From: Thermodesulfovibrionia bacterium
GTDB taxonomy: Bacteria; Nitrospirota; Thermodesulfovibrionia; UBA6902
Assembly: GCA_030646035.1 (NCBI GenBank)
Contig: JAUSMY010000030.1
Location: 46,434 to 110,433 of the forward strand
Reading direction: 5' to 3'
DNA: 64,000 nt
Shown here: one piece after another, positions 1 to 64,000 of the stretch
How the letters are laid out: each line of letters starts with the position of its first letter
Numbering within the stretch: position 1 is the first letter of the stretch
Translations under genes and position numbers: made by a program
Notes under the pieces: generated by a model
What the model saw: the letters and a program-made list of their open reading frames with translations, nothing else
Databases searched by the model: none
What the model was told of the DNA's origin: nothing

Positions 1-1
1 G

Positions 2-370
2 GCGGAAAAATACCTGCTAGAATATGACTGGCCCGGAGATGAGAAAGAGCTCGAGGTCACCATCAAGAGGGCGTGCATATTATCCGACGGCCCTGAACTT
101 CTGCTGAAAGACTTTGATATAAGCCAGAGACAGATCAAGTCGATCGGGAAATTCTTAGAGGATCGGCTCAGCGGCTTTATGCAGAGCATAAAAAGGTTTG
201 ACAGCTTCAACCTCTACAACATGGTCATCCCGGAGGTTGAAAAATCGCTCATTATGATGGTGCTTAAAGAGACAAGGGGCAATCAGTTCAAAGCAGCGAA
301 ACTGCTCGGAATAAACCGCAACACTCTAAGAAGCAAGATAAAGAAGCTCGGCATAATAACAAAGCCATAG
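2..370 (+). CDS. sigma-54-dependent transcriptional activator, C-terminal fragment (gene starts upstream of the window)
   Basis: Frame 2 is open from the window edge. Translation AEKYLLEYDWPGDEKELEVTIKRACIL resembles the WPGNVRELxN end of NtrC-type AAA+ domains. It is followed by a Fis-type HTH (GNQFKAAKLLGINRNTLRSKIKKLGI). Confidence 0.8.
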   Translation, partial: AEKYLLEYDWPGDEKELEVTIKRACILSDGPELLLKDFDISQRQIKSIGKFLEDRLSGFMQSIKRFDSFNLYNMVIPEVEKSLIMMVLKETRGNQFKAAKLLGINRNTLRSKIKKLGIITKP

Positions 371-402
371 GTCTCAAACCTTCAGCCTTATTGAAATCTT
401 GA

Positions 403-431
403 TTGACATTACACTTTTTTTAGCTTACATT
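403..431 (+). promoter_or_regulatory. putative sigma-70 promoter of the NHL-repeat gene
   Basis: TTGACA (403-408), 17-nt spacer, TACATT (426-431), about 50 nt upstream of ATG 482. Confidence 0.45.
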
Positions 432-481
432 TAACCATGCAATTCAATGAAGAGCAAATAACTTTAACCGGGAGGGGTGTT

Positions 482-1612
482 ATGAAAAAGAGTTGGAAGT
501 TCCTTTATCTGTTTTTTGCTGTCACAGTTGTTAGCGGTCTGCTAATCTCAGGTTGCGGTCATAATACGGAGGAGATTGGTAAATATTTAATGGGAGGCAC
601 CATACAGGGACAGGCGCTGAATTCAGGAGGGGTTGTTTCCACATTTGCAGGCTCTCCAAATCAAGTGGGTTCTGAAGATGGATTTGGTGCGGGACCCCGC
701 TTCAACAGGCCCTATGACATCACTACTGACGGGACAAATCTATACGTTACCGACAGGGATAACCATACTATAAGACAGATAGTGATCGATACAGGAGAGA
801 TAACAACCCTTGCAGGAACCGCTGGTTCTTCAGGCAGTACTAACGATACAGGAGCCTTAGCCCGGTTCAATCAGCCTACAGGCATCACAACAGACGGGAC
901 AAACCTTTATGTTGCTGAGAAAGAAAACCATACCATAAGAAAGATAGTTATAGCCACCAAAGTAGTAACGACACTTGCCGGATCAGGAGCCAGCGGGTTT
1001 GCAAACGGCACAGGAACCGCAGCCACATTTAACCAGCCCTATGGCATAACCACAGACGGGACAAACCTCTTTGTAACAGACCGGAATAACCACACGATAA
1101 GGCAGATAGTCATCGCAACCGGCGAGGTCACTACCTTGGCTGGAACCGCTCTATCTTGGGGAATTGCTGACGGCTTAGGAGCAATTGCCAGGTTTAACGA
1201 GCCACGCGGCTTAACAACAGACGGGACAAACCTTTATGTAACAGACTGGAATAACCATACGATCAGAAAAATTGTGATCGCAACCGGTGATGTCACTACT
1301 TTTGCCGGAGATAATACCACATCCGGTGATGATGACGGCATAGGAACATTAGCCAAGTTTTACAGGCCAAGGGGCATCACATCTGATGGTACAAACCTGT
1401 ATGTGGCAGATTACTGGAACAATACTATAAGAAAGATAGTGATCTCTACGGCAACGGTTTCAACGCTTGCAGCTTCCGCAACGGCAGGATTTGGATTTGC
1501 TGACGGTACCGGAGAGGATGCAAGTTTTGATGAACCAAGCGGCATCACTACTGATGGAATCAGCCTCTATGTGACAGATAATGCCAACGAGACGATAAGG
1601 AAGATAGATTAG
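482..1612 (+). CDS. NHL-repeat (six-bladed beta-propeller) lipoprotein
   Basis: Six copies of about 40 aa, pattern TDGTNLYVTDxxNHTIRxIVIxTGxVTTLAG. Signal peptide with lipobox LISGC. ATG 482 is preceded by GGGAGGGG; the upstream ATG 437 has no SD. Confidence 0.8.
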   Translation: MKKSWKFLYLFFAVTVVSGLLISGCGHNTEEIGKYLMGGTIQGQALNSGGVVSTFAGSPNQVGSEDGFGAGPRFNRPYDITTDGTNLYVTDRDNHTIRQIVIDTGEITTLAGTAGSSGSTNDTGALARFNQPTGITTDGTNLYVAEKENHTIRKIVIATKVVTTLAGSGASGFANGTGTAATFNQPYGITTDGTNLFVTDRNNHTIRQIVIATGEVTTLAGTALSWGIADGLGAIARFNEPRGLTTDGTNLYVTDWNNHTIRKIVIATGDVTTFAGDNTTSGDDDGIGTLAKFYRPRGITSDGTNLYVADYWNNTIRKIVISTATVSTLAASATAGFGFADGTGEDASFDEPSGITTDGISLYVTDNANETIRKID

Positions 1613-1640
1613 CTTTTTGCTATTACAGTTACTAAAAAAT

Positions 1641-1675
1641 AAGGGGACGGCAAAAAACCGTCCCCTTATTTTTTA
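1641..1675. terminator. bidirectional rho-independent terminator between convergent genes
   Basis: Perfect 10-bp stem aaggggacgg / ccgtcccctt with loop caaaaaa. Flanked by an A-run upstream and a T-run downstream. Confidence 0.75.
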
Positions 1676-1699
1676 CTTAAATCAAGAAACCCTTTTACC

Positions 1700-2134
1700 T
1701 TATAACTTCAAAAGCGCCAGCCCGACCTCAGGATCAAGAACTCTCTTCGCGTCAACGCCCTCTATCTCCATAATTATCACTTCAAGCACCAGAAATGCCT
1801 CTGAATTCTTCCTAAGGCAGCCTATCTTCATCATATCCTTCTTCCCGAACGCGCCGTGGAAATGTATCTTCGGCTCATCATCCTGCCAGAATATGGTTCC
1901 GATTCCGACTACCTCATGGCTCTCGTCAAGGCTCTTCCATACCGGCACAGGAGGCAGACTCTCATCTTCAGGGCCGACAACTATATCGCCCTTCTTCATC
2001 CCTCCCACAACATAAAGCACACCTGCCCTTATATCCTCTTTCTTTGCTATATCAACAAGCCCCTTAAGAACGTCATCCCCGTCATCAAACTTTGCGACTA
2101 TCATCCTTCCCTGCCTGCCGACCTGATATTTCAT
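1700..2134 (-). CDS. PPC (DUF296) domain protein
   Basis: MKYQVGRQGRMIVAKFDDGDDVLKGLVDIAKKEDIRAGVLYVVGG... fits the PPC/DUF296 pattern in size and layout. ATG 2134 is preceded by AAGGAGGGG. Confidence 0.55.
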   Translation of the reverse strand: MKYQVGRQGRMIVAKFDDGDDVLKGLVDIAKKEDIRAGVLYVVGGMKKGDIVVGPEDESLPPVPVWKSLDESHEVVGIGTIFWQDDEPKIHFHGAFGKKDMMKIGCLRKNSEAFLVLEVIIMEIEGVDAKRVLDPEVGLALLKL

Positions 2135-2261
2135 ATCCCCTCCTTGATCTTCTGAAGAAATTATACTATAACGACAATTCATAATGAAAAAGTGGAATTA
2201 CGATAATCAAATTTTGTAAAATACAAGTCCTTTAAACTGACCAAAGGCGGAATATATATCT

Positions 2262-2732
2262 ATGGATGAAAAGAAATGTCAGGCAGTGCTCAAAGCTCAT
2301 CAGGAAGATGGCGGAAACATCATCTCCCTTCTTCAGGAGATACAGGAAGTTTTTGGTTACATACCGGAAGATGTGGTCTTCTGGTTCTCAAGAGAATTAA
2401 ACATTCCCGCAAGCAATTTTTACGGCGTAGCAACATTTTATTCGCAATTTTACCTTAAGCCGCGCGGCAGGAATATCCTGACCGCATGCTGCGGCACAGC
2501 CTGCCACGTAAAAGGCTCAGGCGCTGTTATCAGCAAGATAAGGACTGACCTCGGCATACCTGAAGGTGAGACCACAACCAAAGATGCGCAGTTCACATTG
2601 GAGAGCGTGGCATGTGTAGGCGCATGCAGCATCGCTCCGGTATTGATAGCTAACAAGAAGGTCTACGGAAAGGTCACGCCTGAGATGGCATCCACTATGC
2701 TGAAAGAATTCAAAAAGGATACGGGTAAGTAA
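2262..2732 (+). CDS. NuoE/HoxE-like [2Fe-2S] thioredoxin-like ferredoxin subunit of NAD-linked formate dehydrogenase
   Basis: Cys pattern CCGTACHVKG ... CVGACSIAPV is typical of the NuoE 24-kDa family. Sits immediately upstream of nuoF-like and fdhA genes. Confidence 0.85.
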   Translation: MDEKKCQAVLKAHQEDGGNIISLLQEIQEVFGYIPEDVVFWFSRELNIPASNFYGVATFYSQFYLKPRGRNILTACCGTACHVKGSGAVISKIRTDLGIPEGETTTKDAQFTLESVACVGACSIAPVLIANKKVYGKVTPEMASTMLKEFKKDTGK

Positions 2733-2733
2733 T

Positions 2734-4530
2734 ATGCCGGGAGCCAAGAGCAAAAAAGCCGCAATAAAAGATCTCACAATAAGGGTCTGTGTCGGAACAG
2801 GTGGGCTTGCAGCCGGAAGCCAGGAGGTCATAGATACCTTTACTAAAGAGCTGAAGCTAAAAGGTCTGAAGGCTAATGTAGAAAAAAAATGCGTTAACAA
2901 GACAGGCTGCCGCGGCTTCTGCGCCAAAGACGTGCTTGTCGATGTCATAATTGACAACAGCACATCAACATACCAGCTTATAACTCCTGAGATGGTAGCC
3001 GGTATTATTGAAGAGCATATTATCGGCGGCAAGCCTGTTGAGAAGTGGCTGGTCGGCCCTGATTATCACGCCTTCCATGATAAACAGACAAAGATACTTC
3101 TTAAACAGTGCGGCCATATAGACCCCGAGGATATCAATGCTTACATCGGTATAGGCGGATACAAGGGCGCTGAGAAGGCGTTATCATTAACGCCTGACAA
3201 AGTCATAGATGAGGTGAAGAAGTCAGGACTCAGAGGAAGGGGCGGCGCAGGTTTCCCAACTGGCGTCAAGTGGGAGTTCTGCAGCAGGAACGCTGAGAAG
3301 ACAAAATATATTATCTGCAATGCTGACGAGGGCGACCCTGGCGCGTTCATGGACCGCTCTGTAATTGAGGGCAATCCGCATGCTGTTTTAGAAGGCATGA
3401 TCATAGGCGGATACGCCATAGGCGCAAACTTGGGTTATGTATACATTCGCGCAGAATACCCGCTTGCGATCGAAAGGCTCAAGATAGCTATAAAAGAAGC
3501 GGCAAAGAAAGGGTATCTCGGAAAGAATATATTCAAGAGCGGTTTTGATTTCAATATAAAGATAAAGAAGGGCGCAGGCGCTTTCATATGCGGAGAAGAG
3601 ACCGCTCTTATCGCATCAATAGAGGGCGAACGCGGAATGCCTCGCTCAAAACCGCCCTTCCCTGCCAACAAAGGGCTATGGGGCAAGCCTACGATCATTA
3701 ATAATGTTGAGACTCTGGCAAACCTTCCGGCGATAATTACAAGCGGCGCAAAATGGTTCTCATCCATAGGCACAGAAAAGAGCAAGGGCACAAAGGTCTT
3801 CGCTCTTACAGGAAATATAAAGAACTCCGGCCTTATTGAAGTCCCGATGGGGATGCCTCTCAAAGAGATAATTTTTGACATAGGCGGCGGCATGGAGAAG
3901 AAAAACAGGAAGCTCAAAGCTGTGCAGACAGGCGGGCCTTCAGGCGGCTGTATCCCTGCCTCACATATAGATATGCCTGTTGATTATGAATCGCTGATGG
4001 CTATCGGTTCTATGATGGGCTCAGGCGGCATGGTCGTTATGGATGACGCGACCTGCATGGTGGATATGTCAAAGTTCTTCCTCTCATTTACCCAGAGCGA
4101 GTCATGCGGCAAATGCGTGCCATGCAGAGTGGGAACAAAGAGGATGCTTGAGATACTAACAAGGATAACCAATGGCAAAGGTAAAAAAGGCGACATCGAC
4201 CTTCTGCTTGAACTCGGAAAAGATATCAAACTTGCATCACTCTGCGGGCTGGGGCAGTCAGCGCCGAACCCAGTGCTTTCCACCATAAACTTCTTCAGGG
4301 ATGAATATGAAGCTCATATAAACGAAGGCAAATGCCCTGCAGGCGTATGCAAGGCGCTGCGCCAATATGTCGTAAATGCAGAGATCTGCAAGATGTGCGG
4401 CAAATGCTACAGCGCATGTCCTTCAGGATCTATAGCGTGGGAGAAGAAGCAGAAGGCTGTTATAGACAAATCAAAGTGTATAAAGTGCGGCGCGTGTTAT
4501 GAAGCATGCCCGTTCGATTCGATACTATAA
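2734..4530 (+). CDS. NuoF/HoxF-like NAD(H)-binding FMN/[4Fe-4S] flavoprotein subunit with C-terminal 2x[4Fe-4S] ferredoxin domain
   Basis: Motifs GRGGAGFPTGVKW, ICNADEGDPGAF and ESCGKCVPCRVG are present. C-terminal CxxCxxCxxxCP is seen twice (CKMCGKCYSACP, CIKCGACYEACP). Confidence 0.9.
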   Translation: MPGAKSKKAAIKDLTIRVCVGTGGLAAGSQEVIDTFTKELKLKGLKANVEKKCVNKTGCRGFCAKDVLVDVIIDNSTSTYQLITPEMVAGIIEEHIIGGKPVEKWLVGPDYHAFHDKQTKILLKQCGHIDPEDINAYIGIGGYKGAEKALSLTPDKVIDEVKKSGLRGRGGAGFPTGVKWEFCSRNAEKTKYIICNADEGDPGAFMDRSVIEGNPHAVLEGMIIGGYAIGANLGYVYIRAEYPLAIERLKIAIKEAAKKGYLGKNIFKSGFDFNIKIKKGAGAFICGEETALIASIEGERGMPRSKPPFPANKGLWGKPTIINNVETLANLPAIITSGAKWFSSIGTEKSKGTKVFALTGNIKNSGLIEVPMGMPLKEIIFDIGGGMEKKNRKLKAVQTGGPSGGCIPASHIDMPVDYESLMAIGSMMGSGGMVVMDDATCMVDMSKFFLSFTQSESCGKCVPCRVGTKRMLEILTRITNGKGKKGDIDLLLELGKDIKLASLCGLGQSAPNPVLSTINFFRDEYEAHINEGKCPAGVCKALRQYVVNAEICKMCGKCYSACPSGSIAWEKKQKAVIDKSKCIKCGACYEACPFDSIL

Positions 4531-4547
4531 ATTGGAAATCTTTCCTC

Positions 4548-7250
4548 ATGGAGGATGCCTTGTCAGAGAATAAGATAAAGATAACTATCAACGGCATTGA
4601 GACCCTGTGCGACAGGGATGATACGATATTAAAGGCCTCAAAGAGGGCGGGCGTAAAGATACCAACGCTCTGCAATGATGACAGGCTTGAGCCGTACGGA
4701 GGATGCAGGTTATGCATTGTTGAGGTCAAGGGTGTACCGAGGCCGCTTCCGGCATGCACAACTCCTGTCACTGAAAATATGGAGGTCATTACTGAGAACG
4801 CTGACATCAGGAGGATAAGGACCAATATCATCGAGCTCCTGCTCTCTAATCATCCGAACGACTGCATGAGGTGTGAATCAACAGGAGACTGCACACTGCA
4901 GGATCTCTCTTACGAGTATGGCGCAACCGGCGCGCGCTACGCAGGTGAGAGATGGAACCTGCCTATTAAAGAGGATAATCCATTCATCACATATGAGCCG
5001 AACAAGTGTGTGCTCTGCGGAAGATGCACAAGGATCTGCAATGAGGTCGTTATGGCGGGCACGATAGAGCTGGTCGGAAGAGGCTTCAACTCAATGCCTG
5101 ATACTGCTTTTGGAAAACCCCGCTCTCTTGATAACTGCGAGTTCTGCGGCCAGTGTGTCTCAACATGCCCTACAGGCGCGCTGACAGACAAGAAGGCGCG
5201 CGGCAAGGGGCGTTCATACGAGATGAAGAAGGTGAGGACGACCTGCTCATACTGCGGAACAGGATGCAATTTCGACCTTAATGTGAAAGACGGGAAAGTG
5301 GTAAAGGTGACATCAGCCTATGACGCGCCTGTCAATCACGGCAACTTATGCATCAAGGGCAGGTACGGTTATGACTTCATACACAGCAAAGACAGGATCA
5401 CAACTCCTCTTATAAAAAAGAAGGGCAAGTTTGTGGAAGCCACATGGGATGAGGCGCTTGACCTTATAGCCATCAGATTCTCTGAACTGATGAAGAAGCA
5501 CGGCAACGAGTCGGTCGGCGCATTCTCATCTTCAAGATGTTCAAACGAAGAAAATTTCCTTTTATCTAAATTCGTGCGCACGGTCTTCCTCAGCAACAAC
5601 GTGGATAACTGCGCGCGCGTCTGACACGCTCCAACTGTTGCCGGTCTGGCAACAAGCCTCGGAGCAGGAGCAGCTACAAATTCTCTGGCGCAGATGCCTG
5701 ATATAGACACACTCTTCCTCTTCGGTTCAAACCCGACAGAGGCGCATCCTATCGTTTCGCTTTATCTCAAGAAGGCTCTCCGCAACGGCGCAAAGCTTAT
5801 CGTCGGCGACCCGAGAGAGACATGGATGGCAAAGCGCGCTGATGTATGGCTCAACCTCAAGCCCGGAAGCAACATAGCTATGCTCAACGGCATGGCGAAT
5901 GTGATACTCAGCAAAGGATGGGAGAACAAGGCGTTCATTGATAAGAGAACAGAAGGTTTCAAAGAATTTGCAGCGCATGTCAAAAAGTATGACCTTAAGA
6001 AAGTCGAGAAGCTCACAGGCGTCGCGCAGGACAAGATAGTCGAGGCAGCTCGCCTTTACGCAAAAGCTGACAAGGCCATGATTGTCTACGGACTCGGAGT
6101 GACCGAGCACCAGACCGGCACTGAGAACGCGATGGCGATATCAAACCTCGCCATACTCTGCGGACATATCGGAAGACCTTCAACAGGCATCATGGCTCTG
6201 AGGGGACAGAACAATGTTCAGGGAGCATCAGACCTCGGCCCATTGCCTGCAACACTTCCGGGATACCAGTCTGTGAAAGACCCGAAGGCTCGCGAAAAAT
6301 TCGGAAAGGCATGGGGCGTTCCCATTTCAGATAAGATAGGGCTCAAGTCAGTTGAGATGCTTGATGAATGCAAGGCAGGAAAATTTAAGGGCATCTTCAT
6401 ATTGGGCGAAGACCCTGCTCAGACAGACCCTGACCTCAACCATGTCAATGCCGCTCTCAAGGCTGTTGATTTCCTTGTTGTGCAGGACATATTCCATACA
6501 GAAACAACAAAGCATGCTGATGTGATACTTCCCGGCGCGAGCTTTGCCGAGAAGGACGGTACCTTCACCAACGGTGAAAGAAGGGTACAGCGCATAAGAA
6601 AGGCGATTGAGCCTCTTGCCGGCAAAGCTGAGTGGCAGGTGATATCAGAGCTTGCGACAAGGATGGGTTATGAGCAGCGCTACAATAATCCTTCAGAGAT
6701 AATGGATGAGATAGCGAGCCTCGTGCCGCAGTACGGCGGAATAAGCTATGAACGGCTTGAGAAGCAGAGCCTCCAGTGGCCCTGCCCGACAAAAGATCAT
6801 CCCGGCACAACCACGATGTACACAGACCTCTTCGCAAGGGCGAACGGGCTTGCGCTCTTCATGACGCTTGACCATAAAGGTTCAGGAGAGGTTCCTGATA
6901 AAGAATATCCATATGTCCTTATCACAGGAAGAGTGCGCGAGCATTATAACAACGGCTCTATGACAAGAAGGGTTCCCGGCATCATGGAACTTGTGCCTGA
7001 AGAGCTTGTTGAGATAAGTCCTGAGGACGCGAAGAAGCTCGATATAAAGAGCGGAGATATGGTTAAGGTCTCTTCAAAGCGCGGCACTGTAAAGGCAAAA
7101 GCAAAGGTCACAAAGCGTTCCCAAAAAGGCAACGTCTTCATGACATTCCATTTTGACAAGGCGCTTACGAACATAGTGACATCAGAGCACAGAGACCCGA
7201 TAACAGGCACACCGGAGTACAAGGCATGCGCTGTGAATATAAGTAAGTAA
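4548..7250 (+). CDS. fdhA: formate dehydrogenase alpha subunit (NuoG-like Fe-S N-terminus plus molybdopterin domain), selenocysteine-containing (UGA at 5622-5624 recoded)
   Basis: ORFs 4506-5624 and 5694-7250 are in the same frame and are separated only by TGA 5622-5624. Read-through gives NCARV-U-HAPTVAGLATSLG, the conserved Cys/Sec-His active-site motif of formate dehydrogenases. A hairpin follows the TGA. The start at ATG 4548 (MEDALSENKIKITINGIE) is less certain than the rest. Confidence 0.85.
5622..5653 (+). promoter_or_regulatory. UGA-Sec codon plus SECIS-like hairpin
   Basis: TGA at 5622-5624. Twelve nt downstream is the stem gttgcc / ggcaac (5637-5642 / 5648-5653) with loop ggtct. 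Placement and the G/U-containing loop resemble bacterial fdh SECIS elements. Confidence 0.65.
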
Positions 7251-7277
7251 GTTTTTCCAATTTTATATATCAAAAAA

Positions 7278-7308
7278 AGAGAGTCGCTTAATGCGGCTCT
7301 CTTTTTTT
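7278..7308 (+). terminator. rho-independent terminator after fdhA
   Basis: Stem agagagtcgc / gcggctctct (one G-U pair), loop ttaat, followed by a T7 run. Confidence 0.7.
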
Positions 7309-7359
7309 ATGCTCTTACCGGCGCTTACGACGGAGTTTACCCCGTAGATGTTGATCTTT

Positions 7360-8502
7360 CTAGTTAAAATGTATGAGATTGCCGTTCACAACTACTGAAG
7401 AAATGTTAATTTCATTGTTAAAAATTGTTAAATTAGCTTCATATCCTGGCGCTATATAACCAAGCTTATTATTTAACGATAGATAATGAGCAGGATATGT
7501 AGAAGCCATTCTCAAAGCTTCATCCTTAGGTATGCCAACTTTCTGAATACAGTTTCTGACTGCAGTAGCCATGTCTAGAGCAGAACCTGCAAGAATATCA
7601 TCTCCTGTTACACATTTGCCATTCTCAACACGAATAGAGTATGGTCCCAATTGAAAATTACATTCATGGGAACCTACAGGAGGCATAGAGTCAGTAACAA
7701 TAAACATCTTGCCTTTTTTCTTGGCACTCCAAGCGATTTTAACACTTGAAAAGTGTACATGGAATCCGTCCACAATAATACCGCAATACAAGTCATCTTC
7801 AACTAATGCTGCACCAACTAATCCAGGTTCACGACTAGAGAATTGACTCATTGCATTAAATAAATGAGTCGCACAAGAGAGTCCTGCCTTCACTGCATTT
7901 TGTATATCTTCAAGTGTTGCATCGCTATGGCCTGCAGAAATTAAAATGCCCTGCGAACTTAACTGTGATAACAGTTCAGATTTGCACATTTCAGGAGCAA
8001 GAGTAATTAATGTTTTTCCATTATCTAAAGATGATAATAATGAGAGGTCAGTGTCAGATAAAGTTTGGATAAATTCTTTATTATGAACTCCGGCTTTTTT
8101 GGGATTGATAAATGGACCTTCTAAGTGAATACCTAAAATGGCTTTATCGCCATTTTTTATTAAGGAGCTAACTGATTGTATTGCTTCTTGAATTTTTTCT
8201 CTACTATCTGTTATTAATGTGGGTAAGAAATTAGTGGTGCCAAATTGTTGGTGAGCCTTTGCTATATCCAGTATAGTTTCCTTAGTAGGAGCATCATTAA
8301 AAAGCTTCCCACCACCACCATTTACTTGAAGATCAATGAACCCAGGAGCTACTGACTTTCTCCCTAAATCAATAATTTCTATCTCATCTGTTAAACTATC
8401 TTCATCTAAAATATCTACAATAGTATTTCCTTTAATTAAAATTGATTTATCATGAATGACCTGTTTTCCTGTGAAAATGTCACAATTCGTTAGAGCATAC
8501 AT
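7360..8502 (-). CDS. nagA: N-acetylglucosamine-6-phosphate deacetylase family amidohydrolase
   Basis: Motifs GFIDLQVNGGGG, HLEGPFI, AGHSDAT, THLFNAM and DGFHV are characteristic of NagA. Confidence 0.85.
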   Translation of the reverse strand: MYALTNCDIFTGKQVIHDKSILIKGNTIVDILDEDSLTDEIEIIDLGRKSVAPGFIDLQVNGGGGKLFNDAPTKETILDIAKAHQQFGTTNFLPTLITDSREKIQEAIQSVSSLIKNGDKAILGIHLEGPFINPKKAGVHNKEFIQTLSDTDLSLLSSLDNGKTLITLAPEMCKSELLSQLSSQGILISAGHSDATLEDIQNAVKAGLSCATHLFNAMSQFSSREPGLVGAALVEDDLYCGIIVDGFHVHFSSVKIAWSAKKKGKMFIVTDSMPPVGSHECNFQLGPYSIRVENGKCVTGDDILAGSALDMATAVRNCIQKVGIPKDEALRMASTYPAHYLSLNNKLGYIAPGYEANLTIFNNEINISSVVVNGNLIHFN

Positions 8503-9058
8503 TGCGTTCCTCCATTATTTTTTTAATTGGTTTACATGGGGCCCCCCAACAAATATAATCAGAAGGCAAGCTTCTTGTAACAACTGAACCGGCACCCACT
8601 ATCGTATTCTCACCAATTGATATTCCATCTAAAATTGTACAATTGGCTCCTATCCATACTCCATCAGCAATTGCAATGCCGATAGCTGTCTCGCCTTGAA
8701 AGCGGATACTAATGTCACTTGTGTAAATATGTTCAGATGCTGCAATATAACAATGACCTGAAATCATTACATTGTTTCCGATTGTAACCCCACCGTGGCC
8801 TGCAATTATGTTGTATTCACCGATAGTTGTCCTTTCACCAATATCAATTAGGCCATTATAGTTGCGCAACACACTACCGTATTTAATTTTACTTCTGTAA
8901 CCTAATTGGATAATTGATTCTTTCGATTCACCAAGATCAAAAAGGACATTTTTTTCTACATCAACATATTTGCCGATTAGTAATTTACCTTTACCACTTA
9001 TCGTAACTGAGTCACCAAAATGAATATTATTTGTAACTAACGTTAGTTTTGTCTTCAT
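8480..9058 (-). CDS. left-handed beta-helix (hexapeptide repeat) acyl/acetyltransferase
   Basis: Repeated [LIV]G-x4 hexapeptide pattern (IGENTIVGAGSVV, IGANCTILDGISIG). Overlaps both flanking genes, suggesting translational coupling. Confidence 0.75.
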   Translation of the reverse strand: MKTKLTLVTNNIHFGDSVTISGKGKLLIGKYVDVEKNVLFDLGESKESIIQLGYRSKIKYGSVLRNYNGLIDIGERTTIGEYNIIAGHGGVTIGNNVMISGHCYIAASEHIYTSDISIRFQGETAIGIAIADGVWIGANCTILDGISIGENTIVGAGSVVTRSLPSDYICWGAPCKPIKKIMEERNVCSNEL

Positions 9059-11250
9059 TTTTTGATTTTCTCAATAACTTTGTTCCAAGGTATACTCATA
9101 TACGCTGCAACGATAGCAATAATCCCAAGGTGAAATGAGTAGTTTTTAAAAAAAACTACTTTCAATATTTCGAGTAAACTTTTTAAATTATATAGGTAAA
9201 TAAAACCTATGGTAGAATTCATTCCCATGTAGATAAAAAGCAACGAGAAAAGGAATAATAGCGTGTTTTGCAATTTTATTTTTTTCAACTTAACAAATTC
9301 TTTGTTAGTATCTTTGAGTTCAGTCGCTATACTGTCATTTTGAACTTTCAGAAATTCTAGAACAGAAAGAGATGTTTTACTAGATGAGATAAATGTAGAA
9401 ATTGAATCATTTTTGTTAATAATGTCCACCACTTCATGGATTGGCAAATCTAACATCTCCTCGAATTTCAACCAAGCATGCAGACATTTAACGGTTGTAC
9501 TTGCTTTGCCATCCCAATAATATGTATTACTTCTGTATGTTTCTTTTACATCTTGCAAAATAATAATAATTGCATTAAAAATTGATTTTTCAATGACAGC
9601 AATCGTTGAGGCATCAGTATCATGGTTTGCTCTCGCTACAACCAATGCGTCAATTAATGAACTCGCAGCAGATCCTGTAGTTGCTAAATCAATCCAAATT
9701 CCATTGATTTGCTTATTAATCAACGCATTTAATATTGCTGCAAAATTATCATAATGACTGATAGAAATTGCAGATTTTAAATACACAATTAAGTCTATTT
9801 CACTTAGTTTGTCTATTGATAAATTTGAAAGAATATCTTTAAGTTTTTTTTCTTCCTCAGGTTTTAATATAGATATCAATGAAAATGTGTTATAGGCTAA
9901 AGCTTTTTCCCTGTTATCGTATGAGTCAATACTATCTCTTATCCAATTTATAGTAGCTTTAGTATCATTATCATCAAGCCCTAAATAATACGCACGTAAC
10001 CATAACAAAGCGCATGTAACTCCAAAAACCTCATCATATGAACCATTTCTATCGTGTGCTTCTTTTACATTATTTAATGATTTCTTCACTAGATTACGGT
10101 AATTTGCAAACTTCCCAGGAATGCTTTCCAGTGTTTGTAGAGATTCACAAGTACTCCAAAAACTACCATCTATATAGCCAGTTAGTAATTCCTCTTGAAT
10201 ACTGAATTCAGTTTGTTGTAATAGCCTTACAGCATATCTTTCCCGCCCTTTCACATAAAAACTTCTTGTACCTTCTTCATTTCCAATTATTAATAATGTC
10301 AGTTCACCAGTAGCAACTTTATCAGAAATTATAGACCTTATTTCCTCGGATAATATTTCTAAAGAGACGAAAGGACCAACAAGGAGAGTATGGTGCACTC
10401 CATTCTTTATATACTCCACTAAATGACTAAGGCTCTGGTTAATTGAATATTTCCTAAATGGATATTTCTTGGCAGTTAAGGTTCCTACTAGATAATCAAA
10501 TGAAAGATTATGGTTTTTATCATTATCCAATATAGCAGTATTGTGACGCCCCTCTATCGTATATATAAAAAGATTTTGGATAAATTTTCTTTGTTTTTGC
10601 CAGTCTAATGTTAAAGACGAAAGAATTATTCGGTAGTTTGATGCTTCTTTTGTTGCAATAATTAATGGTCTTGATTCAGCATCAGACATATCTTCTACTA
10701 AAATATCCCAATCAGCGAGATTGGCATTATCCCAATAGTGCCAATATAGCCCTGGTAGGCTTTTGAAGCTTAAAAGGCTTTTTTGAACTTCAGTAATATT
10801 TATTTTATTCGGATAAAGTAAAAGAACATGATTCTCTGCTCCCTGTCTTATTTGTAATAATCCTTTTGAAGGTTTTTCCTCAAGATTACGAGGGGCTACT
10901 TTTATCTTTCCGATATCTTTTGGTAAGAAACTTAATGTTGGATTATCAATTTCAGAGATGCGTAATTGGTGAAATGATATAAAACCTAAGCCATGATTTA
11001 GTGCATCAATAAAAACTTTTTTAAAATTATCACTGTAAATTTCTTTCCTAATTGTTTTATCATTTAATGCATTCGAACCGAGAACGATTGCAGAATAACA
11101 TTGTCTTGTTAAATTAATTGCTAAGGAATCAATATTATCTGCAGTATATAAACTTACCTCATATTCTAGTTCTTGCAGTAAAGGACGAGCATCAGCATAA
11201 CCGTAATGCGCCATTTCAGATTGGTTCTGAACTAAAGCGACCCTATACAT
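9055..11250 (-). CDS. hypothetical 731-aa protein with C-terminal coiled coil and membrane anchor
   Basis: Long intact ORF in the AT-rich block. C-terminus has hydrophobic segments (LLFLFSLLFIYMGMNSTIGFIYLY, IIAIVAAYMSIPW). I recognise no family-diagnostic motif. Confidence 0.6.
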   Translation of the reverse strand: MYRVALVQNQSEMAHYGYADARPLLQELEYEVSLYTADNIDSLAINLTRQCYSAIVLGSNALNDKTIRKEIYSDNFKKVFIDALNHGLGFISFHQLRISEIDNPTLSFLPKDIGKIKVAPRNLEEKPSKGLLQIRQGAENHVLLLYPNKINITEVQKSLLSFKSLPGLYWHYWDNANLADWDILVEDMSDAESRPLIIATKEASNYRIILSSLTLDWQKQRKFIQNLFIYTIEGRHNTAILDNDKNHNLSFDYLVGTLTAKKYPFRKYSINQSLSHLVEYIKNGVHHTLLVGPFVSLEILSEEIRSIISDKVATGELTLLIIGNEEGTRSFYVKGRERYAVRLLQQTEFSIQEELLTGYIDGSFWSTCESLQTLESIPGKFANYRNLVKKSLNNVKEAHDRNGSYDEVFGVTCALLWLRAYYLGLDDNDTKATINWIRDSIDSYDNREKALAYNTFSLISILKPEEEKKLKDILSNLSIDKLSEIDLIVYLKSAISISHYDNFAAILNALINKQINGIWIDLATTGSAASSLIDALVVARANHDTDASTIAVIEKSIFNAIIIILQDVKETYRSNTYYWDGKASTTVKCLHAWLKFEEMLDLPIHEVVDIINKNDSISTFISSSKTSLSVLEFLKVQNDSIATELKDTNKEFVKLKKIKLQNTLLFLFSLLFIYMGMNSTIGFIYLYNLKSLLEILKVVFFKNYSFHLGIIAIVAAYMSIPWNKVIEKIKK

Positions 11251-11351
11251 TTTGCTCTCCTTTTAAACTAACTATAATTGCCTATTTTATGTTTCAAAAA
11301 TCATCAAACGATATATTAAGACATGCTGTCACTTTCATATAATTATATTTT

Positions 11352-12020
11352 TTATTCAAACTCTAATATTCCAAAAAACTGGGGAAGGTGGAAATTCGGC
11401 TTTGGATAATCCACTAATGCCCAAGTTAACCAATGTGGATGTGATGTATTGTCTGCACATTTGTAAAAATTAGCTCGCCAAGTAACGCATGGAGCGGGCG
11501 GACTTATATGACAGTATTTATTGATTAATGAAATAGGAAGACGATACTCAACGGTCCACGTAACCGGTTCTTGAATCTCTGGATCAATAATATTTGGCAA
11601 CGAATGCACACTTCTTATTGTCTTACATTCATTTTTAGGTATTATAATGCTATCTCTCCCCGGCGCCTTCCGAAAGTGAAAACGCATAGTTCCTCCACAA
11701 TTCATTTCAAGATTAAAATATCCTTTAGATATGTCAGAATTAGGAGTGAAGAAAAATTCGACACAACTATCCATAGCAACACTATCCTGATGCTCTGAAG
11801 CGACTGCACGAACATATCTATCCTCAACTCGAAATATTGCGTATATTGCATGATCGTCATAAGCAATTTTCACTTCAGCCTTCGGAAAGTGGAATGGTTT
11901 CTGACCCATATGATTCTGAATCAACGCGGATTGAATATCCTTCCAAGGTAATTTTTCCCAGTTTGCATCAATTTGCAAAGGGTGTATCAGTTTTTTTACT
12001 TTATAAAACATACTTGGCAT
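11352..12020 (-). CDS. carbohydrate-binding family 9-like (CBM9_2/DOMON-like) protein
   Basis: IDANWEKLPW ... KAEVKIAYDDHAIYAIFRVEDRYV ... CVEFFF pattern is typical of CBM9-like domains. Assigned from memory of the family, not searched. Confidence 0.5.
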   Translation of the reverse strand: MPSMFYKVKKLIHPLQIDANWEKLPWKDIQSALIQNHMGQKPFHFPKAEVKIAYDDHAIYAIFRVEDRYVRAVASEHQDSVAMDSCVEFFFTPNSDISKGYFNLEMNCGGTMRFHFRKAPGRDSIIIPKNECKTIRSVHSLPNIIDPEIQEPVTWTVEYRLPISLINKYCHISPPAPCVTWRANFYKCADNTSHPHWLTWALVDYPKPNFHLPQFFGILEFE

Positions 12021-12185
12021 AAATCGTGATATCCAAAAAAGTTATAAGCAATCATTATTTAATTATTGACTGTAACATTATAATAATTAACTATTAATCA
12101 TTCAAGGTATCAAAGTTATCTTATAAGTTAATTTTGTTAGTATTTGCATAATATAGTTGCCAAGGAGATTGGACTGATATAGCCC

Positions 12186-12237
12186 GCACTTCCCTAATCA
12201 AACCTTCATCAACATCATCCGCGATCCTGACGCTGCC
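12186..12237. repeat. 52-bp direct repeat, copy 1 (orphan copy of the aroKB 3' coding end)
   Basis: gcacttccctaatcaaaccttcatcaacatcatccgcgatcctgacgctgcc is identical to 15894-15945. Confidence 0.95.
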
Positions 12238-12383
12238 ATCAAAAAAACCTGGATTCCCGCCCAAAGTATCACGGGAATGACAAAGTAAGAAACTTAATAT
12301 TTCTGGTTAATTCGTTATCTTGACGGATTTTCTCCATCTATATAAACTGGAAGCAGTAAAATTGTTTTCAATGTAAACTCCTT

Positions 12384-12412
12384 TTGACAATACAACCAAT
12401 TGGTTGTAAGAT
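12384..12412 (+). promoter_or_regulatory. sigma-70-like promoter with embedded 16-bp palindromic operator
   Basis: TTGACA (12384-12389), 17-nt spacer, TAAGAT (12407-12412). The perfect palindrome ACAACCAATTGGTTGT (12392-12407) fills the spacer. ATG 12421 lies 9 nt after the -10 element. Confidence 0.55.
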
Positions 12413-12420
12413 ACAAAGCG

Positions 12421-12705
12421 ATGAAAAGCGACCTTGATAAACATATTAAAAGAATGTCAAAAGATAAGGACTTTAAATTATATTTTGACAAGGCGGAAGC
12501 AAAGAGAAATATCGCACAGGAGATAGCAGCCCTGAGAAGAACAAACCATCTCACGCAGGCTCAGTTAGCTGAAAAAGTAGGCACCAGGCAGCAGGTGATC
12601 TCAAGGATGGAGAGCCCTAATGATAACCGAATGCCCTCACTCGACTTTCTCGCTAAGATAGCAAAAATATTTAACCGAAGACTTGTTATTTCATTGCTAA
12701 GATAA
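12421..12705 (+). CDS. XRE-family helix-turn-helix regulator (antitoxin-like)
   Basis: LRRTNHLTQAQLAEKVGTRQQVISRMESPN is a classic HTH_3/XRE motif. The ATG at 12421 is preferred over the TTG at 12400, which lies inside the promoter. Confidence 0.8.
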   Translation: MKSDLDKHIKRMSKDKDFKLYFDKAEAKRNIAQEIAALRRTNHLTQAQLAEKVGTRQQVISRMESPNDNRMPSLDFLAKIAKIFNRRLVISLLR

Positions 12706-12835
12706 AAATGTGTTAGGTGGCAGCTAACTCTGCGGAACTGTTGTGCCTATTTTTTATCCTAATGGAGTTTTATGCTTATGTTAGTCCCTGAAATTTCTAA
12801 TTATGTAAAAAAATTCATTTTAGGGCTTCTTACTC

Positions 12836-13657
12836 CTATGGGCCGACGCTGACGGGGGCCGCGAGGCGCATATGGAAAGAGTCCAGCAAATCACGGAAGG
12901 CCTCGGGTTCGATTCTGACATCGCCGCTGAAGGGGTGTTGCAGTGAGAGCGTGACCAGAAGGCCCAACATCACGATCAGCATGATGCATCCCATAATCAC
13001 GATCTGAACCCATGCGTGCTTGCTGGAAAATAGTAGCGAATAAGCCACGGTCGGCACCGCGCCGATCAATAACACCATCCAGAGGACGCTGTGGACTTCC
13101 ATCCTGCTATGCAGGATACGCAGTCGGCGGGTGCCGCTGAGCTCGTTCATCCGCCCGAGATAGTGGTTCATATAAGTTTCCTGGATCTTTGTTTTTGGCT
13201 CGAAGATGTACGTGATAGCCCATAAGTGTTCATAGATTGCTTCGGTCTTCGGGTGGGCCTTGCCGCTCGCTGCCATCGCCGGCCATTCGTCATCTATTAC
13301 CGATCGAGTATAGGCGGTCAAATTCTTCTGGATGTCGTCGCGGATAAAGGGGCGGGCTGTTATGGAATCGCGCCAGAGCTCGCTGAGGAGAGTCGTCTCA
13401 TACATGACGAGCTTTTCCGTTGTCTCAAAACGCTGCCAGGCTACTACGATGGTGAAGGCCAGCAACACGCCGTATATCAGGCCGTAGACGGCGTAGGTGA
13501 AGCCGACCAGTTCGTTGTTTTCCTTAAAGGCCGGATGCTGCCAGATGCGGCGGATCAGACAGACCGCCAGCCAAGGCACGGCCACGCTCAAAGCCATGAT
13601 TATGATCACACTCATGCTCAGCGGCCATTGCACAACTGTATGCATCCAGCCAGTCAT
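12836..13657 (-). CDS. membrane protein, DUF4239-like
   Basis: Two N-terminal and two C-terminal TM segments flank a soluble middle region. The GC-rich coding sequence contrasts with its neighbours. The family call is from memory only. Confidence 0.5.
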   Translation of the reverse strand: MTGWMHTVVQWPLSMSVIIIMALSVAVPWLAVCLIRRIWQHPAFKENNELVGFTYAVYGLIYGVLLAFTIVVAWQRFETTEKLVMYETTLLSELWRDSITARPFIRDDIQKNLTAYTRSVIDDEWPAMAASGKAHPKTEAIYEHLWAITYIFEPKTKIQETYMNHYLGRMNELSGTRRLRILHSRMEVHSVLWMVLLIGAVPTVAYSLLFSSKHAWVQIVIMGCIMLIVMLGLLVTLSLQHPFSGDVRIEPEAFRDLLDSFHMRLAAPVSVGP

Positions 13658-13841
13658 AGTTGCCGTTCCTCCTGTTCAGCCATGTTCTTCGTCAGCCATC
13701 GAATCGGCTCTTCCTTCCAAACGCCGACTGTGAGGCTACGCCTAATTCATCGAGGCATTCCTGCTGACTCGTTCCCCTGGCGTGTAAGGGAACAGTCTCC
13801 ATCACGCAAGGAGAGTGTGAAATTGAAGGGAAGATAAAGAT

Positions 13842-14390
13842 TTATTTCACCATCAAGTATTCGCCTTCATCCTGCGCTTCGTTTATGTTTGCATTAAGAT
13901 CAAAAATTGCTTTATGTCTCAGAGCGCCTTGAATTGCGCTGAATTTCCCGGTTCCTCCGTCAAGATGTTTGACAGCGCTGGCGGTACTCGTTTTTGTCCC
14001 GTCAGGATTTGTTATTGTTTGGCTTATACCATCAAACTCGTAATTGATCTTATCGCCGTTTTCCATGATATATTCACCATACGCCCGCAAGCTGCCATTA
14101 AGGTCAATATAATCGCTGCTGCCTCTCAGCCACTCTTCCTTGACCTTCACGCCTTCAAACTCCGGCGGGTTATTGGGAAAGGTGCGATGGAGTTCGAAAA
14201 TACGGATCTGATGGTTTGCGCTGACATCAATCGTGTATTGCTTCGTGTATTTGCTGTTTTCAGCAGCAGACCTGAAAGAGACCTTTTTCTTTTGCTGCGC
14301 CCACCCTTCCGTAGCCCCAAACAAAGCAATTCCTGCACTCATGATTACAGCCAGTAAAATACTCAAAACTATAACAGTTGACTTCTTCAT
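13842..14390 (-). CDS. secreted hypothetical protein
   Basis: The internal start MKKSTVIVLSILLAVIMSAGIALFGATEGWA gives a canonical signal peptide. No recognisable domain. Confidence 0.55.
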   Translation of the reverse strand: MKKSTVIVLSILLAVIMSAGIALFGATEGWAQQKKKVSFRSAAENSKYTKQYTIDVSANHQIRIFELHRTFPNNPPEFEGVKVKEEWLRGSSDYIDLNGSLRAYGEYIMENGDKINYEFDGISQTITNPDGTKTSTASAVKHLDGGTGKFSAIQGALRHKAIFDLNANINEAQDEGEYLMVK

Positions 14391-14500
14391 TTTTTTCTCC
14401 TTTCTTTTTTCCATGTTTATTTCTTGTTTCACCCTCTCTCTCCTTATAATCGAGGGTATTTCAACCACACAAATCTCTTTACCTCATGCTCCTCCTTTGT

Positions 14501-15826
14501 TCAATATCCGCGCTGCAGGACCTGCACAGTGCAATGGGCTGCGCCGTATCCGCCTGTCAGATTACGAAAATCCATCCATGTGGCGTTGACCCCCATATTT
14601 GCGAGCCGCTCTTTATAGTCTTCGCTCACGCCGTCTATGCCGAGTATCCGATTGGCTGTGGTCGTCAGGAAGTTGATGCCGTACTTTTCCTGGTCTGCAT
14701 TGGAAACATGTATCAGAGTAAATCCGAGGTTCTTTTGGACATAATCAACGAAGTCAGCATCGGATATGACTTTCTTGTATTGCCCATCAGCCATTTCATA
14801 CACATCCGCTTTCAGCACACGTCCTTCAACTCTGTTCAGCCTTTCCTCCACAAGGACGGCTAGATTCGGCCCGATAATATTGAAATAAGTGTCAAGGTGC
14901 ATCTGCACCTGGTTTTGCCATGGCTCCTTGACAGCCACCACTCTGAAGGCGCCGAAGACCTGATTATCCAGCATCTGTCTCAGCGCCTCGCTGTTAGTGC
15001 GCAGCCCCTGTCCGATAAAGGCCGTGTCTCCCGCCGGCAGAAAATCTCCCCCTTCCAGCCGCCCCTCGCCTGTGACCTCATAGATAGGCGTGACGCCCAG
15101 TTTCGCCAGAGCGAATTTGATTATTTCAGTTTCCGCAGCGCGCTGGGGCGAATTCATTTTAGAGATCACAATGCCATTAGCAGTGGTGATCATCTGATCG
15201 CGGAGAAAATAGAGGTTCATGACGGGCGCAGCTTCATAGGTCGCAGTCAGGCCGGTATTGATATCCGTGGTCTGCAGATGGATGGTCGGGCGCTGAAGTA
15301 TAATTGAAACAAGTTCCTTTGGATGCAGGGACGAGATCACTTCATTTTTATATGCGATCTGCTCAACCTGCATGGGCGCTGGAAGGGCTGATGAGTCAAA
15401 ACTCAGAATAGTTGCGGCAAAGCTGCGCAGGGCTTCCAGGTCAGCGCCCTCTATAGGCTGCCCCTTATCATCAACCGTGCCGGTAAGCAGCGCGTCAACA
15501 ACGGTATGCACACGCACGCCTTCTGCTTCAAGGAGGCGGATGTAATTGCGATGCTCTTCGGCGGCCCCGTCAATGCCGAAGGCCCTCTCAAACAGCGCTG
15601 CCGCCGGATGGACTACACCGAGGAAAAGCTCCTGATCCGGCGTATGCACAAGAACTTCTCTTACCGGCTCCCATTCGGCGTGATTTCCGACCTGTACTAT
15701 TGTATCAGCCCCTGCGTTCCTCGCGGCAGAAATGCAGCCCGACAAAGCTGCGGACAACAGAATAAGTGATAAAAGGAGGATGATCCCGCGTATCTGTTTC
15801 AAACTTATGTGCCTAAGTCTTTTCAT
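14501..15826 (-). CDS. arginine deiminase / amidinotransferase-superfamily protein with lipoprotein signal peptide
   Basis: Motifs FLRDQMITT, GGDFLP, MHLDTYFN and a C-terminal GGYGAAHC (catalytic Cys region of guanidino-group modifying enzymes). N-terminal LLLSLILLSAALSGC lipobox. Confidence 0.65.
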   Translation of the reverse strand: MKRLRHISLKQIRGIILLLSLILLSAALSGCISAARNAGADTIVQVGNHAEWEPVREVLVHTPDQELFLGVVHPAAALFERAFGIDGAAEEHRNYIRLLEAEGVRVHTVVDALLTGTVDDKGQPIEGADLEALRSFAATILSFDSSALPAPMQVEQIAYKNEVISSLHPKELVSIILQRPTIHLQTTDINTGLTATYEAAPVMNLYFLRDQMITTANGIVISKMNSPQRAAETEIIKFALAKLGVTPIYEVTGEGRLEGGDFLPAGDTAFIGQGLRTNSEALRQMLDNQVFGAFRVVAVKEPWQNQVQMHLDTYFNIIGPNLAVLVEERLNRVEGRVLKADVYEMADGQYKKVISDADFVDYVQKNLGFTLIHVSNADQEKYGINFLTTTANRILGIDGVSEDYKERLANMGVNATWMDFRNLTGGYGAAHCTVQVLQRGY

Positions 15827-15882
15827 ATGAATCTCTCCTTCATGTGTATTTTAATCTGCAGGAGTTGTTTCACTCTGAGTGA

Positions 15883-17460
15883 TCAGGCTTCAAGCACTTC
15901 CCTAATCAAACCTTCATCAACATCATCCGCGATCCTGACGCTGCCGATGGATTCGGGAAGGATGAATATCACCTTGCCTGCCTTTGCCTTCTTATCCACC
16001 TTCACGGCATTGATGATGTCTGAAACAGGAACGCCTGTCGGCAAATCAACTGGAAGGTTATATGATTCAATAAGAGCTTTCAACTGCGCTGCGAGACCTT
16101 TGTCAAAGATGCCTTTCCTGACTGCAATGTCTGCAGCATAGCGCATTCCTATTGCAAGCGCCTCACCGTGAAGATACCTCTTGTATCCTGTGGCTGTCTC
16201 TATCGCATGGCCGATGGTGTGGCCGAAATTAAGGATAGCCCTTAAGCCAGTCTCTCTTTCGTCCTTTGATACAACATCCGCCTTTATCTCACATGAGCGT
16301 TTTACCAAATATATGATGCTGTCTCCAAGCGAAAGGATATCTTCCCTTTTGTTCTTCAAGTAATCAAAGAGTTCACGGTCAGCTATCACACCGTATTTTA
16401 TGACCTCTGCCATGCCTGCGGCCAGCTCTCTTTTTGGAAGGGTCTTTAAGGTATCAACATCTATCAGCACAAGCGAAGGCTGATAGAACGCGCCTATCAT
16501 GTTCTTGCCGAGCGGATGGTTAACACCTGTCTTTCCTCCTACTGAACTGTCAACCTGTGAAAGAAGAGTTGTAGGAACCTGGATAAACCTGATTCCCCTC
16601 ATATAGGTGGCAGCTACAAAACCGGTAAGGTCTCCGACAACACCGCCTCCAAGTGCAATGATAAGCGAGCTCCTGTCAAACCTCGCCTTAAGAAGATTGC
16701 CGTATATGTTATTCGCCCACTCCAATCCCTTATGCTCCTCTCCATCCGGCATGAGAAAAACTTCAGGCGTAATGCCGTGTTCTTTCATAGAGGCAAGGAC
16801 AGTATCTTTGTAAAGCGGAAAGACGGTCTCATTGCTGATGATGGCGACCTTTGAGGGCCTGAACTCCTTTATCCTGAGCCCAAGCTTGCTGAGCAGGTCA
16901 TGCCCGATGACTATCTCATAGCTCCTGTCATCAAGCCCTACATTGGCGCTCTCAGTATCAAGGCCAAGAATAGATATTATCTTTTCAGCGGTCTCGTCAG
17001 GCGTGATAAAATCAGTCTTGATAAAAGCATCAGCCTGTTTGTAAAACTCCTCTCTCTCTGCAAGGAGTTTCTTTATCTCGTTAAGCGGCTCTTCAACATC
17101 AATCAGAGGCCGCTTGCCGCCCTCAAGCATGACACGCTTAAGGATTATCTCGGGGCCTGCGGTAAGGCAGAATATAACCCCTCTTCTGCGCAGGTTCTCA
17201 ACGTTCTGCCTGTTCTTTATTACGCCGCCGCCTGTCGCTATAACAACATCCTTCTTTTTTGATATCTCCGCAACTATCTCAGATTCGATCTTTCTGAAGT
17301 GATCCTCACCCTTCTTTTTAAAGATAAGGGAGATGGGCATACCCTCGCTCTCTTCGATAAGCACATCGGTATCAACAAAAAGATAGCCGAGCTTATCGCT
17401 CAGCTCCTTGCCGACAGAGGTCTTGCCTGTGCCCATAAAACCTGCCAATACGATCTTCAT
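15883..17460 (-). CDS. aroKB: bifunctional shikimate kinase / 3-dehydroquinate synthase
   Basis: N-terminal GFMGTGKTSVGKELS (AroK Walker A) is followed by DHQS motifs (GGGVVGDLTGF, VDSSVGGKTGVN, NFGHTIGHAIE). Confidence 0.9.
   Translation of the reverse strand: MKIVLAGFMGTGKTSVGKELSDKLGYLFVDTDVLIEESEGMPISLIFKKKGEDHFRKIESEIVAEISKKKDVVIATGGGVIKNRQNVENLRRRGVIFCLTAGPEIILKRVMLEGGKRPLIDVEEPLNEIKKLLAEREEFYKQADAFIKTDFITPDETAEKIISILGLDTESANVGLDDRSYEIVIGHDLLSKLGLRIKEFRPSKVAIISNETVFPLYKDTVLASMKEHGITPEVFLMPDGEEHKGLEWANNIYGNLLKARFDRSSLIIALGGGVVGDLTGFVAATYMRGIRFIQVPTTLLSQVDSSVGGKTGVNHPLGKNMIGAFYQPSLVLIDVDTLKTLPKRELAAGMAEVIKYGVIADRELFDYLKNKREDILSLGDSIIYLVKRSCEIKADVVSKDERETGLRAILNFGHTIGHAIETATGYKRYLHGEALAIGMRYAADIAVRKGIFDKGLAAQLKALIESYNLPVDLPTGVPVSDIINAVKVDKKAKAGKVIFILPESIGSVRIADDVDEGLIREVLEA
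15894..15945. repeat. 52-bp direct repeat, copy 2 (inside the 3' end of aroKB)
   Basis: Identical to 12186-12237. Lies 11 nt inside the aroKB stop codon end. Confidence 0.95.
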
Positions 17461-17490
17461 AATAGCCTTGAATTAATTACAGGAGATTGA

Positions 17491-18708
17491 TCAGAATTCA
17501 CTTATCTGCTTCAGGTAACCCTTGAAGTTCCTCTTAGTCTCTTCCATGCTGTCCCCGCCGAACTTCATGAGGAAGCTGTCAGCTATCACAAGGGCAACCA
17601 CCGCCTCACCGACAACAGATGCGGCAGGCACTGCGCATACATCAGACCTTTCATATGCGGCGTTGAACTTCTTCTTGCTCTTTATGTCAACTGATGAAAG
17701 AGGCTTCCTTAGTGTGGGGATAGGCTTCATGGCAGTCCTTACAACGATCGGCATGCCTGTGCTCATCCCGCCTTCAATACCGCCTGCGTTGTTGCTCTTT
17801 CTGTAAAACCCGCCTGCGGCATCTAATCTATTTGCCTTTGCAGCGCTGTAATATATCTCGTCCATAACTTTTGAGCCGGGCCTTCTTGCGCTCTCGAATC
17901 CGAGCCCTATCTCAACGCCCTTCATCGCCTGTATCCCCATGAGGCCGTATGATATCTTTGCATTCAGGCGGCTGTTCCACTGGCTGTAACTCCCAAGCCC
18001 CACGGGAACGCCTGTGACAACTATCTCAAAAACACCTCCGAGTGTGTCGCCGTCCTTCATAGCCCTGTCAATTCTGGCAATTATCTCTTTCTCTGCCTTC
18101 TTGTCAGGACATCTGACAGCAGATGCTTCAGCGCTTTTGAACATGGATAATATGGATTTCAGGTCTGCGCTTTGAGCCTTATGCCTTATGTCCTGCGCCT
18201 CTATCCCGCCTATCTCAGTAACATAGCTCATTACCTTAATATCAAACTCTGCAAGGAATCTCTTTGCAATAGCTCCAAGGGCGGTCCTTGTCGCTGTCTC
18301 TCTTGCGCTTGAGCGTTCAAGGACATTTCTGACATCCTTATGCCCGTATTTGATAGCGCCCGAAAGGTCTGCATGCCCAGGCCTCGGCCGTGTGACCTGA
18401 GAGATACTGTCCTTGTGCTTGATTAAAGGAGACATTGCCTTATCCCAGTTAGCCCAGTCCCTGTTCTCTATCATCAATCCAATAGGAGAGCCGAGAGTCT
18501 TGCCCCACCTGACTCCGGACAGGATCTGTGCATGATCTGTCTCTATCTTCATGCGGCCTCCCCTGCCGTGGCCCTTCTGCCGTCTTGCAAGGTCGCTGGC
18601 GATATCTTTTTCAGATAAGGAAAGGTTTGCCGGCACCCCGTCAATGACACATAAAAGAGCCTTCCCATGAGACTCACCGGATGTAAGATATTTAAGTTTT
18701 TCTAACAT
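17491..18708 (-). CDS. aroC: chorismate synthase
   Basis: [24 protein letters not shown] and GGIEGGMS motifs. Confidence 0.95.
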
Positions 18709-18915
18709 AATTTAATAGTTGAATATGCAAAGAAATATTGTTATAGTTTAACTCATAGTGATGAATAATGAAATCATAAAGAACATATTACTGTCAAGGA
18801 AAAGTATTGTGCATCTTATTAAACAATATATAGTTACATATTAAACAACATATTGAAAACACTTGAATTAAACCCTTTCGCAGACTATAATTAACTCATA
18901 ATATATATATAGTAT

Positions 18916-18944
18916 TTGACAAAAAGAAAAAAAAGGAATATATA
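18916..18944 (+). promoter_or_regulatory. putative sigma-70 promoter, possibly giving a leaderless transcript
   Basis: TTGACA (18916-18921), 17-nt spacer, TATATA (18939-18944). ATG 18951 lies 7 nt after the -10 element. Confidence 0.4.
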
Positions 18945-18950
18945 ATCCAT

Positions 18951-19955
18951 ATGAGTCTTGTATCCGACATGCTGTCAAAAGTCAAAATCACCCCGCCCAT
19001 GAGGGAGACACCCCCGGGCTTAAAATCTGATATCAATCAAGCAAGAAGAAAAAAAGTAGACAAAAAATATAAGATAGCTCTTGTCTTAAGTGTAGTTGCC
19101 GCATTCATGATCATAGTCTCTGCTCTCTTGTTTAGGATTTATGTTATTAAAGCCGGCGAACCGATAGCAGATGACCTGAACAAACTTAAGAGCGAGCACA
19201 AATCCAGAACTAAAGACCAAAAAGCATCCGAGACCCTAAGTGAAAAGATTGAAGAAGCATTAAAGACCGTTCCTAAAAAGGATGAGAAGCCCATCATTGC
19301 TGATAAAAAAGACATAATTGTAAAAACCCCACCCCCGGACCTTCTTACTGCCGCGTTAAATGAAAGTGATAAGGGTGATAAAGAAGATTCCGGTACTTCA
19401 GAATCAGCCGATAAAAAACCAGCCGGACTTAAGGACAACAAAAAAGTCGATAAAGCAGAGATTCCGCCTGTTGAAGAAGAGAAAGAACCTGGTATTGGCT
19501 CAAAAGATACCTATCATTACCTCTATAAAGCCAGCAGAAGTGAAAAGGACAAGGATTATCTTGGCGCAATATCCATATACAATAAGATACTTGCGGTCGA
19601 GCCCACAAACTATATAGTCATGAACAAGATAGCTTCTCTTCTGATGAAGATGAACATGTGGAAAGAGTCAATGGATGAATTGCGGAAGAGTTATAAGATA
19701 AATAAGGATTACATCCCCACCCTGATAAATATCGGGATCGTATATGCAAATACAGAAAACTATTCAACAGCTGAAAAATATTTTCAAAAGGCCCTTAGCC
19801 TGGATCCTATAAATCAGGATGCCATCTTCAGCATAGCCGTGCTGTATGAAAAACAGAATATGGATGATAAAGCCGCTGAATATTATTCAAGGCTCAGGAA
19901 ACTGGGTGATACAAGAGGAAATACCGGCCTTGAAAGAATTCTTTCTTACAACTAA
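18951..19955 (+). CDS. membrane-anchored TPR-repeat protein with Lys/Glu/Asp-rich linker (MshN-like role possible)
   Basis: One TM segment (IALVLSVVAAFMIIVSALLF), a charged low-complexity linker, and C-terminal TPR-like repeats (AEKYFQKALSLDPINQDAIFSIAVLYEKQ). Convergent with the pilus assembly operon. Confidence 0.7.
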   Translation: MSLVSDMLSKVKITPPMRETPPGLKSDINQARRKKVDKKYKIALVLSVVAAFMIIVSALLFRIYVIKAGEPIADDLNKLKSEHKSRTKDQKASETLSEKIEEALKTVPKKDEKPIIADKKDIIVKTPPPDLLTAALNESDKGDKEDSGTSESADKKPAGLKDNKKVDKAEIPPVEEEKEPGIGSKDTYHYLYKASRSEKDKDYLGAISIYNKILAVEPTNYIVMNKIASLLMKMNMWKESMDELRKSYKINKDYIPTLINIGIVYANTENYSTAEKYFQKALSLDPINQDAIFSIAVLYEKQNMDDKAAEYYSRLRKLGDTRGNTGLERILSYN

Positions 19956-19964
19956 TAGAGATAA

Positions 19965-21443
19965 TTAAGGAAATAATCTAATCTCTTTAAGCTTCTCTTT
20001 AGCCTTTTCCGCACTTCTGGTATCAGGATATTTTTCGATCAGCCATTTTAAAACTTCTTCAGCCTTCTGTTTGTTATTCAGTTTTACAAAAGCAGAACTG
20101 GCCATAAGAAGGGCATCTGGGGCCTTTTTGCCTGAGTACTCTCTTACTACCTTGTTAAATTCTGATATCGCGCTATTGTAATCACCCTTTGCATAGTATG
20201 CCTCACCTGACCAGTATAGAACGTCCTCAGAAAGGGCATGCTTTGGATATAATTTCCGGAAATCCTTAAAGCTGCTTAATGCATCATCAAATTTTCCGGT
20301 CAGAAAAACTTCAAGTCCCTGCCGGTAAAGGTCTTCAGGACTGACATTTTTCCTGATAGTTATATCATTCTGCTGCCTGCTTGCAGTATTTGCCTTTTCA
20401 GACAATTCAACAGAGGGAAGCACATTGGTCTCTTTCTTAATATTCGGGGTATAGACTTCACCTGCCGTTGTGCTGGAAGACGATACCGCTTTATTAGCGA
20501 TGGCCGATGAAGGGACAGTAGTTGACGTTGTTACATCCGGAAGATAATAATAAACCGATGCTCCGACAAGTAGAAGTGCCATAACCGCTGCGAGCCCATA
20601 ATAAATTTTGGGGGAGAGATTAATTCCTGATCCTGATGAACCGTTATTCAAATGATTAATTGCATACTTTACATGCTTGGATGTTATAGTGCTGCTCTCC
20701 TCAAGAAATGCGGACATTATGGCCCTTGATGAAACAAGGTTTATCTTCCGGGGAATTCCCTGTGAGTAAGCAAAGATAGGTTTTTTAAGGCCTTTGTCAA
20801 GCTTCAGAAAGCCCTTACCCGCTTTGATAAGCCTGTAATTTATATATTCAAGCATCTCATCACTATCGAGCGGCTTTAATTTCATGCTTACGGTTATCCT
20901 CTGCCTCAGCTGCCTGAAACTATCCTCATTCAGCATTTCATCAAGCTCCGGCTGTCCAACAAGGAGTATCTGCAATAGCTTCTCCTTCTCGGTCTCGAGG
21001 TTTGAAAGCAGCCTCAGTTCTTCAACCGTGTCGGCAGGAAGACTCTGTGCTTCATCAACTATGATTATTACCGGTATCTTTTCATACGACTTTTGGAGCA
21101 GGAAATCCCTGAACACCTTTAGTATTTCAGACTTGCCCTTGTTATCATATTTGATCTTCAGGTCATCAAGCACAGAAACGATGAACTCCTCGGGAGAGAG
21201 ACGCGGCGTAAGTATAAGCGCTATCTCAGCATTATCCTTCCACTTCTCGATAAAGATCTTTATAAGGGTGGTCTTGCCGGTGCCGGGCTCGCCTGTAATA
21301 AGACAGAAACCCTCTCTCTGCTCAATAACATAGTCGAGTGACTGCAGCGCTTCCTTATGGCACTCGGATGAGAAGAAGTAACCGGGGTCAGGGGTTAACT
21401 TGAAAGGATCCTCTTTTAATCCGAAAAACTTGAGAATATCCAT
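19965..21443 (-). CDS. ExeA/GspA/MshM-like AAA ATPase fused to a TM segment and a C-terminal TPR (YbgF-like) domain
   Basis: N-terminus FGLKEDPFKLTPDPGYFF ... ITGEPGTGKTTLI ... IIVDEAQ is typical of the ExeA family. TM segment YYGLAAVMALLLVGASVYYYL. C-terminal TPR motifs (YWSGEAYYAKGDYNSAISEF). Confidence 0.8.
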   Translation of the reverse strand: MDILKFFGLKEDPFKLTPDPGYFFSSECHKEALQSLDYVIEQREGFCLITGEPGTGKTTLIKIFIEKWKDNAEIALILTPRLSPEEFIVSVLDDLKIKYDNKGKSEILKVFRDFLLQKSYEKIPVIIIVDEAQSLPADTVEELRLLSNLETEKEKLLQILLVGQPELDEMLNEDSFRQLRQRITVSMKLKPLDSDEMLEYINYRLIKAGKGFLKLDKGLKKPIFAYSQGIPRKINLVSSRAIMSAFLEESSTITSKHVKYAINHLNNGSSGSGINLSPKIYYGLAAVMALLLVGASVYYYLPDVTTSTTVPSSAIANKAVSSSSTTAGEVYTPNIKKETNVLPSVELSEKANTASRQQNDITIRKNVSPEDLYRQGLEVFLTGKFDDALSSFKDFRKLYPKHALSEDVLYWSGEAYYAKGDYNSAISEFNKVVREYSGKKAPDALLMASSAFVKLNNKQKAEEVLKWLIEKYPDTRSAEKAKEKLKEIRLFP

Positions 21444-22660
21444 TACGCGTTGATCTCTGCGATAAGGTCGTATATAGGAAGCATAAGCCCGATGATAATA
21501 ACACCAAACATTAAGCCGATTACTCCTATAACTATGGGCTCGATCATCTTGGACATGTTAGCTGATACCTTATGAAGCTTCTTTAGATAATAATCCGAGA
21601 CATAGCCATACTGCTCATCAAGATTTCCACTTGCCTCTCCTATATCTACCATTCTGGTTACGAGAGGAGGGAATATCCATTGCTTTCTCATCGCATCCGA
21701 TATCCTGCTGCCTGTAGTAATATCCTCTCTCTCGATCTCTATAGCGCGTTTAAATACGTCATTTTCCATAAGATCACCGACAATCTCCAAAGCCCTGTCG
21801 ATTGTAATACCCGCAACGGTAAGGATTCTCATCTGCTCAGCATAAAGCGCAAGAAGTTTATTGTAAACAACGAGTTTTACAATAGGCGTCTTAAGCAAGG
21901 CAAGGTCAATGTAGTACCTGGTCTTCGGGAACTTCCTGAGCGTCTTATATGTGAAGATAATGGATATAGGGAATAGGAAGATCGGATATTTATATGCCTG
22001 AACAAACTCGCTTGTATACAAAAGTCCCCTGGTAATAGGCGGGAGTGTGACCTGCATGCTCTTGAAGACATCCATTATCTTGGGCAGAACATACAGCATC
22101 CAGAACATCATGGCGCCGAAGGTCGTTACTAACGCAAATGTCGGGTATATAAGCGCCCCCTTTATGGCTCCGGCAAGGTCCTCCATCCTCTGCAGATGGA
22201 TAGCTACATCCTCAAGGCTCTGGTCAAGACGGCCGGTCTCCTCGCCTATCATGGACAGGTGACGGAAAATATCAGGGAATATGTCGTTGTGTTTTGTTAC
22301 AGCATTGGAGAAACTGGAGCCGTGCTCAAGCATCTCAGCCATATTATCTATCTTGCTCTGGAAATACTTGTTCTCCATGCCCTCGGCGATACTGCTTAAT
22401 CCGGACATAATGGGAACACCGGCCCTGAGCATGACTGACATGTTATTGGCAAACTCGATAACATCTTCCCGCTTGATCTTCTCCCGCCTGGCAAGAAGAC
22501 CTTTGAGAGCTACAACATACTCGCTGGTCTGGTTGATATTCAGCAGATGCAGCCCTGCAGCGGATATGCTCTCAATGGCAGCCTGAAGGTTGATCTCTTC
22601 GATCATGCCCTTGATTACAGTGCCTTCCTGATCAATTGCTTTATACGAATATATCGGCAT
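21443..22660 (-). CDS. type II secretion / type IV pilus platform protein (GspF/PilC/MshG family)
   Basis: 405 aa, duplicated T2SSF-type architecture with three TM segments. Sits directly downstream of GspE-type ATPases. Confidence 0.85.
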   Translation of the reverse strand: MPIYSYKAIDQEGTVIKGMIEEINLQAAIESISAAGLHLLNINQTSEYVVALKGLLARREKIKREDVIEFANNMSVMLRAGVPIMSGLSSIAEGMENKYFQSKIDNMAEMLEHGSSFSNAVTKHNDIFPDIFRHLSMIGEETGRLDQSLEDVAIHLQRMEDLAGAIKGALIYPTFALVTTFGAMMFWMLYVLPKIMDVFKSMQVTLPPITRGLLYTSEFVQAYKYPIFLFPISIIFTYKTLRKFPKTRYYIDLALLKTPIVKLVVYNKLLALYAEQMRILTVAGITIDRALEIVGDLMENDVFKRAIEIEREDITTGSRISDAMRKQWIFPPLVTRMVDIGEASGNLDEQYGYVSDYYLKKLHKVSANMSKMIEPIVIGVIGLMFGVIIIGLMLPIYDLIAEINA

Positions 22661-24306
22661 TATCCCGCGACCCTCAAGATTTCCTCAAATGTAGTTATCC
22701 CGCTTATGGCCTTTTGTATCCCGTTGATCCTCATGGTCTTCATCCCGTTTTTAAGCGCCGCATCAAGCATCGAGTTTGCAGATGCGCCTGTATAAATAAG
22801 TTCTTTTATATGGTCATCTACGATAAATATCTCACCTACAGTAGTCCTGCCCAGATAACCCGTACCGCTGCAATCGGTACAGCCTGTTCCTTTGTAAACG
22901 GTCTTAACATCATCATAACCTATAAAACCCATTTCTTCCAACTCACCGGGTTTAAGTTGATACTCGACCTTGCATTTTGAGCATATCTTTCTTACAAGCC
23001 TCTGGCCTATTACCGCAAGTAGCGCCGAAGAGAGCAGGAAGCGGTCAACATTAAAATTAACCAGCCTCGGAATGGTGCTGACCGCGTCATTTGTATGCAA
23101 CGTGCTCAAAACAAGATGGCCGGTTATTGATGCCCTGAGCGCAATAGTGGCGGTCTCTTCATCCCTTATCTCACCAAGCAATATCACATCAGGATCCTGA
23201 CGCATAAAAGTCCTGCCTGCCGCTTCAAAACTGTAACCTGCCTTATCATTGACGCTGGTCTGCTTGACCATGCTCAGCCTGTATTCCACCGGGTCCTCTA
23301 CAGTAAGCACATTCTTCTCTATCAGGTCTATCTCCCTTAAAGCGGCATACAGCGTAGTGGTCTTACCGCTGCCGGTTGCCCCGCATATAAGCACCATTCC
23401 ATAAGGCTTTAAAAACAAGCGCCTCAGCTTATCCGTGTCTTCTTTATCAAAACCAAGTGAAGACAACCTGAGTATCGCGCCGCCGCTGCCCAGTATCCTT
23501 ATGACAAGGTTTTCGCCGTAAATCGTAGGCATTGTAGAAACACGCATATCATATCTTGAGTTAAGGAAGGTGAATGAGAAAGAGCCGTCCTGCGGCACCC
23601 TTGTTTCAGCTATATCAAGCTTAGACAATATCTTTATCCTGGAAATAATGCCGTTATGCACAATTTTAGGCAGGCAGTGCGCCTGCTGAAGAACACCGTC
23701 TATACGAAAAAAGACATGCACGGTTTCAGGAGTAGGAGTTACATGGATATCAGTACATTTTCTTCTGATGGCATCTTTAACCAGAAAGTCAGTAAGCTGA
23801 GACACCTTGGTGCCTGTAAGTTCACCTGTCTTAACACTCTCGACGATCTTTTCAATGCCCTCAAGAATGGGGTTTTCAAGAAAATAAAATGCCTTCTCAA
23901 GTGTCGCCTCCACTATAGAGCCGTCAACCATCAATATCTTAGGAGGGTTTCCCGTGATTCTTGTAGCTGCGTCAACAGCACGCAAATTCTCAGAAGCTGT
24001 GATGCCTATAGTTATCACACCATCCTCAACCTTGAGAGGCACAAAGCCGATCTTTGAGGCAAGGTCTCGGGGCACAAGGCGTAATACATCCTCAGGTATA
24101 TTGTATTGGGTAAGGTCCAGGAACGTCATTCCGGCCTGTTCAGCAAGGGTCTGGGTAATATCTTTTGAAGAGACAAAGCTCAGCTTTACGAGTATAAGAC
24201 CGATCAGATGGCCGGTTATAGACTGTTCTGCCAGTGCTATCTTTATATGTGATTCTTTAACGAGACCTTTCTGCTGTAAAAGTTCTCCAAGTCTTAATGG
24301 CGGCAT
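22660..24306 (-). CDS. GspE/PilB/MshE-family assembly ATPase, paralog 1, with MshEN-type N-terminal domain
   Basis: Walker A GATGSGKTTTLYA. Tetracysteine motif CSKC...CTDCSGTGYLGR. N-terminus RLGELLQQKGLVKESHIKIALAEQ matches the MshEN c-di-GMP-binding motif. Confidence 0.9.
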   Translation of the reverse strand: MPPLRLGELLQQKGLVKESHIKIALAEQSITGHLIGLILVKLSFVSSKDITQTLAEQAGMTFLDLTQYNIPEDVLRLVPRDLASKIGFVPLKVEDGVITIGITASENLRAVDAATRITGNPPKILMVDGSIVEATLEKAFYFLENPILEGIEKIVESVKTGELTGTKVSQLTDFLVKDAIRRKCTDIHVTPTPETVHVFFRIDGVLQQAHCLPKIVHNGIISRIKILSKLDIAETRVPQDGSFSFTFLNSRYDMRVSTMPTIYGENLVIRILGSGGAILRLSSLGFDKEDTDKLRRLFLKPYGMVLICGATGSGKTTTLYAALREIDLIEKNVLTVEDPVEYRLSMVKQTSVNDKAGYSFEAAGRTFMRQDPDVILLGEIRDEETATIALRASITGHLVLSTLHTNDAVSTIPRLVNFNVDRFLLSSALLAVIGQRLVRKICSKCKVEYQLKPGELEEMGFIGYDDVKTVYKGTGCTDCSGTGYLGRTTVGEIFIVDDHIKELIYTGASANSMLDAALKNGMKTMRINGIQKAISGITTFEEILRVAG

Positions 24307-24406
24307 ATTATCCTTAGGCTTTTAGAAGAAATAATAAATTCTGATGATATTGAAAACAGCTTGTCTGATTTCAAAAAAAGAAAAAAACATCCCATCTTAC
24401 TTTCGG

Positions 24407-26059
24407 CTAACCTGTGACCCTTAATACCTCTTCAAGAGTGGTTATACCTTCAAGAGCTTTCTTTATGCCGTTCTGTCTGATAGTCTTCATGCCTTTTCCA
24501 ACGGCCGCCTCTCTGAATGAGCTTATACTTGCGCTTGATGATATCAGTTCCCTGATATCATCATCAACCACAAGTATCTCGCCTATAGCCGTCCTTCCGA
24601 TATAGCCTGTACCGTTACATACCGGACAGCCCCTGCCTCTGTAAGTTTTTCTTACACTGCCCTCAAGGTCAGGGAAGCCCATATTTGTAAGTTCTCTGGG
24701 CTCAAAGATATGCTCTTCCTTGCAGTTCAGGCAAATCTTCCTCACAAGCCTCTGGCCTACAATCGCCAACAGGGAAGTAGCTATTGCAAATCGTTCAATA
24801 TTGAAATTAACAAGCCTTGGTATAGCGCTGGCTGCATCATCAGTATGAAGAGTGCTCAATACCAGATGTCCTGTGACAGAGGCTCCCAAAACTATCCTGG
24901 CATTTTCATCATCAGTTATCTCGCCAACAAGTATAACATCAGGGTCATGCCTCATAAAACTCTTTCCGGCTATAGAAAAAGTGTATCCGACTTTATCAGA
25001 TACCCCTGTCTGTTTTATCATACTCAGCCTGGACTCGACCGGGTCTTCAACAGTTATAACACTCTTCTCTATTAAATCAATGTCCCTTAGAGCCGCAAAG
25101 AGCGTTGTGGTCTTGCCGGCTCCTGTGGGTCCGACTATCAATATCATCCCGCTTGGTTTTGAGAAGAGGTGTTTTATTAAATTTACATCTTCTTCATCAA
25201 AACCAAGATTGCGTGTCCTGAACAGAGAGGATGAACTGCCTATGATCTTAATAACAATATCCTCACCGTTTATCGTGGGAAGTGTTGATACACGCATCTC
25301 ATAGGCCCTTTTAAGAAAAGCAAAAGAGAAAACACCGTCCTGGGGCATCCGCTGCTCTGCAATATCAAGTTTTGAGAGCACCTTTATTCTGGATACTATC
25401 CCTATAAGCAGGTTCTTCGGCAGACAATGTCCCTGATAGAGAACCCCGTCTATACGGTAATTTACATGGAGTGTCTTTGAAGTAGGAGAAAAGTGAATAT
25501 CGCTGGCATTTCTCCGTATAGCATCCTGGAGAAGATAGTCACAAAGAGATGCTATATTCGGACCCGCAGGAAGAGCCTCATTTTTAAATATATTAATCAG
25601 CCTTTCTATGCCCTGAAGTATCGGGTTATCAAGAAAGTAATATGCTTTTTCAAGTGTCTCCTGAAAGAGGTCCGTGTCCACCAAATAGACCTTTGGCGGT
25701 TTGTTGCCGATCTTTGCAGCCTGGTCAATAGCCCGCAGGTTCTCTGCATTAGTGATCCCTATCGTAAGAAGGCCATCTTCTATATTAAGAGGGAGAAAGC
25801 CCATATTTTGAGACATATCGCGAGATATGACACGCAGAACCTTCTCAGGTATGTTGTATCCTGTAATATCAAGAAAAGGGATGCCCGCCTGCTCGGCAAG
25901 GCATCGGGCTATATCTGAAGAAGAAACAAATCCGAGCCCTATGATAGCCTCTCCTAGCCGCTCGCCTGTTATAGCCTGCTCGGCTAAAGCTATCTTGAAC
26001 TGAGAGTCTTTTAGAAGGCCTTTCTGCTGTAATAGTTCACCAAGTTTTAATGGAGGCAT
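24407..26059 (-). CDS. GspE/PilB/MshE-family assembly ATPase, paralog 2, with MshEN-type N-terminal domain
   Basis: Collinear with paralog 1 over its full length. Walker A GPTGAGKTTTLFA. Tetracysteine motif CLNC...CPVCNGTGYIGR. Both N-terminal motifs look intact (KLGELLQQKGLL...ALAEQ and RLGEAIIGLGFV...LAEQ). Confidence 0.9.
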   Translation of the reverse strand: MPPLKLGELLQQKGLLKDSQFKIALAEQAITGERLGEAIIGLGFVSSSDIARCLAEQAGIPFLDITGYNIPEKVLRVISRDMSQNMGFLPLNIEDGLLTIGITNAENLRAIDQAAKIGNKPPKVYLVDTDLFQETLEKAYYFLDNPILQGIERLINIFKNEALPAGPNIASLCDYLLQDAIRRNASDIHFSPTSKTLHVNYRIDGVLYQGHCLPKNLLIGIVSRIKVLSKLDIAEQRMPQDGVFSFAFLKRAYEMRVSTLPTINGEDIVIKIIGSSSSLFRTRNLGFDEEDVNLIKHLFSKPSGMILIVGPTGAGKTTTLFAALRDIDLIEKSVITVEDPVESRLSMIKQTGVSDKVGYTFSIAGKSFMRHDPDVILVGEITDDENARIVLGASVTGHLVLSTLHTDDAASAIPRLVNFNIERFAIATSLLAIVGQRLVRKICLNCKEEHIFEPRELTNMGFPDLEGSVRKTYRGRGCPVCNGTGYIGRTAIGEILVVDDDIRELISSSASISSFREAAVGKGMKTIRQNGIKKALEGITTLEEVLRVTG

Positions 26060-26071
26060 ATTATAGTCGTT

Positions 26072-27664
26072 TTATAAACCTACCTTATCCACAGTCGCTT
26101 TAAGAAGTATCACAAGTTCCTTGCTCTGATGGGTCTTTGCATGCTGTTTAAATAAATAGCCTAAATAAGGGATATCTCCGAGAAATGGCACCTGCTTATC
26201 CTCCACGCCCTCGGTTTTATCTATATGCCCGCCGAGCACTATCATCTCGCCATCCCTGACCTTGACAACTGTGCTCAGCTCCTTAAGGTCGATAATTGGT
26301 AAAGATATTGAATATCCAGTCTTAGTCACATCGCCAAAAGGATGTTCTTTTAAATCTACAAGATCTGAAACTATCGGAGTTATAGTCAATGTCACCTCAC
26401 CATTCTCATTGATATTAGGGACTATTCCGAGCATAACACCGGAGAGCACACTCTTTGTCGTTACATCATAAGTCGTTGCAGGATTGGGATTATCAGTGGT
26501 AGCTTGTTCTACGGTTGAATCAACTTCACTGACATAATCGGTCTTCCTTCCGACATTCAGAAGGGCTGTCTGTCCATTCATTATGCCAAGCCTCGGATTT
26601 GAGAGCACTGTTGTATCACCCTGCTCATCAAGTGCGCTTATAATAGCTGAGAAATCATTTCCTAATGTAGCGACAAAGAAACCAGTATCTTGAACTGCCG
26701 TATTTATACCAAAATCTAAAGGATCTATTGTGCCAGAAACCAATTGGTTATCTTGGTTTATGGAACCTGCAACAACCTGACCGACTCCCTTAAAGTTATC
26801 AAGAAATGCCCAGTTAATCCCGTATTTAAGATTATCCGTTAAGGTAACCTCCACTATCCTTGCCTCAACAAGAACACGCCTGCTCAGGACCTCTCTGAGC
26901 TTAGTGAGATAATTATCGACCTTTATCATATTCTTCTTTGTGGCTGTTACAAGTATCGTCCCTGACATTCTATTTATATCGATAGTTCCGGTGCCGACAA
27001 CACCTTTAAGAGTTGCCTCCAGAGAGTCCCATAGGTTTAATGATGCACTGTCCGCCTTGATACTTTGTTTAACACCGCCCTTTATATTACTTATGTCATC
27101 GGTCGCGCCGAAGAGGTCGCCGCCAACATCTGATGAATATTCCTGTGCGATACTGGGATGGCCGAATTCAAACATCCTTGTAGCCATAACTCTCACTATG
27201 AGAACATTCCCTTCAAGATCATAAAAATAATCAATTGATGAGAAGATGATATCAAGAGCCTCATCAGCGGCAACTTCCTTCAGTGTTATGGTCATAGGCA
27301 GTTCAGGGTTTACGCCGGTCTCCATAATGATATTCAGCCCGGTGTTTTCACCAACTGCGAAGAGAACATCTTTAAGCGGCGCATTTCTTACTGAAATGGA
27401 AATAATTCTCGTCTTAAGCGGTAAAAGTTCCTCAGTAACCGGGGTGAATGCAAGGCTTGATCTTGAGATTTTGTTCTCAAACTTTATTGTGTCAGCCTTT
27501 TCAGCACGCACTTCAGGGACTTCTGAAACAATAACGTCTGCTCCTTCATCAGATAACACATTATTCTGCAATGCCGATGCCTCAACAGCAAAGACTAATA
27601 AAAACAATGTCAAAAACATGGAAAAAAGCCGGTACATAATTTTCACCCTTTTTATTGTTTTCAT
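26072..27664 (-). CDS. secretin (GspD/PilQ/MshL family)
   Basis: C-terminal secretin core motifs are present (VLSNPRLGIMNGQTA, VPFLGDIPYLGYLFK). Signal peptide present. The start at 27664 forms an ATGA overlap with the upstream stop codon. Confidence 0.85.
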   Translation of the reverse strand: MKTIKRVKIMYRLFSMFLTLFLLVFAVEASALQNNVLSDEGADVIVSEVPEVRAEKADTIKFENKISRSSLAFTPVTEELLPLKTRIISISVRNAPLKDVLFAVGENTGLNIIMETGVNPELPMTITLKEVAADEALDIIFSSIDYFYDLEGNVLIVRVMATRMFEFGHPSIAQEYSSDVGGDLFGATDDISNIKGGVKQSIKADSASLNLWDSLEATLKGVVGTGTIDINRMSGTILVTATKKNMIKVDNYLTKLREVLSRRVLVEARIVEVTLTDNLKYGINWAFLDNFKGVGQVVAGSINQDNQLVSGTIDPLDFGINTAVQDTGFFVATLGNDFSAIISALDEQGDTTVLSNPRLGIMNGQTALLNVGRKTDYVSEVDSTVEQATTDNPNPATTYDVTTKSVLSGVMLGIVPNINENGEVTLTITPIVSDLVDLKEHPFGDVTKTGYSISLPIIDLKELSTVVKVRDGEMIVLGGHIDKTEGVEDKQVPFLGDIPYLGYLFKQHAKTHQSKELVILLKATVDKVGL

Positions 27665-28143
27665 AGTAGATTTACCCATTTTGTCCCCTTAGTATTAGTC
27701 TTGGTTTTGCCCTTCTCCCCAGGTGATAAAGCATATTCAACTAAGATCCTTGCGGGCTCGATCTGAATTATTGTTTGATTGGCGACAGTACTACCTTCTC
27801 TTACAACCTCGCCGTTTACAATTGCCATGTTCCCCTTATCACTGACAATGATCATCGTAACAATAAGCTGAACCTGCTCCGGCACCTTCTTCTTGTCCGC
27901 TTCAGATGGACCAGCTTCCCTGTAACCCATGACTTTCTCGATCAATGTGGGCATCTCCAAAGTCTTGTCTGTAACTTCCTTTCTTTCAGGAAGGCTCACA
28001 TTTTTGACCTCAAACCCGAGTATCTCCTTCTCTTCAGGAGTCATCTTATGTTCAACATTAATATTATACGCAGCATAACCCGCGGCAATTATTAAAATGA
28101 AAGGCAAAAGAGCCAGAAGCTTTAATTTCAAGGTGAATCCCAT
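27661..28143 (-). CDS. single-pass membrane protein, PilP/MshK-position accessory protein
   Basis: N-terminal TM segment (LKLLALLPFILIIAAGYAAY) and a small beta-rich C-terminal region. Sits between the PilO-like gene and the secretin. ATG 28143 has a GGGAG SD. The call rests on position only. Confidence 0.5.
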   Translation of the reverse strand: MGFTLKLKLLALLPFILIIAAGYAAYNINVEHKMTPEEKEILGFEVKNVSLPERKEVTDKTLEMPTLIEKVMGYREAGPSEADKKKVPEQVQLIVTMIIVSDKGNMAIVNGEVVREGSTVANQTIIQIEPARILVEYALSPGEKGKTKTNTKGTKWVNLL

Positions 28144-28144
28144 A

Positions 28145-28699
28145 TTATTCACTCCCACCCGAACGCTGACTTAACCTTCCGGCAGGCAGCCTAATCGAAC
28201 CTTTAATATTGCAGGTTATCTCAGAGTTGTCTTTTGATCTCGCGACCTCTATGCCGTCAAAAATAAAATAAGGAAACTTTAAGGACTGGATATACGCTAT
28301 GCTCTCTGTCATGACCGTATAGTCATCGACAGGAAAATGGATCTCCAAAGGCATGGAAATTTCACCGCCTTCTTCCTTGAAGTCATCTATCTTCACCTCT
28401 GCATATTTCAGTTTGGATTTTATATTGCCGATCGAGAGAAGAATAAATTCACGGTTCGTCTTGGAATAATAGTCTGCAGGTATCATTGCGTCTATCTGGG
28501 CCATGACCTTTTCAAGGTCAGCCACAGAGTCACTCATCTTCTTATAGTTTTCCTTTTGCTTCTCAAACAGTTTTACAGTCCCCACAAGGCTCTCACCATA
28601 TCTGCCGCCGAATATGATCACGAAAAGAATAACGGCGAATACTATTCCTCCGATGAGATGGCGCATTACCGCCTTTTTTAATTCATTATAAAACATCAT
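28145..28699 (-). CDS. single-pass membrane protein, PilO/MshJ-like
   Basis: N-terminal TM segment followed by coiled coil (KLFEKQKENYKKMSDSVADLEKVMAQ) and then an alpha/beta domain. ATGA overlap with the upstream gene. Confidence 0.55.
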   Translation of the reverse strand: MMFYNELKKAVMRHLIGGIVFAVILFVIIFGGRYGESLVGTVKLFEKQKENYKKMSDSVADLEKVMAQIDAMIPADYYSKTNREFILLSIGNIKSKLKYAEVKIDDFKEEGGEISMPLEIHFPVDDYTVMTESIAYIQSLKFPYFIFDGIEVARSKDNSEITCNIKGSIRLPAGRLSQRSGGSE

Positions 28700-30045
28700 T
28701 TTGACTCCAGCTCAATTATGAAATCCCTCTGCTTGGGGGTCAGCTCATGTTTTATTATTGAGATGCCCTTTAATTTAGTAATAGAGTCTATGAACTCCTG
28801 ATAATAGGTATATTTCTGAAAACCTTCCTTGTCATCATCATCACCTTCATTAACAAGCCCTGCAATACTTATATTCAGTTTATCTCCGTTTATCTTCATA
28901 GTAATATTGCCTATACTTACGTTCTTCGTATTTGCATCAGCAAACGAAGTTAAAAAGTTTTTGATTACAGGCATCGCGGCGGTCTTGCTGCTTGATTCAA
29001 TAAATCCCTTGTAGCTTTCAAATTCTGTTTTTCTCTTGTTATACATAGCCAAAGTATTTTTATCCATGCCGGTGATCTCTTTCTTTAAAGAGTTCAGCTT
29101 CGCTTTTGAACTCAAAACATTAACAACCGAGTAACCTGCATAGAGCCCGCCTGCAAGTGAGATCATGAAAAAGGCGATAGCAGAATACCGGAATAATTTC
29201 CATGTTGAATAAAAACTCTTATAGTCTTTAGGGGAGACGTTTACTTCCTTTAAAGCATTGCGTGCTGATATGGCAAAAATAAAATCAAGGTAGACATCAT
29301 TTTGTACTTTGAGGTTATTGGGCTTAAGAGGGCATACGATGGGAATATCTATCTGCGTCGTCGCGTTATAATTCCCGCATAGATTACCTACCAGTACTAT
29401 ATAAGAGGGACTGGCCTTAAGTACCTGCTTGCAGTAATTAACAGTTACATTAATACTCTGTATATCTGCGTCGCTTATCCCATTTTCACTTGCCTGCACA
29501 GACCTGACAAACTCTATCTTGCCGTTCTTTATTAAAAAAAGCACCCTGCTCTGTCCGGATTCTGATACACATAAGACACAGTCATCTTCAAAATGCATTT
29601 CAGATGCAACTGAATAGATATGAGGGTAAATAGCCTTGACCAGCTTCTTCTTCTCTATAAACCTCTCGGTAATATTCTTTACATCTTCAGTCTTTACAAC
29701 ATAGACCGCAATCTCCTGCATCTTTCTGTTCCCTTCAAGCTTTTCACCAACAACCCTGTAGGTATAGGTGAAGTCCTCAAAAGGGGATTTCTGTTTGATC
29801 TCGGATTCGATCAGGCTCTTTGCATACTTGGCTTTTACAGGCGGGATAAGGAATATGTCCTGAAATGCGTCTTTGAAGTTATTTACAACTATGAACTCTT
29901 TAGCCTTCTCTTTTTCGAGAAAGCTGTCGAAATCCTCTTTCTTGCATGTGAGGGCGTCATTAACTACAACCTGCTTACCCTTTTTTGAGATATAGGCAAC
30001 CTTGACAATGTCCCCCTCAAAGCTGACTATCACATTTTTTCCCAT
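28696..30045 (-). CDS. PilM-PilN-like fusion (MshI-like) pilus assembly protein
   Basis: About 280 aa cytoplasmic actin-like N-terminal part, one TM segment (YSAIAFFMISLAGGLYAGYSVV) and a periplasmic C-terminal part. First gene of the assembly operon, after an AT-rich intergenic region. Confidence 0.6.
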   Translation of the reverse strand: MGKNVIVSFEGDIVKVAYISKKGKQVVVNDALTCKKEDFDSFLEKEKAKEFIVVNNFKDAFQDIFLIPPVKAKYAKSLIESEIKQKSPFEDFTYTYRVVGEKLEGNRKMQEIAVYVVKTEDVKNITERFIEKKKLVKAIYPHIYSVASEMHFEDDCVLCVSESGQSRVLFLIKNGKIEFVRSVQASENGISDADIQSINVTVNYCKQVLKASPSYIVLVGNLCGNYNATTQIDIPIVCPLKPNNLKVQNDVYLDFIFAISARNALKEVNVSPKDYKSFYSTWKLFRYSAIAFFMISLAGGLYAGYSVVNVLSSKAKLNSLKKEITGMDKNTLAMYNKRKTEFESYKGFIESSSKTAAMPVIKNFLTSFADANTKNVSIGNITMKINGDKLNISIAGLVNEGDDDDKEGFQKYTYYQEFIDSITKLKGISIIKHELTPKQRDFIIELESK

Positions 30046-30257
30046 AAATCCCCTAAGAAAGACGAACTAAATAATAATATCCGCAGCAATTAATTAAAAT
30101 TATAATTCATATTTAACGACAAAACAAATAGTTTTAAAATATATTACAAAATATATATATAACTTATTATGTTAATTACAAAAATTATGTATTAAATAAT
30201 GAAGTATGTCAAGAGGCAAATCAATAAATTCCATATGCAAATTGAGAACCCTGTCGC

Positions 30258-31793
30258 TTAGGAGCGCTTCCTCTTGTAAATAGAATGATCATCACTAATC
30301 ACCTTTACTAATCTGTATTGTTTCTCCAACTCAATAAAAAGCATCTTTCTGAAGTCATCATCCGGAGTCGGCCAGCTGCCATCCTTATATACAATAAATT
30401 CAGGTTTTTTTAAGAGTATCTTCTGCAGCTCTTTCTCATCTGTGGCTTCAGGGCCGTCTATGACCTTCAACATATAATCATATTTTATAATGTTTGTTGG
30501 ATGCACATATTTGGTAGGCATCCTGCTATCAGTCAGAAAATAGACAATATGACAGTTATTGAGCATGTATATATATTTACCTTTGACATACTCTTTGTTT
30601 AGATATTCTGCAATTTTATAGCAGGTATCATCCTCTAACGGCTGACGAAGCATAACTTTTGAAGCAATCTCCCTGTAAAGAGGGGAAACATGCTTATGCA
30701 ATGAAAATATCAGACCGGCTGCAATAACAAAAACAGCAATAAATCTTACTGCCATCACTCTTCCCACACCGCTTGAGAACCAAAAGGATATGGCAACCCC
30801 GCAGACCAGAGCCATTATAGGTGTTATCAGCCCCAGATAGTGATAACCAAAAATAGTTCCGGTATAAAAGATCGAAAAAACCTGCGCAAGAAAAATTATC
30901 AGCATAGCAGCCACAGCCCTCTTAATATCCTTGTTCTTCTGAAAAAAGAAGATCGATAAAATTCCATGTGGGAAACATATCCACAAAAGTATATTGCCGT
31001 CTGCAAACTCCCGCTTGATATTTGTAAATAACAATTCGAACTTTCTATATATCGAAGTGCTCTCGCTCACATGCGCAATTGCCACTGAGATATTAGTATT
31101 TATAAAAAGCCGCAGTTCACCGTTTAGAACGTAATAAACAATCACTGCAAAAACAGGAACAAAAATCCCTGATATCAGAAAAAAGCATCTCTTGAAACGC
31201 TCCGAAATATCTGTGTCGGGCATTGTAATGCCCGTTAAAAATACTGCCAGAACAGCCAGGCTGTCAAAGGCCATATTCTGCCTCATAAGGATCCCGGCAC
31301 CAAGTATCAAGCCGGTCACAAAGGCCATTTTATTATCAAGTTTCCTGGTTAATACTACCAATAATATAAGTGAGGTAGGCACAAGCATAAGATGCTCTAT
31401 CATGATGCTCAATCCCCATTTTCTTGCACTGACAAAGACTATAAGAAATATTGCGGCAATAACCCCTGCTGTTTTATTATAAAGTGCTTCCCCGGCCATG
31501 TATAAGAGTACAGAAGCAAGGAAAATAAAGAGCATTCCTCCCAATCTTACCGCAAAAATAGTCTTGCCGAAAAAATAAATGAACATTGAGTAAATGGAAT
31601 ATGCAAAAGGCGGTTTATTATCCCATGCCTCAACATACGGGATATTGCCGTCAAGGATGCTCTGCCCCATAAGTATAAATGTGCTTTCGTCCCAGTCAAA
31701 GACAGAATAAAAAAAAGACGGGAGCCTGATAATGATTACCAGAAGAAAGAGAAAGCCAACAATAATAAAGTCGTTTTTTTTATCTTTGTTCAT
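30258..31793 (-). CDS. GT-C fold glycosyltransferase (ArnT/PMT_2-like, GT39/GT83-type)
   Basis: Polytopic membrane protein with a first-loop FDWDESTF acidic motif typical of ArnT/PMT-type enzymes. Soluble C-terminal domain. Confidence 0.7.
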   Translation of the reverse strand: MNKDKKNDFIIVGFLFLLVIIIRLPSFFYSVFDWDESTFILMGQSILDGNIPYVEAWDNKPPFAYSIYSMFIYFFGKTIFAVRLGGMLFIFLASVLLYMAGEALYNKTAGVIAAIFLIVFVSARKWGLSIMIEHLMLVPTSLILLVVLTRKLDNKMAFVTGLILGAGILMRQNMAFDSLAVLAVFLTGITMPDTDISERFKRCFFLISGIFVPVFAVIVYYVLNGELRLFINTNISVAIAHVSESTSIYRKFELLFTNIKREFADGNILLWICFPHGILSIFFFQKNKDIKRAVAAMLIIFLAQVFSIFYTGTIFGYHYLGLITPIMALVCGVAISFWFSSGVGRVMAVRFIAVFVIAAGLIFSLHKHVSPLYREIASKVMLRQPLEDDTCYKIAEYLNKEYVKGKYIYMLNNCHIVYFLTDSRMPTKYVHPTNIIKYDYMLKVIDGPEATDEKELQKILLKKPEFIVYKDGSWPTPDDDFRKMLFIELEKQYRLVKVISDDHSIYKRKRS

Positions 31794-31826
31794 AGAGAGA
31801 CGGCAGATATATATTTTAAAAAGCTC

Positions 31827-33338
31827 TTACTGTTTTATCTTATCGTCCTGCTTGGATTGCGGCTTATCATTTTTCGGAGACAGTTTAAACACATATCCTC
31901 CGGAGTCCTCAAATACCTTTGTTGCAATGGGATCATCTGTCAGTCTTTTATATAAAGAATCATGATCTTTATCGAGAAAGACATACCTGGAGTTGAACTC
32001 CTCGATGATAAGCCTGCCCGGTTCATACTTTTGCCCCTTTGTTATCTTCCTGTAGAGTGCTGATTTATCCTTGTCATATGAATAGAGATACATGGGGTCC
32101 AGCCCAACTATATAATAATTTTTACTGTTGTAGAAAAAGAGGAACGGAAAGTCATCCCAGTCAGCATTAAATACTATATCGCCTGCTGAGGTGTTCTTCT
32201 CGAGCCACTTTGCCGAGCCCATATAGTTTTCAGGGCTTGTGGATGTACTGCTTTCGCTGACAGCTTCTTTGAAATTATAGTTCATCAATGGCAGTAAAAG
32301 AATAAATCCTGCAAGGATAAACTTCCAGGAGACCCTGCGCCCGACCACAAGGGATGCGGAAAGAAATGCAAATACAGGCCAGTATTCGACAAACCGCCTT
32401 GACTTGAACGTCATGAAGAGAAAGAGCAGGCTGAGACAGACAGAGGCATACTCCTCACGTTTAATATTTTTTATCATAGGCAGGAAAAGGATCGTCAGCG
32501 GGAATACCAGAAAGACAGGGAGGGAGTTTCTGACAAAATCCCAGGTCTGGTAAGGCTTCCATTCGCTTCCAAGCTGTATTCCAGAAGGATTTTCAAGGAA
32601 TGTGCGTGAAATATTATAGATAAGAGAAGTTACATTGCCGGGGAAGTAAGGGTTTATGACAAGGCCTGTAACTATCCCCAGAAGCGTCATGTAAAATATC
32701 TTCATATCCGGCCTCTTCTCTACCAGCCATCCTGAAACAATGAAGACAAGCGAAAAGATGATGAGAAGAGGGAATGCGTCATACAGCCAGACAAAGAGGA
32801 CAGAGCTGATATATATGAGCAGATATTGCCTCTTCATACAGAAGAGGAATATCAGAAGTAAGGCTGCAAGCGACAGGCTCTGCACCCTCAATAGCGACAT
32901 CCTGAAGAGAAAGGGATGTGATGACATGATTGCGGCAAAGCTCCATAATGACGGGAGTCTTACTCCGGCAGAGTTCAAGAGGATATACAGGGAAAGCCCC
33001 ATGAACGAAGCAAATAACACTGTGGCATACTTGCCGCCGAGCATAAGATTCCCATATGTGAATGGAACTATTAGATAGTGGAAGAGCAGGTGATGGTCTC
33101 TGTACGCGTCTTTGTGGATAGTATACTGAAGCCATGGAAGCTTTTCTATATACCCTTTTTCAGCAAGGATGGCGCTGTACTTGATGTGAAAGAAGCCGTC
33201 ATAACCTACAAGCCACGGGACTGAGAACTGGATATAAAAAAAGATATAGAACGTAATGATAAAAAAGAATAACGACTTAATAAAAAATGGCGTCTCTTTA
33301 AAAAGATTCATCTTTGAACAGTAGTTCCTGATTTCCAT
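31827..33338 (-). CDS. polytopic membrane protein, probable GT-C-like glycosyltransferase
   Basis: More than 10 TM segments, an early loop motif GYDGFFH, and a soluble C-terminal domain of about 130 aa. Architecture parallels the adjacent GT-C gene. Family not recognised with certainty. Confidence 0.45.
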   Translation of the reverse strand: MEIRNYCSKMNLFKETPFFIKSLFFFIITFYIFFYIQFSVPWLVGYDGFFHIKYSAILAEKGYIEKLPWLQYTIHKDAYRDHHLLFHYLIVPFTYGNLMLGGKYATVLFASFMGLSLYILLNSAGVRLPSLWSFAAIMSSHPFLFRMSLLRVQSLSLAALLLIFLFCMKRQYLLIYISSVLFVWLYDAFPLLIIFSLVFIVSGWLVEKRPDMKIFYMTLLGIVTGLVINPYFPGNVTSLIYNISRTFLENPSGIQLGSEWKPYQTWDFVRNSLPVFLVFPLTILFLPMIKNIKREEYASVCLSLLFLFMTFKSRRFVEYWPVFAFLSASLVVGRRVSWKFILAGFILLLPLMNYNFKEAVSESSTSTSPENYMGSAKWLEKNTSAGDIVFNADWDDFPFLFFYNSKNYYIVGLDPMYLYSYDKDKSALYRKITKGQKYEPGRLIIEEFNSRYVFLDKDHDSLYKRLTDDPIATKVFEDSGGYVFKLSPKNDKPQSKQDDKIKQ

Positions 33339-33394
33339 AATATGAGTAAAACGCTTACGTTATTATAACAGCACTTTTTGGAATTAGAAGCAGA

Positions 33395-36220
33395 CTAAAG
33401 AAATTTTAAAGGCTTCTTGTCCTCAGGGTCCACTACCAGTTCTCTTTTAAAGAAAGCCTTGGCATCAGCCGTGTCTCCGGCTCCTATGCTTGCAAGCCCG
33501 GCATAGTAATTTGCATCGTCATACTGTGGGTCCCTCTCCAGACATCTCCTGAACCATTTGAGCGAGTCAGCATAGGCTTTTTGTTTGTAATAAGTCCGTC
33601 CCAACCAAAACATGGTGTCAGCATTGTCCGGATTGATCTTAAGAGCTTCATTGAAGAGCAGTATGGCTTCATCATACTTGCCCTGCCAGTAGACGGCCTT
33701 AGCGATCCTGTGCCTTATTTTATAGTAGCCGGGGTCATCATTAAGAATTTCCCTGAGCACAGCTTCTTCTTCAGCGTACATATCGAAACTCATAAGCCAT
33801 TTCGCCAGGCTGTTTTTTCTGTCTGATGACGGAAATTCAGAAGCCGCCTGCCGGTAGCTTGAAAGAATGTGCGACGGGAACTGCTCCTGAAACCCTTCAA
33901 CATGCCTCTCTGCCATTTTATAAAAGACGCGGCTGTAAGGGAATTCACGGTCGACCTGATAATAATAGGTGACCAGGTCATACCAGTCAATTGGCGATCC
34001 GGTAAAGATATTTCGTTCTGCCTTATCTGCCGAATAGTTACCAATGATACTATCCACAAATCTTTTGATGCCGCGGTGTTTCAGCCTTGATACCTCAAAT
34101 TCAAGCTCGGGAAGGTCCAGGGTGTTCAGCGGCGCCTTAGAGCCGGCAGAGATATGATCAAAGGCGTTTGCAGAAACAAAAGCATACCTCAATGTCTTAA
34201 TATCAATACTGTGTTCGCGCAGAAAGAAGTCCTTAAGCCCTTTATTGGAGAATACCTTCTCCTCCTGGCGCAGTTTCAAAGGTTCATCAGAGCAGAGGAG
34301 CAGAAAATATGACGGCTTCATTATCGCCACCCAGCAGTATTTGAACTCAGAGCTAAGGCTCTTCAGGATTATATCCATGCCTTTGTCACCCACTCTGGAA
34401 TCAAGCCATGTCGTGTATATCCCTCCCTTTTTCAGCTTTGTCTTGACATCCCGGAAAAAATCAACTGTATAGAGTTTGCTCGAGCTGAAGTAGAGCGGGG
34501 AGGTGACTGTGTTCAGGATAAGGTCATATTTTTTGTCTGTGATCTTTGTATACCGTATCCCGTCATCGCTTATGATATTGACATTCTTTCTCGAAGCAAT
34601 ATCAAAATTATGCATGCTCAACATCGGCTGTTTCTCTATGATAATAGAGCTTATCTCCACCACATCAAGATGGTCAAATATCTGTCCGACCGTTCCTGCC
34701 GTAGCCCCGCTTCCGAGGCCGAGTACCATCGCGCTATCAGTCGAATGTGACGGAAGGCTTGAGAGTACACCGACTATATATTCAGCCGCTGAGTTAAGCG
34801 CGATACTGGTGAAACCGTTAATAAAGAAGAATTCCTGGCCGTCCATCCTGTTTATCGCAAAGGTCTCATCATATTTCTTAAACCTCTTTCCGCTTTCATA
34901 GGACTTGAGCTCTTTTTCATACCTGTTTTTAGATGTGAATGAGAGGTAGTCCAGATACAGGATGTCCTCATTCCAGAAGGTATGAAGCAGAAACACACCT
35001 GCAAGAGCTGCTGCACAAACAACAGCCGCAGCCTTTTTTGCCTGCCATTTTGTAATTAAAAACGCTGCTGACAGCATAAATATTATCATGACGATTATCT
35101 GGCCGTACTCAAAATTAGGGTGTATGACAAGCACCATCAAAAGATACCCTGCGGCATTGGCAAGGCTCGAGACAAAGAGCAGATGCCCCGACTCCTTGGC
35201 AACGTTCTCCTCCTGTTTTATAAGGGAAGGGATGGCAGCGCCGAAGCATATGGTGCCGGGCCCCATTATCAGAAAGAGTATTATTATCTTCCAGAGAAGA
35301 GGAGAAAATGAGTTAAACAGGCTGAAATAAGCAGCATACAATTTCACAAAATACGAAAAGCCCGGTATCAGTAAGGTCAGATACAGCAGGTTGAAGAAAA
35401 GAAGCGCGGCAAAACTTATATTGAATTTACGGCCGAGCAATGTGCCGAAAGCGATGCCGAACAAGACCACCCCCAGTACCATTGCAAAGGTCTCATTGAA
35501 CGGGCCGAAGATAAACTCCGCGATCTTAAGCCCCAAAAGCTGGAATACTGCGCTCGCTATGCTCAGGATTATCAGCGGAAGGATCACTCTCAGAGGATAT
35601 GCCACCTCTTCCATCCGGCCGATCTGCGGAACAATATGCCTGCGCCTCAGAAAAAGCGCGAGGCCGATTATAAGATTGAACTCACCTATTAAAAATGCCG
35701 TGTTCCTGATGCCGAGATGTCTTATAAGATAAAATTCTATAACTATGGCGGTCACAGCCGCGCCAAAGTTGTAGATCATGTAAGTTATCGCAAAGACATT
35801 TCCTTTTCGAAGGTGTTTCAGGTATGCAGAGAACAAAGGCAGGCTCACGCCAACGAGGCAGGCAGGAATAGCAAGAAGGATACTGGATGCCAGAACGCTC
35901 ATGCCTATGGAATTGGCAGGCAGGACATTATAAAGGAATGCCTCAATACCCGGTGTTAATAAAGTAAATCCTATTGCATAAAAACCTATGCAGATCTCAA
36001 CCGCCCATAGATAGCGCGATATCCTGTGAGCCAGTTTGGTTCCGATGCCGATACCAAGAAGAAATGTGAGCAGAAGCGACGCGTTGACTATGAAATGGTC
36101 GCCTATCAGGTTCCCCAGCATGCGGGAGTAGATAACTTCATAGGAAATTCCGCAAAAGCCGGAGAGGAATAGCGTTACTCCGATTATCAGAATATCAGAT
36201 CTGTTTGAGATTTTAGACAT
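33395..36220 (-). CDS. fused polytopic membrane domain / spermidine synthase-like (aminopropyl- or methyltransferase fold) / TPR protein
   Basis: About 400 aa of TM segments, then VLGLGSGATAGTV ... VVEIS ... YDLILNTVTSP ... LYTVDFF ... LKKGGIY (SpeE-like Rossmann fold), then C-terminal TPR repeats (AILLFNEALKINPDNADTMFWLGRTYYKQ). Confidence 0.7.
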   Translation of the reverse strand: MSKISNRSDILIIGVTLFLSGFCGISYEVIYSRMLGNLIGDHFIVNASLLLTFLLGIGIGTKLAHRISRYLWAVEICIGFYAIGFTLLTPGIEAFLYNVLPANSIGMSVLASSILLAIPACLVGVSLPLFSAYLKHLRKGNVFAITYMIYNFGAAVTAIVIEFYLIRHLGIRNTAFLIGEFNLIIGLALFLRRRHIVPQIGRMEEVAYPLRVILPLIILSIASAVFQLLGLKIAEFIFGPFNETFAMVLGVVLFGIAFGTLLGRKFNISFAALLFFNLLYLTLLIPGFSYFVKLYAAYFSLFNSFSPLLWKIIILFLIMGPGTICFGAAIPSLIKQEENVAKESGHLLFVSSLANAAGYLLMVLVIHPNFEYGQIIVMIIFMLSAAFLITKWQAKKAAAVVCAAALAGVFLLHTFWNEDILYLDYLSFTSKNRYEKELKSYESGKRFKKYDETFAINRMDGQEFFFINGFTSIALNSAAEYIVGVLSSLPSHSTDSAMVLGLGSGATAGTVGQIFDHLDVVEISSIIIEKQPMLSMHNFDIASRKNVNIISDDGIRYTKITDKKYDLILNTVTSPLYFSSSKLYTVDFFRDVKTKLKKGGIYTTWLDSRVGDKGMDIILKSLSSEFKYCWVAIMKPSYFLLLCSDEPLKLRQEEKVFSNKGLKDFFLREHSIDIKTLRYAFVSANAFDHISAGSKAPLNTLDLPELEFEVSRLKHRGIKRFVDSIIGNYSADKAERNIFTGSPIDWYDLVTYYYQVDREFPYSRVFYKMAERHVEGFQEQFPSHILSSYRQAASEFPSSDRKNSLAKWLMSFDMYAEEEAVLREILNDDPGYYKIRHRIAKAVYWQGKYDEAILLFNEALKINPDNADTMFWLGRTYYKQKAYADSLKWFRRCLERDPQYDDANYYAGLASIGAGDTADAKAFFKRELVVDPEDKKPLKFL

Positions 36221-36251
36221 AATTGAAGTTCATGATAAAAGATTACTGCCT

Positions 36252-36288
36252 AAAAAACAACCCCGCTCAGTTTTTGAGCGGGGTTGTT
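36252..36288 (-). terminator. rho-independent terminator after the last giant pilin gene
   Basis: Stem acaaccccgctca / tgagcggggttgt. On the minus strand it is followed by a T6 run. Confidence 0.75.
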
Positions 36289-36334
36289 AAATTGATCCAA
36301 TACTATGTGAGAGACCCGCAGGCCTCAGACAATG

Positions 36335-37855
36335 TTAATGCTGGCTATTGTCATTGTCATAGGCATCTTTACCGTCACACCATCCGTCTCCATCTTTATC
36401 AGACGGTGTACTGTTGGAATTGCTTATACCGTCTTTGCTGCCGCCACTGCAATCGTATTCATCTTTATCACTATAATTGTCATTGTCCTTATCGCCGTCA
36501 ATAACTACGATACCTGAATCACATGCGCCGAGCGGATCGCCATGCCCTGTATGTTCTGCAAGGTCAGCTACATCGATCTGCAGATCACTTCCGGTACACA
36601 CAGGGGCGGCGCAGACTTCTTCACTCCACTCAACACAACCGTCATAACCATAGGCACCATTGTCATTAGCATTAAGGTTAGAGTTGCCGTTTTCATTACC
36701 GTTGCCGTTGGCATTGGAATTGCCGTTAGAGTCTTTATCCCAGCTGTTAGAGTTGCCATTCATATTACCGTTGCCGTTAGAGTTAGAGTTATCAGACGGG
36801 CATGTGTAAGTTACGGTCTCACATGAAGTCGTGCATGTCTGGTGGCAGACATACACATCAGGAGTACCCGCTGCTTCCTCCGGATCTTCAGCGATCTCAG
36901 CAGTTAGCTCCACTGGTATACATGAAGGATCAAGCGTTGTGACTAATGATTTAGATGCTATATTGCCGTCAGCGTCATGGACATAGAATGTCAGGTTATA
37001 AGAGTCATTCCCAACACTTGGGTCTGCCTCGATTTTAATATTATTAGCTAATACCCATGTCCCTGTCCCTGTAGAGGTTGCGGCATCCCAAGTGCAGGAT
37101 GCAGAAGCAGCAAGGATGTCAGAATCATTGTCGCTGTATTTAAATTTTAAGCCGGTGATGCTGCTTTCCTGTCTGCACCATTGATAATTTCCCACCCCGC
37201 CATCGGCGTATATGGTTGCCTTGTATACCATAGATAAATTGTCTTCCGATTTCCCGCATGTAGGAAGTTCATTATTAAGTATCTTCAGCGGCGCTCCGGT
37301 ACAGCCCGCCTTCACCCTGAGTTCATTGAGAGAGACCCATTTGACAACGTCATCATAAACCATGTCATTATAAAGCCCACCGGGATCTTTAATAACAGTA
37401 CCCTTAGGATAAACCTTGACACCAGCCTCATCCGTCTGCTTTTTCAAGTCCTCACCTTTACTGAAAACAACAAGGGCAATATTTGGAATCGTAACACTAC
37501 GAGAAGGAGAACATTCCTGATCGAAACAGCTTGTTACTTCCATATCAGTTTTGCTCTCGTTGCAGATATCAACTGGATTCATATTAGCGGCACGGAAGAT
37601 AAGATCATTCCCCCAGATATCTTCAGAAGTTGTCACCACTGCTTTAAATTCATCAGGCAACTCATGCTCTATCGCAACATAGCCTACTATTGAGTCCACT
37701 GCCGCCTTAACTATCTTGTCGGTCTCGTTGATTTTAGCCCTGCCGAGCATCGGAGCTAACATCTTTATCCCGACCGCCAGAAGAACACCCATAACCACAA
37801 AGACTATTGCCAATTCAACCAGTGAAAATCCTTTCTCTTTTTTTAAAGTACTCAT
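36335..37855 (-). CDS. giant type IV pilin-like protein (506 aa) with Asn/Gly/Ser repeats and Asp-rich C-terminus
   Basis: The class III signal MSTLKKEKG/FSLVELAIVFVVMGVLLAVGI is present. The body is paralogous to the four upstream genes. The C-terminal part contains NSNSNGNGNMNGNSNS...NGNSNANGNGNENGNSN and DKDGDGWCDGKDAYDND. Confidence 0.85.
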   Translation of the reverse strand: MSTLKKEKGFSLVELAIVFVVMGVLLAVGIKMLAPMLGRAKINETDKIVKAAVDSIVGYVAIEHELPDEFKAVVTTSEDIWGNDLIFRAANMNPVDICNESKTDMEVTSCFDQECSPSRSVTIPNIALVVFSKGEDLKKQTDEAGVKVYPKGTVIKDPGGLYNDMVYDDVVKWVSLNELRVKAGCTGAPLKILNNELPTCGKSEDNLSMVYKATIYADGGVGNYQWCRQESSITGLKFKYSDNDSDILAASASCTWDAATSTGTGTWVLANNIKIEADPSVGNDSYNLTFYVHDADGNIASKSLVTTLDPSCIPVELTAEIAEDPEEAAGTPDVYVCHQTCTTSCETVTYTCPSDNSNSNGNGNMNGNSNSWDKDSNGNSNANGNGNENGNSNLNANDNGAYGYDGCVEWSEEVCAAPVCTGSDLQIDVADLAEHTGHGDPLGACDSGIVVIDGDKDNDNYSDKDEYDCSGGSKDGISNSNSTPSDKDGDGWCDGKDAYDNDNSQH

Positions 37856-38143
37856 AATAACCTCCTTATTTACCTTCTCAAATATGTCAATTGTTATTGA
37901 TGAAATAACTATTTTGTAATATACAAAGCAATTTTCATACCCAATAAAATAATTTACTTATTTTAAAATATATTTTAATCAAACCAAGCTAACCTGCTGT
38001 AAAATATGTTTTTTCTACACATACCAGCATGAAGGCATCTGCTTTATTGAATGATTTCATTATCTACTCAGTATTAACCCCTATATTCATGGGTGAAATA
38101 ACCCTATTTCGTGATTTAATGATAACAGATTAAGAGGATTAAA

Positions 38144-38160
38144 CAACTGTCTAAGAATTA
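38144..38160 (-). promoter_or_regulatory. copy of the recurrent pilin-locus motif (minus strand TAATTCTTAGACAGTTG)
   Basis: Plus strand caactgtctaagaatta matches 53244-53260 exactly. Lies in the 345-bp intergenic region upstream of the 506-aa pilin gene. Confidence 0.4.
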
Positions 38161-38200
38161 GACATCTTTACTTAAAGGCAATTCCTAAAAATACAAAACA

Positions 38201-39505
38201 TCAATGGGTAGTATATTCAACAATAGTACAAGTGGATGGGGTACCTGCAATCCAGTCAGTCATTTCAACAATGCCGTTAAGGTCAGTATCCTCGGCAGAA
38301 AAGTTACCATACGTTTTGTAACATGGTGTATCAACGCAACCTAATTGGCTAAATATCTCAGCAGTCTGCCCATAGAGGATATTCATGATATCGCCTTGCG
38401 GCCATGTTGTACAGATACCGCCATTTTTCTTAAATCTGTAGTCAGCCCCGGTATTATTTACTACATCCAGAGAAGTACAGCCTGGATCTATCGACAGCAC
38501 AAATGATTTACTTGTAACTTTATCACGGCCGCCTACTGCTGGATCATTATTATCCCTGACATAGAATTTGAACTTATACGAGTCAGGATCCTTATTAGGC
38601 CGGCCTGAGATGATAAGAGAATTAGACTGTATCCAATTGCCCCCATCCTCAACTTCGTTGACACAACCATCAGTCTCATCCACAGGGTCATTAGCAGTCG
38701 AAGGAACAGAAGTGGAAAGATCATCAGCTACAAATGTCAGGCCTGAATCGCTGCTCTCCTCCCTGCACCACTTATATTTACCGCCTGATGAAAACGGAAT
38801 ACCACCATCAGCAAATATCTTATCACTGTATGGCACATTGTTATCACATCCATTGAGCGTATTATTGCTGATCTTAAGCTCTGCTCCCGCACAGCCTGCC
38901 TTTGTCCTCAGGTCAGCAAGCGTGATCCATTTAACAATATCTTTATATGCCTCCGGCCTGGAGCCGACAGGGTCAGGCCATTGAACAGAACCGGACATAT
39001 CGTCAATGTTCGCGAAATCCCGTGAATAAGTCCTGATCGTCGCAGAGGTAGCCGAAGTATCAACAGTATCATAAATATTTGTCTGGATATTCAGGTTAGC
39101 TCCTCTGCTCAGGATAAAAAATGCAACATTGTCTATATCTGTACCTTCATTGCATCCCGAATCTATATCACAAACATATAAATTGGTCGTGCTTCTTTCG
39201 CAAACAGTTTGTTCAGGAGTCAGCTCATCAGCAGGCCTGTATATTATCGCATTACCCCACACATCCTTGGAAGCTGTGGCCAAAACCTTAAACTCAGCTA
39301 CGGTCGGCAGCCTGTCATGTGTTGCGGCAAAGCCTATTACTGCTTCATAAGAAGCCTTCAATGTCTCTTTGGTATCGGTATGCTTCAGCCTCTGTACCAG
39401 AGGCCCCAGCATCTTGAGTCCTAATGCGAAGAGCAGTCCGACTATTATCATTACTATCGCAAGCTCTACCAGACTGAAACCTTTTTCTCTATCTCTTATA
39501 TGCAT
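38201..39505 (-). CDS. giant type IV pilin-like protein (434 aa)
   Basis: Class III signal MHIRDREKG/FSLVELAIVMIIVGLLFALGL. Shares conserved blocks with its paralogs ([51 protein letters not shown]). Confidence 0.85.
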   Translation of the reverse strand: MHIRDREKGFSLVELAIVMIIVGLLFALGLKMLGPLVQRLKHTDTKETLKASYEAVIGFAATHDRLPTVAEFKVLATASKDVWGNAIIYRPADELTPEQTVCERSTTNLYVCDIDSGCNEGTDIDNVAFFILSRGANLNIQTNIYDTVDTSATSATIRTYSRDFANIDDMSGSVQWPDPVGSRPEAYKDIVKWITLADLRTKAGCAGAELKISNNTLNGCDNNVPYSDKIFADGGIPFSSGGKYKWCREESSDSGLTFVADDLSTSVPSTANDPVDETDGCVNEVEDGGNWIQSNSLIISGRPNKDPDSYKFKFYVRDNNDPAVGGRDKVTSKSFVLSIDPGCTSLDVVNNTGADYRFKKNGGICTTWPQGDIMNILYGQTAEIFSQLGCVDTPCYKTYGNFSAEDTDLNGIVEMTDWIAGTPSTCTIVEYTTH

Positions 39506-39558
39506 GGCTCCTCACGGAATGATAAATTAAACAACTTATGACTTATATTAGCAGAATC

Positions 39559-39807
39559 TCACCGCTTTACGCGCCTGGAAACAATATTTCTGGTAAGCCT
39601 CGACTTGATCCGCTCTATTATGGTCAGATGTGTTGAACGGGTTTTGTATCTCAATGCAAAGAATGCTATCTTTGCGCACCCTAAGAGAATGGCGAACTTC
39701 CCTGCCATCGCCATTAAGGTAATGATCTCTTCTGAAGCGTCAGGAGGGATATGCGTTAATAAATAAAATCCGTAACCTATGAGGAAAATAGCAACAAATA
39801 GTAACAC
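39559..39807 (-). CDS. small two-TM membrane protein with basic C-terminus (GTG start)
   Basis: An 82-aa ORF fills the gap between two pilin genes on the same strand. Two hydrophobic helices. No homology recognised. Confidence 0.35.
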   Translation of the reverse strand: MLLFVAIFLIGYGFYLLTHIPPDASEEIITLMAMAGKFAILLGCAKIAFFALRYKTRSTHLTIIERIKSRLTRNIVSRRVKR

Positions 39808-39905
39808 TGTTTTATCCCGCCTTATCTATTAAACTGATTACAATGCAAGGATAGCAAAATTGATCGTTCAAGTCAAAGGAAATGTAGGGGATCTACCCTC
39901 GCCCT

Positions 39906-41867
39906 TTAATTATCGCCCAGCGTACACGAGCCGGTGATCTTTGCATTGCAATTATTGTTCACATCCGCTGCCCTGAAATCTGAATAGGTTTTGGTACAGA
40001 GAAGAGTAGTGCAGCTGCCGCTACCTGAATAAATCTTCCAGGTAGCTGTCGATCCAACAATTTTTGTGGTGTTCTTCGTCCATGTGTTACAACTGGTTTC
40101 GACATTTATCTTATATTTCTTATTTGAACTTGTACTATTTAATACAGTCACACCGCCGACCGCGCAGATATCTGTAATGCAACTCGGGTCTGCACCATCA
40201 GTCAATCCGTCGCAGTCGTTATCAAGGCCGTCTGCACATGAAGATTCAGGTGATTGCGCAGGAGAACCGGCTGAGCAGGTATCCACCACGCTTCCGCTCT
40301 GGCACTCTATCTGTCCTGTTGAAGCGCATACACCGACCCCGCAGTTCGTTGGTGTCACTACATAACCATCATCAGCAGTGCCGTCACAGTCATCATCTAC
40401 ATTGTCACAGTCGATGTCAGCAGCGCCCGGATTTATGCTTGCATCGTTGTCATTGCAGTCAACGCCTATTATATATCCGTCATGATCGATATCATTGGCT
40501 ACGGCAGGACAGACCCTGTCTACAAACAACGTATAATCAGGCGGGTCAAAGTCAGTAAATTTTATACAGCAATCAGCATTGATGTCAGCAAGAACCGCCT
40601 GGTTGAAGCTTGCGATATTCTGCAGATTATTACATGCCCCGTTTGATGTGGCGAATTGATTTATTACTTCATTCCGGCTGAGCGTCCTGGAACTGCCGTC
40701 GACGGTTATTTCATCCCCTTCTGCAACGTCATAACATAATTCTCCTGTAAGTTGGAAATCATGTTTATTGCCTGTGCTATTCCATACCCTGTACCAGCCC
40801 TCGGTTTCGTCACATACATGTAACCCGGGGGTCGGCCTTATTAACAGGCCAAAAACCTTCTGTGTAAGGTTGTTGTCACCATCCCTTGCATATATGGGAA
40901 GATTGTTAACACCCTCCACATTCGGTGTCCCTGAGATCTCGAGATTTGTACACTGCTGCCATGTCCCGGTTGAAAGGCTGCAGTCAGCAGAAACAGCAAG
41001 ATTTCCGTTGCAAAGATAACTCACTCCGATGGGCAGGAGATCTTTTGTCACACACCATTCATAATCAGGCTCGGTGTCTGAATCCCCGCCGTCTGAAATG
41101 GGTACTCCTCCCTGGGCATATAAGTTTGCAATATATGGAACATTCCAGGTTCCTGAAGGCAGCGAACTGTTTACTATCTTGAACTGATTTGCGAGACAGC
41201 CCGCCTTTATCTTCAATTCATTAAGGTCCATCCACACAACGATATCCTTATATGCCTCAGGCCTGTTCAGGAGGGCAGTATCGTCATCAATTCCAGCTAA
41301 TCCATACTCATATGTCTGGATGGTCGCACTTGCCCCATTCTCATTCTCATTCTCATTCTCATTCTCATTCTCATTCTCATTCTCATTCTCATTCTCATTC
41401 TCATTCTCATTCTCATTCTCATTAATACGTGTCTGCCTATTCATGTTCTCTCCGATGCTGAATATTAGAAATGCTACATTCGAGTTTGGGGTTATATCGG
41501 TAACACATGTTGCATCTTCCCCGCATTCATTAACAACAGTATCGGTCGTGCCTCTTCCGCAGATAGTGCTGTCATCATTGTCAAGGTTGTCATCAGGCCA
41601 ATAGACAAGGGCGTTACCCCATACATCCTTTGGATCCCTTACCAGCCCGGGGAACTCTGAAGCAGTTGGAAGGCGGTCATTTGCCGCTGCAAAACCTATG
41701 ACAGCCTGAACAGCCGCATCTATTTTGTTCTTCGTATCGAGCCGCTTCTCCTTTCCAACCTCCGGCCCTAACTTCATGATGCCATAAGCCAGGAGTATGC
41801 CTATCAATATAATTAACAGAGCCATCTGTATAAGGGCTATACCTTTTGTATTTTTTATAAAATCCAT
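39906..41867 (-). CDS. giant type IV pilin-like protein (653 aa) with (Asn-Glu)14 repeat and C-terminal Cys/Asp-rich repeats
   Basis: The start is at [30 protein letters not shown] (ATG 41867). Paralogous blocks are present ([66 protein letters not shown]). The C-terminus has CxDGxDNDCDG-type repeats ([22 protein letters not shown]). Confidence 0.8.
41337..41423. repeat. perfect hexanucleotide microsatellite (attctc)14, encoding (Asn-Glu)14 on the minus strand
   Basis: 14 uninterrupted units counted at 41337-41420, plus a partial unit. In frame within the 653-aa pilin gene. Confidence 0.95.
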
Positions 41868-41916
41868 GAAATACCTCTTGAAACCATTGTACGATATATC
41901 GCAATAGTGATAAAGG

Positions 41917-43194
41917 TCATGGGCAGACCTTCTCAACAATAACATTATTAAGAAACTCAAGGCAGCAGTCTCCGTTTGTATCAAGCGCTATCGCCTGATT
42001 ATAGGTCAAACGCACCACCATGCTTGTGGCGCAGGTGGCGTTTGAAGTCTGCCATTGCTCCAGCACTTCTCCACGCATAAGAGTCTTTATATGAGCGGTT
42101 ATCTCATCGTTCAATGGAACATTGTCACATGCTCCTGATATAGGATCTCCCGGCTCACTGCCAGCCCTTATAAGATAATCTTTATGAGTGCCCGGGGCAA
42201 CATTCCACGCCCTGTATTGAGGACAGATATTCAATCCGGATATCTGGCTTATTGTAAAAGCAAATGACCTCATGTCAGTATTGTCGGCATTATCTCTCGC
42301 GTATACGGGCAGGCTGAAAGAACCGCTGGTTGCCGGAGTTCCTGATATCTCAAGGCTGGTGCACTGCTGCCATGTCCCGGTCTCTGTCGCTGTTGCGGCA
42401 TCCCATCCGCAGGATGCTGAGAAAACAAGGGCGCCGTTACAGCTATAACTTAAGCCGTCAGGCAGGCTTGCGGTCACGCACCATCTGTAATCATCCGCAG
42501 CATCAGCGTCACCCCCGTCAGCCCACGGCACACCGCCTGTGGCAAAGATATCAGTATCATATGCCTGAGATATAAGCCCTGATGGAAGCGGGTTTTCAAG
42601 TATCCTCAACAGGCTTCCCTCACATCCTGCCCTGAGCCTTAGTTCAGGAAGCACTACCCACTTGAAGATATCATCATATGACTGGGGCCTGTTCATAACG
42701 GGAGTATAATCATCTATCCCGGGTAATCCCTCGTTATATACCTTTATAGGGCTGACGGCAGTATTAGTCTGAATATTAAGATTCGGCCCTGCGCTAAGGA
42801 TAAGAAATGCTGAATTATCCGCATTATCTATGGGAGTTGCGCATGAGGGATCTCCGCATACATCCACTTCTGTATCTGACGCGTTTGCCACACAGATACT
42901 ATCTGCAATTACAAGATTCGGGTCAGGGATATAAACAAGGTTATTCCCCCATGTATCAGTTGCTTTTACTGCGACATCAATGAACTCAGCAGCAGTCGGC
43001 AGGCGGTGATTTATATCTGCAAAACCTATGACCGCCTCAGCGGCATCTGCGATCGTCTTCTCTGTCTCTTTATGTTTCATCCTGTTTGTCAAAGGTATCA
43101 GCATCACAACACCTATCGCAATGAGCATGCCCACTACAACAAGGACAATGGCCATCTCCACTATGTTGAAGCCTCTCTTGTCTTTCAAATACAT
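41917..43194 (-). CDS. giant type IV pilin-like protein (425 aa)
   Basis: Class III signal MYLKDKRG/FNIVEMAIVLVVVGMLIAIGV. Same block structure as the paralogs, including [16 protein letters not shown] and the C-terminal YNQAIALDTNGDCC. Confidence 0.85.
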   Translation of the reverse strand: MYLKDKRGFNIVEMAIVLVVVGMLIAIGVVMLIPLTNRMKHKETEKTIADAAEAVIGFADINHRLPTAAEFIDVAVKATDTWGNNLVYIPDPNLVIADSICVANASDTEVDVCGDPSCATPIDNADNSAFLILSAGPNLNIQTNTAVSPIKVYNEGLPGIDDYTPVMNRPQSYDDIFKWVVLPELRLRAGCEGSLLRILENPLPSGLISQAYDTDIFATGGVPWADGGDADAADDYRWCVTASLPDGLSYSCNGALVFSASCGWDAATATETGTWQQCTSLEISGTPATSGSFSLPVYARDNADNTDMRSFAFTISQISGLNICPQYRAWNVAPGTHKDYLIRAGSEPGDPISGACDNVPLNDEITAHIKTLMRGEVLEQWQTSNATCATSMVVRLTYNQAIALDTNGDCCLEFLNNVIVEKVCP

Positions 43195-43268
43195 AAAACA
43201 CCTATAAAAAAAGAGATCGCATATTTATCTGAAATATCTTTAAATCTCAAAATCAGCCGCCTGACAGA

Positions 43269-44516
43269 TCAAGGACAGGTCTTGTCAGACTGGTCATGGT
43301 TGACACAGCAATCAGCGTTATTATCTGCAAAGATCGCCTGATTATAATTTATTGAAGCATCAGAACCGCCGCAGCCGCCGCCGGTATGCCGCACAATTAC
43401 TTCACCATTCTGTAGCAGCCCGCCGGTAGCAACAGTTGTTATCTCACCGCCGGTTGCGATATCATAACAGCCGCCGCCATTCACAAAATACCTTGAGGCT
43501 GATTCCTGATTCCAGACCCTGTAGTCAGTGCAGATATGCAGCCCGACCACCTGGCTTATGCTCATTCCAAATGTCCTCTGCGCAGTATTGTCAGCATTAT
43601 CCCTTACAAATACAGGAAGGCTGAACGCCCCGTCCTCTGTAGGCGCTCCTGATATCTCAAGGTGGGTACATTGTTGCCATGTACCTGTCTCTGTCGCTGT
43701 TGCAGCATCCCAGGCGCAGGATGCAGATACAGCGAGGGTGCCGTTGCATACATAGCTCAAGCCTATGGGAAGAGTGCCTGTAACGCACCATCTGTAATCA
43801 TCTGCAGTATCAGTATCACCGGGTGTTGCCACTGAATCATCCCATGCTACCCCGCCGCTGGCAAAAATATTTGTTATGTAATCTGAAAGCACGAACCCTG
43901 AAGGTATCTCAATCGTCAGGATATTAAGCAGGCTTCCCAGGCAACCCGTCTTAACCCTCAGCTCAGGTAAAACCACCCTCTCTACAATATCATCATAAGC
44001 CTCAGGCCTGTTAAGCACTGCCGCATAGTCATCTATACCGGGCAGGCCCATGTTATAAACTTTAACTGGGCTTACTCCTGTATTGGTCTGGACATTCTGA
44101 TTTGCCCCGCCGCTCAAGACAAGAAACGCGACATCCCCTGTAGTGTCAACAGGTGTGGCGCATCCCGAACTTGCGCATGTCTTCAGGGATATGCCTGTCG
44201 TATTTCTCGCGCAGACACTATCGGCAACTTCCAGATTTATATCATGAAGATATATAAGGTCTTTACCCCATACATCCTTGGAATTTCTCACGACTCCTGG
44301 GAATTCTAAATCAGAAGGCAGGCGGTTATTCGTCTCGGCAAAACCTATGACAGCCGCTACAGCCGCATCTACCGCCTCTCTTGTCGCAGCCCGCTTTGTC
44401 CTTTCAACCAGCGGAATCAGCATCTTCATTCCCATAGCGATGAGGATGCCGACAATAACGATGGCTATTGATAATTCAACCAGGCTGAAACCTTTATTCC
44501 TCTTCATATAACTCAT
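43269..44516 (-). CDS. giant type IV pilin-like protein (415 aa)
   Basis: Class III signal MSYMKRNKG/FSLVELSIAIVIVGILIAMGM. Closest paralog of 41917-43194 ([30 protein letters not shown]). Confidence 0.85.
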   Translation of the reverse strand: MSYMKRNKGFSLVELSIAIVIVGILIAMGMKMLIPLVERTKRAATREAVDAAVAAVIGFAETNNRLPSDLEFPGVVRNSKDVWGKDLIYLHDINLEVADSVCARNTTGISLKTCASSGCATPVDTTGDVAFLVLSGGANQNVQTNTGVSPVKVYNMGLPGIDDYAAVLNRPEAYDDIVERVVLPELRVKTGCLGSLLNILTIEIPSGFVLSDYITNIFASGGVAWDDSVATPGDTDTADDYRWCVTGTLPIGLSYVCNGTLAVSASCAWDAATATETGTWQQCTHLEISGAPTEDGAFSLPVFVRDNADNTAQRTFGMSISQVVGLHICTDYRVWNQESASRYFVNGGGCYDIATGGEITTVATGGLLQNGEVIVRHTGGGCGGSDASINYNQAIFADNNADCCVNHDQSDKTCP

Positions 44517-44698
44517 TAATATTTAATCCTCTTAAATAAAGGATACAACATAAAATCCGGTGTTGCAAATACATTAGCGGGCAGAAATAATATCGCTGAT
44601 TTTATATCGTTTTCCAGTGTGATTACAGGGAAATATGATGAGAAATCAGGCAATCAGAGGACGTTATGGGGGATATGGCTCTAAGCCCAAATTTCCGA

Positions 44699-46495
44699 CT
44701 AAATATTCCCAACAGTAGGTGCTTTTAGGCACGGGGATGATATTATGCTCTCTTTCAATGCGAGAAGATATCTTTCATTCGGATAAAGATACAGTCCTTC
44801 CCCTGTTACACTCAGCGCCTTATCAAAATAAAAGAGCGGCATCTCTTTGTCACGGCATCCAATAAGATAGAAGAGCAGGCCCTCTGTATAAAATGACTTC
44901 ATCACAGGCCTCCTCAACTTCTCAGCCTCATTCCATATGAGGAACTTATCTATAACGTCTTTGTTCATCTCAGTATCAGATGCAGCTGCTATCGCCTTCT
45001 TATACATGTAATCAGGCAGAGCAATGTTCCTAAGATATATATTCTTCATCGCAGGCTTTATGTGCTCCTCAGATATGACGCCCTTTTCTTCATTGAACTT
45101 GATATTGAAGGCAACAAGGTTCACGTAGTCCTCAAATGTCCTGAATGTATATGCTGTTGTTCCGAGATAGAGTCCTCCCGCAAATAACATGACAGCCGCG
45201 GCTGCGCCCTTGCCTAACTTCAACTCCCTCTCCTTTACCTCATTGGATGTGACCATGTATAAAAGGATCAAAAACAGGAGGTAATGCGCAGTTGATAACT
45301 TAAGCGGATACTCAACCATCATATGCACAATTAACGGAATTAACAGGGCGGCATATATCCCTGCCCGGCTCAAGCCTGTCTTGCTGAGTATTCTCCAGAT
45401 GCCGAAGAGCGCAATAGCAATGGCAAGTATCCCAAATAGCCCGCACTCAGCTAATATATAAAAAAACTCGTTGTGCGGATGAGATATATCATCATGAATA
45501 AGCGCCTTGTACTCAGGATTATCCTTTGCAACTTCTGCCTGATGATACATATAGAGGCTGCTGAAATTTGAAAACCCCTGCCCGAACAACGGCCTCTGCT
45601 TAAACATCTCATATGAAGTCCTGTACATCAGAAGCCGCTCTGCATATGACCTTTGACTCGTATCTGAAATCCACCTTGCGCCTTCCTCAGCCTCACTCTT
45701 TAGACTATTGGACGGCCCGATCAAAAGATAGAACCCTCCTCCGATCCCAAGTGCAAAAGCCAGAAACCATATTGCAAGATGTTTTCTTATGGAAGAGTAT
45801 CTTCTCCAATTGGTTGTTAGCAGAGTAATAATAGCTATAGATGCGCCGAGAAGCCCTGCCCGCGAGCTTGCGAGAATAAGGCCCGCAGACATGAATCCTG
45901 CGGCAGAGAAGAAGAGCGCCTTCTTTGAATTCTTATATCCGCTGAACCTTTCAGTTGTTATGAAATACAGGCTTATCGCGATCCCTGTTGCTGTCCATGA
46001 GGCAAAGAGGTTCTTCTGCCCGAACGCACCTCCGACAGGCGGGATGTATGCTGTAAGCGCGTAAGGCTGAATAATTACCAGCGCTGATTCGATAAGCGCG
46101 GAGACAAGTATTATCAATAATATCCCTTGCTTCTCTTTCTCCCCAAGCCTGAACTGATGCAGGCTGAGCCATATGATAAAAGCTGCTATAAGGCGCAGTA
46201 CATTTATCACAAAGATGTCGGTATTCTTTATCGGATTAAATACAGCGGTTGATAAGATCAGTACAAGATAGATGAGAAAATACTTGAGATATGACGGTGT
46301 GATGAACGCCTTATCCTTTATGGCCCTGAAGACCGCAAAAAGAATGATCGTCAGTATCACAACCCAGATAAGATACTCCTGCGGGGTTGCCGTTATACCG
46401 CCTATCCCCGGGATTGGGATATGCATTAAAAATATGTAGATGATTGATAATAAAAAAACCAGGTAACGGTTTGAGTGAGGGGTTGTCTGTAACAT
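44699..46495 (-). CDS. O-antigen ligase / PglL-type (Wzy_C) membrane protein with soluble C-terminal domain, paralog 1
   Basis: Polytopic. A large periplasmic loop carries SHPHNEFFYILAECGLFG (Wzy_C signature). About 170-aa C-terminal helical domain. Confidence 0.75.
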   Translation of the reverse strand: MLQTTPHSNRYLVFLLSIIYIFLMHIPIPGIGGITATPQEYLIWVVILTIILFAVFRAIKDKAFITPSYLKYFLIYLVLILSTAVFNPIKNTDIFVINVLRLIAAFIIWLSLHQFRLGEKEKQGILLIILVSALIESALVIIQPYALTAYIPPVGGAFGQKNLFASWTATGIAISLYFITTERFSGYKNSKKALFFSAAGFMSAGLILASSRAGLLGASIAIITLLTTNWRRYSSIRKHLAIWFLAFALGIGGGFYLLIGPSNSLKSEAEEGARWISDTSQRSYAERLLMYRTSYEMFKQRPLFGQGFSNFSSLYMYHQAEVAKDNPEYKALIHDDISHPHNEFFYILAECGLFGILAIAIALFGIWRILSKTGLSRAGIYAALLIPLIVHMMVEYPLKLSTAHYLLFLILLYMVTSNEVKERELKLGKGAAAAVMLFAGGLYLGTTAYTFRTFEDYVNLVAFNIKFNEEKGVISEEHIKPAMKNIYLRNIALPDYMYKKAIAAASDTEMNKDVIDKFLIWNEAEKLRRPVMKSFYTEGLLFYLIGCRDKEMPLFYFDKALSVTGEGLYLYPNERYLLALKESIISSPCLKAPTVGNI

Positions 46496-46558
46496 TAAAT
46501 ATCCCTGAATTCCGTCATCAGGCAGCGGCAGTAATTGGTGAATAAGAATTAACTGATG

Positions 46559-48349
46559 TCATTTCATCTTACCCTTATCCATCATTCTCTGTATCATCAC
46601 TTTAGCATCTTCAAGAAGAAACTCTTTTTTTGTAGCTTTCAGATCAGCTCTGCCCGGATAAAGACTCAGTCCTTCCTCAAGAAGCCTGTATGCCTCATCT
46701 TTTCTGCGGAGGTCAAAGAGCGCCCTTGCCTCCCTTACATACAGCACAGAATGCGGGTATACCTTCCGCTCTTCTCTGGAGAACTCTACAAACTCCTCAA
46801 GCAGCGCTCTGTCGCCCCTCATAAGCCCGGCCCTCAGCTTTGCATCCATCAGAAGCCTGACGCCTATCTGCCTGAGATAGATATTATTGAGAGACGGCAT
46901 TAATAACTCGGTCCTTATGATATTTTCCTTTAAAAGATGATCCTGATATTTTTTCATAGCTATCTGAGCATTCAGGGTTGTTATTGAGAGGTAGGTTATG
47001 ACAACAAAGAATGTAGCAGAAGCAGCCAGCGCGCCTGTCTTTAACAAGCTCACGGGTTTCATCCTGACCTCTTTTATGAAATATGAAGACGGCAGATATA
47101 GCAGGAAAAGGAAAAGAGCCCAATGCGGCATGGACTGGTAAAGTGAATAACTTACCTGAGTATCAAATGCTATCGGAAATAAAAATGCCGCATATACTCC
47201 GCCCCGCTCTCTTCCAAGCTTTACAAGGCATACGATAAATCCAATTCCAACAATCAGCAGCCCGGCCCCGCCCATGAGGCCTGACTCAGCAGTCCTGTAT
47301 AAAAATTCGTTATGCGGATGTGACATAAAGACCGCTTCATATGGATATTCCGGATGTTCTTTGGCAAGCCTGCTTCGGTAATGCATGAACTTACTGCCGA
47401 AGCTGCCTGGCCCGTGTCCTTCTAAAGGCTTATCCTTTATCATGCTGATAGCCGTAAGGTACATCGGCACCCTTGAGTCCGTGACCTCATCGCTTGCCAC
47501 GCTCTCCATCGTCATCCCGATCTTCTGCCCCACAGAGCTGAGCGCAGAATCCCTTTTGTAGTAATACTTCTCAACCGCCACACTGCCGGATATCCCCACG
47601 CATATCATCAAAAGCCATATGGCAGGGTAAAGAGCCTTCTCTCTGTAACGCCCATACCTCGCCCATAAAAGGATAAGCGCTCCGGCTCCTGTCTCTATCA
47701 CCCCTGCCCTTGAGCCTGTGAGGAAAATAACAAAGCACATGAGCAGCACAGTAAGATAAAAAATAGCCTTGAGCCATTTGCTAAACCCCTTGAATATTCC
47801 CCCGGTTAAAAGATAAAGCGATATAACAACAGATGTCGCAAGATAAGAGGCGAGAAGGTTCTGGTGCTGGAAATTGCCGAATACCTTTTTTGACGCAGGG
47901 ATGACGATCAAAAAGATTCCTGTGTCAGGGTTAAAATACTGAAACAAACTTATCAGCGCCTCTATCATGCCGGAGATGAATATCACATATAAGAACCTCT
48001 CCCTCTCCTCATCCGTAAGCTCAAACTGATGCAGGGACATAAAAAATATTATCCCGCCAATGAGCCCAACTGTCTCAAATATAAATACATGGCTGGATAT
48101 TATATGGTTGAACAAAGCGGCAGGAAGCAGTAATAAGAGGAAGATAAGTATATATAAGGAAGTGTGCGGAAGCGATATCTTCCATTCATTGAATATTTGT
48201 ATCACTGAAAGAAGCACAATCCCTGACAGCGTTATCCAGACAAAATATGCCACAGGCAGGACAAGCGAGCCGCCGAAGTTCTTGATGGCTATATGTGAAA
48301 CCACAAGAAATAAAAGCCCGAGTATCCATAAATAAATATTCTTTATCAT
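46559..48349 (-). CDS. O-antigen ligase / PglL-type (Wzy_C) membrane protein with TPR-like C-terminal domain, paralog 2
   Basis: SHPHNEFLYRTAESGLMG. Collinear with paralog 3. C-terminal LLEEGLSLYPGRADLKATKKEF. Confidence 0.75.
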   Translation of the reverse strand: MIKNIYLWILGLLFLVVSHIAIKNFGGSLVLPVAYFVWITLSGIVLLSVIQIFNEWKISLPHTSLYILIFLLLLLPAALFNHIISSHVFIFETVGLIGGIIFFMSLHQFELTDEERERFLYVIFISGMIEALISLFQYFNPDTGIFLIVIPASKKVFGNFQHQNLLASYLATSVVISLYLLTGGIFKGFSKWLKAIFYLTVLLMCFVIFLTGSRAGVIETGAGALILLWARYGRYREKALYPAIWLLMICVGISGSVAVEKYYYKRDSALSSVGQKIGMTMESVASDEVTDSRVPMYLTAISMIKDKPLEGHGPGSFGSKFMHYRSRLAKEHPEYPYEAVFMSHPHNEFLYRTAESGLMGGAGLLIVGIGFIVCLVKLGRERGGVYAAFLFPIAFDTQVSYSLYQSMPHWALFLFLLYLPSSYFIKEVRMKPVSLLKTGALAASATFFVVITYLSITTLNAQIAMKKYQDHLLKENIIRTELLMPSLNNIYLRQIGVRLLMDAKLRAGLMRGDRALLEEFVEFSREERKVYPHSVLYVREARALFDLRRKDEAYRLLEEGLSLYPGRADLKATKKEFLLEDAKVMIQRMMDKGKMK

Positions 48350-48350
48350 A

Positions 48351-50120
48351 TTAAAGCCCGCTCTTTAGCGCCAATTCTTTCTTTGCATTTAATAATGCCT
48401 CATTATCAGGATAAAGGCTCAGTCCCTCATCAAGGAGTTTGAATGCCTCATGCCTTTTTTCGAGCGCGAACAAGGCCCTCGCCTCTCCTTCATAAAGCAT
48501 AAAGTGCGGGAAGCTGGTTCTCTCCTCCTCAGCCCAACCGACAAACTCATTCAGGAATTTCTTATTATCCTTATTGAGCGCCATCCCAAGCCCGAAGTCC
48601 ATCAGCATCCTCTGGGCGGACTGGCCGAGATACAGATTATTCAGCGCAGGTTCAGCAAGCTTCATGCGGCTCACCCCTTCTGAGGTCAAAAGCCGGTAAT
48701 ACTCGGTCAGTTTGATATTGGCGCTCAGCGTCCTTACCAGAAAGAGGTTTGTAAGTATAAAGACGCATACAGATGCGGTTAGCAGCGCAATACGCAGCCG
48801 GTGTTCAATCTTGAAATTAATTTCACGTACAAAGTGAGAAGATACAAGAAAGCATAAAAAGAGAAAGAGCACCCAATGAACAGCAGATTGATAGAACGGA
48901 AACTCAACCTGAGAGTGAAAAGTTAGCGGCAATAAAAGAGAAGCGTACAAGCCGCCCCTCTCCCTGCCAAGCCTGAATATATATATCAAAAATGCCGCGG
49001 ATAGAATTATCAGTCCGAGGCCTCCTGCCAGGCCTGATTCTATGAGAACAAAGAGTGTTTCGCTGTGCGGATAATATGTAAATGTATTCAGGCTTGGGCG
49101 GCTGTCCATCTTTTCAGCAAGCTGCCGCCTGAAAAATACATATTTGCTCTTGAAACCGCCCGGCCCGTGCCCTATAATCGGCCTGTCTTTTATCATCTCA
49201 AGAGAGGCCCTGTACATCAGCATTCTCGGGTCGCCCCCTTTTTCTTTCATGAAACTCTCTGACGCGGTTTGAAGTTTCTCTGCGGCTGAGAATACCCCGC
49301 GCTCTTTTTGAAAAAGATATCTCTCAGAAGAAAGATTAAGGCCCAGACCTGCTGTCACTGCGAGCGCCCATATTAAAAGATAGAGAGGTGCCGCCTTGAA
49401 GAGCCTGTACCTCGTTATAAAGAGTGTTGCGCACCCGAGCAGTGACCCTATCAGCCCTGCCCTGGACCCTGTAATAAAGAGGACAAAAGATATGACTGCA
49501 ACTGCAATGAAAAAGCCTGCTTTAGCCCATCTGCCTGCTCCGCGGAACAAAGGCCCTGTCAGAGCATAGAGAGATATAACAATTGAAGTGGCCAGAAAAG
49601 AGGCAAGCACATTCTGGTGCTGGAAATTGCCAAAGATAACACCTGATGCTGAAAATGCCAGCATCGGTATCCTTGCTTCTGGAGCGAGATACTGGGCCAA
49701 TCCGATGCATGCCTCGATGAATCCCGACACAAATATCACATAAAGAAGTTTCTCCTTCTGCTCATCAGAGAATTTAAACTGATGCAAAGAGATAAAGAAT
49801 ATCAGGCCGGCTGCCAGTCCCATGTTCTTAAAGATAAAAGAGTGGCTGTCAGTTATCGGATTGAATATTATCGGCAAAATAAGGAGAGCTGCGAAGAGCA
49901 GGATATAGGCCGTTATTTTAGGAGCTGCAATAATACAGCCGTCCTGAAAAAAGGCCTGCATCAAAGAGAGAAGCACAACAGCTGAGACCGCCATCCATAC
50001 AAAATAAGCGACCGGATTAACAACAGAACCGCCGAGGTTCCTGATATTGACATGCATGACGATCAGGAAGAGAAAATATAATATCAGGAGGCAGAGATTT
50101 TTAAAGGTGTCTTTATTCAT
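48351..50120 (-). CDS. O-antigen ligase / PglL-type (Wzy_C) membrane protein with TPR-like C-terminal domain, paralog 3
   Basis: YYPHSETLFVLIESGLAG. Collinear with paralog 2. C-terminal LLDEGLSLYPDNEALLNAKKEL. Confidence 0.75.
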   Translation of the reverse strand: MNKDTFKNLCLLILYFLFLIVMHVNIRNLGGSVVNPVAYFVWMAVSAVVLLSLMQAFFQDGCIIAAPKITAYILLFAALLILPIIFNPITDSHSFIFKNMGLAAGLIFFISLHQFKFSDEQKEKLLYVIFVSGFIEACIGLAQYLAPEARIPMLAFSASGVIFGNFQHQNVLASFLATSIVISLYALTGPLFRGAGRWAKAGFFIAVAVISFVLFITGSRAGLIGSLLGCATLFITRYRLFKAAPLYLLIWALAVTAGLGLNLSSERYLFQKERGVFSAAEKLQTASESFMKEKGGDPRMLMYRASLEMIKDRPIIGHGPGGFKSKYVFFRRQLAEKMDSRPSLNTFTYYPHSETLFVLIESGLAGGLGLIILSAAFLIYIFRLGRERGGLYASLLLPLTFHSQVEFPFYQSAVHWVLFLFLCFLVSSHFVREINFKIEHRLRIALLTASVCVFILTNLFLVRTLSANIKLTEYYRLLTSEGVSRMKLAEPALNNLYLGQSAQRMLMDFGLGMALNKDNKKFLNEFVGWAEEERTSFPHFMLYEGEARALFALEKRHEAFKLLDEGLSLYPDNEALLNAKKELALKSGL

Positions 50121-50138
50121 GCCGGTAACAGACTTTAA

Positions 50139-50768
50139 CTATTTTGAACGGCCCTTAAAATAGTATACGAGCGCCACGCTTTTGTTTGATGCCCACTCAA
50201 CTACATCGCCAAACTCCAGATGGGTGACGACCCTGTTATCTCCTGAGCCATTGACAGTGATGGAAGACAGGGCCTTTACCTCACCGGCTTTGCCGTCTGC
50301 TTCGCCGTCTATCACCGTATCAAATGACTGAACATACTTCAGCTCATTGCTGGCAAAGGTTTTTGTACAGGCATTATCAGCGCATATAACAAGTATGTTT
50401 CTAGGCCTGCCGGTATTGCCGGTATTGCCGTCATTGCCGTAATAGACCCAGAACCTGAGACTGCCGACCGCCATCGGGTTTGACGGAGGGTTGTTGATGA
50501 AATCCGCCTGCTGTATCAATACAGTTCCCGGTGACGGGGATTCTTCATCTCCTATTATAAGATTCGAATTCGTATCACCCGGAAGCAGGCCTTTAATATT
50601 GTAGTAATCTTTTGCGCTCTCTCTCCATTTAAGAATGCCCTTCTCAAACTTCTTAAGCTTGGCATCTTCTATCATCTCACATCCCTTTAGCAGGGAAAAT
50701 GAGAGGATAACTGTGATCGCAATGACTATCGCAAGCTCGACCAGCCCGAATCCCTTTTGGTCTTTCAT
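50139..50768 (-). CDS. type IV pilin-like protein (209 aa), member of a four-paralog family
   Basis: MKDQKG/FGLVELAIVIAITVIL; ATG 50768 has an AAGGA SD. Shares with its paralogs PGDxxxNxIIGDE, VICADNAC, KYVQSFDTVIDG and ALVYYF. Confidence 0.8.
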   Translation of the reverse strand: MKDQKGFGLVELAIVIAITVILSFSLLKGCEMIEDAKLKKFEKGILKWRESAKDYYNIKGLLPGDTNSNLIIGDEESPSPGTVLIQQADFINNPPSNPMAVGSLRFWVYYGNDGNTGNTGRPRNILVICADNACTKTFASNELKYVQSFDTVIDGEADGKAGEVKALSSITVNGSGDNRVVTHLEFGDVVEWASNKSVALVYYFKGRSK

Positions 50769-50790
50769 CTTTTGTCCTTTTAAAAATATC

Positions 50791-50819
50791 AAAAAAATAG
50801 GGGCGATCCATCGCCCCTA
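50791..50819 (-). terminator. rho-independent terminator after pilin gene 50852-51505
   Basis: Stem taggggcga / tcgccccta with loop tcca. A T7 run follows on the minus strand. Confidence 0.75.
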
Positions 50820-50851
50820 TTAAAATAGCATATATTAAACTAATGTATTAA

Positions 50852-51505
50852 TTAAATCACACCCTTGTCTACATAAAAGACCAACGCCTTTGTCACGCCT
50901 GTAGCCCAGGCGCTGCCGGGGTCAGTAACAGCTATGACGGTCCTGTCATTACTGTCCCCGCCAAGAGGATCCAGTATAGGTGGAACAGATGCAGCCCTTG
51001 CAAAACCTTTAGTTCCGTCTATCGTGCCGTCAGTAACCGTATCAATAAACTCAACATACTTCAAGTTCCCTGCGCCATGGTCGTCCTCAAATGGAACTGT
51101 ACAATCATTGTTTGCACAGATGACCATCACATTTCTCTTTGGTTCAGAGCCATTATATCCCCAGTAGATCCAGAACTGCAGGCTGCCGGTCTTAACCGGG
51201 TTCTCCTTTGGAGGGTTTATGAGATTCGCGCCCTGTATGACTGTTGACCCTGGTACGCGCAATGCGGTTGCCTCATCACCTATAATGCCGTTTCTGTCTT
51301 GATCACCGGGGAATATGCCCTTTCTGTCCATGAAATACCAGGCTGATGTCTTCCAGTGCCTCACTTCAGTCTCAAACTTCTTCATTCGGGAGGACTCCAC
51401 TATGTCCTGACCCTTTAGCACGATGCTTATAATTATGCCGATAATTATAAGGACTATGGCAAGCTCTATAAGTGTGAAGCCTTTTTCTTCTTTCAGTATC
51501 TTCAT
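50852..51505 (-). CDS. type IV pilin-like protein (217 aa), paralog family member
   Basis: MKILKEEKG/FTLIELAIVLIIIGIIISIV. Shared motifs FPGDQDRNGIIGDE, VICANNDC, KYVEFIDTVTDG and ALVFYV. Has its own promoter-like and terminator elements. Confidence 0.85.
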   Translation of the reverse strand: MKILKEEKGFTLIELAIVLIIIGIIISIVLKGQDIVESSRMKKFETEVRHWKTSAWYFMDRKGIFPGDQDRNGIIGDEATALRVPGSTVIQGANLINPPKENPVKTGSLQFWIYWGYNGSEPKRNVMVICANNDCTVPFEDDHGAGNLKYVEFIDTVTDGTIDGTKGFARAASVPPILDPLGGDSNDRTVIAVTDPGSAWATGVTKALVFYVDKGVI

Positions 51506-51545
51506 AATATTGACAGATCCAAGTGTATCTATTGAATAATTATAG

Positions 51546-51573
51546 ATTATACATTAGAAATAAAATAAATCAA
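51546..51573 (-). promoter_or_regulatory. putative sigma-70 promoter of pilin gene 50852-51505
   Basis: Minus strand TTGATT (51573-51568), 16-nt spacer, TATAAT (51551-51546). Confidence 0.45.
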
Positions 51574-51584
51574 GCTATTTCTAT

Positions 51585-51620
51585 AAATATAAATAGGGAG
51601 GGCGGTTTATCGCCCTCCCT
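51585..51620 (-). terminator. rho-independent terminator after pilin gene 51655-52302
   Basis: Stem agggagggcg / cgccctccct (51595-51604 / 51611-51620). Followed on the minus strand by the T-rich atttatattta. Confidence 0.65.
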
Positions 51621-51654
51621 ATCATTTAGACTTCATGCAAACTTCTTAAACTGA

Positions 51655-52302
51655 TCAATTACCTCTGTCAAAGAAATAGACTAAACCGTGAGAGGCAGCA
51701 CCGCAAACTGTGAAGTTGGCTCCGCCATTTACATCTGTTACCATATATTCGTCACCGCCTGTGGCAGCCGGAACAGTAGTAATAGTATCAGCACAGACCA
51801 CGCTTCCATTTGCGCCGTTAGATACACCGTCAATGACAGTGTCAAACGACTCAACATATTTAATGAGATCGGCAGTAAGTGCGTCTGTAGTACAGTCAGC
51901 ACTCCCGCAGATCGCCATGACGTTCTTTGGAGCAGTTAGATCTCCGTCATTGCCGAACTGTACATAGAAATTCAAACTGCCGATCGTGACAGGGTTTGCA
52001 TCAGGCTCATTTATGAAACCTGCATCCCTTATGTAATCAGCTGCTGAATTTTCTGTTCCGATGTCGCCGATAATACCGTTACCATCAGTATCGCCGGGGA
52101 ATGTGCCTTTTCTGTCAACATACGTCCATACAGCGGTCTCCCACTCTCTCATTGAGTTGTCAAACCTCTTGATACGCGCTGATTCGATAAGATCCTGTCC
52201 CTTTAATACGGCGCCGATGATGATGCCGATGATAACAAGGACGATCGCAAGTTCGATCAGTGTGAAGCCTTTTTGCTCTCTCATCTTCTGAAATGTTTTC
52301 AT
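51655..52302 (-). CDS. type IV pilin-like protein (215 aa), paralog family member, candidate major subunit
   Basis: MKTFQKMREQKG/FTLIELAIVLVIIGIIIGAVL. AAGGAGG SD 10 nt upstream of ATG 52302. Shared motifs FPGDTDGNGIIGD, AICGSADC, KYVESFDTVIDG and GLVYFF. Flanked by a promoter-like element and a strong terminator. Confidence 0.85.
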   Translation of the reverse strand: MKTFQKMREQKGFTLIELAIVLVIIGIIIGAVLKGQDLIESARIKRFDNSMREWETAVWTYVDRKGTFPGDTDGNGIIGDIGTENSAADYIRDAGFINEPDANPVTIGSLNFYVQFGNDGDLTAPKNVMAICGSADCTTDALTADLIKYVESFDTVIDGVSNGANGSVVCADTITTVPAATGGDEYMVTDVNGGANFTVCGAASHGLVYFFDRGN

Positions 52303-52434
52303 GTTCTTTGCTCCTCCTTTTTGATTTTCCATGCCCTTTATGGTTTCATGGTTGTTAAAGTTTGTAAGTCAAATTATAACCGGTAAGCCTCTCAATCCCT
52401 CCTTTGTAGAAATTTTAAATCCTCACCTGACTTA

Positions 52435-52473
52435 ACTTTAAAACAAGTACGCTGACCTGTCAACTGACTAAGA
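52435..52473 (-). promoter_or_regulatory. putative promoter carrying the recurrent motif (minus strand TCTTAGTCAGTTGACA)
   Basis: TTGACA (52463-52458), 17-nt spacer, TAAAGT (52440-52435). The upstream half-motif CTTAGTCAG abuts the -35 element. Confidence 0.45.
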
Positions 52474-52526
52474 TTTCTACATGTCTAACTCTAAAACAGA
52501 ATAAGCTCTCCATCTCTCCCGCGAGC

Positions 52527-53177
52527 CTATAACGCATAATATATCTCTACTATCGTTTCGGGATCCAGGCTGTAATCAGCACTGCCTCGGACACTGCCTG
52601 AATTATAAATACCGTCATCAAACTTGTTATCTATTACTTCAGCAACCTCGCTTCTTAAGTTTGTAACACCTATATAATTTCTGACCCCGCTTATGCCGAA
52701 ATCAGTTGCAGCGATTCCGTCATCCGCACTATTCCATAGCCAGATGATTCCGCCAAGCGTATGAGTAGGCAGAGCAGACGCACCTGTAGCAAGCGGATCA
52801 CCCTGCACCATAAGCGCCGCCCTTAATTCCTGCCACGCCTCGTTGCACTCAGTTCCATCAGCAGGGCCTGTGTTACATAATGTTCCGCCGATCAGAGCGT
52901 TCCCAGCATTTACAGTATCAGTGAGCGTAACAAGAGTGGACCATCTTCCGCTTGCAAACTTGTCATCTCCCGGATAAGCGCTATAGAGGTCATAGTAAGT
53001 ATTATAGGCAGAAACGATAGTCTCGACATCTCCTATGACCCTCTTGATCCTCGCATTCTCAAGCACAGCCTTTCCCTTGACAAGCGCAGCGATAAGCAGG
53101 CCTATTATCACCAGGACTATTGAAAGCTCAACCAGTGAAAATCCCTGTTTTTTATTCAGTTTCAGTATGGTTAACAT
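52527..53177 (-). CDS. type IV pilin (216 aa), distinct from the four-paralog family
   Basis: MLTILKLNKKQG/FSLVELSIVLVIIGLLIAALV. AAGGA SD upstream of ATG 53177. The 23-codon N-terminal extension in the ORF track lies over the promoter and is rejected. Confidence 0.85.
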   Translation of the reverse strand: MLTILKLNKKQGFSLVELSIVLVIIGLLIAALVKGKAVLENARIKRVIGDVETIVSAYNTYYDLYSAYPGDDKFASGRWSTLVTLTDTVNAGNALIGGTLCNTGPADGTECNEAWQELRAALMVQGDPLATGASALPTHTLGGIIWLWNSADDGIAATDFGISGVRNYIGVTNLRSEVAEVIDNKFDDGIYNSGSVRGSADYSLDPETIVEIYYAL

Positions 53178-53217
53178 TTTATTTTCCTTATGGTTAAGAT
53201 AACGCCGAAGTACATTA

Positions 53218-53260
53218 GTTATATAATGTATGATCCAATCCGTCAACTGTCTAAGAATTA
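53218..53260 (-). promoter_or_regulatory. putative promoter carrying the recurrent motif (minus strand TAATTCTTAGACAGTTGACG)
   Basis: TTGACG (53246-53241), 17-nt spacer, TATAAC (53223-53218). TAATTCTTAGACAG lies immediately upstream of and overlapping the -35 element. Confidence 0.5.
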
Positions 53261-53308
53261 AACAAATAACTTATGCAAATAAAACAATGGGTTATTGGTA
53301 TGGAGAGA

Positions 53309-53938
53309 TCACTTGCCGGAATCTTCAAAATAATAAACAGCTCCTACGAATGATTCTCCTTTCCAGTCTGCTGATGTCATCTCCTCCCTGACATCTGTCA
53401 CTGCGGCTCCCTCAGACACAAGGGTAACACCTGCGGCTCCCTTTAAATTTCCCTCTGAAGCGATAGCATCTCCATCCATTATCTTGTCTATTTTTTCCAT
53501 CATTGCAGCCTCGTCCTTGTTAAGTGTCCTATCACATTTTGCAGAAGGGCATATGACAAATACATTCTTCTTCCTGTTTTTAATGGTGTTGAATCCTATA
53601 GTTATATAAAATGTGGAATCTCCTTCCTCGATCTTCTTCATGGATTCAGAGATAACTTTGGACCCTATAAGCTCCATTACAGGTGAGTCAGGATTGCCTT
53701 CATCAGCGATAATGCCGTTGCCGTTTTTATCACCGGCAAGTTTATCGCGCTTAAAATAATAGGCAAGCTCGGCTGACTCCCATTTCCTGCACCATTGCAC
53801 AACATTCTTTGCATGCATATCAGCCAGGAACTTGCCGCCGGCACAGAAAGCAAAGATGGCAAGACATACCACTGTAATCGAAATAACAAGAAATATTATG
53901 CTAAACCCTGATTCTTTCCTGTTCCTGCTACATATCAT
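53309..53938 (-). CDS. pilin-like protein (209 aa) with non-canonical N-terminus, paralog family member
   Basis: The body is paralogous to 50139-52302 (GDKNGNGIIADE, VICPSAKC, EKIDKIMDG, GAVYYFE). The N-terminus is MICSRNRKESG/FSIIFLVISITVV, with Phe instead of Glu at +5. Confidence 0.7.
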   Translation of the reverse strand: MICSRNRKESGFSIIFLVISITVVCLAIFAFCAGGKFLADMHAKNVVQWCRKWESAELAYYFKRDKLAGDKNGNGIIADEGNPDSPVMELIGSKVISESMKKIEEGDSTFYITIGFNTIKNRKKNVFVICPSAKCDRTLNKDEAAMMEKIDKIMDGDAIASEGNLKGAAGVTLVSEGAAVTDVREEMTSADWKGESFVGAVYYFEDSGK

Positions 53939-54007
53939 TTGAGATAACCTTAATGGTGGAATAGCTGAGAATACTCCGAGTTTATATAAAACAATAGGGT
54001 TAAGAAG

Positions 54008-54045
54008 ATGATATACGATGTATCGGCTCAGGTCAACTGTCTAAA
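54008..54045 (-). promoter_or_regulatory. putative promoter carrying the recurrent motif (minus strand TTTAGACAGTTGACC), overlapping the kinase stop codon
   Basis: TTGACC (54036-54031), 17-nt spacer, TATCAT (54013-54008). TTAGACAG lies immediately upstream of the -35 element. Confidence 0.45.
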
Positions 54046-55952
54046 TTATTTACATGTGAATGGAAAAGATCATGCTGGCCGACAGGGAGCTTTATAATAA
54101 AACATACGCCTGACGGCGAGTTTTGAACATCCACGGTGCCGTGCTGTGAGACTATAAACTCTTTTGTCTGATAAAGCCCTACCCCTATGCCGCCTTTCTT
54201 GGTCGTAAAGAAAGGTTCAAATATCCTTGCGGCAACCTCTTCCGGCATAGGAATGCCGTTATCACATATTGTAAGGACATAGTTCTCATCAACAATGCCG
54301 CCTTGTATGCTTATCTCAAGCTGGTCTGCCTCAAAAGATTTGTCATGCGCGTTCCTAAGGATATTCTCAATAGCGACCATTACTGCCGCCCTGTCGGCAT
54401 ATATCCTGTCATTACCGTCAAACCTTGTAATGAAGATATGTTTTTTATGAAAGAGCTTGAGGATCTCATCAATTACCTCTTTCAATGAAAATATAGTAGG
54501 GTTGTTTCCCTCTCTCAATATCCCGATGGTATTCAGTATCTTCTCAGCCCTTTTTACCAGATGGGGCACGGTGTGGCGGAAATCATTCAGAAACTCCTCA
54601 GCCTCCGAGGGCTGCACCCTTGATATGTTCTTCTCAAGCATATTCAGCGTATGGCATATGTTCTTCAGGTCGTGTATGAGAAAGAGCTTAAGCCTCTCGG
54701 CTATCTCCAGCTTCTCCCTGAAGACTTTGCTGCGGGTCAGGTGCATGTCATATGTCATCCGGAATATAAGTTCAGCAATAAGCCTGAGATTCATCCTGTC
54801 GTCTTCATCAAAGATCACTTTGCTGTAAAAAACTAACTGGATCTTTGCGTCGCTTGTCTCATCAGCAAACCTGAGAGGAAAGCTCCCCTGACCATTCTCG
54901 CCTATCTTTTCTTCAATATTATTGTCTCCAGCTGAAAACGTGAATGTTATACAGGAAAATGGATAGCTCTCAAAGAAGTAATTCATCACCTCTCTAATAA
55001 AAAAGTTCATGCTTTCATTGCTCTTCTGGTGCAGGGAGAATATTCTGGTAAGTATCTCAGGGAGATTATATCTGCTGACATATAAGTGGCGTAAGAGAAA
55101 GAACTTGACCTTAAGCCTTGCCTCCCGGCTGAAAAATAGCGCGCCTGAAATTATAATGAATGCAGATACCAGGAATATCCTGACATAAAACAGGAATGCA
55201 TCCTGCGGGGAGTAGCGGTCAAGATAAACAAGGATAACGCCGTAGATAATAAGGCTGATGAGAAGCAGGGCCTTCCATAACATATCCGCGGATGCCCTGA
55301 CCCTGAAGATAAAAAGTTCCCCTTTTAAAAGCACCCCGTAACCGGCGGCTATAACAAGAAGCGAAGACAAAGGAGAGATATAAGAATAGTTCCAGAGAAA
55401 GAACGGGTTCATAGACAATGCAAGGGCGATGACCTTGATATACAGCACATGAAGAAAGACCTTGTCATACACCAGCAGATTCTTTCTCTGGCGGACCAGA
55501 CTGAGGTTGATCAGAGAGAAAAACGCAATTCCGACTCCCGCAGTAATGGCAATAGAGTGATATATCTCAGGCAGCATAAAGACAGATACGAGAATAGAAG
55601 ATAAAGCCAAATGCCCGAAAGACGCATATTTGATAACAGAATTTATCCCTTCGCGGACTGATGAGTAACTGGAGCGCCTCGTATCCGGAGAGAGCAAAGA
55701 ATCCTTTACCAAAAAAGACCTGTTTTTTGATGTGACCCTCATAATTGAGAGTATAAAGAGGAAGAGAAAGAGCAGCGCAAGATATGCAAAGATATAATAC
55801 AGATTGATCATGAAGTAATAGATAACAATAAGAAGAGCGATATCAGCGGTGAAAAAAATTATTGCAGCCCTGTTCTTCCTGTAAGTCCGTGTTATGATCA
55901 GCGAAATCAGGCCGACTGCGCAGGCGATCGTAAACAGGATGAGGAGTTTCAT
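54033..55952 (-). CDS. polytopic sensor histidine kinase
   Basis: About 280 aa of TM segments, an H-box FLIHDLKNICHTL, an N-box ENILRNAHDK, and G-boxes CDNGIPMP and GIGVGLYQTKEF. Confidence 0.85.
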   Translation of the reverse strand: MKLLILFTIACAVGLISLIITRTYRKNRAAIIFFTADIALLIVIYYFMINLYYIFAYLALLFLFLFILSIMRVTSKNRSFLVKDSLLSPDTRRSSYSSVREGINSVIKYASFGHLALSSILVSVFMLPEIYHSIAITAGVGIAFFSLINLSLVRQRKNLLVYDKVFLHVLYIKVIALALSMNPFFLWNYSYISPLSSLLVIAAGYGVLLKGELFIFRVRASADMLWKALLLISLIIYGVILVYLDRYSPQDAFLFYVRIFLVSAFIIISGALFFSREARLKVKFFLLRHLYVSRYNLPEILTRIFSLHQKSNESMNFFIREVMNYFFESYPFSCITFTFSAGDNNIEEKIGENGQGSFPLRFADETSDAKIQLVFYSKVIFDEDDRMNLRLIAELIFRMTYDMHLTRSKVFREKLEIAERLKLFLIHDLKNICHTLNMLEKNISRVQPSEAEEFLNDFRHTVPHLVKRAEKILNTIGILREGNNPTIFSLKEVIDEILKLFHKKHIFITRFDGNDRIYADRAAVMVAIENILRNAHDKSFEADQLEISIQGGIVDENYVLTICDNGIPMPEEVAARIFEPFFTTKKGGIGVGLYQTKEFIVSQHGTVDVQNSPSGVCFIIKLPVGQHDLFHSHVNNLDS

Positions 55953-56551
55953 TAATCCTTGGTTCTCAGATTATACTTATTGATATAGTAATAGACGGAT
56001 GTCCTTCTGAGGCCGAGAAGCTTGGCGGTCTTTGATACATTGTTTCCCGTATTCTCCAGGGCTTCTTGGATGATATGCTTCTTCATGTCCTCTTTAAGGG
56101 TCTCGAAGCCCTCATTGAGGCTCTGCGGGTTTATCTTGATCGACTTTTCTTCAGCCGGTATATCAGTCTGTATATCAGCAAAAAACTCGGCTCTTTTCAG
56201 AGAGTCCACAAGCTTGCCCTCTCCAACCGGTTTCATGAGATAATCGAACGCACCCTGGGATATCGCCTTTACCGCAACATTCCTCTCCTTCTGGCCTGTC
56301 AGAACAACTATCTTCATTCCGGGCTTCTCAGCAAGCATATCATTCAAAAGTTTGAGGCCTACCTCAGGAGTATTCTCATATGGGGGAAGCCCAAGGTCCA
56401 GCAGGACTATATCAATATTATTATCCCGGAAAAAGGCGAGGGCATCTTCAGCAGTATGCGCAAGTACAGACACATATTTTTTCGGCAAAAACCATTTGAG
56501 CTGTGTAGCAAGAGCAACATCATCATCAACAATTAAGATCTTTACAGACAT
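55952..56551 (-). CDS. response regulator: receiver domain plus Fis-type HTH, without a sigma-54 AAA+ module
   Basis: MSVKILIVDDD ... DIVLLDLGLPP ... KIVVLTG, then C-terminal GNNVSKTAKLLGLRRTSVYYYINKY. Only about 200 aa, so there is no room for an AAA+ domain. ATG 56551 has a GAGG SD. Confidence 0.85.
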   Translation of the reverse strand: MSVKILIVDDDVALATQLKWFLPKKYVSVLAHTAEDALAFFRDNNIDIVLLDLGLPPYENTPEVGLKLLNDMLAEKPGMKIVVLTGQKERNVAVKAISQGAFDYLMKPVGEGKLVDSLKRAEFFADIQTDIPAEEKSIKINPQSLNEGFETLKEDMKKHIIQEALENTGNNVSKTAKLLGLRRTSVYYYINKYNLRTKD

Positions 56552-56722
56552 AATAATAACCTCTGGCAAATGAAATGAAATAAAGTTTCATAATTTTACA
56601 TTGTGAGGCCGTAATTTTCAATAATATAAAAATGAACAAGAGATGTGTTAAATGGATTTGATTTAATTAATAGTTGGTTCTAAGATAGAATAATCTTAAT
56701 TAACCGATTCGGCAAACATACT

Positions 56723-56738
56723 GCAGGGCGATTAGCTC
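56723..56738. repeat. 16-bp duplicate of the tRNA-Val 5' end (gcagggcgattagctc)
   Basis: Identical to 57031-57046. Followed by the palindrome cccgacgcgtcggg (56739-56752). Confidence 0.9.
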
Positions 56739-56773
56739 CCCGACGCGTCGGGAAGGTCGTGACATAAAAGCAT

Positions 56774-57043
56774 ATGTTTTACATTTACATCCTCAAAAGT
56801 GAAGTAGATGGCTCGTTCTACACCGGACAGTGCCAAAATATTCAGGAAAGAGTACTTCGACATAATAATGGGTATACAAAATCAACAAAAGCAAAAAGGC
56901 CCTGGCAAATGGTGTATCATGAATCTTACAAAACTCGAAGTGAAGCTATTATCAGAGAGATACAAATAAAGAAGATGAAAAGCCGTAAATACATAAATGA
57001 ACTGATATACAACTTACCCGAAAGACAACCGCAGGGCGATTAG
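56774..57043 (+). CDS. small GIY-YIG nuclease-family protein (89 aa)
   Basis: FYIYILKSEVDGSFYTGQCQNIQERVLRHNNG ... WQMVYHESYKTRSEAIIREIQIKKMKSRKY: GIY...YxG, R, H/N and E core motifs. The last 10 nt, including the TAG stop, overlap the tRNA-Val 5' end. Confidence 0.8.
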   Translation: MFYIYILKSEVDGSFYTGQCQNIQERVLRHNNGYTKSTKAKRPWQMVYHESYKTRSEAIIREIQIKKMKSRKYINELIYNLPERQPQGD

Positions 57044-57108
57044 CTCAGGGGGAGAGCGCTGCCTTCACACGGCAGAGGCCGTAGGTTCGAAACCTACATC
57101 GCCCACCA
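57034..57108 (+). tRNA. tRNA-Val, anticodon CAC, with encoded CCA
   Basis: Manual cloverleaf fold. Acceptor stem GGGCGAT/ATCGCCC; D-arm GCTC-AGGGGGA-GAGC; anticodon arm CTGCC-TTCACAC-GGCAG; variable loop AGGCC; T-arm GTAGG-TTCGAAA-CCTAC; then A-CCA. Confidence 0.9.
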
Positions 57109-57340
57109 TTTACTTTTCCTTCATTGCACGGCAGAGGCCGTCCCGATACCTCGGGACATCGCCCACCATCTTTTTCCTTTTCGCAAGCAGAGGCCGTCCC
57201 GATACCTCGGGACATCGCCCACCATTTACTTTCCCTTCATTGCACGCAGAGGCCGTCCCGATACCTCGGGACATCGCCCACCATCTTTTTCCTTCATTGC
57301 AAGCAGAGGCCGTCCCGATACCTCGGGACATCGCCCAGCA
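57109..57340 (+). repeat. four tandem units of about 56-60 bp, each containing a 38-nt mimic of the tRNA-Val 3' half
   Basis: The core gcagaggccgtcccgatacctcgggacatcgcccacca occurs four times (the last copy ends cccagca). Pyrimidine-rich linkers of two alternating types separate the cores. Unit ends are at 57168, 57224, 57283 and 57340. Confidence 0.9.
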
Positions 57341-57350
57341 TAATTACAGC

Positions 57351-59249
57351 CTAAACAGATACAGACTTCAAGACCGCTTCCAGGATTTCCCAGCGCTTAT
57401 ACGCTTCAGCTATCTCTTCCTCGATCTCTTCTATCCGCGCATTTATCTCAGGTATCCTGTTTCCGTTCTGTTTGTAGAATTCAGGATCAGCGAGTGATTC
57501 ATATAGCTTGACACGTTCTGTTTCCAAAGATTCTATCTGCGCGGGTAATTCCTCGAGTTCCTTCTTCTCCTTGAATGTCATTACACGCGGACGCTCCTGC
57601 TTCTGACGGGACTTCCCCTGCTTTGCGGATTTTTCCTTTTGTTCAGGAGTTGAGAGTTTGCGCTGTCTCAGCCAATCGTCATAGCCGCCAACATATTCTT
57701 CAACCCTTCCATCGCCTTCAAAGACTATTGTGCTCGTTGCGATATTATTGAGGAATTCCCTGTCGTGGCTCACGATAAGGACCGTGCCCTCATACTCCAT
57801 CAGCATCTCCTCAAGAAGTTCCAATGTGTCTGTGTCAAGATCATTGGTAGGCTCGTCCATCACCAATACATTTGAGGGTTTTGTAAAGAGCTTCGCAAGG
57901 AGCGCGCGGTTGCGTTCTCCTCCTGAGAGATACTTCACCTGCGAGCGCGCCCTCTCCGGCGGGAATAGGAAATCGCCAAGATAGCTGATTATGTGCTTAG
58001 ACTTGCCGTTGACCATAACATGGTCGCTTCCCTCTGACACATTCTGCATAACAGAACTCTCATCATCAAGCTGGGCGCGATGCTGGTCAAAATAAGCGAC
58101 ATTGAGATTCGTCCCCCTGCGCACAGAACCGCTGTGCGGCTTCATCTCGCCGAGCAGTATTCGGAGAAGCGTGGTCTTGCCGGAACCGTTGGGGCCGATG
58201 ATGCCGACCTTGTCCCCGCGTATGATGCTCGCGGAAAAATCATTTATCACAGGAACGCCTTCGTATATATGCCCTATGCGCATTGCCTGAAAGACCCGCT
58301 TGCCGGACCGTTCAGCTTCGTTAAGGCTCATCGCAGCACTGCCAACCTCTTCACGCCTTGCGCTGCGCGCGTTTCTCATATCCTTCAAGACCCTCACGCG
58401 TCCTTCGTTGCGCGTGCGCCTTGCCTTGACACCCTGCCGTATCCACGCCTCTTCCTGCGAAAGCTTTTTATCAAAGAGCGCATTGTGCGTTGCCTCTGCA
58501 TCAAGCTCTGCCTGCCTTCTTCTGAGATATGTTGCATAATCGCCGGGCCAATCCGTGACCCGCCCCCGGTCCAGTTCAATGATACGTGTTGCAAGTGTCT
58601 GGAGAAACCTGCGGTCATGCGTTATGAAGAGTATGGAGCCGCGGAAGCCGATGAGAAATTCCTCAAGCCATGCAATAGAGGTTATGTCGAGATGGTTTGT
58701 CGGCTCATCAAGGAGGAGCAGATCCGGCTCATTAACAAGCGCGCGTGCAAGCAGCACTCGCCTTTTATTACCGCCTGAGAGCTCAGACACCTGAGCATCA
58801 GGGTCAAGCCTGAGGCGGGAGATCACGGTCTCTACCCTCTGCTGTATCTGCCATCCGCCTGCAGACTCTATCAGGTGCTGGACACGTTCGAACTCTGCCA
58901 TCAAGCCTGCATCTCCGCCATGCGCGAGCTTCACGCTTATTGAATGGTATTCTGAAAGCAGCTCGACCATATTGCCGAGCCCTGCTGAAACAACGTCGAA
59001 TACCGTTCCAGACAGTTCCTTCGGCACTTCCTGAGAAAGTGAGGCTATCCTCACACCCTGTTCGTATATGACCCCGCCCGCGTCAGGTGTTATCTCGCCG
59101 GTGATGATCTTCATGAGCGTGGACTTGCCTGCCCCGTTCCTTCCGACAAGACAGACCCGCTCATTGCCGCTTATCTGAAGCGTCACCCCGTCGAGCAGTT
59201 CCGGGCCGCCGAAAGAGAGTTTTACATCCTGTAGACTGACCAATGCCAC
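57351..59249 (-). CDS. uup: ABC-F family ATPase (Uup-like) with C-terminal coiled-coil domain
   Basis: Two ABC cassettes (GRNGAGKST / LSGGNKRR / LLLDEPTNHLD and GPNGSGKTT / LSGGERNR / LVMDEPTNDLD). No TM domain. Lys/Glu-rich coiled-coil tail. Confidence 0.85.
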   Translation of the reverse strand: MALVSLQDVKLSFGGPELLDGVTLQISGNERVCLVGRNGAGKSTLMKIITGEITPDAGGVIYEQGVRIASLSQEVPKELSGTVFDVVSAGLGNMVELLSEYHSISVKLAHGGDAGLMAEFERVQHLIESAGGWQIQQRVETVISRLRLDPDAQVSELSGGNKRRVLLARALVNEPDLLLLDEPTNHLDITSIAWLEEFLIGFRGSILFITHDRRFLQTLATRIIELDRGRVTDWPGDYATYLRRRQAELDAEATHNALFDKKLSQEEAWIRQGVKARRTRNEGRVRVLKDMRNARSARREEVGSAAMSLNEAERSGKRVFQAMRIGHIYEGVPVINDFSASIIRGDKVGIIGPNGSGKTTLLRILLGEMKPHSGSVRRGTNLNVAYFDQHRAQLDDESSVMQNVSEGSDHVMVNGKSKHIISYLGDFLFPPERARSQVKYLSGGERNRALLAKLFTKPSNVLVMDEPTNDLDTDTLELLEEMLMEYEGTVLIVSHDREFLNNIATSTIVFEGDGRVEEYVGGYDDWLRQRKLSTPEQKEKSAKQGKSRQKQERPRVMTFKEKKELEELPAQIESLETERVKLYESLADPEFYKQNGNRIPEINARIEEIEEEIAEAYKRWEILEAVLKSVSV

Positions 59250-59310
59250 ATATCACCTCAAAGAGAAATATTTTGTAGGGTTTATTATAACGGAAACGAA
59301 GATTGGGAAT

Positions 59311-60561
59311 TCAGAGGTTCACAACATGCACAGAACAGGATATGCAGGGATCGTAAGCGCGTATCAGCGTCTCAAGCTCAGGTATTATATCCGCCTTCTC
59401 TTTCAGGAGCGCCTCTGCCATTATGCCAAGCCCCCGCTCCATCTCCGCGAGATTAAGCGCTGTTGGCGTGACTATATCACCTGCTGTGACATAGCCATTA
59501 CTGTCAAAGGTATAAGAGTGAAGCAACAGCCCTCTCGGCGCCTCGATAGCAGCGACTCCCTTACTTGCCTGCGGAATGACATCAACAAGTATTCCTCCAT
59601 CTTCAGGAATGTTCATCTCTAATAATTTATTGATAATGGCTGTCACTTCCTCCAGAAAGATCACTATCTCAAGACCGCGCGCGAGGTTGTTCATATAAAC
59701 CGACCTGTCTTTGGCCACTCCAAGCCTCTCAATGAGATCAGCTGTACGCCCTGTTGGAAGAGAAGGTAAATTCAGCATCCTCGCAAGCGGGCCGACCATG
59801 AAAGGTTCATTCTCAAGGAGCGTATGTTTCGTATATGAAGGAGGCAGTGATGATTCATTTATCCTCTGCCAGAATTCCTCAATTCCCGTCAGCTCTGTAG
59901 CGTTTATTAATACATCGCTTCCGGAATTACCTGCAAGTGAAACCCAATTCTTAACCTGCACAAGTGATGATGACTTCATTGGAGGGATCTGTTTGAGAAA
60001 TTCAGCTACAGCCTCTATCAGAGGTTCGGCCTTATCTTTTATTGCCTTGAGATCTTCACGCGACGGCACAGCGCTCATGCCGCCGACTATTGGAATTATC
60101 TGGTGGATCGCGCGGCCGCCCACAGCCTGCTGTATCTCATTCCCAAGCCCCTTGATCTTAAACCCGAGAGAGACGGTCTCAGGCATATCTGTGGCTAATT
60201 CTACAAAAGAGTTCTTGCCATAATAGTCAGGCAGAGCGAGCATAAAGAGATGAAGCCCGTGGCTCTGAAGCGACTCGCCGTGAAGTAAAAGCTCTCTGAG
60301 GAGTTTTGCCTCTTCACGGACCTTTACTCCGAAGGCAGACTCTATCGCTATGACTGAGACCACCCTGTGGGATGCCGCGCATATTGAGCATATCCTTGAG
60401 ACTATCGTCGGCACATCATTGAAGTGCCTGCCGACTATCAGCTTCTCAAACAATCTCGGCGGAGTGAGCACATCAAGCTTTATAGACTCGAGCTTTCGGC
60501 CTTTTACATTGATCTTTATGTTTGCGTGGCCTTCGATCCTGGCTATCAATTCTTCGCTCAT
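59311..60561 (-). CDS. hydA: [NiFe] hydrogenase large (alpha) subunit, group 3b-like
   Basis: N-terminal RIEGH and RICSICAASH, and C-terminal DPCISCSVH Ni-Fe ligand motifs. 416 aa. Confidence 0.85.
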   Translation of the reverse strand: MSEELIARIEGHANIKINVKGRKLESIKLDVLTPPRLFEKLIVGRHFNDVPTIVSRICSICAASHRVVSVIAIESAFGVKVREEAKLLRELLLHGESLQSHGLHLFMLALPDYYGKNSFVELATDMPETVSLGFKIKGLGNEIQQAVGGRAIHQIIPIVGGMSAVPSREDLKAIKDKAEPLIEAVAEFLKQIPPMKSSSLVQVKNWVSLAGNSGSDVLINATELTGIEEFWQRINESSLPPSYTKHTLLENEPFMVGPLARMLNLPSLPTGRTADLIERLGVAKDRSVYMNNLARGLEIVIFLEEVTAIINKLLEMNIPEDGGILVDVIPQASKGVAAIEAPRGLLLHSYTFDSNGYVTAGDIVTPTALNLAEMERGLGIMAEALLKEKADIIPELETLIRAYDPCISCSVHVVNL

Positions 60562-61289
60562 AGCCCTCGCTCCAGAAAAAGGTCAAACCTCTTCTTTATC
60601 TCATCTTCACTCAAGCCCATCTCCCTGAATATCTCAATGAGTGATTCCTTGTTTGCATCATCATAAAAGCCGAAACATCCGTCGCACGGCCTGCCGAGAG
60701 AAGGCTGCCTCGCACCGCATCCTGCTTTAGTAACAGGGCCGAGACATGCCGAACTTCTGTATCTCAAAAGGCACTCATTGCCCTTCATCTTGCACTCCAT
60801 GCAGACCGAGTATGCAGGCACCTCAGGCAGAACGCCTTTAAGCAGATACCCGAGGCAGTGGAGAAGATACTTCTTCTCGATTGGGCATCCGGGAATGGAG
60901 AAGTCCACAGTGACAATATCCTTCAGCGGCCTTGGGAAGGTTATATCAAAACCTGCACCTGATTCAGGATAGACATCAGTTAACCAGTTCCTTCTATCTT
61001 CAGGCCCGCGCGCTATCACACCGCCTGTGCAAGCGCATGTGCCTATTCCAACAAGCTGTTTAACCTTTTTGCGGAGGGCTTTGAGAAATTCCTCATCCTC
61101 CATAGATGTCACAGCCCCTTCAACAAAGGCTATATCAGGGTCTTTGCCTGTTGACGGCATTGCAACATTCAGATGCACAACCTCTACAAGGTCAAATAGT
61201 TTAAGAATATCCTCGCCGAGATTTGTTATCTCAAGTATGTCGCCTGAGCATGATGTAAGCGAATAAAAGCCTGCCTTTGGTTTTCCCAT
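60558..61289 (-). CDS. hydD: [NiFe] hydrogenase small (delta) subunit, NuoB-fold
   Basis: SCSGD..., GTCACTGG and PGCP Fe-S ligand motifs. ATGA-type overlap with the large-subunit gene. Confidence 0.8.
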   Translation of the reverse strand: MGKPKAGFYSLTSCSGDILEITNLGEDILKLFDLVEVVHLNVAMPSTGKDPDIAFVEGAVTSMEDEEFLKALRKKVKQLVGIGTCACTGGVIARGPEDRRNWLTDVYPESGAGFDITFPRPLKDIVTVDFSIPGCPIEKKYLLHCLGYLLKGVLPEVPAYSVCMECKMKGNECLLRYRSSACLGPVTKAGCGARQPSLGRPCDGCFGFYDDANKESLIEIFREMGLSEDEIKKRFDLFLERGL

Positions 61290-61298
61290 ATGATTTGC

Positions 61299-62126
61299 CT
61301 AAAATATCTCCGGAAGATTTATCGCATCCCAATATGTAAATATCGGCCCGTCGATGCAGGTGTACTTATGCCCTATGACGCAATGCCCGCACTTGCCCTC
61401 TCCGCACTCCATCCTTCTCTCAAGAGACATATAAATTTTCCCCTTTGAACAGCCGAGGCTGAGAAGTTTTTCAAGAACATATTTATAAAAACCGGGCGGC
61501 CCGCAGACTGCGACAGAAGTATCCATGAGCGGCATACCTGTCATATCGATTAAATCTGTCACGGAACCCACATGCCCTTTCCATGATTCATTATCCTGCG
61601 CGCTGTCAACAGTGAGCAGGCATTTTATGTCTCTTCTTAAGACCAGTTCACGCATCTCTTCGTTAAAGAGCAGGCTTGCCGGATTCTTCGTACCATAGAC
61701 AATAGCAACCTCTTTAAAAGCTTCTCTCCTCCACAGCACATAACGTATCAAAGACCTTAGCGGAGCTATGCCGAGGCCTCCTGCAACTATAAGCAGGTTG
61801 CCGCCTCTCATTTTATCTACCGGATATCCATTGCCAAAAGGCCCTCGGATACCAACCTTGCCATTCTCTTCAAGGCTGTACAGAGCGGTGGTGACCCTGC
61901 CAGCCTTTCTCACGCACAGGTCTATGAAACCCTTTTCATCAGGCCCAGAGGTAATCGATATCGGAGCTTCTCCAACACCGAATATGCTGAGCATTACAAA
62001 CTGCCCCGGCTGAAAGTGAAATTTCTCCCGCATCTGCTCTTCTTTAAATATGAATCTGAAGAGGCTGTGATTATGATCAAGCGCCCTCTTCTCTTCAAGC
62101 CTCGCTATCACAGGTATAAGGCTCAT
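61299..62126 (-). CDS. hydG: hydrogenase gamma subunit: FAD/NAD(P)-binding oxidoreductase with C-terminal [2Fe-2S]
   Basis: Ferredoxin-reductase-like motifs (GEAPISI, LLIVAGGLGIAPL) and C-terminal CGEGKCGHC...C. The start at MSLIPV (62126) forms an ATGA overlap with the beta-subunit stop codon. The upstream 26 codons are rejected. Confidence 0.75.
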   Translation of the reverse strand: MSLIPVIARLEEKRALDHNHSLFRFIFKEEQMREKFHFQPGQFVMLSIFGVGEAPISITSGPDEKGFIDLCVRKAGRVTTALYSLEENGKVGIRGPFGNGYPVDKMRGGNLLIVAGGLGIAPLRSLIRYVLWRREAFKEVAIVYGTKNPASLLFNEEMRELVLRRDIKCLLTVDSAQDNESWKGHVGSVTDLIDMTGMPLMDTSVAVCGPPGFYKYVLEKLLSLGCSKGKIYMSLERRMECGEGKCGHCVIGHKYTCIDGPIFTYWDAINLPEIF

Positions 62127-63136
62127 TCGCGTATCCTCCTTACAACCTCGACCATGTCTATGCCTGCCGGACAGGTCTCGCTGCAGCGTCCGCATCCTGT
62201 GCATGAGGCCTTCCCGTGCATCTCGCCGAACCCTGTCTCTTTATGCAGATACCTGAACCTGAACCTCTCAGGCCTTGTGCCGCGGAAATTGTGCCCGCCT
62301 GTTACAAGCGCGTAATCCTTGCGCATGCAGGCATCCCATCTCCTTATCCTGCAGCTGTTTCCTGCGATAACATCAGGAGAGTCATAGACATCAAAGCACT
62401 GGCATGTCGGGCAGACCATTACGCAGCTTCCGCAGAAGAGGCATCTCTTGCTGTATTCTTCCCATATATCATTTTTATACTCAAGCGTGAGAAGGTCAGC
62501 GAGATTGGTCGTATCCATTATGCGCGTGAACATCGAGTCTCTTATCTGTATCCTTTCCTTGTATTCAAGAATCTCTTCTTTGGTTGGTTTATTAAATAAG
62601 CCGGGAGAGAGCCTGAGCATGTCATCCCCGAGAGCAGTGCGCACGCTTACCATATAAACATCATCAAGAGTATAGAGAAAGATGTCATAAACGCTCTCTA
62701 TGAAATCGGTATGCATTGATTTGCAGAGGCAGTATTTATCAGGCAGGCAGCTTAGCCCTATGAATCCAACCTTATCCCGCCGCCGCCAGTAAGATGTATC
62801 CCGTCCGCCGTATGAAAACGCCTTGTCCAAGATCTCAATACCGTGAAGGTCGCAGGGATGAAGCCCGAAGATAACGCTGAACTGCTCATCTTCATGAGAT
62901 GCATCTATTCTGCACTCTTTATCTACAGAGAAGAGCTTCTCCACTGGCGGGAAGATTAACTTTTTTGGCGGGATGATGGTGCGGATAAATTCAAGACTTA
63001 CCTTTGAAAACTCCGTATATTGCCTGAACGTATATGTTTTTTCCCCTTTCTGCTCGGGCACTATAAGCTTGTAACGCTTATCAACAGCATCGAGAAACTC
63101 CGGCAACCTATCTTTTTTTAAAGTAAAAAACAGCAT
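62123..63136 (-). CDS. hydB: hydrogenase beta subunit: 4Fe-4S protein (AsrA-like)
   Basis: CLFCGSCVMVCPTCQC and CTGCGRCSETCP cluster motifs. First gene of a beta-gamma-delta-alpha operon, as in sulfhydrogenase-type group 3b enzymes. Confidence 0.7.
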   Translation of the reverse strand: MLFFTLKKDRLPEFLDAVDKRYKLIVPEQKGEKTYTFRQYTEFSKVSLEFIRTIIPPKKLIFPPVEKLFSVDKECRIDASHEDEQFSVIFGLHPCDLHGIEILDKAFSYGGRDTSYWRRRDKVGFIGLSCLPDKYCLCKSMHTDFIESVYDIFLYTLDDVYMVSVRTALGDDMLRLSPGLFNKPTKEEILEYKERIQIRDSMFTRIMDTTNLADLLTLEYKNDIWEEYSKRCLFCGSCVMVCPTCQCFDVYDSPDVIAGNSCRIRRWDACMRKDYALVTGGHNFRGTRPERFRFRYLHKETGFGEMHGKASCTGCGRCSETCPAGIDMVEVVRRIRE

Positions 63137-63331
63137 AAATCAACAATCGCCTTTCAGCCGTTCATAAGATAATTCCAAGAAGAACGGCATGGAATATAAC
63201 CTGCGGCATCTAAACTTATTTTATATTAGTTTCAGGATAAATCAAGAAGGATGCAGATGAATAAGGGTAGTGGGTCATTTTGAAATAATCAGCATCTTGT
63301 CATGCTTGACCGTTCATGCTATCATAGAAGC

Positions 63332-63553
63332 ATGGAAAAGAAGAAAAGAAAACCAGCCGATATTAACATCCTCGCTAAATCCATCGTATCACAAGTAACA
63401 GAAGAACCCATGAGAGAAAAGAACCCTGCTGCTGTTGCGCTTGGCAGACTTGGCGGACTCAAAGGCGGTAAGGCAAGGGCAGAGAGCCTAACTGCTAAGA
63501 AGCGTAAAGAGATCGCACAGAAGGCTGCTAAGACTCGCTGGGCTAAGAAATAA
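63332..63553 (+). CDS. small basic hypothetical protein (73 aa)
   Basis: MEKKKRKP...GRLGGLKGGKARAESLTAKKRKEIAQKAAKTRWAKK. TTGTCA, 17-nt spacer, TATCAT lie just upstream of ATG 63332. This argues against the longer ORF from 63302. Confidence 0.4.
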   Translation: MEKKKRKPADINILAKSIVSQVTEEPMREKNPAAVALGRLGGLKGGKARAESLTAKKRKEIAQKAAKTRWAKK

Positions 63554-63669
63554 TTCTCAAACCCCACCCCAACTCCAACCTTGTTGCAACATTTCTATAT
63601 TTATGGTATTGTAGTTATATCTTTGAGATATAACATAATCAACAAACTGATATACAAGGAGGTGGGATT

Positions 63670-64000
63670 GTGACTAACAGAACATTTGATTTAGTTGAGA
63701 AAGAAGCTGAATGGGAAGAAGAACTTCAAAAACTCAAAGTTGTAATAGCAAAATGTGAAGAGGTTATTAAAGAAAAGACTGAGGAACAACAAAATGCTCT
63801 TGATGAAGTAAAGGAATTGACTTATTTTATGCACGTTTTCAGGCAAAAATTAGGGGCTGATAAATCTGTTTTAACTAAGAAAACTGAAACCTCAGCGCAA
63901 AACAATACTATATCCAATGTGAGTTATACCGGGATGACATTAAAAATGGCTGTAATGAAAATCTTTAAAGCTGAAGTTCAAAGAAGATTTACTGGATCAG
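63670..64000 (+). CDS. hypothetical protein, N-terminal fragment (continues beyond the window)
   Basis: A GTG at 63670 is preceded by AAGGAGG. The frame is open to the window end, and the N-terminus is coiled-coil-like (EWEEELQKLKVVIAKCEEVIKEK). Absent from the ORF track because no stop codon is reached. Confidence 0.45.
   Translation, partial: MTNRTFDLVEKEAEWEEELQKLKVVIAKCEEVIKEKTEEQQNALDEVKELTYFMHVFRQKLGADKSVLTKKTETSAQNNTISNVSYTGMTLKMAVMKIFKAEVQRRFTGS

Follow-up and report, generated by a model that had tools for sequence, protein, structure and literature searches.

Among described type IV filaments, the closest to the locus analysed here are the MSHA pilus of Vibrio cholerae (mshHIJKLMNEGF / mshBACDOPQ) and the MSH class of Denise et al. 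(2019), whose loci are likewise single and lack pilD, and for which that survey held no Nitrospirota record (PMC6668835). Genes for PglL adjoin those of their pilin substrates, two adjacent PglL homologues beside pilins having already been recorded in Polaromonas sp. JS666 (PMC3643930), and pglL lies upstream of the Vibrio msh operon (PMC6901666). Modular pilins, among whose common grafted domains is PF05345, act as tip adhesins (PMC8179133).

In the stretch of DNA that was analysed (the window, 64 kb), positions 19965-56569 hold an unbroken run of 26 minus-strand ORFs, with the response-regulator ATG at 56551. The locus is a real, enlarged version of a known MSHA-class type IV pilus gene cluster, and two of its traits, modular pilins and the placing of ligases next to pilin genes, have been described before. 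An earlier note on this DNA had listed its genes as all on the minus strand between 19965 and 56551, and the ORF listing and family scans bore this out. The list was incomplete, a conserved ORF of 82 codons between two pilin genes having been overlooked, and the range fell short of the full system, as a conserved TPR gene on the plus strand lies just beyond it. The assembly core and its borders comprise:

30046-30257, minus strand: AT-rich intergenic region (GC 23%) upstream of the machinery, in which lies the closest match to a sigma-70-like promoter anywhere in the locus (30212-30184, 11/12)
28696-30045, minus strand: PilM-PilN fusion (MshI/GspL-like), a PilM/GspL fold followed by a TM helix and a PilN-like domain
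28145-28699, minus strand: bitopic protein of 184 aa, 'PilO-like'
27661-28158, minus strand: bitopic protein of 165 aa with a GspB/PilP-like C-terminus
26072-27679, minus strand: MshL-type outer-membrane secretin (TIGR02519 pilus_MshL 267.1, cut-off 250.2; Pfam Secretin 3.4e-37)
24407-26059, minus strand: assembly ATPase MshE_a (T2SSE and N-terminal MshEN matches)
22660-24306, minus strand: assembly ATPase MshE_b (T2SSE and N-terminal MshEN matches)
21443-22660, minus strand: GspF/PilC-type inner-membrane platform protein (T2SSF 2.8e-50, two domains)
19965-21443, minus strand: MshM-MshN-like fusion of an ExeA/MshM AAA ATPase (AAA_22 2.5e-25), a TM helix (residues 280-298) and a periplasmic YbgF-like TPR domain (TIGR02795, residues 369-485)
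18951-19955, plus strand: convergent TPR protein of 334 aa (TPR matches), part of the conserved system

That this core is MSHA-like, as had been proposed, agrees with the MshL score of the secretin, with the c-di-GMP motif NF053729 in both ATPases (51.8 and 47.7, cut-off 38), and with the two fusion proteins. The MshEN c-di-GMP domain is typical of MshE. The PilM-PilN assignment was upheld by an AlphaFold2 model (pLDDT 83.7) with Foldseek matches to PilM (5e-15), FtsA and the cytoplasmic domain of EpsL/GspL, and the MshM-TPR fusion scored 262 against TIGR03015, under its cut-off of 324. The PilP-like label drew weak T2SSB/CdsD_C signals in 12 of 17 orthologues and nothing stronger, while the PilO-like label follows from where the gene lies, from the size of its product and from a single N-terminal TM helix, the searches having returned no matches for the 184-aa protein. 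With one equivalog model barely above its cut-off and the domain content to go by, we read the core as an MSH-class type IV filament machine, and hold the explanation as a whole with moderate confidence.

The core, composed of the PilM-PilN fusion, the two small bitopic proteins, the MshL secretin, MshE, the GspF platform and the ExeA/MshM-TPR fusion, is compact and translationally coupled, with overlapping start and stop codons among the inner-membrane alignment genes (27661-30045). These seven genes and the convergent TPR gene are present in 39 Nitrospirota and Thermodesulfobacteriota species, and in most of these a single ATPase gene is accompanied by no more than one to three pilin genes in the flanks that were inspected. 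The MshM-TPR fusion is kept in most of the 39 loci that reach that far, and orthologues of the TPR gene lie directly downstream of it, in convergent orientation, in 22 of the 23 related loci having one. Five short pilins, three PglL-like ligases, five modular pilins and a duplicated MshE occur only in the small clade to which this genome belongs, whose core has gained them, and the same expanded gene order is found in the sister MAG GCA_016207885.1. The 36 kb, described earlier as one coherent locus, do not form a single indivisible unit. All organisms compared are uncultured MAGs, and filament, expression and glycosylation are predictions from their genes. The earlier note had seen neither a prepilin peptidase nor a PilT-type ATPase in the locus, and a scan of the larger ORFs over the whole window detected none either; the missing peptidase is no peculiarity, since MSH loci as a rule lack one (PMC6668835).

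The expanded part of the locus, in transcription order, comprises:

55952-56551, minus strand: response regulator with REC (Response_reg 1.6e-20) and Fis-type HTH (HTH_8 1.3e-10), without a sigma-54 AAA+ domain
54033-55952, minus strand: polytopic sensor histidine kinase, about 10 TM segments (HATPase_c 3.7e-18)
53309-53938, minus strand: short pilin sP1x, aligning with the other short pilins, with a G|F cleavage site and F for E at +5 (G|FSIIF)
52527-53177, minus strand: short pilin sP2, of divergent type (N_methyl 5.3e-7)
51592-52463, minus strand: short pilin sP3 unit, CDS 51655-52332 or 52302 (N_methyl 1.6e-8)
50796-51573, minus strand: short pilin sP4 unit, CDS 50852-51505 (N_methyl 1.8e-6)
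50139-50768, minus strand: short pilin sP5 (N_methyl 2.1e-5; alignment A2)
48351-50120, minus strand: ligase paralogue 1 (Wzy_C and Wzy_C_2; PglL_A 23.8, just under the cut-off of 25)
46559-48349, minus strand: ligase paralogue 2 (Wzy_C and Wzy_C_2; PglL_A 28.6, cut-off 25)
44699-46495, minus strand: ligase paralogue 3 (Wzy_C and Wzy_C_2)
43269-44516, minus strand: long modular pilin gP1
41917-43194, minus strand: long modular pilin gP2
39906-41867, minus strand: long modular pilin gP3
39559-39807, minus strand: conserved short ORF (82 codons, GTG start) between gP3 and gP4, encoding a hydrophobic protein with a basic C-terminus
38201-39505, minus strand: long modular pilin gP4
36335-37855, minus strand: long modular pilin gP5
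33395-36220, minus strand: fusion of polytopic membrane, spermidine-synthase-fold and TPR parts (Spermine_synth 35.4, cut-off 22.9; TPR matches)
31827-33338, minus strand: polytopic membrane protein without family (no Pfam, NCBIfam or PDB matches)
30258-31793, minus strand: PMT_2-type GT-C glycosyltransferase (PMT_2 40.4, cut-off 26.1)

The two-component genes overlap at position 55952. The best NCBIfam match of the regulator, PEP_resp_reg, is far under cut-off; the C-terminal core of the kinase, which is 91% identical to its orthologue in the related locus L003, is PrsK-like but under the PrsK cut-off.

Family scans and alignments support the pilin nature of all ten genes, N_methyl being found in four of the five short and three of the five long ones. 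The Pfam scan gave no N_methyl match for sP1x, whose phenylalanine at +5 is shared by the L003 orthologue and which, as it has no Glu5, is a candidate filament-capping or initiating subunit. Pilins like sP2 lie upstream of the core in L016, L024, L028 and L031, and are the type adjoining the machine in basal loci. Promoter-like sites precede sP3 (52463-52435) and sP4 (51573-51546), and terminator hairpins follow them, the former strong (51623-51592, 13 pairs, 8 of them G-C) and the latter of 11 pairs (50821-50796). Their identities to the L003 orthologues are 64% for sP3, against 84-92% for its neighbours, and 67% for sP4; sP3 is a candidate major pilin and sP4 a second one. Although the locus had been described as a single unit, promoter-like and terminator-like signals, which are consensus matches with totals modestly above shuffled expectation, suggest that it holds several transcription units.

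The 'giant pilins' of the earlier note (gP1 to gP5, 36335-44516), which range from 415 to about 653 aa, belong to the modular pilins, a class already catalogued (PMC8179133). Each has a full class III signal peptide and a pilin head, and the five have in common a core of about 320 aa, made up of the alpha1 helix, the pilin head and an Ig-like sandwich, with C-terminal modules that vary (alignments A1 and A4). An AlphaFold2 model of gP1 (pLDDT 82) matched Ig-like adhesin modules in Foldseek. The pilin and Ig core family has 469 cluster representatives at E <= 1e-30, and we know of no characterised member. In gP3, which probably starts at the ATG at 41867 rather than the TTG at 41984, position +5 is a glutamine, and the protein also contains an (NE)n tract and a pair of MopE-type Cys-rich motifs; the loss of E5 is kept in five loci from four genomes, and the order gP1-gP2-gP3 is conserved. 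A perfect (CATTCT)14.7 repeat lies in the modular-pilin region at 41336-41423, and the 82-codon ORF has orthologues at the same site in L003 and beside pilins in L006.

The three tandem ligases (44699-50120) have 10-11 TM segments each, Q-x-N and H-P-H-N/S motifs read from the sequence, and a WaaL-type ligase (7tpg) as nearest PDB relative. They are predicted PglL-like O-oligosaccharyltransferases, a class that sequence cannot surely separate from O-antigen ligases or polymerases. The SpeE-like fusion is far under the cut-offs of all SpeE equivalog models, and of the two proteins described as GT-C-like one retains that label through its PMT_2 domain, while the other, with no detectable relationship to it, has neither family nor PDB match. 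Both membrane proteins are kept in L010 and absent from L012, and the whole SpeE-like/GT-C block, which had been counted into one unit with the pilins, is absent from the sister genome GCA_016213935.1 (L005/L012), where the giant pilins are directly followed by the machine.

It is possible, though doubtful, that the locus is a patchwork in which only pilins and core cooperate, the SpeE-fold/TPR protein, the two membrane proteins and perhaps the ligases having landed between them with tasks in general envelope glycan or lipid modification. The arrangement in the sister genome fits this, as does the strong promoter-like site between the block and the machine. Wzy_C proteins also serve as O-antigen ligases. 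Strong homologues in the SpeE-like family number more than 200, from many phyla. When four relatives from outside the clade were inspected, the surroundings of three contained neither pilins nor pilus machinery, and two pilin-like genes stood about 5 kb from the fourth. The genes flanking the closest of these (about 50% identity; one is annotated as Fidelibacterota) are a DNA ligase/PAP2 pair on one side and ABC-transporter genes on the other, and a Gallionella relative lies among glycolysis genes. On the other side, the block is on the same strand with gaps of 33-114 bp and is kept in two genomes, the ligases carry the PglL_A motif, in L023, a distant locus, a ligase adjoins a pilin of sP3 type, and a GT-C enzyme dedicated to pilin glycosylation has a precedent in TfpW (10.1101/2020.04.19.049825). 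We regard the block as an accessory, lineage-specific insertion with a putative role in the pilus, a link left unproven by its absence from the sister genome and by the non-pilus contexts of the family elsewhere.

The duplicated ATPase invites a further reading, which we consider unlikely, namely that one envelope machine serves two alternative fibres, one of short pilins and one largely of long Ig-domain pilins, each driven or selected by its own ATPase, or that one ATPase has turned to retraction. MshE is duplicated only in loci that also have the giant-pilin and ligase expansions (L010, L012). MshE_a evolves faster, with 66-70% identity between genomes against 85-97% for MshE_b, the best match of single-copy MshE orthologues elsewhere in every case; there are two E5-less subunits, one per pilin class, PilT is absent, and a gP-type pilin of about 315 aa adjoins the core in 11 related loci. 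The catalytic motifs of the two copies (61% identity) are nevertheless identical, both copies retain the c-di-GMP motif, and their nearest PDB relatives are PilF, PilB and GspE, not PilT; strong terminator hairpins, moreover, occur only at sP3 and sP4.

Distinctly improbable is a T2SS-like secretion or display apparatus with the short pilins as periplasmic pseudopilus and the long proteins as cargo, for although the GspL-like PilM-PilN fusion, the ExeA/GspA-like ATPase, the GspB-like signals, GspF as top NCBIfam match of the platform protein and the lack of a retraction ATPase would suit it, the secretin passes the MshL model and fails that for GspD (160, cut-off 351), the ATPases carry MshEN, the long proteins have pilin signal peptides and heads, and there was no family match to GspC, GspM or the minor pseudopilins GspI/J/K, with only short N-terminal ones far under cut-off to GspH and GspG.

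The best explanation, and a fairly probable one, is an enlarged MSH-class filament machine. Its ten prepilins would be processed by a prepilin peptidase encoded elsewhere, and c-di-GMP binding at the MshEN domains would switch on the ATPases, which would power polymerisation on the GspF platform, the fibre leaving through the secretin. The fibre body may consist of sP3 and/or sP4, the two pilins that come with promoter-like sites and strong terminator hairpins of their own and that diverge fastest between sister genomes. The long pilins would be low-abundance subunits showing Ig-like and variable C-terminal modules for adhesion, with the Glu5-less gP3, and possibly sP1x, at the tip and priming assembly, a role held elsewhere by GspK, PilX and MshP, or by CofB and TcpB. 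We infer such a tip complex by analogy, since the canonical MSHA set MshD/O/P and MshQ has no family match in the locus and basal loci show so few pilin genes. The three PglL-like enzymes would O-glycosylate the pilins in the periplasm, and the upstream two-component system would control pilin expression. In the weakest step, the SpeE-fold/TPR protein, together with its two neighbouring membrane proteins, would be a later insertion that may add further envelope or pilin modification.

Compared with known systems, the locus is like GspA/GspB (ExeA/ExeB) in joining a cytoplasmic AAA ATPase through one TM helix to a periplasmic domain, here TPR rather than peptidoglycan-binding, and in the small bitopic partner with GspB-like C-terminal signals; as in GspL, a single protein combines a cytoplasmic actin-like domain with a periplasmic PilN-like one. 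Other T2SS-specific parts are unmatched or have short sub-threshold N-terminal matches only. With V. cholerae MSHA it shares the MshL-type secretin, MshE with MshEN, the MshG/GspF platform, the functions of ExeA-like MshM and TPR MshN, a PilM-PilN fusion of MshI type with two small bitopic proteins after it, and, with the msh operon, an adjoining pglL (PMC6901666). It differs by an MshM-MshN fusion in the last position, by an additional convergent TPR gene and by the presence of two MshE paralogues, and five paralogous short and five modular long pilins stand where MshD/O/P and MshQ find no match; its host belongs to the Nitrospirota, in which the 2019 survey did not report MSH.

As with PglL of Neisseria and Acinetobacter and TfpO (PilO) of P. 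aeruginosa, Wzy_C and PglL_A enzymes lie beside pilin genes in the same orientation, here as three tandem paralogues (four in L006) between two pilin arrays. A GT-C enzyme within a pilin locus recalls TfpW of P. aeruginosa, though this one shares no detectable similarity with characterised enzymes beyond the PMT_2 domain. Like S. sanguinis PilB/PilC, ETEC CofB, V. cholerae TcpB and T2SS GspK, the long pilins combine a class III signal peptide and a pilin module with grafted beta-sandwich or adhesin modules, PF05345-type Ig domains being among the commonest (PMC8179133), and gP3, like GspK and PilX, is without Glu5. What sets them apart from known modular pilins is their occurrence as five tandem paralogues with a common pilin and Ig core, and C-terminal modules with MopE-type Cys-rich motifs, an (NE)n tract and low-complexity tails rich in N/G/S and D.

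The window locus is an accreted, MSH-like type IV filament locus. The earlier note had read it as a single MSHA-like supercluster, a description that holds for the core (MshL, MshE, no pilD) but not for the idea of an indivisible unit, as the locus is accreted. ORF listing and translation gave 26 consecutive minus-strand ORFs at 19965-56569, and Pfam and NCBIfam scans bore out most of the gene content that had been claimed.

Features of the locus in transcription order, followed by the convergent gene.
ATG at 56551, minus strand: response regulator with REC and HTH_8 domains, first in transcription order
After the response regulator, minus strand: polytopic histidine kinase
Minus strand: five paralogous short pilins (sP1x and sP2-sP5), ~210 aa each, N_methyl motif in four of the five
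53309-53938, minus strand: sP1x, first of the five short pilins, G↓FSIIF, without Glu5
48351-50120, 46559-48349 and 44699-46495, minus strand: three proteins with Wzy_C and Wzy_C_2
Minus strand: five long pilins (gP1-gP5) of 415, 425, ~653, 434 and 506 aa
39559-39807, minus strand: small conserved ORF of 82 codons with a GTG start, between gP3 and gP4
Minus strand: fusion of a membrane region (~16 TM segments), Spermine_synth and TPR
31827-33338, minus strand: 503-aa membrane protein without a family match
30258-31793, minus strand: PMT_2 GT-C protein
Minus strand: 449-, 184- and 165-aa proteins, none with a family match in the initial scans
Minus strand: secretin, then two T2SSE and MshEN ATPases (MshE_a and MshE_b), a T2SSF protein and an AAA_22 and TPR fusion
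18951-19955, plus strand: convergent TPR gene, just beyond the range of the earlier note

The product of the small ORF at 39559-39807 is hydrophobic with a basic tail, and has orthologs in two related loci, L003 (14920-15168) and L006 (7641-7892). The flanks of the locus are housekeeping genes, encoding chorismate synthase, shikimate kinase/DHQ synthase, an ABC-F protein and hydrogenase subunits. Base composition does not clearly point to a foreign island inside the locus, and a whole-window search found one tRNA only, with no c-di-GMP or other riboswitch upstream of the pilin genes.

Several features elsewhere in the window deserve mention. A formate-dehydrogenase-like molybdopterin subunit at 4506-7250 on the plus strand is split by an in-frame TGA (5622-5624), which sits in C-A-R-V-*-H-A-P-T-V, the classic FdhA selenocysteine site, so that the ORFs 4506-5624 and 5694-7250 would be one selenoprotein gene. 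At ~8000-12000 (minus strand) lies a low-GC island (32-34 % versus ~45 % around it) that encodes a 731-aa ORF without a Pfam match, a CBM9 protein, a hexapeptide transferase and a NagA-like amidohydrolase. A plus-strand tandem repeat at 57034-57341 (57 bp in 4.2 copies, or alternatively 116 bp in 2.1 copies) begins within the tRNA-Val(CAC) 3′ end and occupies the gap as far as the ABC-F gene; it may represent a REP-like array or what remains of an att site.

The assembly machinery carries the case for membership of the MSH class, for which the TXSScan model (Denise et al. 2019) makes mshA, mshE, mshG and mshL, as well as mshM, mandatory. The secretin scored 267.1 against the cut-off of 250.2 of the equivalog model TIGR02519 (pilus_MshL), and fell below the cut-offs of the NCBIfam GspD and PilQ models. 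Both ATPases, which share 61 % identity, combine Pfam T2SSE and MshEN and exceeded the cut-off of the c-di-GMP motif NF053729 (47.7 and 51.8 versus 38); their nearest solved structures are the assembly ATPases PilF, PilB and GspE, not PilT. The platform protein has two T2SSF domains and matched generic GspF/PilC models only, all below equivalog cut-offs. The last gene encodes an ExeA/MshM-type ATPase (AAA_22, 2.5e-25), a TM helix at 280-298 and a YbgF-like TPR domain, and its best NCBIfam match is the XrtA/PEP-CTERM-associated ATPase TIGR03015 (262 versus a cut-off of 324); judged by this layout, it is in effect a predicted MshM-MshN fusion. The match of a window pilin to the solved MshA structure 9lab covers the N-terminal helix only (E = 0.036). 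At the level of sequence, then, the core agrees with the MSH class in its predicted MshL and MshE and in the absence of pilD, and is generic for MshG, MshM and MshA. The missing prepilin peptidase, which the earlier note had pointed out, is normal: MSH loci are encoded in one locus and always lack this gene (PMC6668835). The window locus follows that rule, being a single locus with no prepilin peptidase (peptidase A24) or PilT-type gene among the larger ORFs scanned in the 64 kb.

The three proteins upstream of the secretin were less readily placed. With its 31 relatives, the 449-aa protein forms a small family that has no Pfam annotation. Its AlphaFold2 model, built from the alignment of these relatives (pLDDT 83.7), comprises an actin-like domain, a TM helix (290-308), a coiled coil and a ferredoxin-like domain, and Foldseek matched it to PilM (5eox, E 5e-15), to the cytoplasmic domains of EpsL/GspL (7e-10) and to FtsA. 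The domains and the structural matches together support a PilM-PilN (MshI/GspL-like) reading, as the earlier note had proposed. Weak T2SSB/CdsD_C matches in the 165-aa protein and in 11 of 16 of its orthologs would fit a GspB/PilP-type secretin-contacting domain, and a PDB profile search with this family gave no match. For the 184-aa family, the PDB profile search and Pfam scans of all orthologs returned noise only; position, size and a single N-terminal TM helix suggest that it may be PilO-like.

When one genome per species was scanned with the 449-aa family, 39 loci emerged, all in metagenome-assembled genomes of uncultured hosts and all from Nitrospirota (Thermodesulfovibrionales, Dissulfurispiraceae) or Thermodesulfobacteriota. 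Comparing the window proteins with the ORFs of these loci by BLASTP revealed an invariant core order of 449-aa, 184-aa and 165-aa proteins, secretin, one MshE, GspF and MshM/N fusion, with frequently overlapping start and stop codons. The convergent TPR gene almost always lies immediately 3′ of the core, with full-length orthologs in 23 related loci; in nine of these 23 it stands beside a small SLT-like gene with a lytic-transglycosylase-like motif (17945-18511, minus strand, in L049, with equivalents in L013, L020, L023, L025, L029, L030, L032 and L041), which the window does not have. Most related loci have one to three pilin genes adjoining the core within the flanks examined, typically one short pilin (~200 aa) and a second pilin, ~315 aa in length, whose match is to the first 320 residues of the long pilins in the window. 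The remaining neighbours are unrelated housekeeping genes or sensor kinases. An MshQ/PilY1-like adhesin near the basal loci was considered and ruled out, the large neighbours falling into these same two categories. The surveyed loci represent a compact MSH-like subtype in Nitrospirota and Thermodesulfobacteriota.

The window locus is an expanded form of this subtype, in which pilins, ligases and the ATPase were multiplied within its own lineage. GCA_016207885.1 keeps the full window gene order at 64-97 % identity per protein, and GCA_003358065.1 has four ligases followed by long pilins. The sister genome GCA_016213935.1 encodes a ligase, three long pilins and two MshE genes; there the pilins are followed directly by the machine, and the SpeE-like/GT-C block, which in the window comprises the SpeE-fold/TPR fusion and two membrane proteins, is absent. 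GCA_016207885.1 also carries, far from its main locus, a satellite trio of gP1-, gP2- and gP3-like genes, with a TMEM260/PMT_2-type GT-C gene ~5 kb downstream on the opposite strand (L001, JACQZE010000003, 10001-14067 and 18869-21067).

The SpeE-like/GT-C block appears to be a late insertion, as its SpeE-like family is widespread, its closest outside relatives stand in non-pilus contexts and the block is missing from the sister genome. The SpeE-fold protein scored 35.4 against the Pfam Spermine_synth cut-off of 22.9. It falls short of every spermidine-synthase equivalog model, with scores of 32-94 for TIGR00417, PRK00811 and PRK03612, whose cut-offs are 250-472. Its glycine-rich loop is G-L-G-S-G-A, and the canonical dcSAM-binding signature of spermidine synthases is G-G-G-D-G. 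The fusion is not a pilus-specific family: it has more than 200 strong homologs spread over many phyla, and no pilus genes occur in three of the four neighbourhoods inspected outside the clade. The closest outside relatives (~50 % identity) have a DNA ligase/PAP2 pair on one side and ABC-transporter genes on the other. The fourth neighbourhood, on a Blackallbacteria metagenome contig (L008, 8001-17939), is the one with pilin-like genes: two N_methyl genes were seen ~5 kb downstream of the SpeE-fold/TPR homolog, after a two-component system. Two GT-C-like proteins had been claimed for the block, and one of them is supported. The PMT_2 match of 30258-31793 is above cut-off (40.4 versus 26.1); the protein has a D-x-D-E motif following TM1, and 11 TM segments are predicted. 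For 31827-33338 as a second GT-C there was no support: Pfam, NCBIfam and PDB searches matched nothing, and a pairwise comparison showed no similarity to its PMT_2 neighbour. TfpW is a described example of a pilin-dedicated GT-C enzyme (10.1101/2020.04.19.049825). In the window, the position of the block suggests a possible link to the pilus.

The long pilins share a ~320-aa core with conserved cysteines (31-36 % identity of gP1-gP5 to the first aligned paralog, gP5) and differ in their C-termini. N_methyl matches were found in three of the five, and all five have a G↓(F/I)xxx(E/Q) site. In the AlphaFold2 model of gP1 (pLDDT 82.4), a long alpha1 helix (12-63) leads into a pilin head, after which come an Ig-like sandwich (198-321) and a small beta domain at the C-terminus; Foldseek matched Ig-like modules of adhesins and glycosidases at ~1e-4, and Pfam gave the long pilins weak, sub-cut-off matches to PF05345 (E 0.004-0.007). 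gP3 additionally contains two MopE-type Cys-rich motifs and an (NE)n tract, whose coding sequence is a perfect (CATTCT)14.7 repeat (41336-41423); the unit is in frame, so slippage would alter tract length rather than switch the gene off. The notion of a tiny family, based on 21 relatives in a word-indexed search, was overturned by an exhaustive profile search, which recovered 469 cluster representatives at E <= 1e-30, most of 300-350 aa and spanning the pilin and Ig core. Scans and model together thus show a class III signal, a pilin module and an extra folded module, the combination that defines a modular pilin. Because the family covers the pilin and Ig core, and because PF05345 is among the commonest domains grafted on modular pilins (Raynaud et al. 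2021, PMC8179133), we read the gP proteins as modular pilins in that sense. The giant pilins therefore belong to a class already described. Separately, six proteins of 3,400-4,900 aa (P0177, P0190, P0203, P0250, P0302 and P0310) carry 25-47 repeats of a unit that matches the long-pilin profile at positions 275-342, a segment in or next to the Ig-like module, so this module is common to long pilins and very large repeat proteins.

In each of the five loci examined, which come from four genomes, the gP3 orthogroup has another residue (Q, Q, Y, F or H) in place of Glu5, which is missing from sP1x as well. Three loci retain the gP1-gP2-gP3 order, and in L006 it is partly rearranged. Loss of Glu5 marks tip-located subunits such as GspK and PilX, and CofB and TcpB have a priming and adhesin role in type IVb pili. 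The canonical MSHA tip set of MshD/O/P and MshQ (PMC13533445) is absent from the window locus. By analogy, we infer that the long pilins may replace that set in a priming and adhesin role.

Among the pilins, sP3 and sP4 alone have a sigma-70-like promoter match on one side and a strong terminator hairpin on the other (13 pairs for sP3 and 11 for sP4; consensus matches). They are also the most divergent pilin genes between two sister genomes (64-67 % identity versus 84-92 % for their neighbours). A promoter and terminator of its own and fast divergence are typical of an exposed major pilin. The best promoter match of the locus in the consensus scan (11/12) lies in a 212-bp gap of 23 % GC upstream of the machinery genes; together with the signals at sP3 and sP4, it indicates that the locus is probably divided into several transcription units. 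No near-identical DNA repeats turned up that would point to gene conversion or to silent cassettes among the pilin paralogs.

A far bolder reading would make gP, instead of the short pilin, the main structural subunit of this filament class; at 315 to 650+ aa, no larger major type IV pilins would be known. The fibre would be sheathed in Ig-like and variable modules, heavily glycosylated by three dedicated ligases, powered by two specialised c-di-GMP-gated ATPases and altered by the SpeE-fold/GT-C proteins through a previously unknown pilin modification. We consider this reading improbable, and favour long pilins in the priming and adhesin role.

Overall, our work would extend the MSH class of type IV filaments to Nitrospirota and Thermodesulfobacteriota; Denise et al. 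2019 (PMC6668835) had recorded the class from Gammaproteobacteria, Chrysiogenetes and Epsilonproteobacteria. The subtype is marked by the MshM-N fusion, the convergent TPR gene and a pilin and Ig subunit that would replace the MshD/O/P/Q tip set. The clade of the window represents a natural case of a small pilus machine elaborated by duplication of pilins, ligases and the motor ATPase, useful for the study of type IV filament diversity and pilin glycosylation, and it does not contradict current models of type IV filaments. If the three ligases and five modular pilins were to form matched pairs, they would be useful for work on the acceptor specificity of O-oligosaccharyltransferases and on surface adhesion in anaerobic subsurface bacteria.

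The ligases themselves have close parallels in known systems. Wzy_C together with the PglL_A motif (Q-x-N loop) separates PglL from WaaL, and of the three window proteins only 46559-48349 exceeded the PglL_A cut-off of 25 (28.6); 48351-50120 scored just under it (23.8), and 44699-46495 had no PglL_A match and retains G-Q-K-N. All three are predicted to be PglL-like O-oligosaccharyltransferases or ligases. In the distant locus L023, a ligase fragment lies 3′ of an sP3-type pilin, an adjacency that supports a putative functional link between such pilins and PglL-like enzymes. The earlier note had placed the modification enzymes outside any textbook pilus layout, but there are well-documented cases of ligase genes next to pilin genes, among them a pair of neighbouring PglL homologs in Polaromonas (PMC3643930) and pglL upstream of the msh operon in Vibrio (PMC6901666). 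Compared with the Polaromonas pair, three (or four) tandem ligase paralogs are unusual, and the difference is one of degree.

Follow-up and report, generated by a model that had tools for sequence, protein, structure and literature searches.

The window analysed here is a 64,000-nucleotide stretch of a contig from an uncultivated Thermodesulfovibrionia bacterium (Nitrospirota), and its positions 36335–44516 hold five paralogous prepilin genes on the minus strand, the strand of all features given below. In the ORF list these encode modular prepilins of 415–653 amino acids (aa): P1 (36335–37855, 506 aa), P2 (38201–39505, 434 aa), P3 (39906–41867, 653 aa), P4 (41917–43194, 425 aa), and P5 (43269–44516, 415 aa). 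The start of P3 was set at MDFIKNTKG, as in its orthologues; the mechanical ORF extends to a TTG at 41984. Four of the five genes encode the class III signal peptide (K/R)G↓F(S/N)(L/I)VE(L/M), RG↓FNIVEM in P4, whereas P3 has KG↓IALIQ and is without Glu5, N-termini that the initial annotation had read in the same way. Pfam N_methyl scored above its cut-off in P1, P2, and P5 (31.2 bits in P5), and TIGR02532 in P2, P4, and P5 (20.3 bits in P4, cut-off 16.3). The other four paralogues are 54, 47, 37, and 34% identical to P5 with 55 invariant columns, a similarity that, as judged from the alignment, is far beyond chance, and each protein contains 12–30 cysteines. The N-terminal regions also gave weak matches to GspG models, and database names of family members are generic. 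Between P3 and P2 lies an ORF for a predicted small hydrophobic protein of 82 aa (39559–39807), whose orthologue in a related genome (GCA_016207885.1, locus L011) occupies the same position and is 85% identical.

Domain architecture of the large pilins

P1–P5 have a common body made up of the signal peptide, a long α1 helix, a small β-sheet pilin head, and an Ig domain of He_PIG type, to which four of the five (P2–P5) add a disulfide-rich end domain of ~90 aa (D3). The initial description of five giant prepilin paralogues with a common multi-domain body and variable C-terminal modules was borne out by the ORFs, the Pfam and TIGR02532 matches, and the alignment. The accompanying list of sequence blocks held in part: the common blocks are present, whereas one block of 15 residues and the YNQA..D.N.DCC block occur only in P3–P5, and the third domain is diverged in P2 and missing altogether in P1.

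In P5, boundaries taken from the secondary structure of the AF2 model (pLDDT 80.7; helix at residues 12–63, then a β-sheet of about five strands) place the leader and α1 helix at 44328–44516, the pilin head at 43938–44327, the He_PIG-like Ig domain at 43542–43910, and D3 at 43272–43541; D3 modelled alone reached a pLDDT of 93.6. P4 consists of the same four modules, with the Ig domain at 42235–42591 and D3 at 41920–42234. P3 adds to its Ig domain (40824–41165) and D3 (40506–40823) a set of MopE-type acidic Cys-rich repeats (40179–40493; 31.6 bits against Pfam PF11617, Cu-binding_MopE, cut-off 27) and a second, D3-like terminal domain (39909–40178), whose homology to D3 was established with hhalign (probability 96%, E 2.9e-9). 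P2 has an Ig domain (38480–38863) and the diverged D3 (38204–38479), and P1 has an Ig domain (36914–37270), a Cys-rich linker, an Asn/Gly/Ser tract (36656–36796), and an acidic Asp-rich C-terminus (36338–36652). The acidic Cys-rich repeats of P3 and P1 are probably Ca/metal-binding. A surface loop in the pilin head of P3 contains an (NE)14 tract, encoded by an in-frame hexanucleotide repeat, (CATTCT)14.7 (41336–41423; Tandem Repeats Finder, 100% matches). This tract is missing from the P3 orthologue in L011 (P0022), and the L011 orthologue of P4 has an ~85-aa N/S/G/E-rich insertion in the homologous loop. The (NE)14 tract and Cys-rich repeats of P3 and the Asn/Gly/Ser tract of P1 had been recognised from the outset as appended modules. 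PDB profile matches of the pilins were confined to pilin α1 helices, and D3 had no match among solved structures (best Foldseek E 0.37); a binding role for D3 is a guess.

Several lines of evidence support the initial guess that the Ig segment is of He_PIG type. First, there are direct Pfam He_PIG matches in P4 and P5, which are weak (17–18 bits, cut-off 24); because these scores fall below the gathering threshold, an InterPro-based survey would miss the window proteins. Second, He_PIG scores above threshold in the family relatives P0038, P0050, and P0112 and in a homologue at L004. Third, positions 223–280 of the family profile match 17–48 repeats in giant proteins, and P0148, the sole repeat protein of that set checked with Pfam, is a He_PIG protein. 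Lastly, Foldseek matches the β-sandwich of the AF2 model to Ig-like adhesin domains, those of SraP and SrpA.

An MSHA-type pilus cluster surrounds the array

P1–P5 sit within a 36-kb MSHA-type pilus cluster. Pfam and NCBIfam profiles place the assembly machinery and adjacent genes at 19965–33338, comprising an AAA_22+TPR protein, a GspF-like platform protein, two tandem MshE-type ATPase paralogues, an MshL secretin, a PMT_2 glycosyltransferase, a 503-aa ORF without matches, and, at the MshI/J/K positions, three ORFs without Pfam matches. In NCBIfam the secretin is an MshL equivalog (267.1 bits, cut-off 250.2) and the MshE c-di-GMP motif is present in each of the two ATPases (47.7 and 51.8 bits, cut-off 38); the AAA_22 protein resembles a PEP-CTERM-associated ATPase (262 bits, under cut-off). 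Given the outer-membrane secretin in the cluster, the host presumably has a diderm envelope. None of the scanned window ORFs proved to encode a prepilin peptidase, and the Pfam and NCBIfam profiles returned no GspC/L/M/K-type matches.

Directly downstream of P1 is a gene (33395–36220) whose 941-aa product, a membrane protein, combines a spermidine-synthase-like domain with TPR repeats; the gene keeps this position in L011. Also kept in L011 are three tandem Wzy_C / PglL-like O-oligosaccharyltransferase paralogues (44699–46495, 46559–48349, and 48351–50120; Pfam Wzy_C, Wzy_C_2, PglL_A), candidate pilin glycosylases that may glycosylate the subunits. Five small pilins with N_methyl matches, S1–S5 (209–239 aa), occupy 50139–53938; S1, S2, S3, and S5 are paralogues of one another, and S5 (53309–53938; G↓FSIIF) is without Glu5. 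Orthologue identities of the small pilins are 66–87%; S3 and S2, which diverge fastest between genomes (66–70%, dS 0.9–1.26), are likely the shaft pilins on this sequence evidence.

Family distribution and a conserved gene triad

An exhaustive profile search recovered a wide unnamed family that combines a pilin domain, He_PIG, and variable modules, with 331 clusters at E≤1e-30; legume-lectin-like or RTX modules replace D3 in some relatives. The supposed novelty of the proteins as giant pilins did not survive, for the family reaches far beyond the locus and N_methyl+PF05345 is already catalogued, among the 15 most common architectures (PMC8179133). The large pilins are an uncharacterised example of this recognised "modular pilin" design (Raynaud et al. 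2021; N_methyl IPR012902 + He_PIG PF05345), with the same grafted C-terminal modules, He_PIG first, and distal modules that vary (lectin-like, RTX, MopE). Unlike the catalogued N_methyl+He_PIG pilins, the window proteins fall below the He_PIG gathering threshold, add a D3 that has no solved structural relative, and occur in tandem, as conserved groups of three to five paralogues.

A triad in the fixed gene order P5-P4-P3 is found in four loci: the window, L011, L001, and L003. L011, a five-gene array, and L001, an orphan triad, are in one genome (GCA_016207885.1), and the L003 triad is, like the window array, preceded by a Wzy_C_2 gene. A neighbour-joining tree gave three orthologous clades, each with one member per array; P4 falls in an orthologous clade of its own, and P2 in a deeper P1/P2 clade. 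Glu5 is absent in every member of the P3 clade, the residue being Q, Q, Q, Y, F or H; these include the orthologues in L001, L003, and L011 as well as proteins P0025 and P0032, and the L003 member reaches 1086 aa. Each of P1–P5 has a one-to-one orthologue in L011, with identities of 71% for P2, 78% for P1, and, in step with the machinery, 81–84% for P3–P5. All five genes have a dN/dS of 0.22–0.28 and are under purifying selection. The same pilin family adjoins MSHA-type operons in L003, L011, L012, and L013. The minimal systems of L012 and L013 have one small and one modular pilin, both of which keep Glu5, N-termini as far as read; a Glu5-less cap is thus not universal in the family.

Among the paralogues, synonymous sites are near saturation, with pairwise nucleotide identities of 47–63% overall and 36–48% at third codon positions. 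The high DNA identity initially emphasised is real as a local P4/P5 peak (87% over 75 nt) but was overstated: over their whole length P4 and P5 share 63% nucleotide identity, and exact matches between members of P1–P5 run to 20 nt at most.

Comparison with characterised pilus-tip systems

For modular pilins, exposure at the pilus tip is the expected arrangement (PMC8179133). The K subunit of HIJK tip complexes, which is without Glu5, caps the filament, and the S. sanguinis pilus is capped by the Glu5-less PilA with the modular pilins PilB and PilC, a complex modelled as a pilus-tip cap (PMC9934059). Like PilA-PilB-PilC, the triad is a three-pilin operon with one Glu5-less member and modular pilins carrying putative adhesive modules. 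Unlike that complex, P3–P5 are all homologous and all modular; the Glu5-less member bears the largest extension; and the host is presumably diderm, with an MSHA-type machine.

GspK / PilX-type K minor pilins of HIJK complexes likewise lack Glu5, but the GspK α-domain is inserted in the β-sheet whereas the extra modules of P3 are appended at its C-terminus, and none of P1–P5 was recognised as an I- or J-like partner. The initial annotation had considered a known minor-pilin or adhesin family, an assignment that did not materialise because the GspK (T2SSK), PilY1, and Msh-named minor-pilin models of Pfam and NCBIfam gave no match to P1–P5. The type IVb minor pilins CofB and TcpB, binding subunits located at the tip (PMC8179133), have the same three-part plan of pilin domain, linker, and β-rich domains; CofB, however, is a homotrimer in a T4b system, whereas here there are three distinct paralogues in an MSHA-type system. 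Sequence and PDB profile searches and Foldseek gave no CofB or TcpB match to the large pilins. Myxococcus xanthus holds several alternative minor-pilin/PilY1 sets. Compared with these multiple gene sets (PMC7541494), GCA_016207885.1 likewise has more than one set per genome, and the window differs in having no PilY1-like protein, the putative adhesive modules being built into the pilins.

Proposed arrangement and alternatives

By analogy with these systems, the pilus tip is the most likely location of the large pilins. We favour, at somewhat better than even probability, a reading in which P1–P5 are modular pilins of the adjacent MSHA-type pilus that serve as low-abundance adhesive tip subunits, with P3 as a cap over P4 and P5. 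Prepilin peptidase would remove the short leader by cleaving behind Gly(-1), and the ~50-residue α1 helix would anchor each large pilin in the filament core. P3 would start and cap the filament, since without Glu5 it would need no partner above; P4 and P5 would stack under it, and all three would expose their Ig stalks and end domains to the outside for binding. P2 and P1 may be extra or alternative display subunits, and S2 and S3, encoded upstream, would form the shaft. With S5 as a Glu5-less member of its own, the small-pilin set could already supply an initiation complex, which makes the role of P3 less certain.

The large pilins might instead be shaft subunits, with one or several of P1–P5 polymerising along a thick fibre coated with Ig and D3 domains; in one variant they might form a second filament type, assembled by the same machine with the second MshE ATPase and with P3 as a Glu5-less initiator. 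The pilins of the cluster fall into two parallel groups of five, one protein in each being without Glu5, and the MshE paralogues are in tandem; the canonical Glu5 in four of the five large pilins, their full-length α1 helix, and the single large pilin of the minimal systems are all compatible with a shaft; Raynaud et al. (PMC8179133) do not exclude a filament-body location if the linker is flexible. We nonetheless consider this unlikely, given that P3–P5 diverge between genomes no more than the machinery while S2 and S3 evolve as exposed major pilins do, and that a defined hetero-complex, rather than a homopolymer, is what one would sooner expect from three distinct paralogues inherited together in an unchanging order. 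In general, we know of no shaft-forming major pilin with large grafted modules. Nor does one appear in the type IV pilus literature consulted (PMC8179133, PMC9934059) or among the PDB matches.

It is rather improbable that P1–P5 are pilin-like proteins outside any fibre, either secretion pseudopilins or envelope proteins that the N-terminal helix anchors in the inner membrane and that act in the periplasm or in polysaccharide/glycan export. The weak GspG-model matches, the many glycosyltransferase and Wzy-like genes nearby, and the PEP-CTERM-like ATPase would suit such a role, but the MshL equivalog and MshE-motif ATPases mark a surface pilus system, GspC/L/M/K-type matches are absent from the profile scans, the grafted He_PIG, lectin-like, RTX, and MopE modules are typical of extracellular adhesins, and the abundance of cysteines fits exported, disulfide-bonded domains. 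Antigenic or phase variation by gene conversion in the manner of Neisseria pilE/pilS, an extension of the gene conversion first proposed from the tandem copies, shared blocks, and P4/P5 identity peak, is largely refuted and scarcely credible even though low-complexity tract length differs between genomes at one loop, since all five copies are complete genes, each with a leader and start of its own, with a single counterpart in L011, and with a place in a separate clade of old origin; all are under purifying selection, and the copies have diverged to the extent given above.

For the tip complex that we propose, what is new is a conserved three-gene module, P5-P4-P3, whose third member is always without Glu5, the mark of a filament cap.

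Five large prepilins in an MSHA-type pilus cluster

The initial annotation described five adjacent genes for large pilins, four with canonical class III signal peptides and a fifth with IALIQ in place of the usual motif, and the translations bear this out. All five minus-strand open reading frames are present between 36335 and 44516: P1 (36335-37855, 506 aa), P2 (38201-39505, 434 aa), P3 (39906-41867, 653 aa), P4 (41917-43194, 425 aa), and P5 (43269-44516, 415 aa). The mechanical reading frame of P3 reaches a TTG at 41984; we took the ATG at 41867 as its start because the orthologues P0022, P0025, and P0032 have the same N-terminus. In P1, P2, P4, and P5, the leader is followed by G↓F(S/N)(L/I)VE(L/M) and then a hydrophobic helix; these four show the complete class III signature (a basic leader, Gly(-1), a hydrophobic stretch of ~20 residues, and Glu at +5, hereafter Glu5), with leaders of 9 residues in P1, P2, and P5 and 8 in P4. 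In P3 (KG↓IALIQ; leader of 9 residues), Gly(-1) and the hydrophobic stretch are conserved and Glu5 is replaced by Gln. Pfam N_methyl scored above its cut-off in P1, P2, and P5, and TIGR02532 did so in P2, P4, and P5; the N-terminus of P3 was detected by no HMM in Pfam or NCBIfam. An AF2 model of P5, a prediction and not a solved structure, has a long α1 helix and an antiparallel β-sheet head. When P1-P5 are aligned, 55 columns are invariant and identity to P5 is 34-54%. The list of motif blocks first proposed as common to all five holds for the shared body, whereas the final blocks (one of 15 residues, and YNQA..DCC) are confined to P3-P5; the third domain is diverged in P2 and absent in P1. 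It is very probable that P1-P5 are modular type IV pilins of the adjacent MSHA-type pilus.

The five genes lie in a run of pilus-related genes of ~36 kb (19965-56569), all on the minus strand. Its machinery part encodes an AAA_22+TPR protein, a GspF-like platform protein, two MshE-type ATPases, and a secretin (Pfam assignments), accompanied on the same strand by three ORFs without hits at the MshI, MshJ, and MshK positions, a PMT_2 glycosyltransferase, and, within the run, a histidine kinase and a response regulator. The secretin matches the MshL equivalog TIGR02519 (267.1 bits, cut-off 250.2), and both ATPases have the MshE c-di-GMP-binding motif NF053729 (47.7 and 51.8 bits, cut-off 38) as well as the MshEN Pfam domain. 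Judged by these profile matches, the cluster is an MSHA-type type IV pilus system. The two ATPase genes are in tandem (22660-26059, minus strand; 548 and 550 aa), each with the N-terminal MshEN motif above cut-off. The scanned ORFs of the window included neither a PilT-like retraction ATPase nor a peptidase A24 (prepilin peptidase).

Several neighboring genes are shared with L011, a locus of another genome (GCA_016207885.1) that is fully syntenic with the window, including the five large pilins. Directly downstream of P1 is a gene kept in L011 (33395-36220, minus strand) for a polytopic membrane protein of 941 aa that combines a spermidine-synthase-like methyltransferase fold with TPR repeats at its C-terminus. 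Between the small and large pilins are three tandem Wzy_C/PglL-like O-oligosaccharyltransferase paralogues (44699-50120, minus strand), also kept in L011, and this trio suggests several putative pilin glycosylation activities. An 82-aa ORF between P3 and P2 (39559-39807, minus strand), by eye hydrophobic and probably with two membrane spans, is probably a real small gene, since it occurs at the same position in L011 with 85% identity. A promoter and terminator scan of 36-45 kb gave counts equal to the shuffle expectation. Elsewhere, a possible foreign insert is marked by a GC content of 32-34% at 8001-12000, against about 45% in the rest of the window; it contains a 731-aa ORF that Pfam does not match (9055-11250) and, at 11352-12020, the gene for a CBM9-like protein.

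The cluster also encodes a second paralogous pilin family, the small pilins S1-S5 (50139-53938, minus strand; 209-239 aa). S5 (53309-53938) reads G↓FSIIF, without Glu5, and was missed by Pfam and NCBIfam; the cluster thus comprises two sets of five pilins with one Glu5-less member apiece. S3 and S2 have diverged much faster than the genes around them, being only 66-70% identical to their L011 counterparts, with dS of 0.9-1.3 against a baseline of about 0.4, and we infer that both are exposed shaft pilins.

Domain architecture of the large pilins

The P5 model, built on a 22-sequence alignment (mean pLDDT 80.7), consists of the α1 helix (residues 12-63), a head of ~5 β-strands extending to ~residue 190 (88-91, 109-114, 124-135, 151-154, and 177-182; pLDDT about 77-90), an Ig-like β-sandwich (198-321), and a separate small domain (331-415). 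The modular pilins of Raynaud et al. 2021 combine a pilin module with at least one domain that is not specific to type IV pili, and the Ig-like sandwich and end domain of P5, as modelled by AF2, together with a MopE match in P3, are domains of this kind.

That the second domain might be an Ig of the He_PIG type had been guessed from sequence pattern, and several approaches support the guess. He_PIG (PF05345) scored 17.9 bits in P4 and 17.2 bits in P5, both short of the Pfam gathering threshold of 24, and gave no match in P1-P3; homologous relatives scored above threshold (P0038, 34.9 bits; P0050, 29.7; P0112, 41.2; the Thermodesulfatator homologue at locus L004, 30.6). The family profile matches 13-48 repeats in giant proteins, and its positions 223-280 match 17-48 repeats in proteins of 1-7 thousand residues; the one such repeat protein checked, P0148, scored 664 bits against He_PIG. 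In Foldseek, the P5 model aligned (E about 2e-4) with the Ig-like domains of glycosidases and of two adhesins, SraP and SrpA. The predicted β-sandwich of the P1-P5 family is Ig-like and probably of the He_PIG type. All Foldseek matches of the full P5 model were generic Ig-like β-sandwiches, their TM-scores low, and no pilin or known minor-pilin adhesin was among them; in a PDB sequence-profile search with the whole family, pilin α1 helices alone were matched and the body matched nothing.

The ~90-aa end domain of P2-P5, which we call D3, was confidently modelled on its own (pLDDT 93.6, pTM 0.85). A Foldseek comparison with solved structures gave no significant match, and with a best E-value of 0.37 there is no usable structural relative. 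P3 ends in a second D3 copy that spans its final 90 residues (hhalign probability 96%, E 2.9e-9), and acidic, Cys-rich repeats of the MopE type lie between the two; P3 scores 31.6 bits against PF11617 (cut-off 27), and its repeats weakly match the N-terminus of Methylococcus MopE (PDB 2vov). P1 has, in place of D3, a Cys-rich linker, an Asn/Gly/Ser tract (36656-36796), and an Asp-rich tail. The variable C-terminal modules first noted in these two proteins are all present, as is the (NE)14 tract of P3. This tract is encoded by a perfect in-frame (CATTCT)14.7 microsatellite (41336-41423) and is missing from the L011 orthologue of P3 (83% identical); the L011 orthologue of P4 has an N/S/G/E-rich insertion of ~85 aa at the homologous loop, just past the N.N.QTN motif. 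Together, these differences indicate that the head loop tolerates fast-changing low-complexity insertions, and the (NE)14 site looks like a slippage-prone surface loop.

Distribution of relatives

A word-indexed search recovered only about 19 full-length relatives, of which the named ones were all from Nitrospirae MAGs and carried generic prepilin names. An exhaustive HMMER search with a body-only profile, from which the N-terminal helix had been removed, gave 3847 matches at E≤1e-3; tightening the cut-off to E≤1e-10 left 1359, and to E≤1e-30, 331 clusters. The matches sort into four groups: three-domain proteins, in about 30 clusters; numerous proteins of 300-350 aa with head and Ig alone; longer ones that carry legume-lectin-like modules, RTX repeats, or extra Ig domains instead of D3; and giant He_PIG repeat proteins matched in the Ig part alone. 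Look-ups of the clusters for informative names yielded generic annotations alone, and the named sources were Nitrospirota and Thermodesulfovibrionales; a Thermodesulfatator MAG (L004) encodes a head+He_PIG homologue. A literature search on the pilin and He_PIG combination returned nothing relevant.

A profile search of genome contigs confirmed only seven loci, two of them spanning head and Ig, which gives a sparse sample of the taxonomic range. At L003 (GCA_016213935.1), a Wzy_C_2 gene precedes pilins of 416, 442, and 1086 aa, which are followed by machinery genes. The MAG that contains L011 has an orphan triad at a second locus (L001, 10001-14067; 402, 414, and 521 aa), far from pilus machinery and close to genes for a VKOR-family protein and a PMT_2/TMEM260-like glycosyltransferase. 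Two further loci, L012 (2076-4467; ENA metagenome ERZ27262656) and L013 (10001-11949; GCA_036574075.1), each have, at the edge of an MSHA-type operon, a single pilin of ~200 aa and a single modular pilin of the pilin+He_PIG design (565 or 430 aa); such minimal operons may represent the ancestral, simplest form of the system.

Phylogeny and sequence evolution

A neighbor-joining tree built on the head and Ig domains resolved three clades, P5-like, P4-like, and P3-like, with one member of each in every array of the window, L011, L001, and L003, and in constant gene order. P1 and P2 form a deeper clade found in the window and L011 only. Throughout the P3 clade, Glu5 is replaced by another residue (Q, Q, Q, Y, F, or H) and Gly(-1) is kept; the clade also has the variable extension, which is missing in P0025 and in L003 amounts to a MopE-repeat stretch of about 650 residues.

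Stretches of high DNA identity between paralogues had been proposed as substrates for gene conversion, a proposal that these genes do not sustain. Nucleotide identity among P1-P5 is 47-63% (36-48% at third positions), the longest exact match common to two paralogues is 20 nt, and the best 75-nt window, between P4 and P5, reaches 87% identity; repeat and sliding-identity analysis of the five genes detected no conversion tracts. By these sequence comparisons, P1-P5 are old duplicates without conversion tracts. For all five, dN/dS between the window and L011 is 0.22-0.28, which indicates that all are functional and led us to reject pseudogenes or decaying duplicates. P3-P5 are 81-84% identical to their L011 orthologues, similar to the Wzy genes, S1, and S5; the Ig regions of P2 and P1 are, like S2 and S3, more diverged.

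Discussion

[quoted passage not shown] Membership of a known GspK, PilY1, or MshQ family, which the initial annotation had named as grounds for rejecting a distinct family, was not found. The P3 clade has in common with the capping pilin GspK/T2SSK the absence of Glu5. However, GspK has an α-domain inserted in the pilin β-sheet, whereas the AF2 body of P5, a paralogue of P3, is all-β past α1, and P1-P5 gave no match to T2SSK in Pfam (E≤0.1) or GspK in NCBIfam (E≤0.01); P3 is at most K-like in how it works, and is not a member of the GspK family. Searches of Pfam, NCBIfam, and PDB profiles likewise returned no match named as a PilY1 β-propeller, PilC, or MshQ, and MshQ-, PilY1-, or GspK-like assignments were rejected.

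Glu5 neutralizes the N-terminus of the neighboring subunit, and the K subunit of HIJK tip complexes, which is without Glu5, caps the filament. Published modelling for S. sanguinis (PMC9934059) places a Glu5-less PilA and the modular PilB and PilC in a cap from which the adhesive modules spread out as wings. We lean towards a comparable role for P3, P4, and P5, as a tip or initiation complex in which P3 would be the uppermost subunit of the MSHA-type pilus. Its displayed binding surfaces would be the Ig stalks, the D3 domains, and the MopE or terminal module; P1 and P2 would be extra or alternative display subunits, and the subunits may be glycosylated by the PglL-like enzymes. Two caveats apply to this model: S5 gives the cluster another pilin without Glu5, and the minimal relatives, to the extent that their N-termini were read, have no Glu5-less large pilin.

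That the large pilins form the shaft, or a second type of filament, seems unlikely. We also doubt that one MSHA-type machine uses its two MshE motors to make two products from the two five-pilin sets, with S5 and P3 as initiators and the large set forming either an Ig-sheathed filament or an all-pilin, hetero-oligomeric adhesive tip with the cap P3 as main adhesin; to our knowledge, such a two-product or pilin-only adhesive-tip organization is undescribed for diderm type IV filaments. It is very unlikely that the large pilins are pseudopilins outside any filament, or anchored envelope proteins. A variation system driven by gene conversion is hardly credible given the paralogue identities, the absence of tracts, the L011 orthologues, and the separate clades, and given that pilE/pilS cassettes are silent partial copies that have long near-identical tracts in common with an expression locus, whereas P1-P5 are all complete genes.

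Four features are new: a sizeable, unnamed pilin+He_PIG family; the end domain D3, with no relative among solved structures; a conserved set of three homologous modular pilins in which the Glu5-less member is the most heavily decorated; and the occurrence of a modular-pilin triad in MSHA-type systems of Nitrospirota. The known reach of modular pilins now includes MSHA-type systems and a Nitrospirota lineage that is anaerobic and uncultivated, in a family that has 331 clusters at E≤1e-30 and yet is unnamed and unstudied. D3 and the MopE-type repeats invite ligand studies with minerals, metals, or glycans. For the proposed tip complex, the P5-P4-P3 module offers a clean case in which to ask how modular pilins of such bulk are accommodated at the tip of a pilus, and it lets the 'open wings' model of PilABC, drawn from a Gram-positive organism, be confronted with secretin-containing, diderm-type systems.

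Follow-up and report, generated by a model that had tools for sequence, protein, structure and literature searches.

What leaves four partial copies of a tRNA gene in tandem directly behind the gene itself, each with its T-arm exchanged for one and the same hairpin? This is the question raised by positions 57109-57340 of the window (the whole 64-kb stretch of DNA that we analyzed). tRNA genes are classic landing sites of mobile DNA, and fragments of them are usually read as integrase footprints. We argue that this array is probably something else: the ORF-less product of small GIY-YIG elements that lodge in tRNA genes, amplified by unequal recombination. We give this explanation as a whole, including the view that the units were copied in part from the 3' portion of the neighboring tRNA-Val gene and have no function, a probability of roughly 55%.

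Anatomy of the array

ARAGORN and Rfam agree on a single tRNA in the window, an intact tRNA-Val(CAC) with an encoded CCA (57034..57108, forward strand; 67.7 bits in Rfam), and neither detects a tRNA in 57109-57340. Directly 3' of this gene are four tandem units of 56-60 nt each, all on the forward strand. Each unit is a linker followed by a 38-nt core (GCAGAGGCCGTCCCGATACCTCGGGACATCGCCCACCA) that contains an 18-nt hairpin. Unit 1 (57109-57168, 60 nt) has linker A at 57109-57130, the core at 57131-57168, and the hairpin at 57140-57157. Unit 2 (57169-57224, 56 nt) has linker B at 57169-57186, the core at 57187-57224, and the hairpin at 57196-57213. Unit 3 (57225-57283, 59 nt) has linker A' at 57225-57245, the core at 57246-57283, and the hairpin at 57255-57272. 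Unit 4 (57284-57340, 57 nt) has linker B' at 57284-57302, the core at 57303-57340, and the hairpin at 57312-57329. The core is exact at 57131, 57187, and 57246 (chance expectation 0 in a search of the window), and the fourth copy, at 57303, has one mismatch, so that it ends in ...CCCAGCA (CCA becomes GCA). No other copy of the core or of the hairpin 18-mer lies in the 64-kb window. The original prediction, which described four units with a 38-nt core and a hairpin in place of the T-arm, had thus read the anatomy correctly. Its alternation of linkers (A-B-A-B) is confirmed by TRF, which reports a period of 57 (4.2 copies at 88%) and a period of 116 (2.1 copies at 95%).

The match to the tRNA gene is interrupted at the T-arm. 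On the 5' side of the hairpin, identity with the tRNA extends for 15 nt in unit 1 and for 11 nt in units 2-4, and it ends with the second base of the T-stem. On the 3' side it spans 13 nt, beginning with the final two bases of the T-stem and running through the CCA (10 nt in unit 4). In every unit, a 14-nt sequence (cccgatacctcggg) takes the place of 13 nt of the T-arm (aggttcgaaacct); the sequence that stands for those 13 nt is CCCGATACCTCGGG in all four. Each unit consists of tRNA positions ~35/39-49 (possibly from ~30) and 63-76, with the palindrome CCCGA-TACC-TCGGG in between, and lacks the 5' acceptor strand, the D-arm, and the T-loop. An 11-nt direct repeat, ATCGCCCACCA, is found at every unit boundary. 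Since the 116-nt duplication, there have been about 5 changes in 41 nt of linker versus 1 in 76 nt of core; by this count, the cores are shown to be protected relative to the linkers.

A GIY-YIG gene lodged in the tRNA gene

The other side of the tRNA gene is also rearranged. A promoter-like site (TTAATA-16-AATAAT, 56667..56694, forward strand, from a consensus scan) lies ~30 nt upstream of an orphan 5' partial copy of tRNA-Val (56723..56738, forward strand), which comprises gca and tRNA positions 1-13. This copy is a 16-nt direct repeat of 57031-57046, and the flank matches from tRNA position 1. The site may be the original promoter of the tRNA, now driving the orphan fragment, the GIY-YIG gene, and the tRNA. 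The orphan fragment is capped by a palindromic module, CCCGA-CGCG-TCGGG (56739..56752, forward strand). The array hairpin had been said to resemble it, and the two do share the motif CCCGA-N4-TCGGG. In three relatives (L168, L170, and L175), the module at the homologous position stands in the place of the anticodon arm. Next comes aaggtcg (56753..56759, forward strand). By comparison with L168, L169, L170, L172, L175, and L176, this is a variable-loop remnant (AGGTC plus the first T-stem base) of an element-type pseudo-tRNA; the variable loop of the local tRNA is AGGCC.

The GIY-YIG gene itself (56774..57043, forward strand) encodes a single-domain nuclease of 89 amino acids of the UPF0213 type (Pfam PF01541, E = 5e-15; PDB 1ywl and 1zg2), and its TAG stop codon is formed by bases 8-10 of tRNA-Val. 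The catalytic residues Y5, Y16, G18, R26, H30, and E62 are invariant across 11 homologues. A homologue is also carried by a cultured bacterium, Flavobacterium ginsenosidimutans. Because the protein lacks a DNA-binding domain, any sequence-specific action is only putative. PADLOC gave no match for the protein. On the far side of the array is a neighbor outside the feature, a convergent ABC-F (Uup-like) gene (57351..59249, reverse strand; ORF list and Pfam), whose stop codon is 10 nt past the end of the array. The other neighboring genes encode a response regulator, a sensor kinase, and a hydrogenase.

Copy number and variation between strains

In the independent Logan assembly of the source run, a 35-nt unitig of the core has a k-mer depth of 190, versus 43.8 and 43.2 in the two flanking contigs, which stop within units 1 and 4. 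This ratio corresponds to about 4.4 copies of the core, and no loose ends lead from it into other contexts. An assembly artifact, which had been raised as a way in which the array's presence or variation might be explained away, is ruled out.

The array is absent from 10 other runs. A strain that is ~88% identical (contigs in runs X3 and X4) has the same GIY-YIG insertion, and there the tRNA...CCA is joined directly to TAATTACAG. The T-arm differs from the unit hairpin, which rules out that this joint is a k = 31 collapse. Across runs, the visible states are four units (X1) or none (X3 and X4), and Logan contigs cannot resolve intermediate numbers. The proposal that the locus be compared across strains thus yielded a difference between array and no array, with no other unit number visible. 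The array is local and polymorphic between strains. The array-less strain could instead have lost its units by recombination between the ATCGCCCACCA repeats.

We also considered that the core might be a dispersed REP repeat with no special link to tRNA-Val. Searches of the window for the core, the 18-mer, and the 14-nt motif, together with the k-mer depth in the source run, gave no sign of dispersal, so this doubt about the array does not hold.

The palindrome at other GIY-YIG genes and tRNA genes

The motif CCCGA-N4-TCGGG occurs five times in the window, always beside tRNA-Val fragments, with 0.01 occurrences expected. We compared 10 independent loci with homologous GIY-YIG genes: this one, and nine that were retrieved by protein similarity only. 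All 10 are at tRNA genes or fragments, and 8 of them contain exact modules. Within these loci, the 9.8 kb around the GIY-YIG genes contain 19 modules, versus 1 in 81 kb elsewhere (an enrichment of ~150-fold). The palindrome, with a spacer of 4-7 nt (CCCGA-N4-7-TCGGG), marks partial tRNA copies that accompany UPF0213 GIY-YIG genes lodged in tRNA genes. In a relative that is 91% identical (L168), the upstream pseudo-tRNA carries CCCGATACTTCGGG, which is identical to the array module at 13 of 14 positions, loop included. Modules on the T-arm side adjoin the GIY-YIG genes of L091 and L177.

Two comparisons show that these are mobile elements that bring their own tRNA-like DNA. In the Val elements, the modules correspond to the genuine anticodon arm that tRNA-Val has in L169 (TCCCG/CGGGA; 13 of 17 positions by our count, with the loop CACA retaining the anticodon) and do not match the local CTGCC/GGCAG stem. 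On this sequence evidence, the pseudo-tRNA copy is shown to be element-borne. The flanks of L155 and L138 are 100% identical, and the two loci differ by a 280-nt insert that holds a GIY-YIG ORF, together with a second copy of tRNA-Glu positions 1-35. Of these tRNA-Glu copies, the left one runs into a hairpin that interrupts the anticodon loop. This occupied/empty pair, as aligned, shows that the element family is mobile. More broadly, the elements carry a tRNA-like stretch in which a stable hairpin replaces the anticodon arm or the T-arm (sometimes the D-loop), and 5' parts of tRNAs are duplicated as often as 3' parts.

Units like those of the array recur elsewhere as a variable loop, GTCCCGA-N4-TCGGGAC, and a local acceptor strand; the hairpin loop differs, and the acceptor strand fits the local tRNA. 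Such units follow tRNA-Val(GAC) (L089), tRNA-Ile (L080/L105), tRNA-Met (L067 and L121), tRNA-Asn (L070, L137, and L156), and tRNA-Thr (L134), and one lies upstream of tRNA-Val(UAC) (L010). Overall, unrelated genomes and metagenomes show the exchange of an arm for a hairpin next to tRNA genes for Val, Ile, Met, Asn, Thr, Ala, and Ser. For the single units in L089 and L080/L105, no GIY-YIG gene was present in the flanking DNA examined.

Beyond such units, the stem GTCCCGA/TCGGGAC was encountered in terminators of the ordinary kind, in REP-like elements, and in variable arms of tRNA-Ser. Among 185,579 species genomes, the exact hairpin 18-mer occurs at 44 loci, none with the core of this window. 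Most of these fall in variable arms of tRNA-Ser, in REP-like repeats, in terminators, or in coding DNA, and no GIY-YIG homologue was found within the 8 kb examined; L010 is the only true analogue. This survey implies that the hairpin alone is not diagnostic. Full-text searches of the literature gave no account of tRNA fragments with a substituted arm, nor of UPF0213 genes as elements associated with tRNAs.

How the array may have formed

Of the four readings in the original prediction, scars of a GIY-YIG element is the best supported, given that the palindrome recurs at homologous GIY-YIG genes and that the closest relative carries a module with 13 of 14 positions in common. We suggest that an element would integrate by a single Campbell-type crossover within its tRNA homology, outward of the hairpin, and that this would leave an intact tRNA and a hairpin-bearing partial copy. 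The array units would combine local tRNA sequence with the palindrome of the element, without its ORF. A founding unit would have been placed after the CCA, and unequal recombination between the 11-nt ATCGCCCACCA repeats would have raised the number to four: probably two units that diverged, and then the 116-nt duplication. A 57-nt unit is too small for integration as a double-stranded circle, so four units need such a secondary amplification step, perhaps stimulated by nuclease-induced breaks in the tRNA gene.

We infer the role of the palindrome and the enzyme involved. Exchanging an arm for a hairpin removes a conserved loop sequence. The copy would then no longer serve as a tRNA and would escape whatever recognizes that loop; its uninterrupted homology with the real tRNA gene would also become shorter. 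Simple “self-immunity” falls short as a full account, since both loops are still present in the real tRNA in cis. Two other routes to the units were rejected. An RNA intermediate might be suspected from the CCA in the units, but the array-less relative also encodes CCA, and CCA is inconsistent in hairpin copies elsewhere. A fold-back or quasi-palindrome origin from the local T-arm is also a poor fit, in that the module and the T-arm share only CGA..ACCT and the same stem lies beside quite different T-arms elsewhere.

More tentatively, at somewhat less than even odds, single-domain UPF0213 GIY-YIG genes could be the core of undescribed selfish elements of ~0.3 kb that home into bacterial tRNA genes. 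Such an element would carry a pseudo-tRNA homology arm whose loop-bearing arms have been replaced by TCCCGA-N4-TCGGGA. This palindrome would be a nuclease-resistant stand-in or the enzyme's recognition site, and arrays like this one would be non-autonomous, MITE-like derivatives, made or amplified through nuclease-induced breaks at the tRNA gene.

Alternative explanations

The units might instead be attR-type remnants of an element with a tyrosine or serine integrase whose attP carried the hairpin in place of the T-arm, with tandem accretion and loss of cargo, and with the GIY-YIG gene as cargo of a neighboring event. We consider this unlikely. Integration commonly leaves partial tRNA copies (PMC9897764), and T-arm-substituted 3' copies do bound small islands beside intact tRNAs: in L121, the island between tRNA-fMet and the hairpin copy holds an ORF of 214 amino acids, and in L137, the island between tRNA-Asn and the hairpin copy holds a VapB/PIN pair. 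At L180, an integrase-like ORF adjoins a fragment of tRNA-Ala. The geometry is thus compatible with att sites, as had been suggested, but no integrase was found on the upstream side of the array (over ~3 kb), on its downstream side (over 10 kb), or in the L121 and L137 islands. Furthermore, the att repeats of integrases are contiguous tRNA segments that include the T-arm, and it had rightly been pointed out that ordinary att remnants keep it. The linkers of the array are just 18-22 nt long and mutually homologous, which implies that duplication, not a series of integrations, produced the units. Lastly, a search of 2.9 million viral contigs gave no attP-like tRNA mimic with the array hairpin; the hairpin matches there sit in coding or unrelated DNA. 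That the palindrome is a coincidence of GC-rich stems, in a hairpin-containing tRNA trailer that expanded by neutral replication slippage, is disfavored and in our view very improbable. Tandem repeats of this size easily expand and contract, and the stem is known from unrelated terminators and REP-like repeats. But slippage does not account for a hairpin that is flanked at the arm boundaries by two separate exact tRNA stretches, for about 15 independent loci of like construction at other tRNAs, for the ~150-fold enrichment around GIY-YIG genes, or for the near-identity with the relative's upstream module.

Could the units act as RNA? They might be co-transcribed with tRNA-Val as a structured 3' trailer and serve as decoys (by means of the acceptor 3' strand and CCA), as regulators that affect how tRNA-Val matures by competing for the 5' acceptor strand, or as a repeated antidote to the nuclease. 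The hairpin of each unit is stable (-16.1 kcal/mol, z = -3.2), the tRNA and the array have no terminator between them, and in the predicted fold of the read-through transcript, the 5' acceptor strand of the tRNA pairs equally well with AUCGCCC of a unit or with its own strand. The cores are kept while the linkers drift, and this could reflect selection on an RNA rather than gene conversion. Across lineages, stems are invariant and loops are free, and in the E. coli tyrT operon, tandem repeats after a tRNA give rise to an RNA. Nevertheless, we think that a functional RNA is quite unlikely. Because the sequence of the stem is itself conserved, covariation is absent, and with it any evidence of selection on RNA pairing. 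The close relative and all 10 of the other runs lack the array, no RNA run matched its sequence, and Rfam 15 (at gathering thresholds and at E ≤ 5) found the tRNA alone, with the best other score at 14.7 bits against a gathering score of 44. DNA rearrangement is the better fit for the same modules lying also upstream of genes, within partial 5' copies, and at the borders of islands. The units lack the 5' acceptor strand and fold only into the 7-bp hairpin, and the tRNA-like minihelices that had been proposed are not supported as stated; the suggested folding of the read-through transcript gave the alternative pairing of the acceptor strand described above. Nor is the layout that of a type III (ToxI-like) toxin-antitoxin system, since the gene after the array is the convergent ABC-F gene. 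As for intrinsic terminators or 3'-UTR structures of tRNA-Val or the ABC-F gene, the array does occupy the whole 242-nt gap between the two convergent genes. But no T-run follows the stems on either strand (they are followed by ATCGCCC on the forward strand and GGCCTCT on the reverse), and a consensus scan of 56400-57500 gave 0 terminator-like sites on either strand. With the four or so copies in the independent assembly speaking against an artifact, we regard a terminator or an assembly error as hardly credible, and the suggested terminators for the ABC-F gene can be set aside.

Significance

Single-domain GIY-YIG proteins of the UPF0213 type have so far been “uncharacterised” and housekeeping-looking. 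The stereotyped editing of a tRNA arm into a palindrome, its recurrence across phyla, and the tiny nuclease gene that accompanies it point to a different kind of invasion of tRNA genes, one that does not kill the gene. If the link to the GIY-YIG gene holds, it would give a role to the widespread UPF0213/YhbQ-like family; the elements would be among the smallest gene-carrying mobile units known (a 280-nt insert and a 35-nt duplication); and a chromosomal case would be tied to what was recently found for phage SegB, which cuts tRNA genes and causes amplification of the DNA next to them. On the practical side, such units break short-read assemblies, and they might be misannotated as tRNA pseudogenes.

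Comparison with known systems

Like REP, BIME, and REPIN sequences, the array has a short GC-rich palindrome with a conserved stem and a free loop, and its stem is also found in REP-like mosaics of other metagenomes. In contrast to those repeats, all five copies in the window are at tRNA-Val fragments, and tRNA arms are replaced at arm boundaries.

In the rtT region of the E. coli tyrT operon (RtT in Rfam), tRNA-Tyr is followed by tandem 178-bp repeats, each of which ends in the 3' terminal nucleotides of the tRNA. Both systems thus have tandem repeats immediately 3' of a tRNA gene with a copy of the tRNA 3' end in each. However, the array units are three times shorter, have no Rfam match, and contain a substituted T-arm and the 3' strand of the anticodon stem.

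In fungal mitochondria, free-standing homing-endonuclease genes bring a replacement for a piece of the gene that they invade, and the displaced piece persists as a remnant. As here, a nuclease gene sits in a conserved gene, part of which is duplicated, and function is kept (compare PMC7315562). The mitochondrial cases differ in that they are organellar and target protein genes, and hairpin substitution is not described for them.

Partial tRNA copies (attL/attR direct repeats) left by tRNA-integrating elements are described in the work cited by PMC9897764 (Reiter 1989; Williams 2002). With these, the array shares an intact tRNA and nearby partial copies (exact matches of 11-15 nt and 10-13 nt around the hairpin), presence that varies between strains, and, in L121 and L137, a copy and a tRNA that bracket a small island. 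It differs because its copy is not a contiguous tRNA segment (the center of the T-arm is a fixed palindrome in 4 of 4 units) and because four copies lie 18-22 nt apart without an integrase.

SegB, from the tRNA gene cluster of phages T4 and T6, is a GIY-YIG homing endonuclease of the free-standing kind (PMC2330249; PMC13096335). It cuts within tRNA genes at RAWTSGAAC, the complement of the T-loop, and it drives recombination-dependent tandem amplification through microhomology shared by the 5' end of a tRNA and its own 3' end (PMC13096335). SegB has a C-terminal DNA-binding domain, whereas the protein in the window is an 89-aa catalytic domain alone (UPF0213). The SegB repeats hold a whole tRNA and a truncated segB, whereas the 56-60-nt units of the array hold neither a tRNA nor the ORF. 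SegB is from a phage, whereas the case in the window is chromosomal. Yet in both systems a GIY-YIG gene directly adjoins a tRNA gene; here, the 3' end of the ORF overlaps the 5' end of the tRNA, tandem repeats flank the tRNA, and, as with SegB, the tandem units are bounded by a short homology (the 11-nt ATCGCCCACCA).

Partial copies of tRNA-Val with a replaced T-arm

The sole tRNA gene of the window, tRNA-Val(CAC) at 57034–57108, encodes its own CCA and is followed directly by four partial copies of itself (unit 1, 57109–57168; unit 2, 57169–57224; unit 3, 57225–57283; unit 4, 57284–57340). The array fills the space that separates the tRNA gene from the convergent ABC-F gene, whose stop codon is at 57351. 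Each unit has a linker and a 38-nt core, GCAGAGGCC-GTCCCGA-TACC-TCGGGAC-ATCGCCC-A-CCA, which is exact in units 1–3 (zero matches are expected by chance) and has a single change in unit 4 (CCA to GCA). Tandem Repeats Finder reported periods of 57 (4.2 copies, 88%) and 116 (2.1 copies, 95%), which confirms that two linker types alternate (A-B-A-B). Thus, the original prediction of four units right after the CCA, with alternating linkers and a shared core, was accurate. So was the claim that a hairpin takes the place of the T-arm: identity to the tRNA extends through the first two bases of the T-stem and picks up again at the last two, so exactly 13 nt (aggttcgaaacct) were swapped for 14 nt (cccgatacctcggg).

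Linker A starts with TTTACTTT, which is the 3' flank of tRNA-Val in a relative (L169; L-numbers are loci from other genomes or metagenomes, retrieved by the hairpin or by similarity to the neighboring GIY-YIG protein). This match suggests that the linker is the former 3' flank of the gene. By eye, and as a weak reading, the linkers may also retain a trace of the anticodon arm's stem and loop (CCTTCA-ttg-CACGGCAG versus CCTTCA-CACGGCAG in the tRNA). Since the 116-nt duplication, the cores stayed identical while the linkers changed (by our own count, about 5 changes per 41 nt of linker versus 1 per 76 nt of core).

The palindrome CCCGA-N4-TCGGG occurs five times in the 64-kb window (0.01 expected): once in each unit and once at 56739–56752, abutting an orphan 5' fragment of tRNA-Val, as the predicted resemblance between the two hairpins had implied. 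The window also contains a Fis-type response regulator and a sensor kinase upstream of tRNA-Val; beyond the ABC-F gene, a NiFe-hydrogenase cluster with large and small subunits and ferredoxin- and FAD-binding partners (59311–61289, minus strand, and L001); a perfect hexanucleotide microsatellite (41336–41423, (CATTCT) x 14.7); and a 165-nt tandem repeat (1043–1404, 2.2 copies, 75% matches) that is probably inside a coding region.

Copy number and variation between strains

The source sample is a groundwater metagenome, and we used the Logan assembly of the same run as an independent assembly. Its flanking contigs end within units 1 and 4. The 35-nt core unitig has a depth of 190, versus 43.8 and 43.2 for the flanks (about 4.4 copies), and has no loose ends into other contexts in this assembly. 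The depth and the lack of loose ends support the assembled copy number and imply that the core is not a dispersed repeat. Neither the core nor its 18-nt hairpin has a further copy in the window. We therefore rejected an assembly artefact, and the concern that the core might be a genome-wide REP-type repeat was not upheld by either the window search or the k-mer depth in the source run.

In contigs from two runs, a related strain (flanks about 86–91% identical) has the same GIY-YIG gene and orphan fragment, and the CCA of its tRNA-Val runs straight into TAATTACAG with no array. The array is truly missing there: a 31-mer graph could not have collapsed it, given that the unit hairpin differs from the T-arm. 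The array therefore differs between strains, as presence or absence: the states seen are four units or none. In ten other runs, the tRNA-Val genes have different 3' flanks and lack the units. Judging by its sequence, the array-less junction would be either ancestral or the product of deletion between ATCGCCCACCA repeats, which would yield an identical junction.

The palindrome marks a family of GIY-YIG elements

The tRNA-Val gene that precedes the array also harbors a small element with a GIY-YIG gene (56774–57043). The encoded 89-aa, single-domain protein (PF01541, E = 5e-15) is of the UPF0213 type (PDB 1ywl and 1zg2), had no match among defence systems, and has catalytic residues that are invariant across 11 homologues. 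Its TAG stop codon is bases 8–10 of tRNA-Val. A 16-nt direct repeat (gcagggcgattagctc; 56723–56738 and 57031–57046) flanks the gene; the left copy is followed by CCCGACGCGTCGGG and AAGGTCG, with the ATG 14 nt further on.

As an independent test, we mapped homologues of this protein (52–91% identity) on their contigs, which gave 10 independent loci including the window. All 10 lie at tRNA genes or fragments (Val-CAC, Ala-GGC, or Ser-GGA). Eight have exact CCCGA-N4-7-TCGGG modules and the other two have decayed versions. Exact modules number 19 in the 9.8 kb that lie up to 450 nt from the ORFs, versus 1 across the other 81 kb of these loci. The recurrent order is tRNA positions 1–26, a module replacing the anticodon arm, AGGTCG, a spacer of about 13 nt, the ORF, and an intact tRNA. 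The units are partial tRNA-Val copies bearing the palindrome that marks this element family.

The arrangement has variants. In Flavobacterium ginsenosidimutans (L173), two tandem 5' copies cut in the T-loop come first, followed by the genuine tRNA-Ala, the ORF, and a 3' copy whose anticodon arm is replaced. L177 has modules on both sides, one of which stands for the 5' half of the T-arm. A relative at 91% identity (L168) has two upstream modules; the first, CCCGATACTTCGGG, is one base off the array module, loop included, and the window's single upstream module looks like the result of deletion between two such modules. In L169, the pseudo-copy hairpin is a visibly mutated copy of the real anticodon arm of that locus (TCCCG-TTCACAC-CGGGA; 13/17 identical in our own alignment), and its loop CACA retains the anticodon. 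Modules of the Val elements are of this foreign type where the stem of the host's own tRNA-Val is CTGCC/GGCAG; the pseudo-copy is thus carried along by the element.

One pair of loci cleanly shows occupied and empty states with 100% identical flanks (L155, minus strand, oriented 2612–2961, versus L138, 3280–3352). L155 has an additional 280 nt with an 83-aa GIY-YIG ORF (40% identical to the window's), plus a second copy of tRNA-Glu positions 1–35. After the left copy comes a hairpin that splits the anticodon loop, followed by positions 36–41; the ORF extends into the right copy, where its stop codon is a TAA in the D-loop. The geometry matches that of one crossover in which the tRNA gene recombines with a tRNA-like stretch carried by the element, at a point on the hairpin's outer side. 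Just downstream of this tRNA, both loci have another, more distant GIY-YIG gene.

Similar constructions at other tRNA genes

An exact 18-mer scan of one genome per species (596 Gb) gave 44 loci versus roughly 17 expected by our own estimate. Most of them (tRNA-Ser variable arms, REP-like repeats, terminators, and coding DNA) bear no relation to the array, and no GIY-YIG homologue was found near the 44 loci in the flanking DNA covered. In several Bacteroidales MAGs and one Hyphomicrobiales MAG (L009, L018, L023, L034, and L042), the 18-mer with the window's loop and orientation (GTCCCGATACCTCGGGAC) forms the long variable arm of tRNA-Ser(UGA/CGA); this may be chance in a scan of this size or a pointer to the hairpin's origin. 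Upstream of tRNA-Val(UAC) in a Clostridia MAG (L010), a pair of 120-nt units forms a mirror image of the window's array: each has, in order, tRNA positions 1–46, GTCCCGAGGTATCGGGAC replacing the T-arm, and an acceptor-like TACGCCG. Immediately upstream of the pair are a gene of the zeta-toxin family and a 50-aa ORF (6004–6734, minus strand).

A metagenome scan for GGYC-GTCCCGA-N4-TCGGGAC gave at least 120 loci. Many matches are plain terminators or nested REP-like palindromes, but about 15 among the matches listed are built like the window's units (variable loop, hairpin, and the local tRNA 3' acceptor strand), each with a different hairpin loop. These include tRNA-Val(GAC) (L089, a single unit likewise ending in GCA), tRNA-Ile in an rRNA operon (L080/L105), tRNA-Met (L067, L121), tRNA-Asn (L070, L137, L142, L156), tRNA-Thr (L134), and orphans (L077, L085, L164). 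L156, L070, L067, and L091 have a near-complete second tRNA copy with both the anticodon arm and the T-arm replaced. L121 and L137 each have a small island bracketed by an intact tRNA and a T-arm-substituted 3' copy; the former carries a 214-aa ORF with no Pfam match and the latter a VapB/PIN pair. With the zeta toxin of L010, to whose position that of the VapB/PIN pair corresponds, this may mean that toxin-antitoxin cargo is typical of such mini-islands.

The scan also recovered a REP/MITE-like family (L057, L060, L061, L064, L093, L125, L130, L139, L140, L144, L147, and L163) of nested palindromes (gtcattctgag ... ctcagaatgac and gattgccac ... ctcgcaatgac) with GTCCCGA-N4-TCGGGAC as the inner stem. 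In L093 (minus strand, oriented about 3180–3340), the loop of a long hairpin (tcccgcacctttt ... aaaaggtgcggga) apparently encloses a complete tRNA-Thr(UGU) gene. The hairpin takes the anticodon-arm place of an outer tRNA-like sequence, and a GIY-YIG gene lies between this structure and tRNA-Tyr. In L134 (1500–2420), a tRNA-Thr(GGU)-like gene is split by about 200 nt in its anticodon loop, possibly an intron, and several 3' partial copies with ordinary T-arms follow tRNA-Thr(UGU) and tRNA-Tyr of that cluster.

Alternative explanations

Could the units work as RNA? A trailer RNA that acts as a decoy, regulator, or antidote would fit the conserved cores and invariant stems. However, the array sequence was in no RNA run searched, the stems show no covariation, and the array is absent from a close relative, so we consider this unlikely. 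Rfam matched no family but tRNA, and ARAGORN called neither a tRNA nor a pseudogene within the units. In the predicted read-through transcript, the 5' acceptor strand of the tRNA could pair with the AUCGCCC of any unit. The only structure predicted for a unit as RNA is the 7-bp hairpin, extended by 3 bp (-16.1 kcal/mol, z = -3.2). The suggestion that the units are terminators or 3' UTR elements for the ABC-F gene was rejected, as the array has no terminator-like site on either strand.

That the units accreted as att sites of a tRNA-targeting integrase suits the 3' copies that bound islands, yet there is no integrase within about 3 kb upstream or 10 kb downstream of the array, and neither the homologous 20-nt spacers nor the arm swap is accounted for; we view this as rather improbable. 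Slippage of an unrelated hairpin is very unlikely, being contradicted by the recurrence of the construction and the enrichment of the module near GIY-YIG genes.

Proposed origin and the SegB precedent

The original prediction also proposed that the units are scars of the GIY-YIG element. The shared palindrome ties them to that family, and the route can be sketched. A founding unit, single as in L089 and L080, would have arisen by recombination of the tRNA 3' end with an element module, and unequal exchange between the 11-nt ATCGCCCACCA repeats would have amplified it. With a hairpin for a loop-bearing arm, the copy would no longer be a tRNA, nor a substrate of whatever recognizes the loop, and its uninterrupted homology with the real gene would stay short. 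Against loop avoidance, the real tRNA keeps its loops; against an element origin, some single units have no GIY-YIG gene in the flanking DNA covered, and the stem is found in unrelated contexts too.

Partial tRNA copies from mobile elements are well known (PMC9897764). Our full-text literature search found no report of one conserved palindrome taking the place of tRNA arms in a stereotyped way, of a link between such a palindrome and chromosomal UPF0213 genes, or of 0.3-kb insertions accompanied by tRNA duplications. The chance is substantial that the array belongs to an undescribed class of miniature tRNA-invading elements.

A precedent is SegB, a GIY-YIG endonuclease of T4 and T6 that is statistically tied to tRNA genes (PMC13096335; PMC2330249). 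SegB cleaves inside tRNA genes at RAWTSGAAC, the complement of the T-loop, and provokes recombination-dependent tandem amplification by way of microhomology between the tRNA 5' end and its own 3' end (PMC13096335). By analogy, a GIY-YIG nuclease is a credible driver of the array, although the 89-aa protein has no DNA-binding domain. Unlike SegB, a phage-borne amplifier associated with tRNA genes, the gene in the window is chromosomal.
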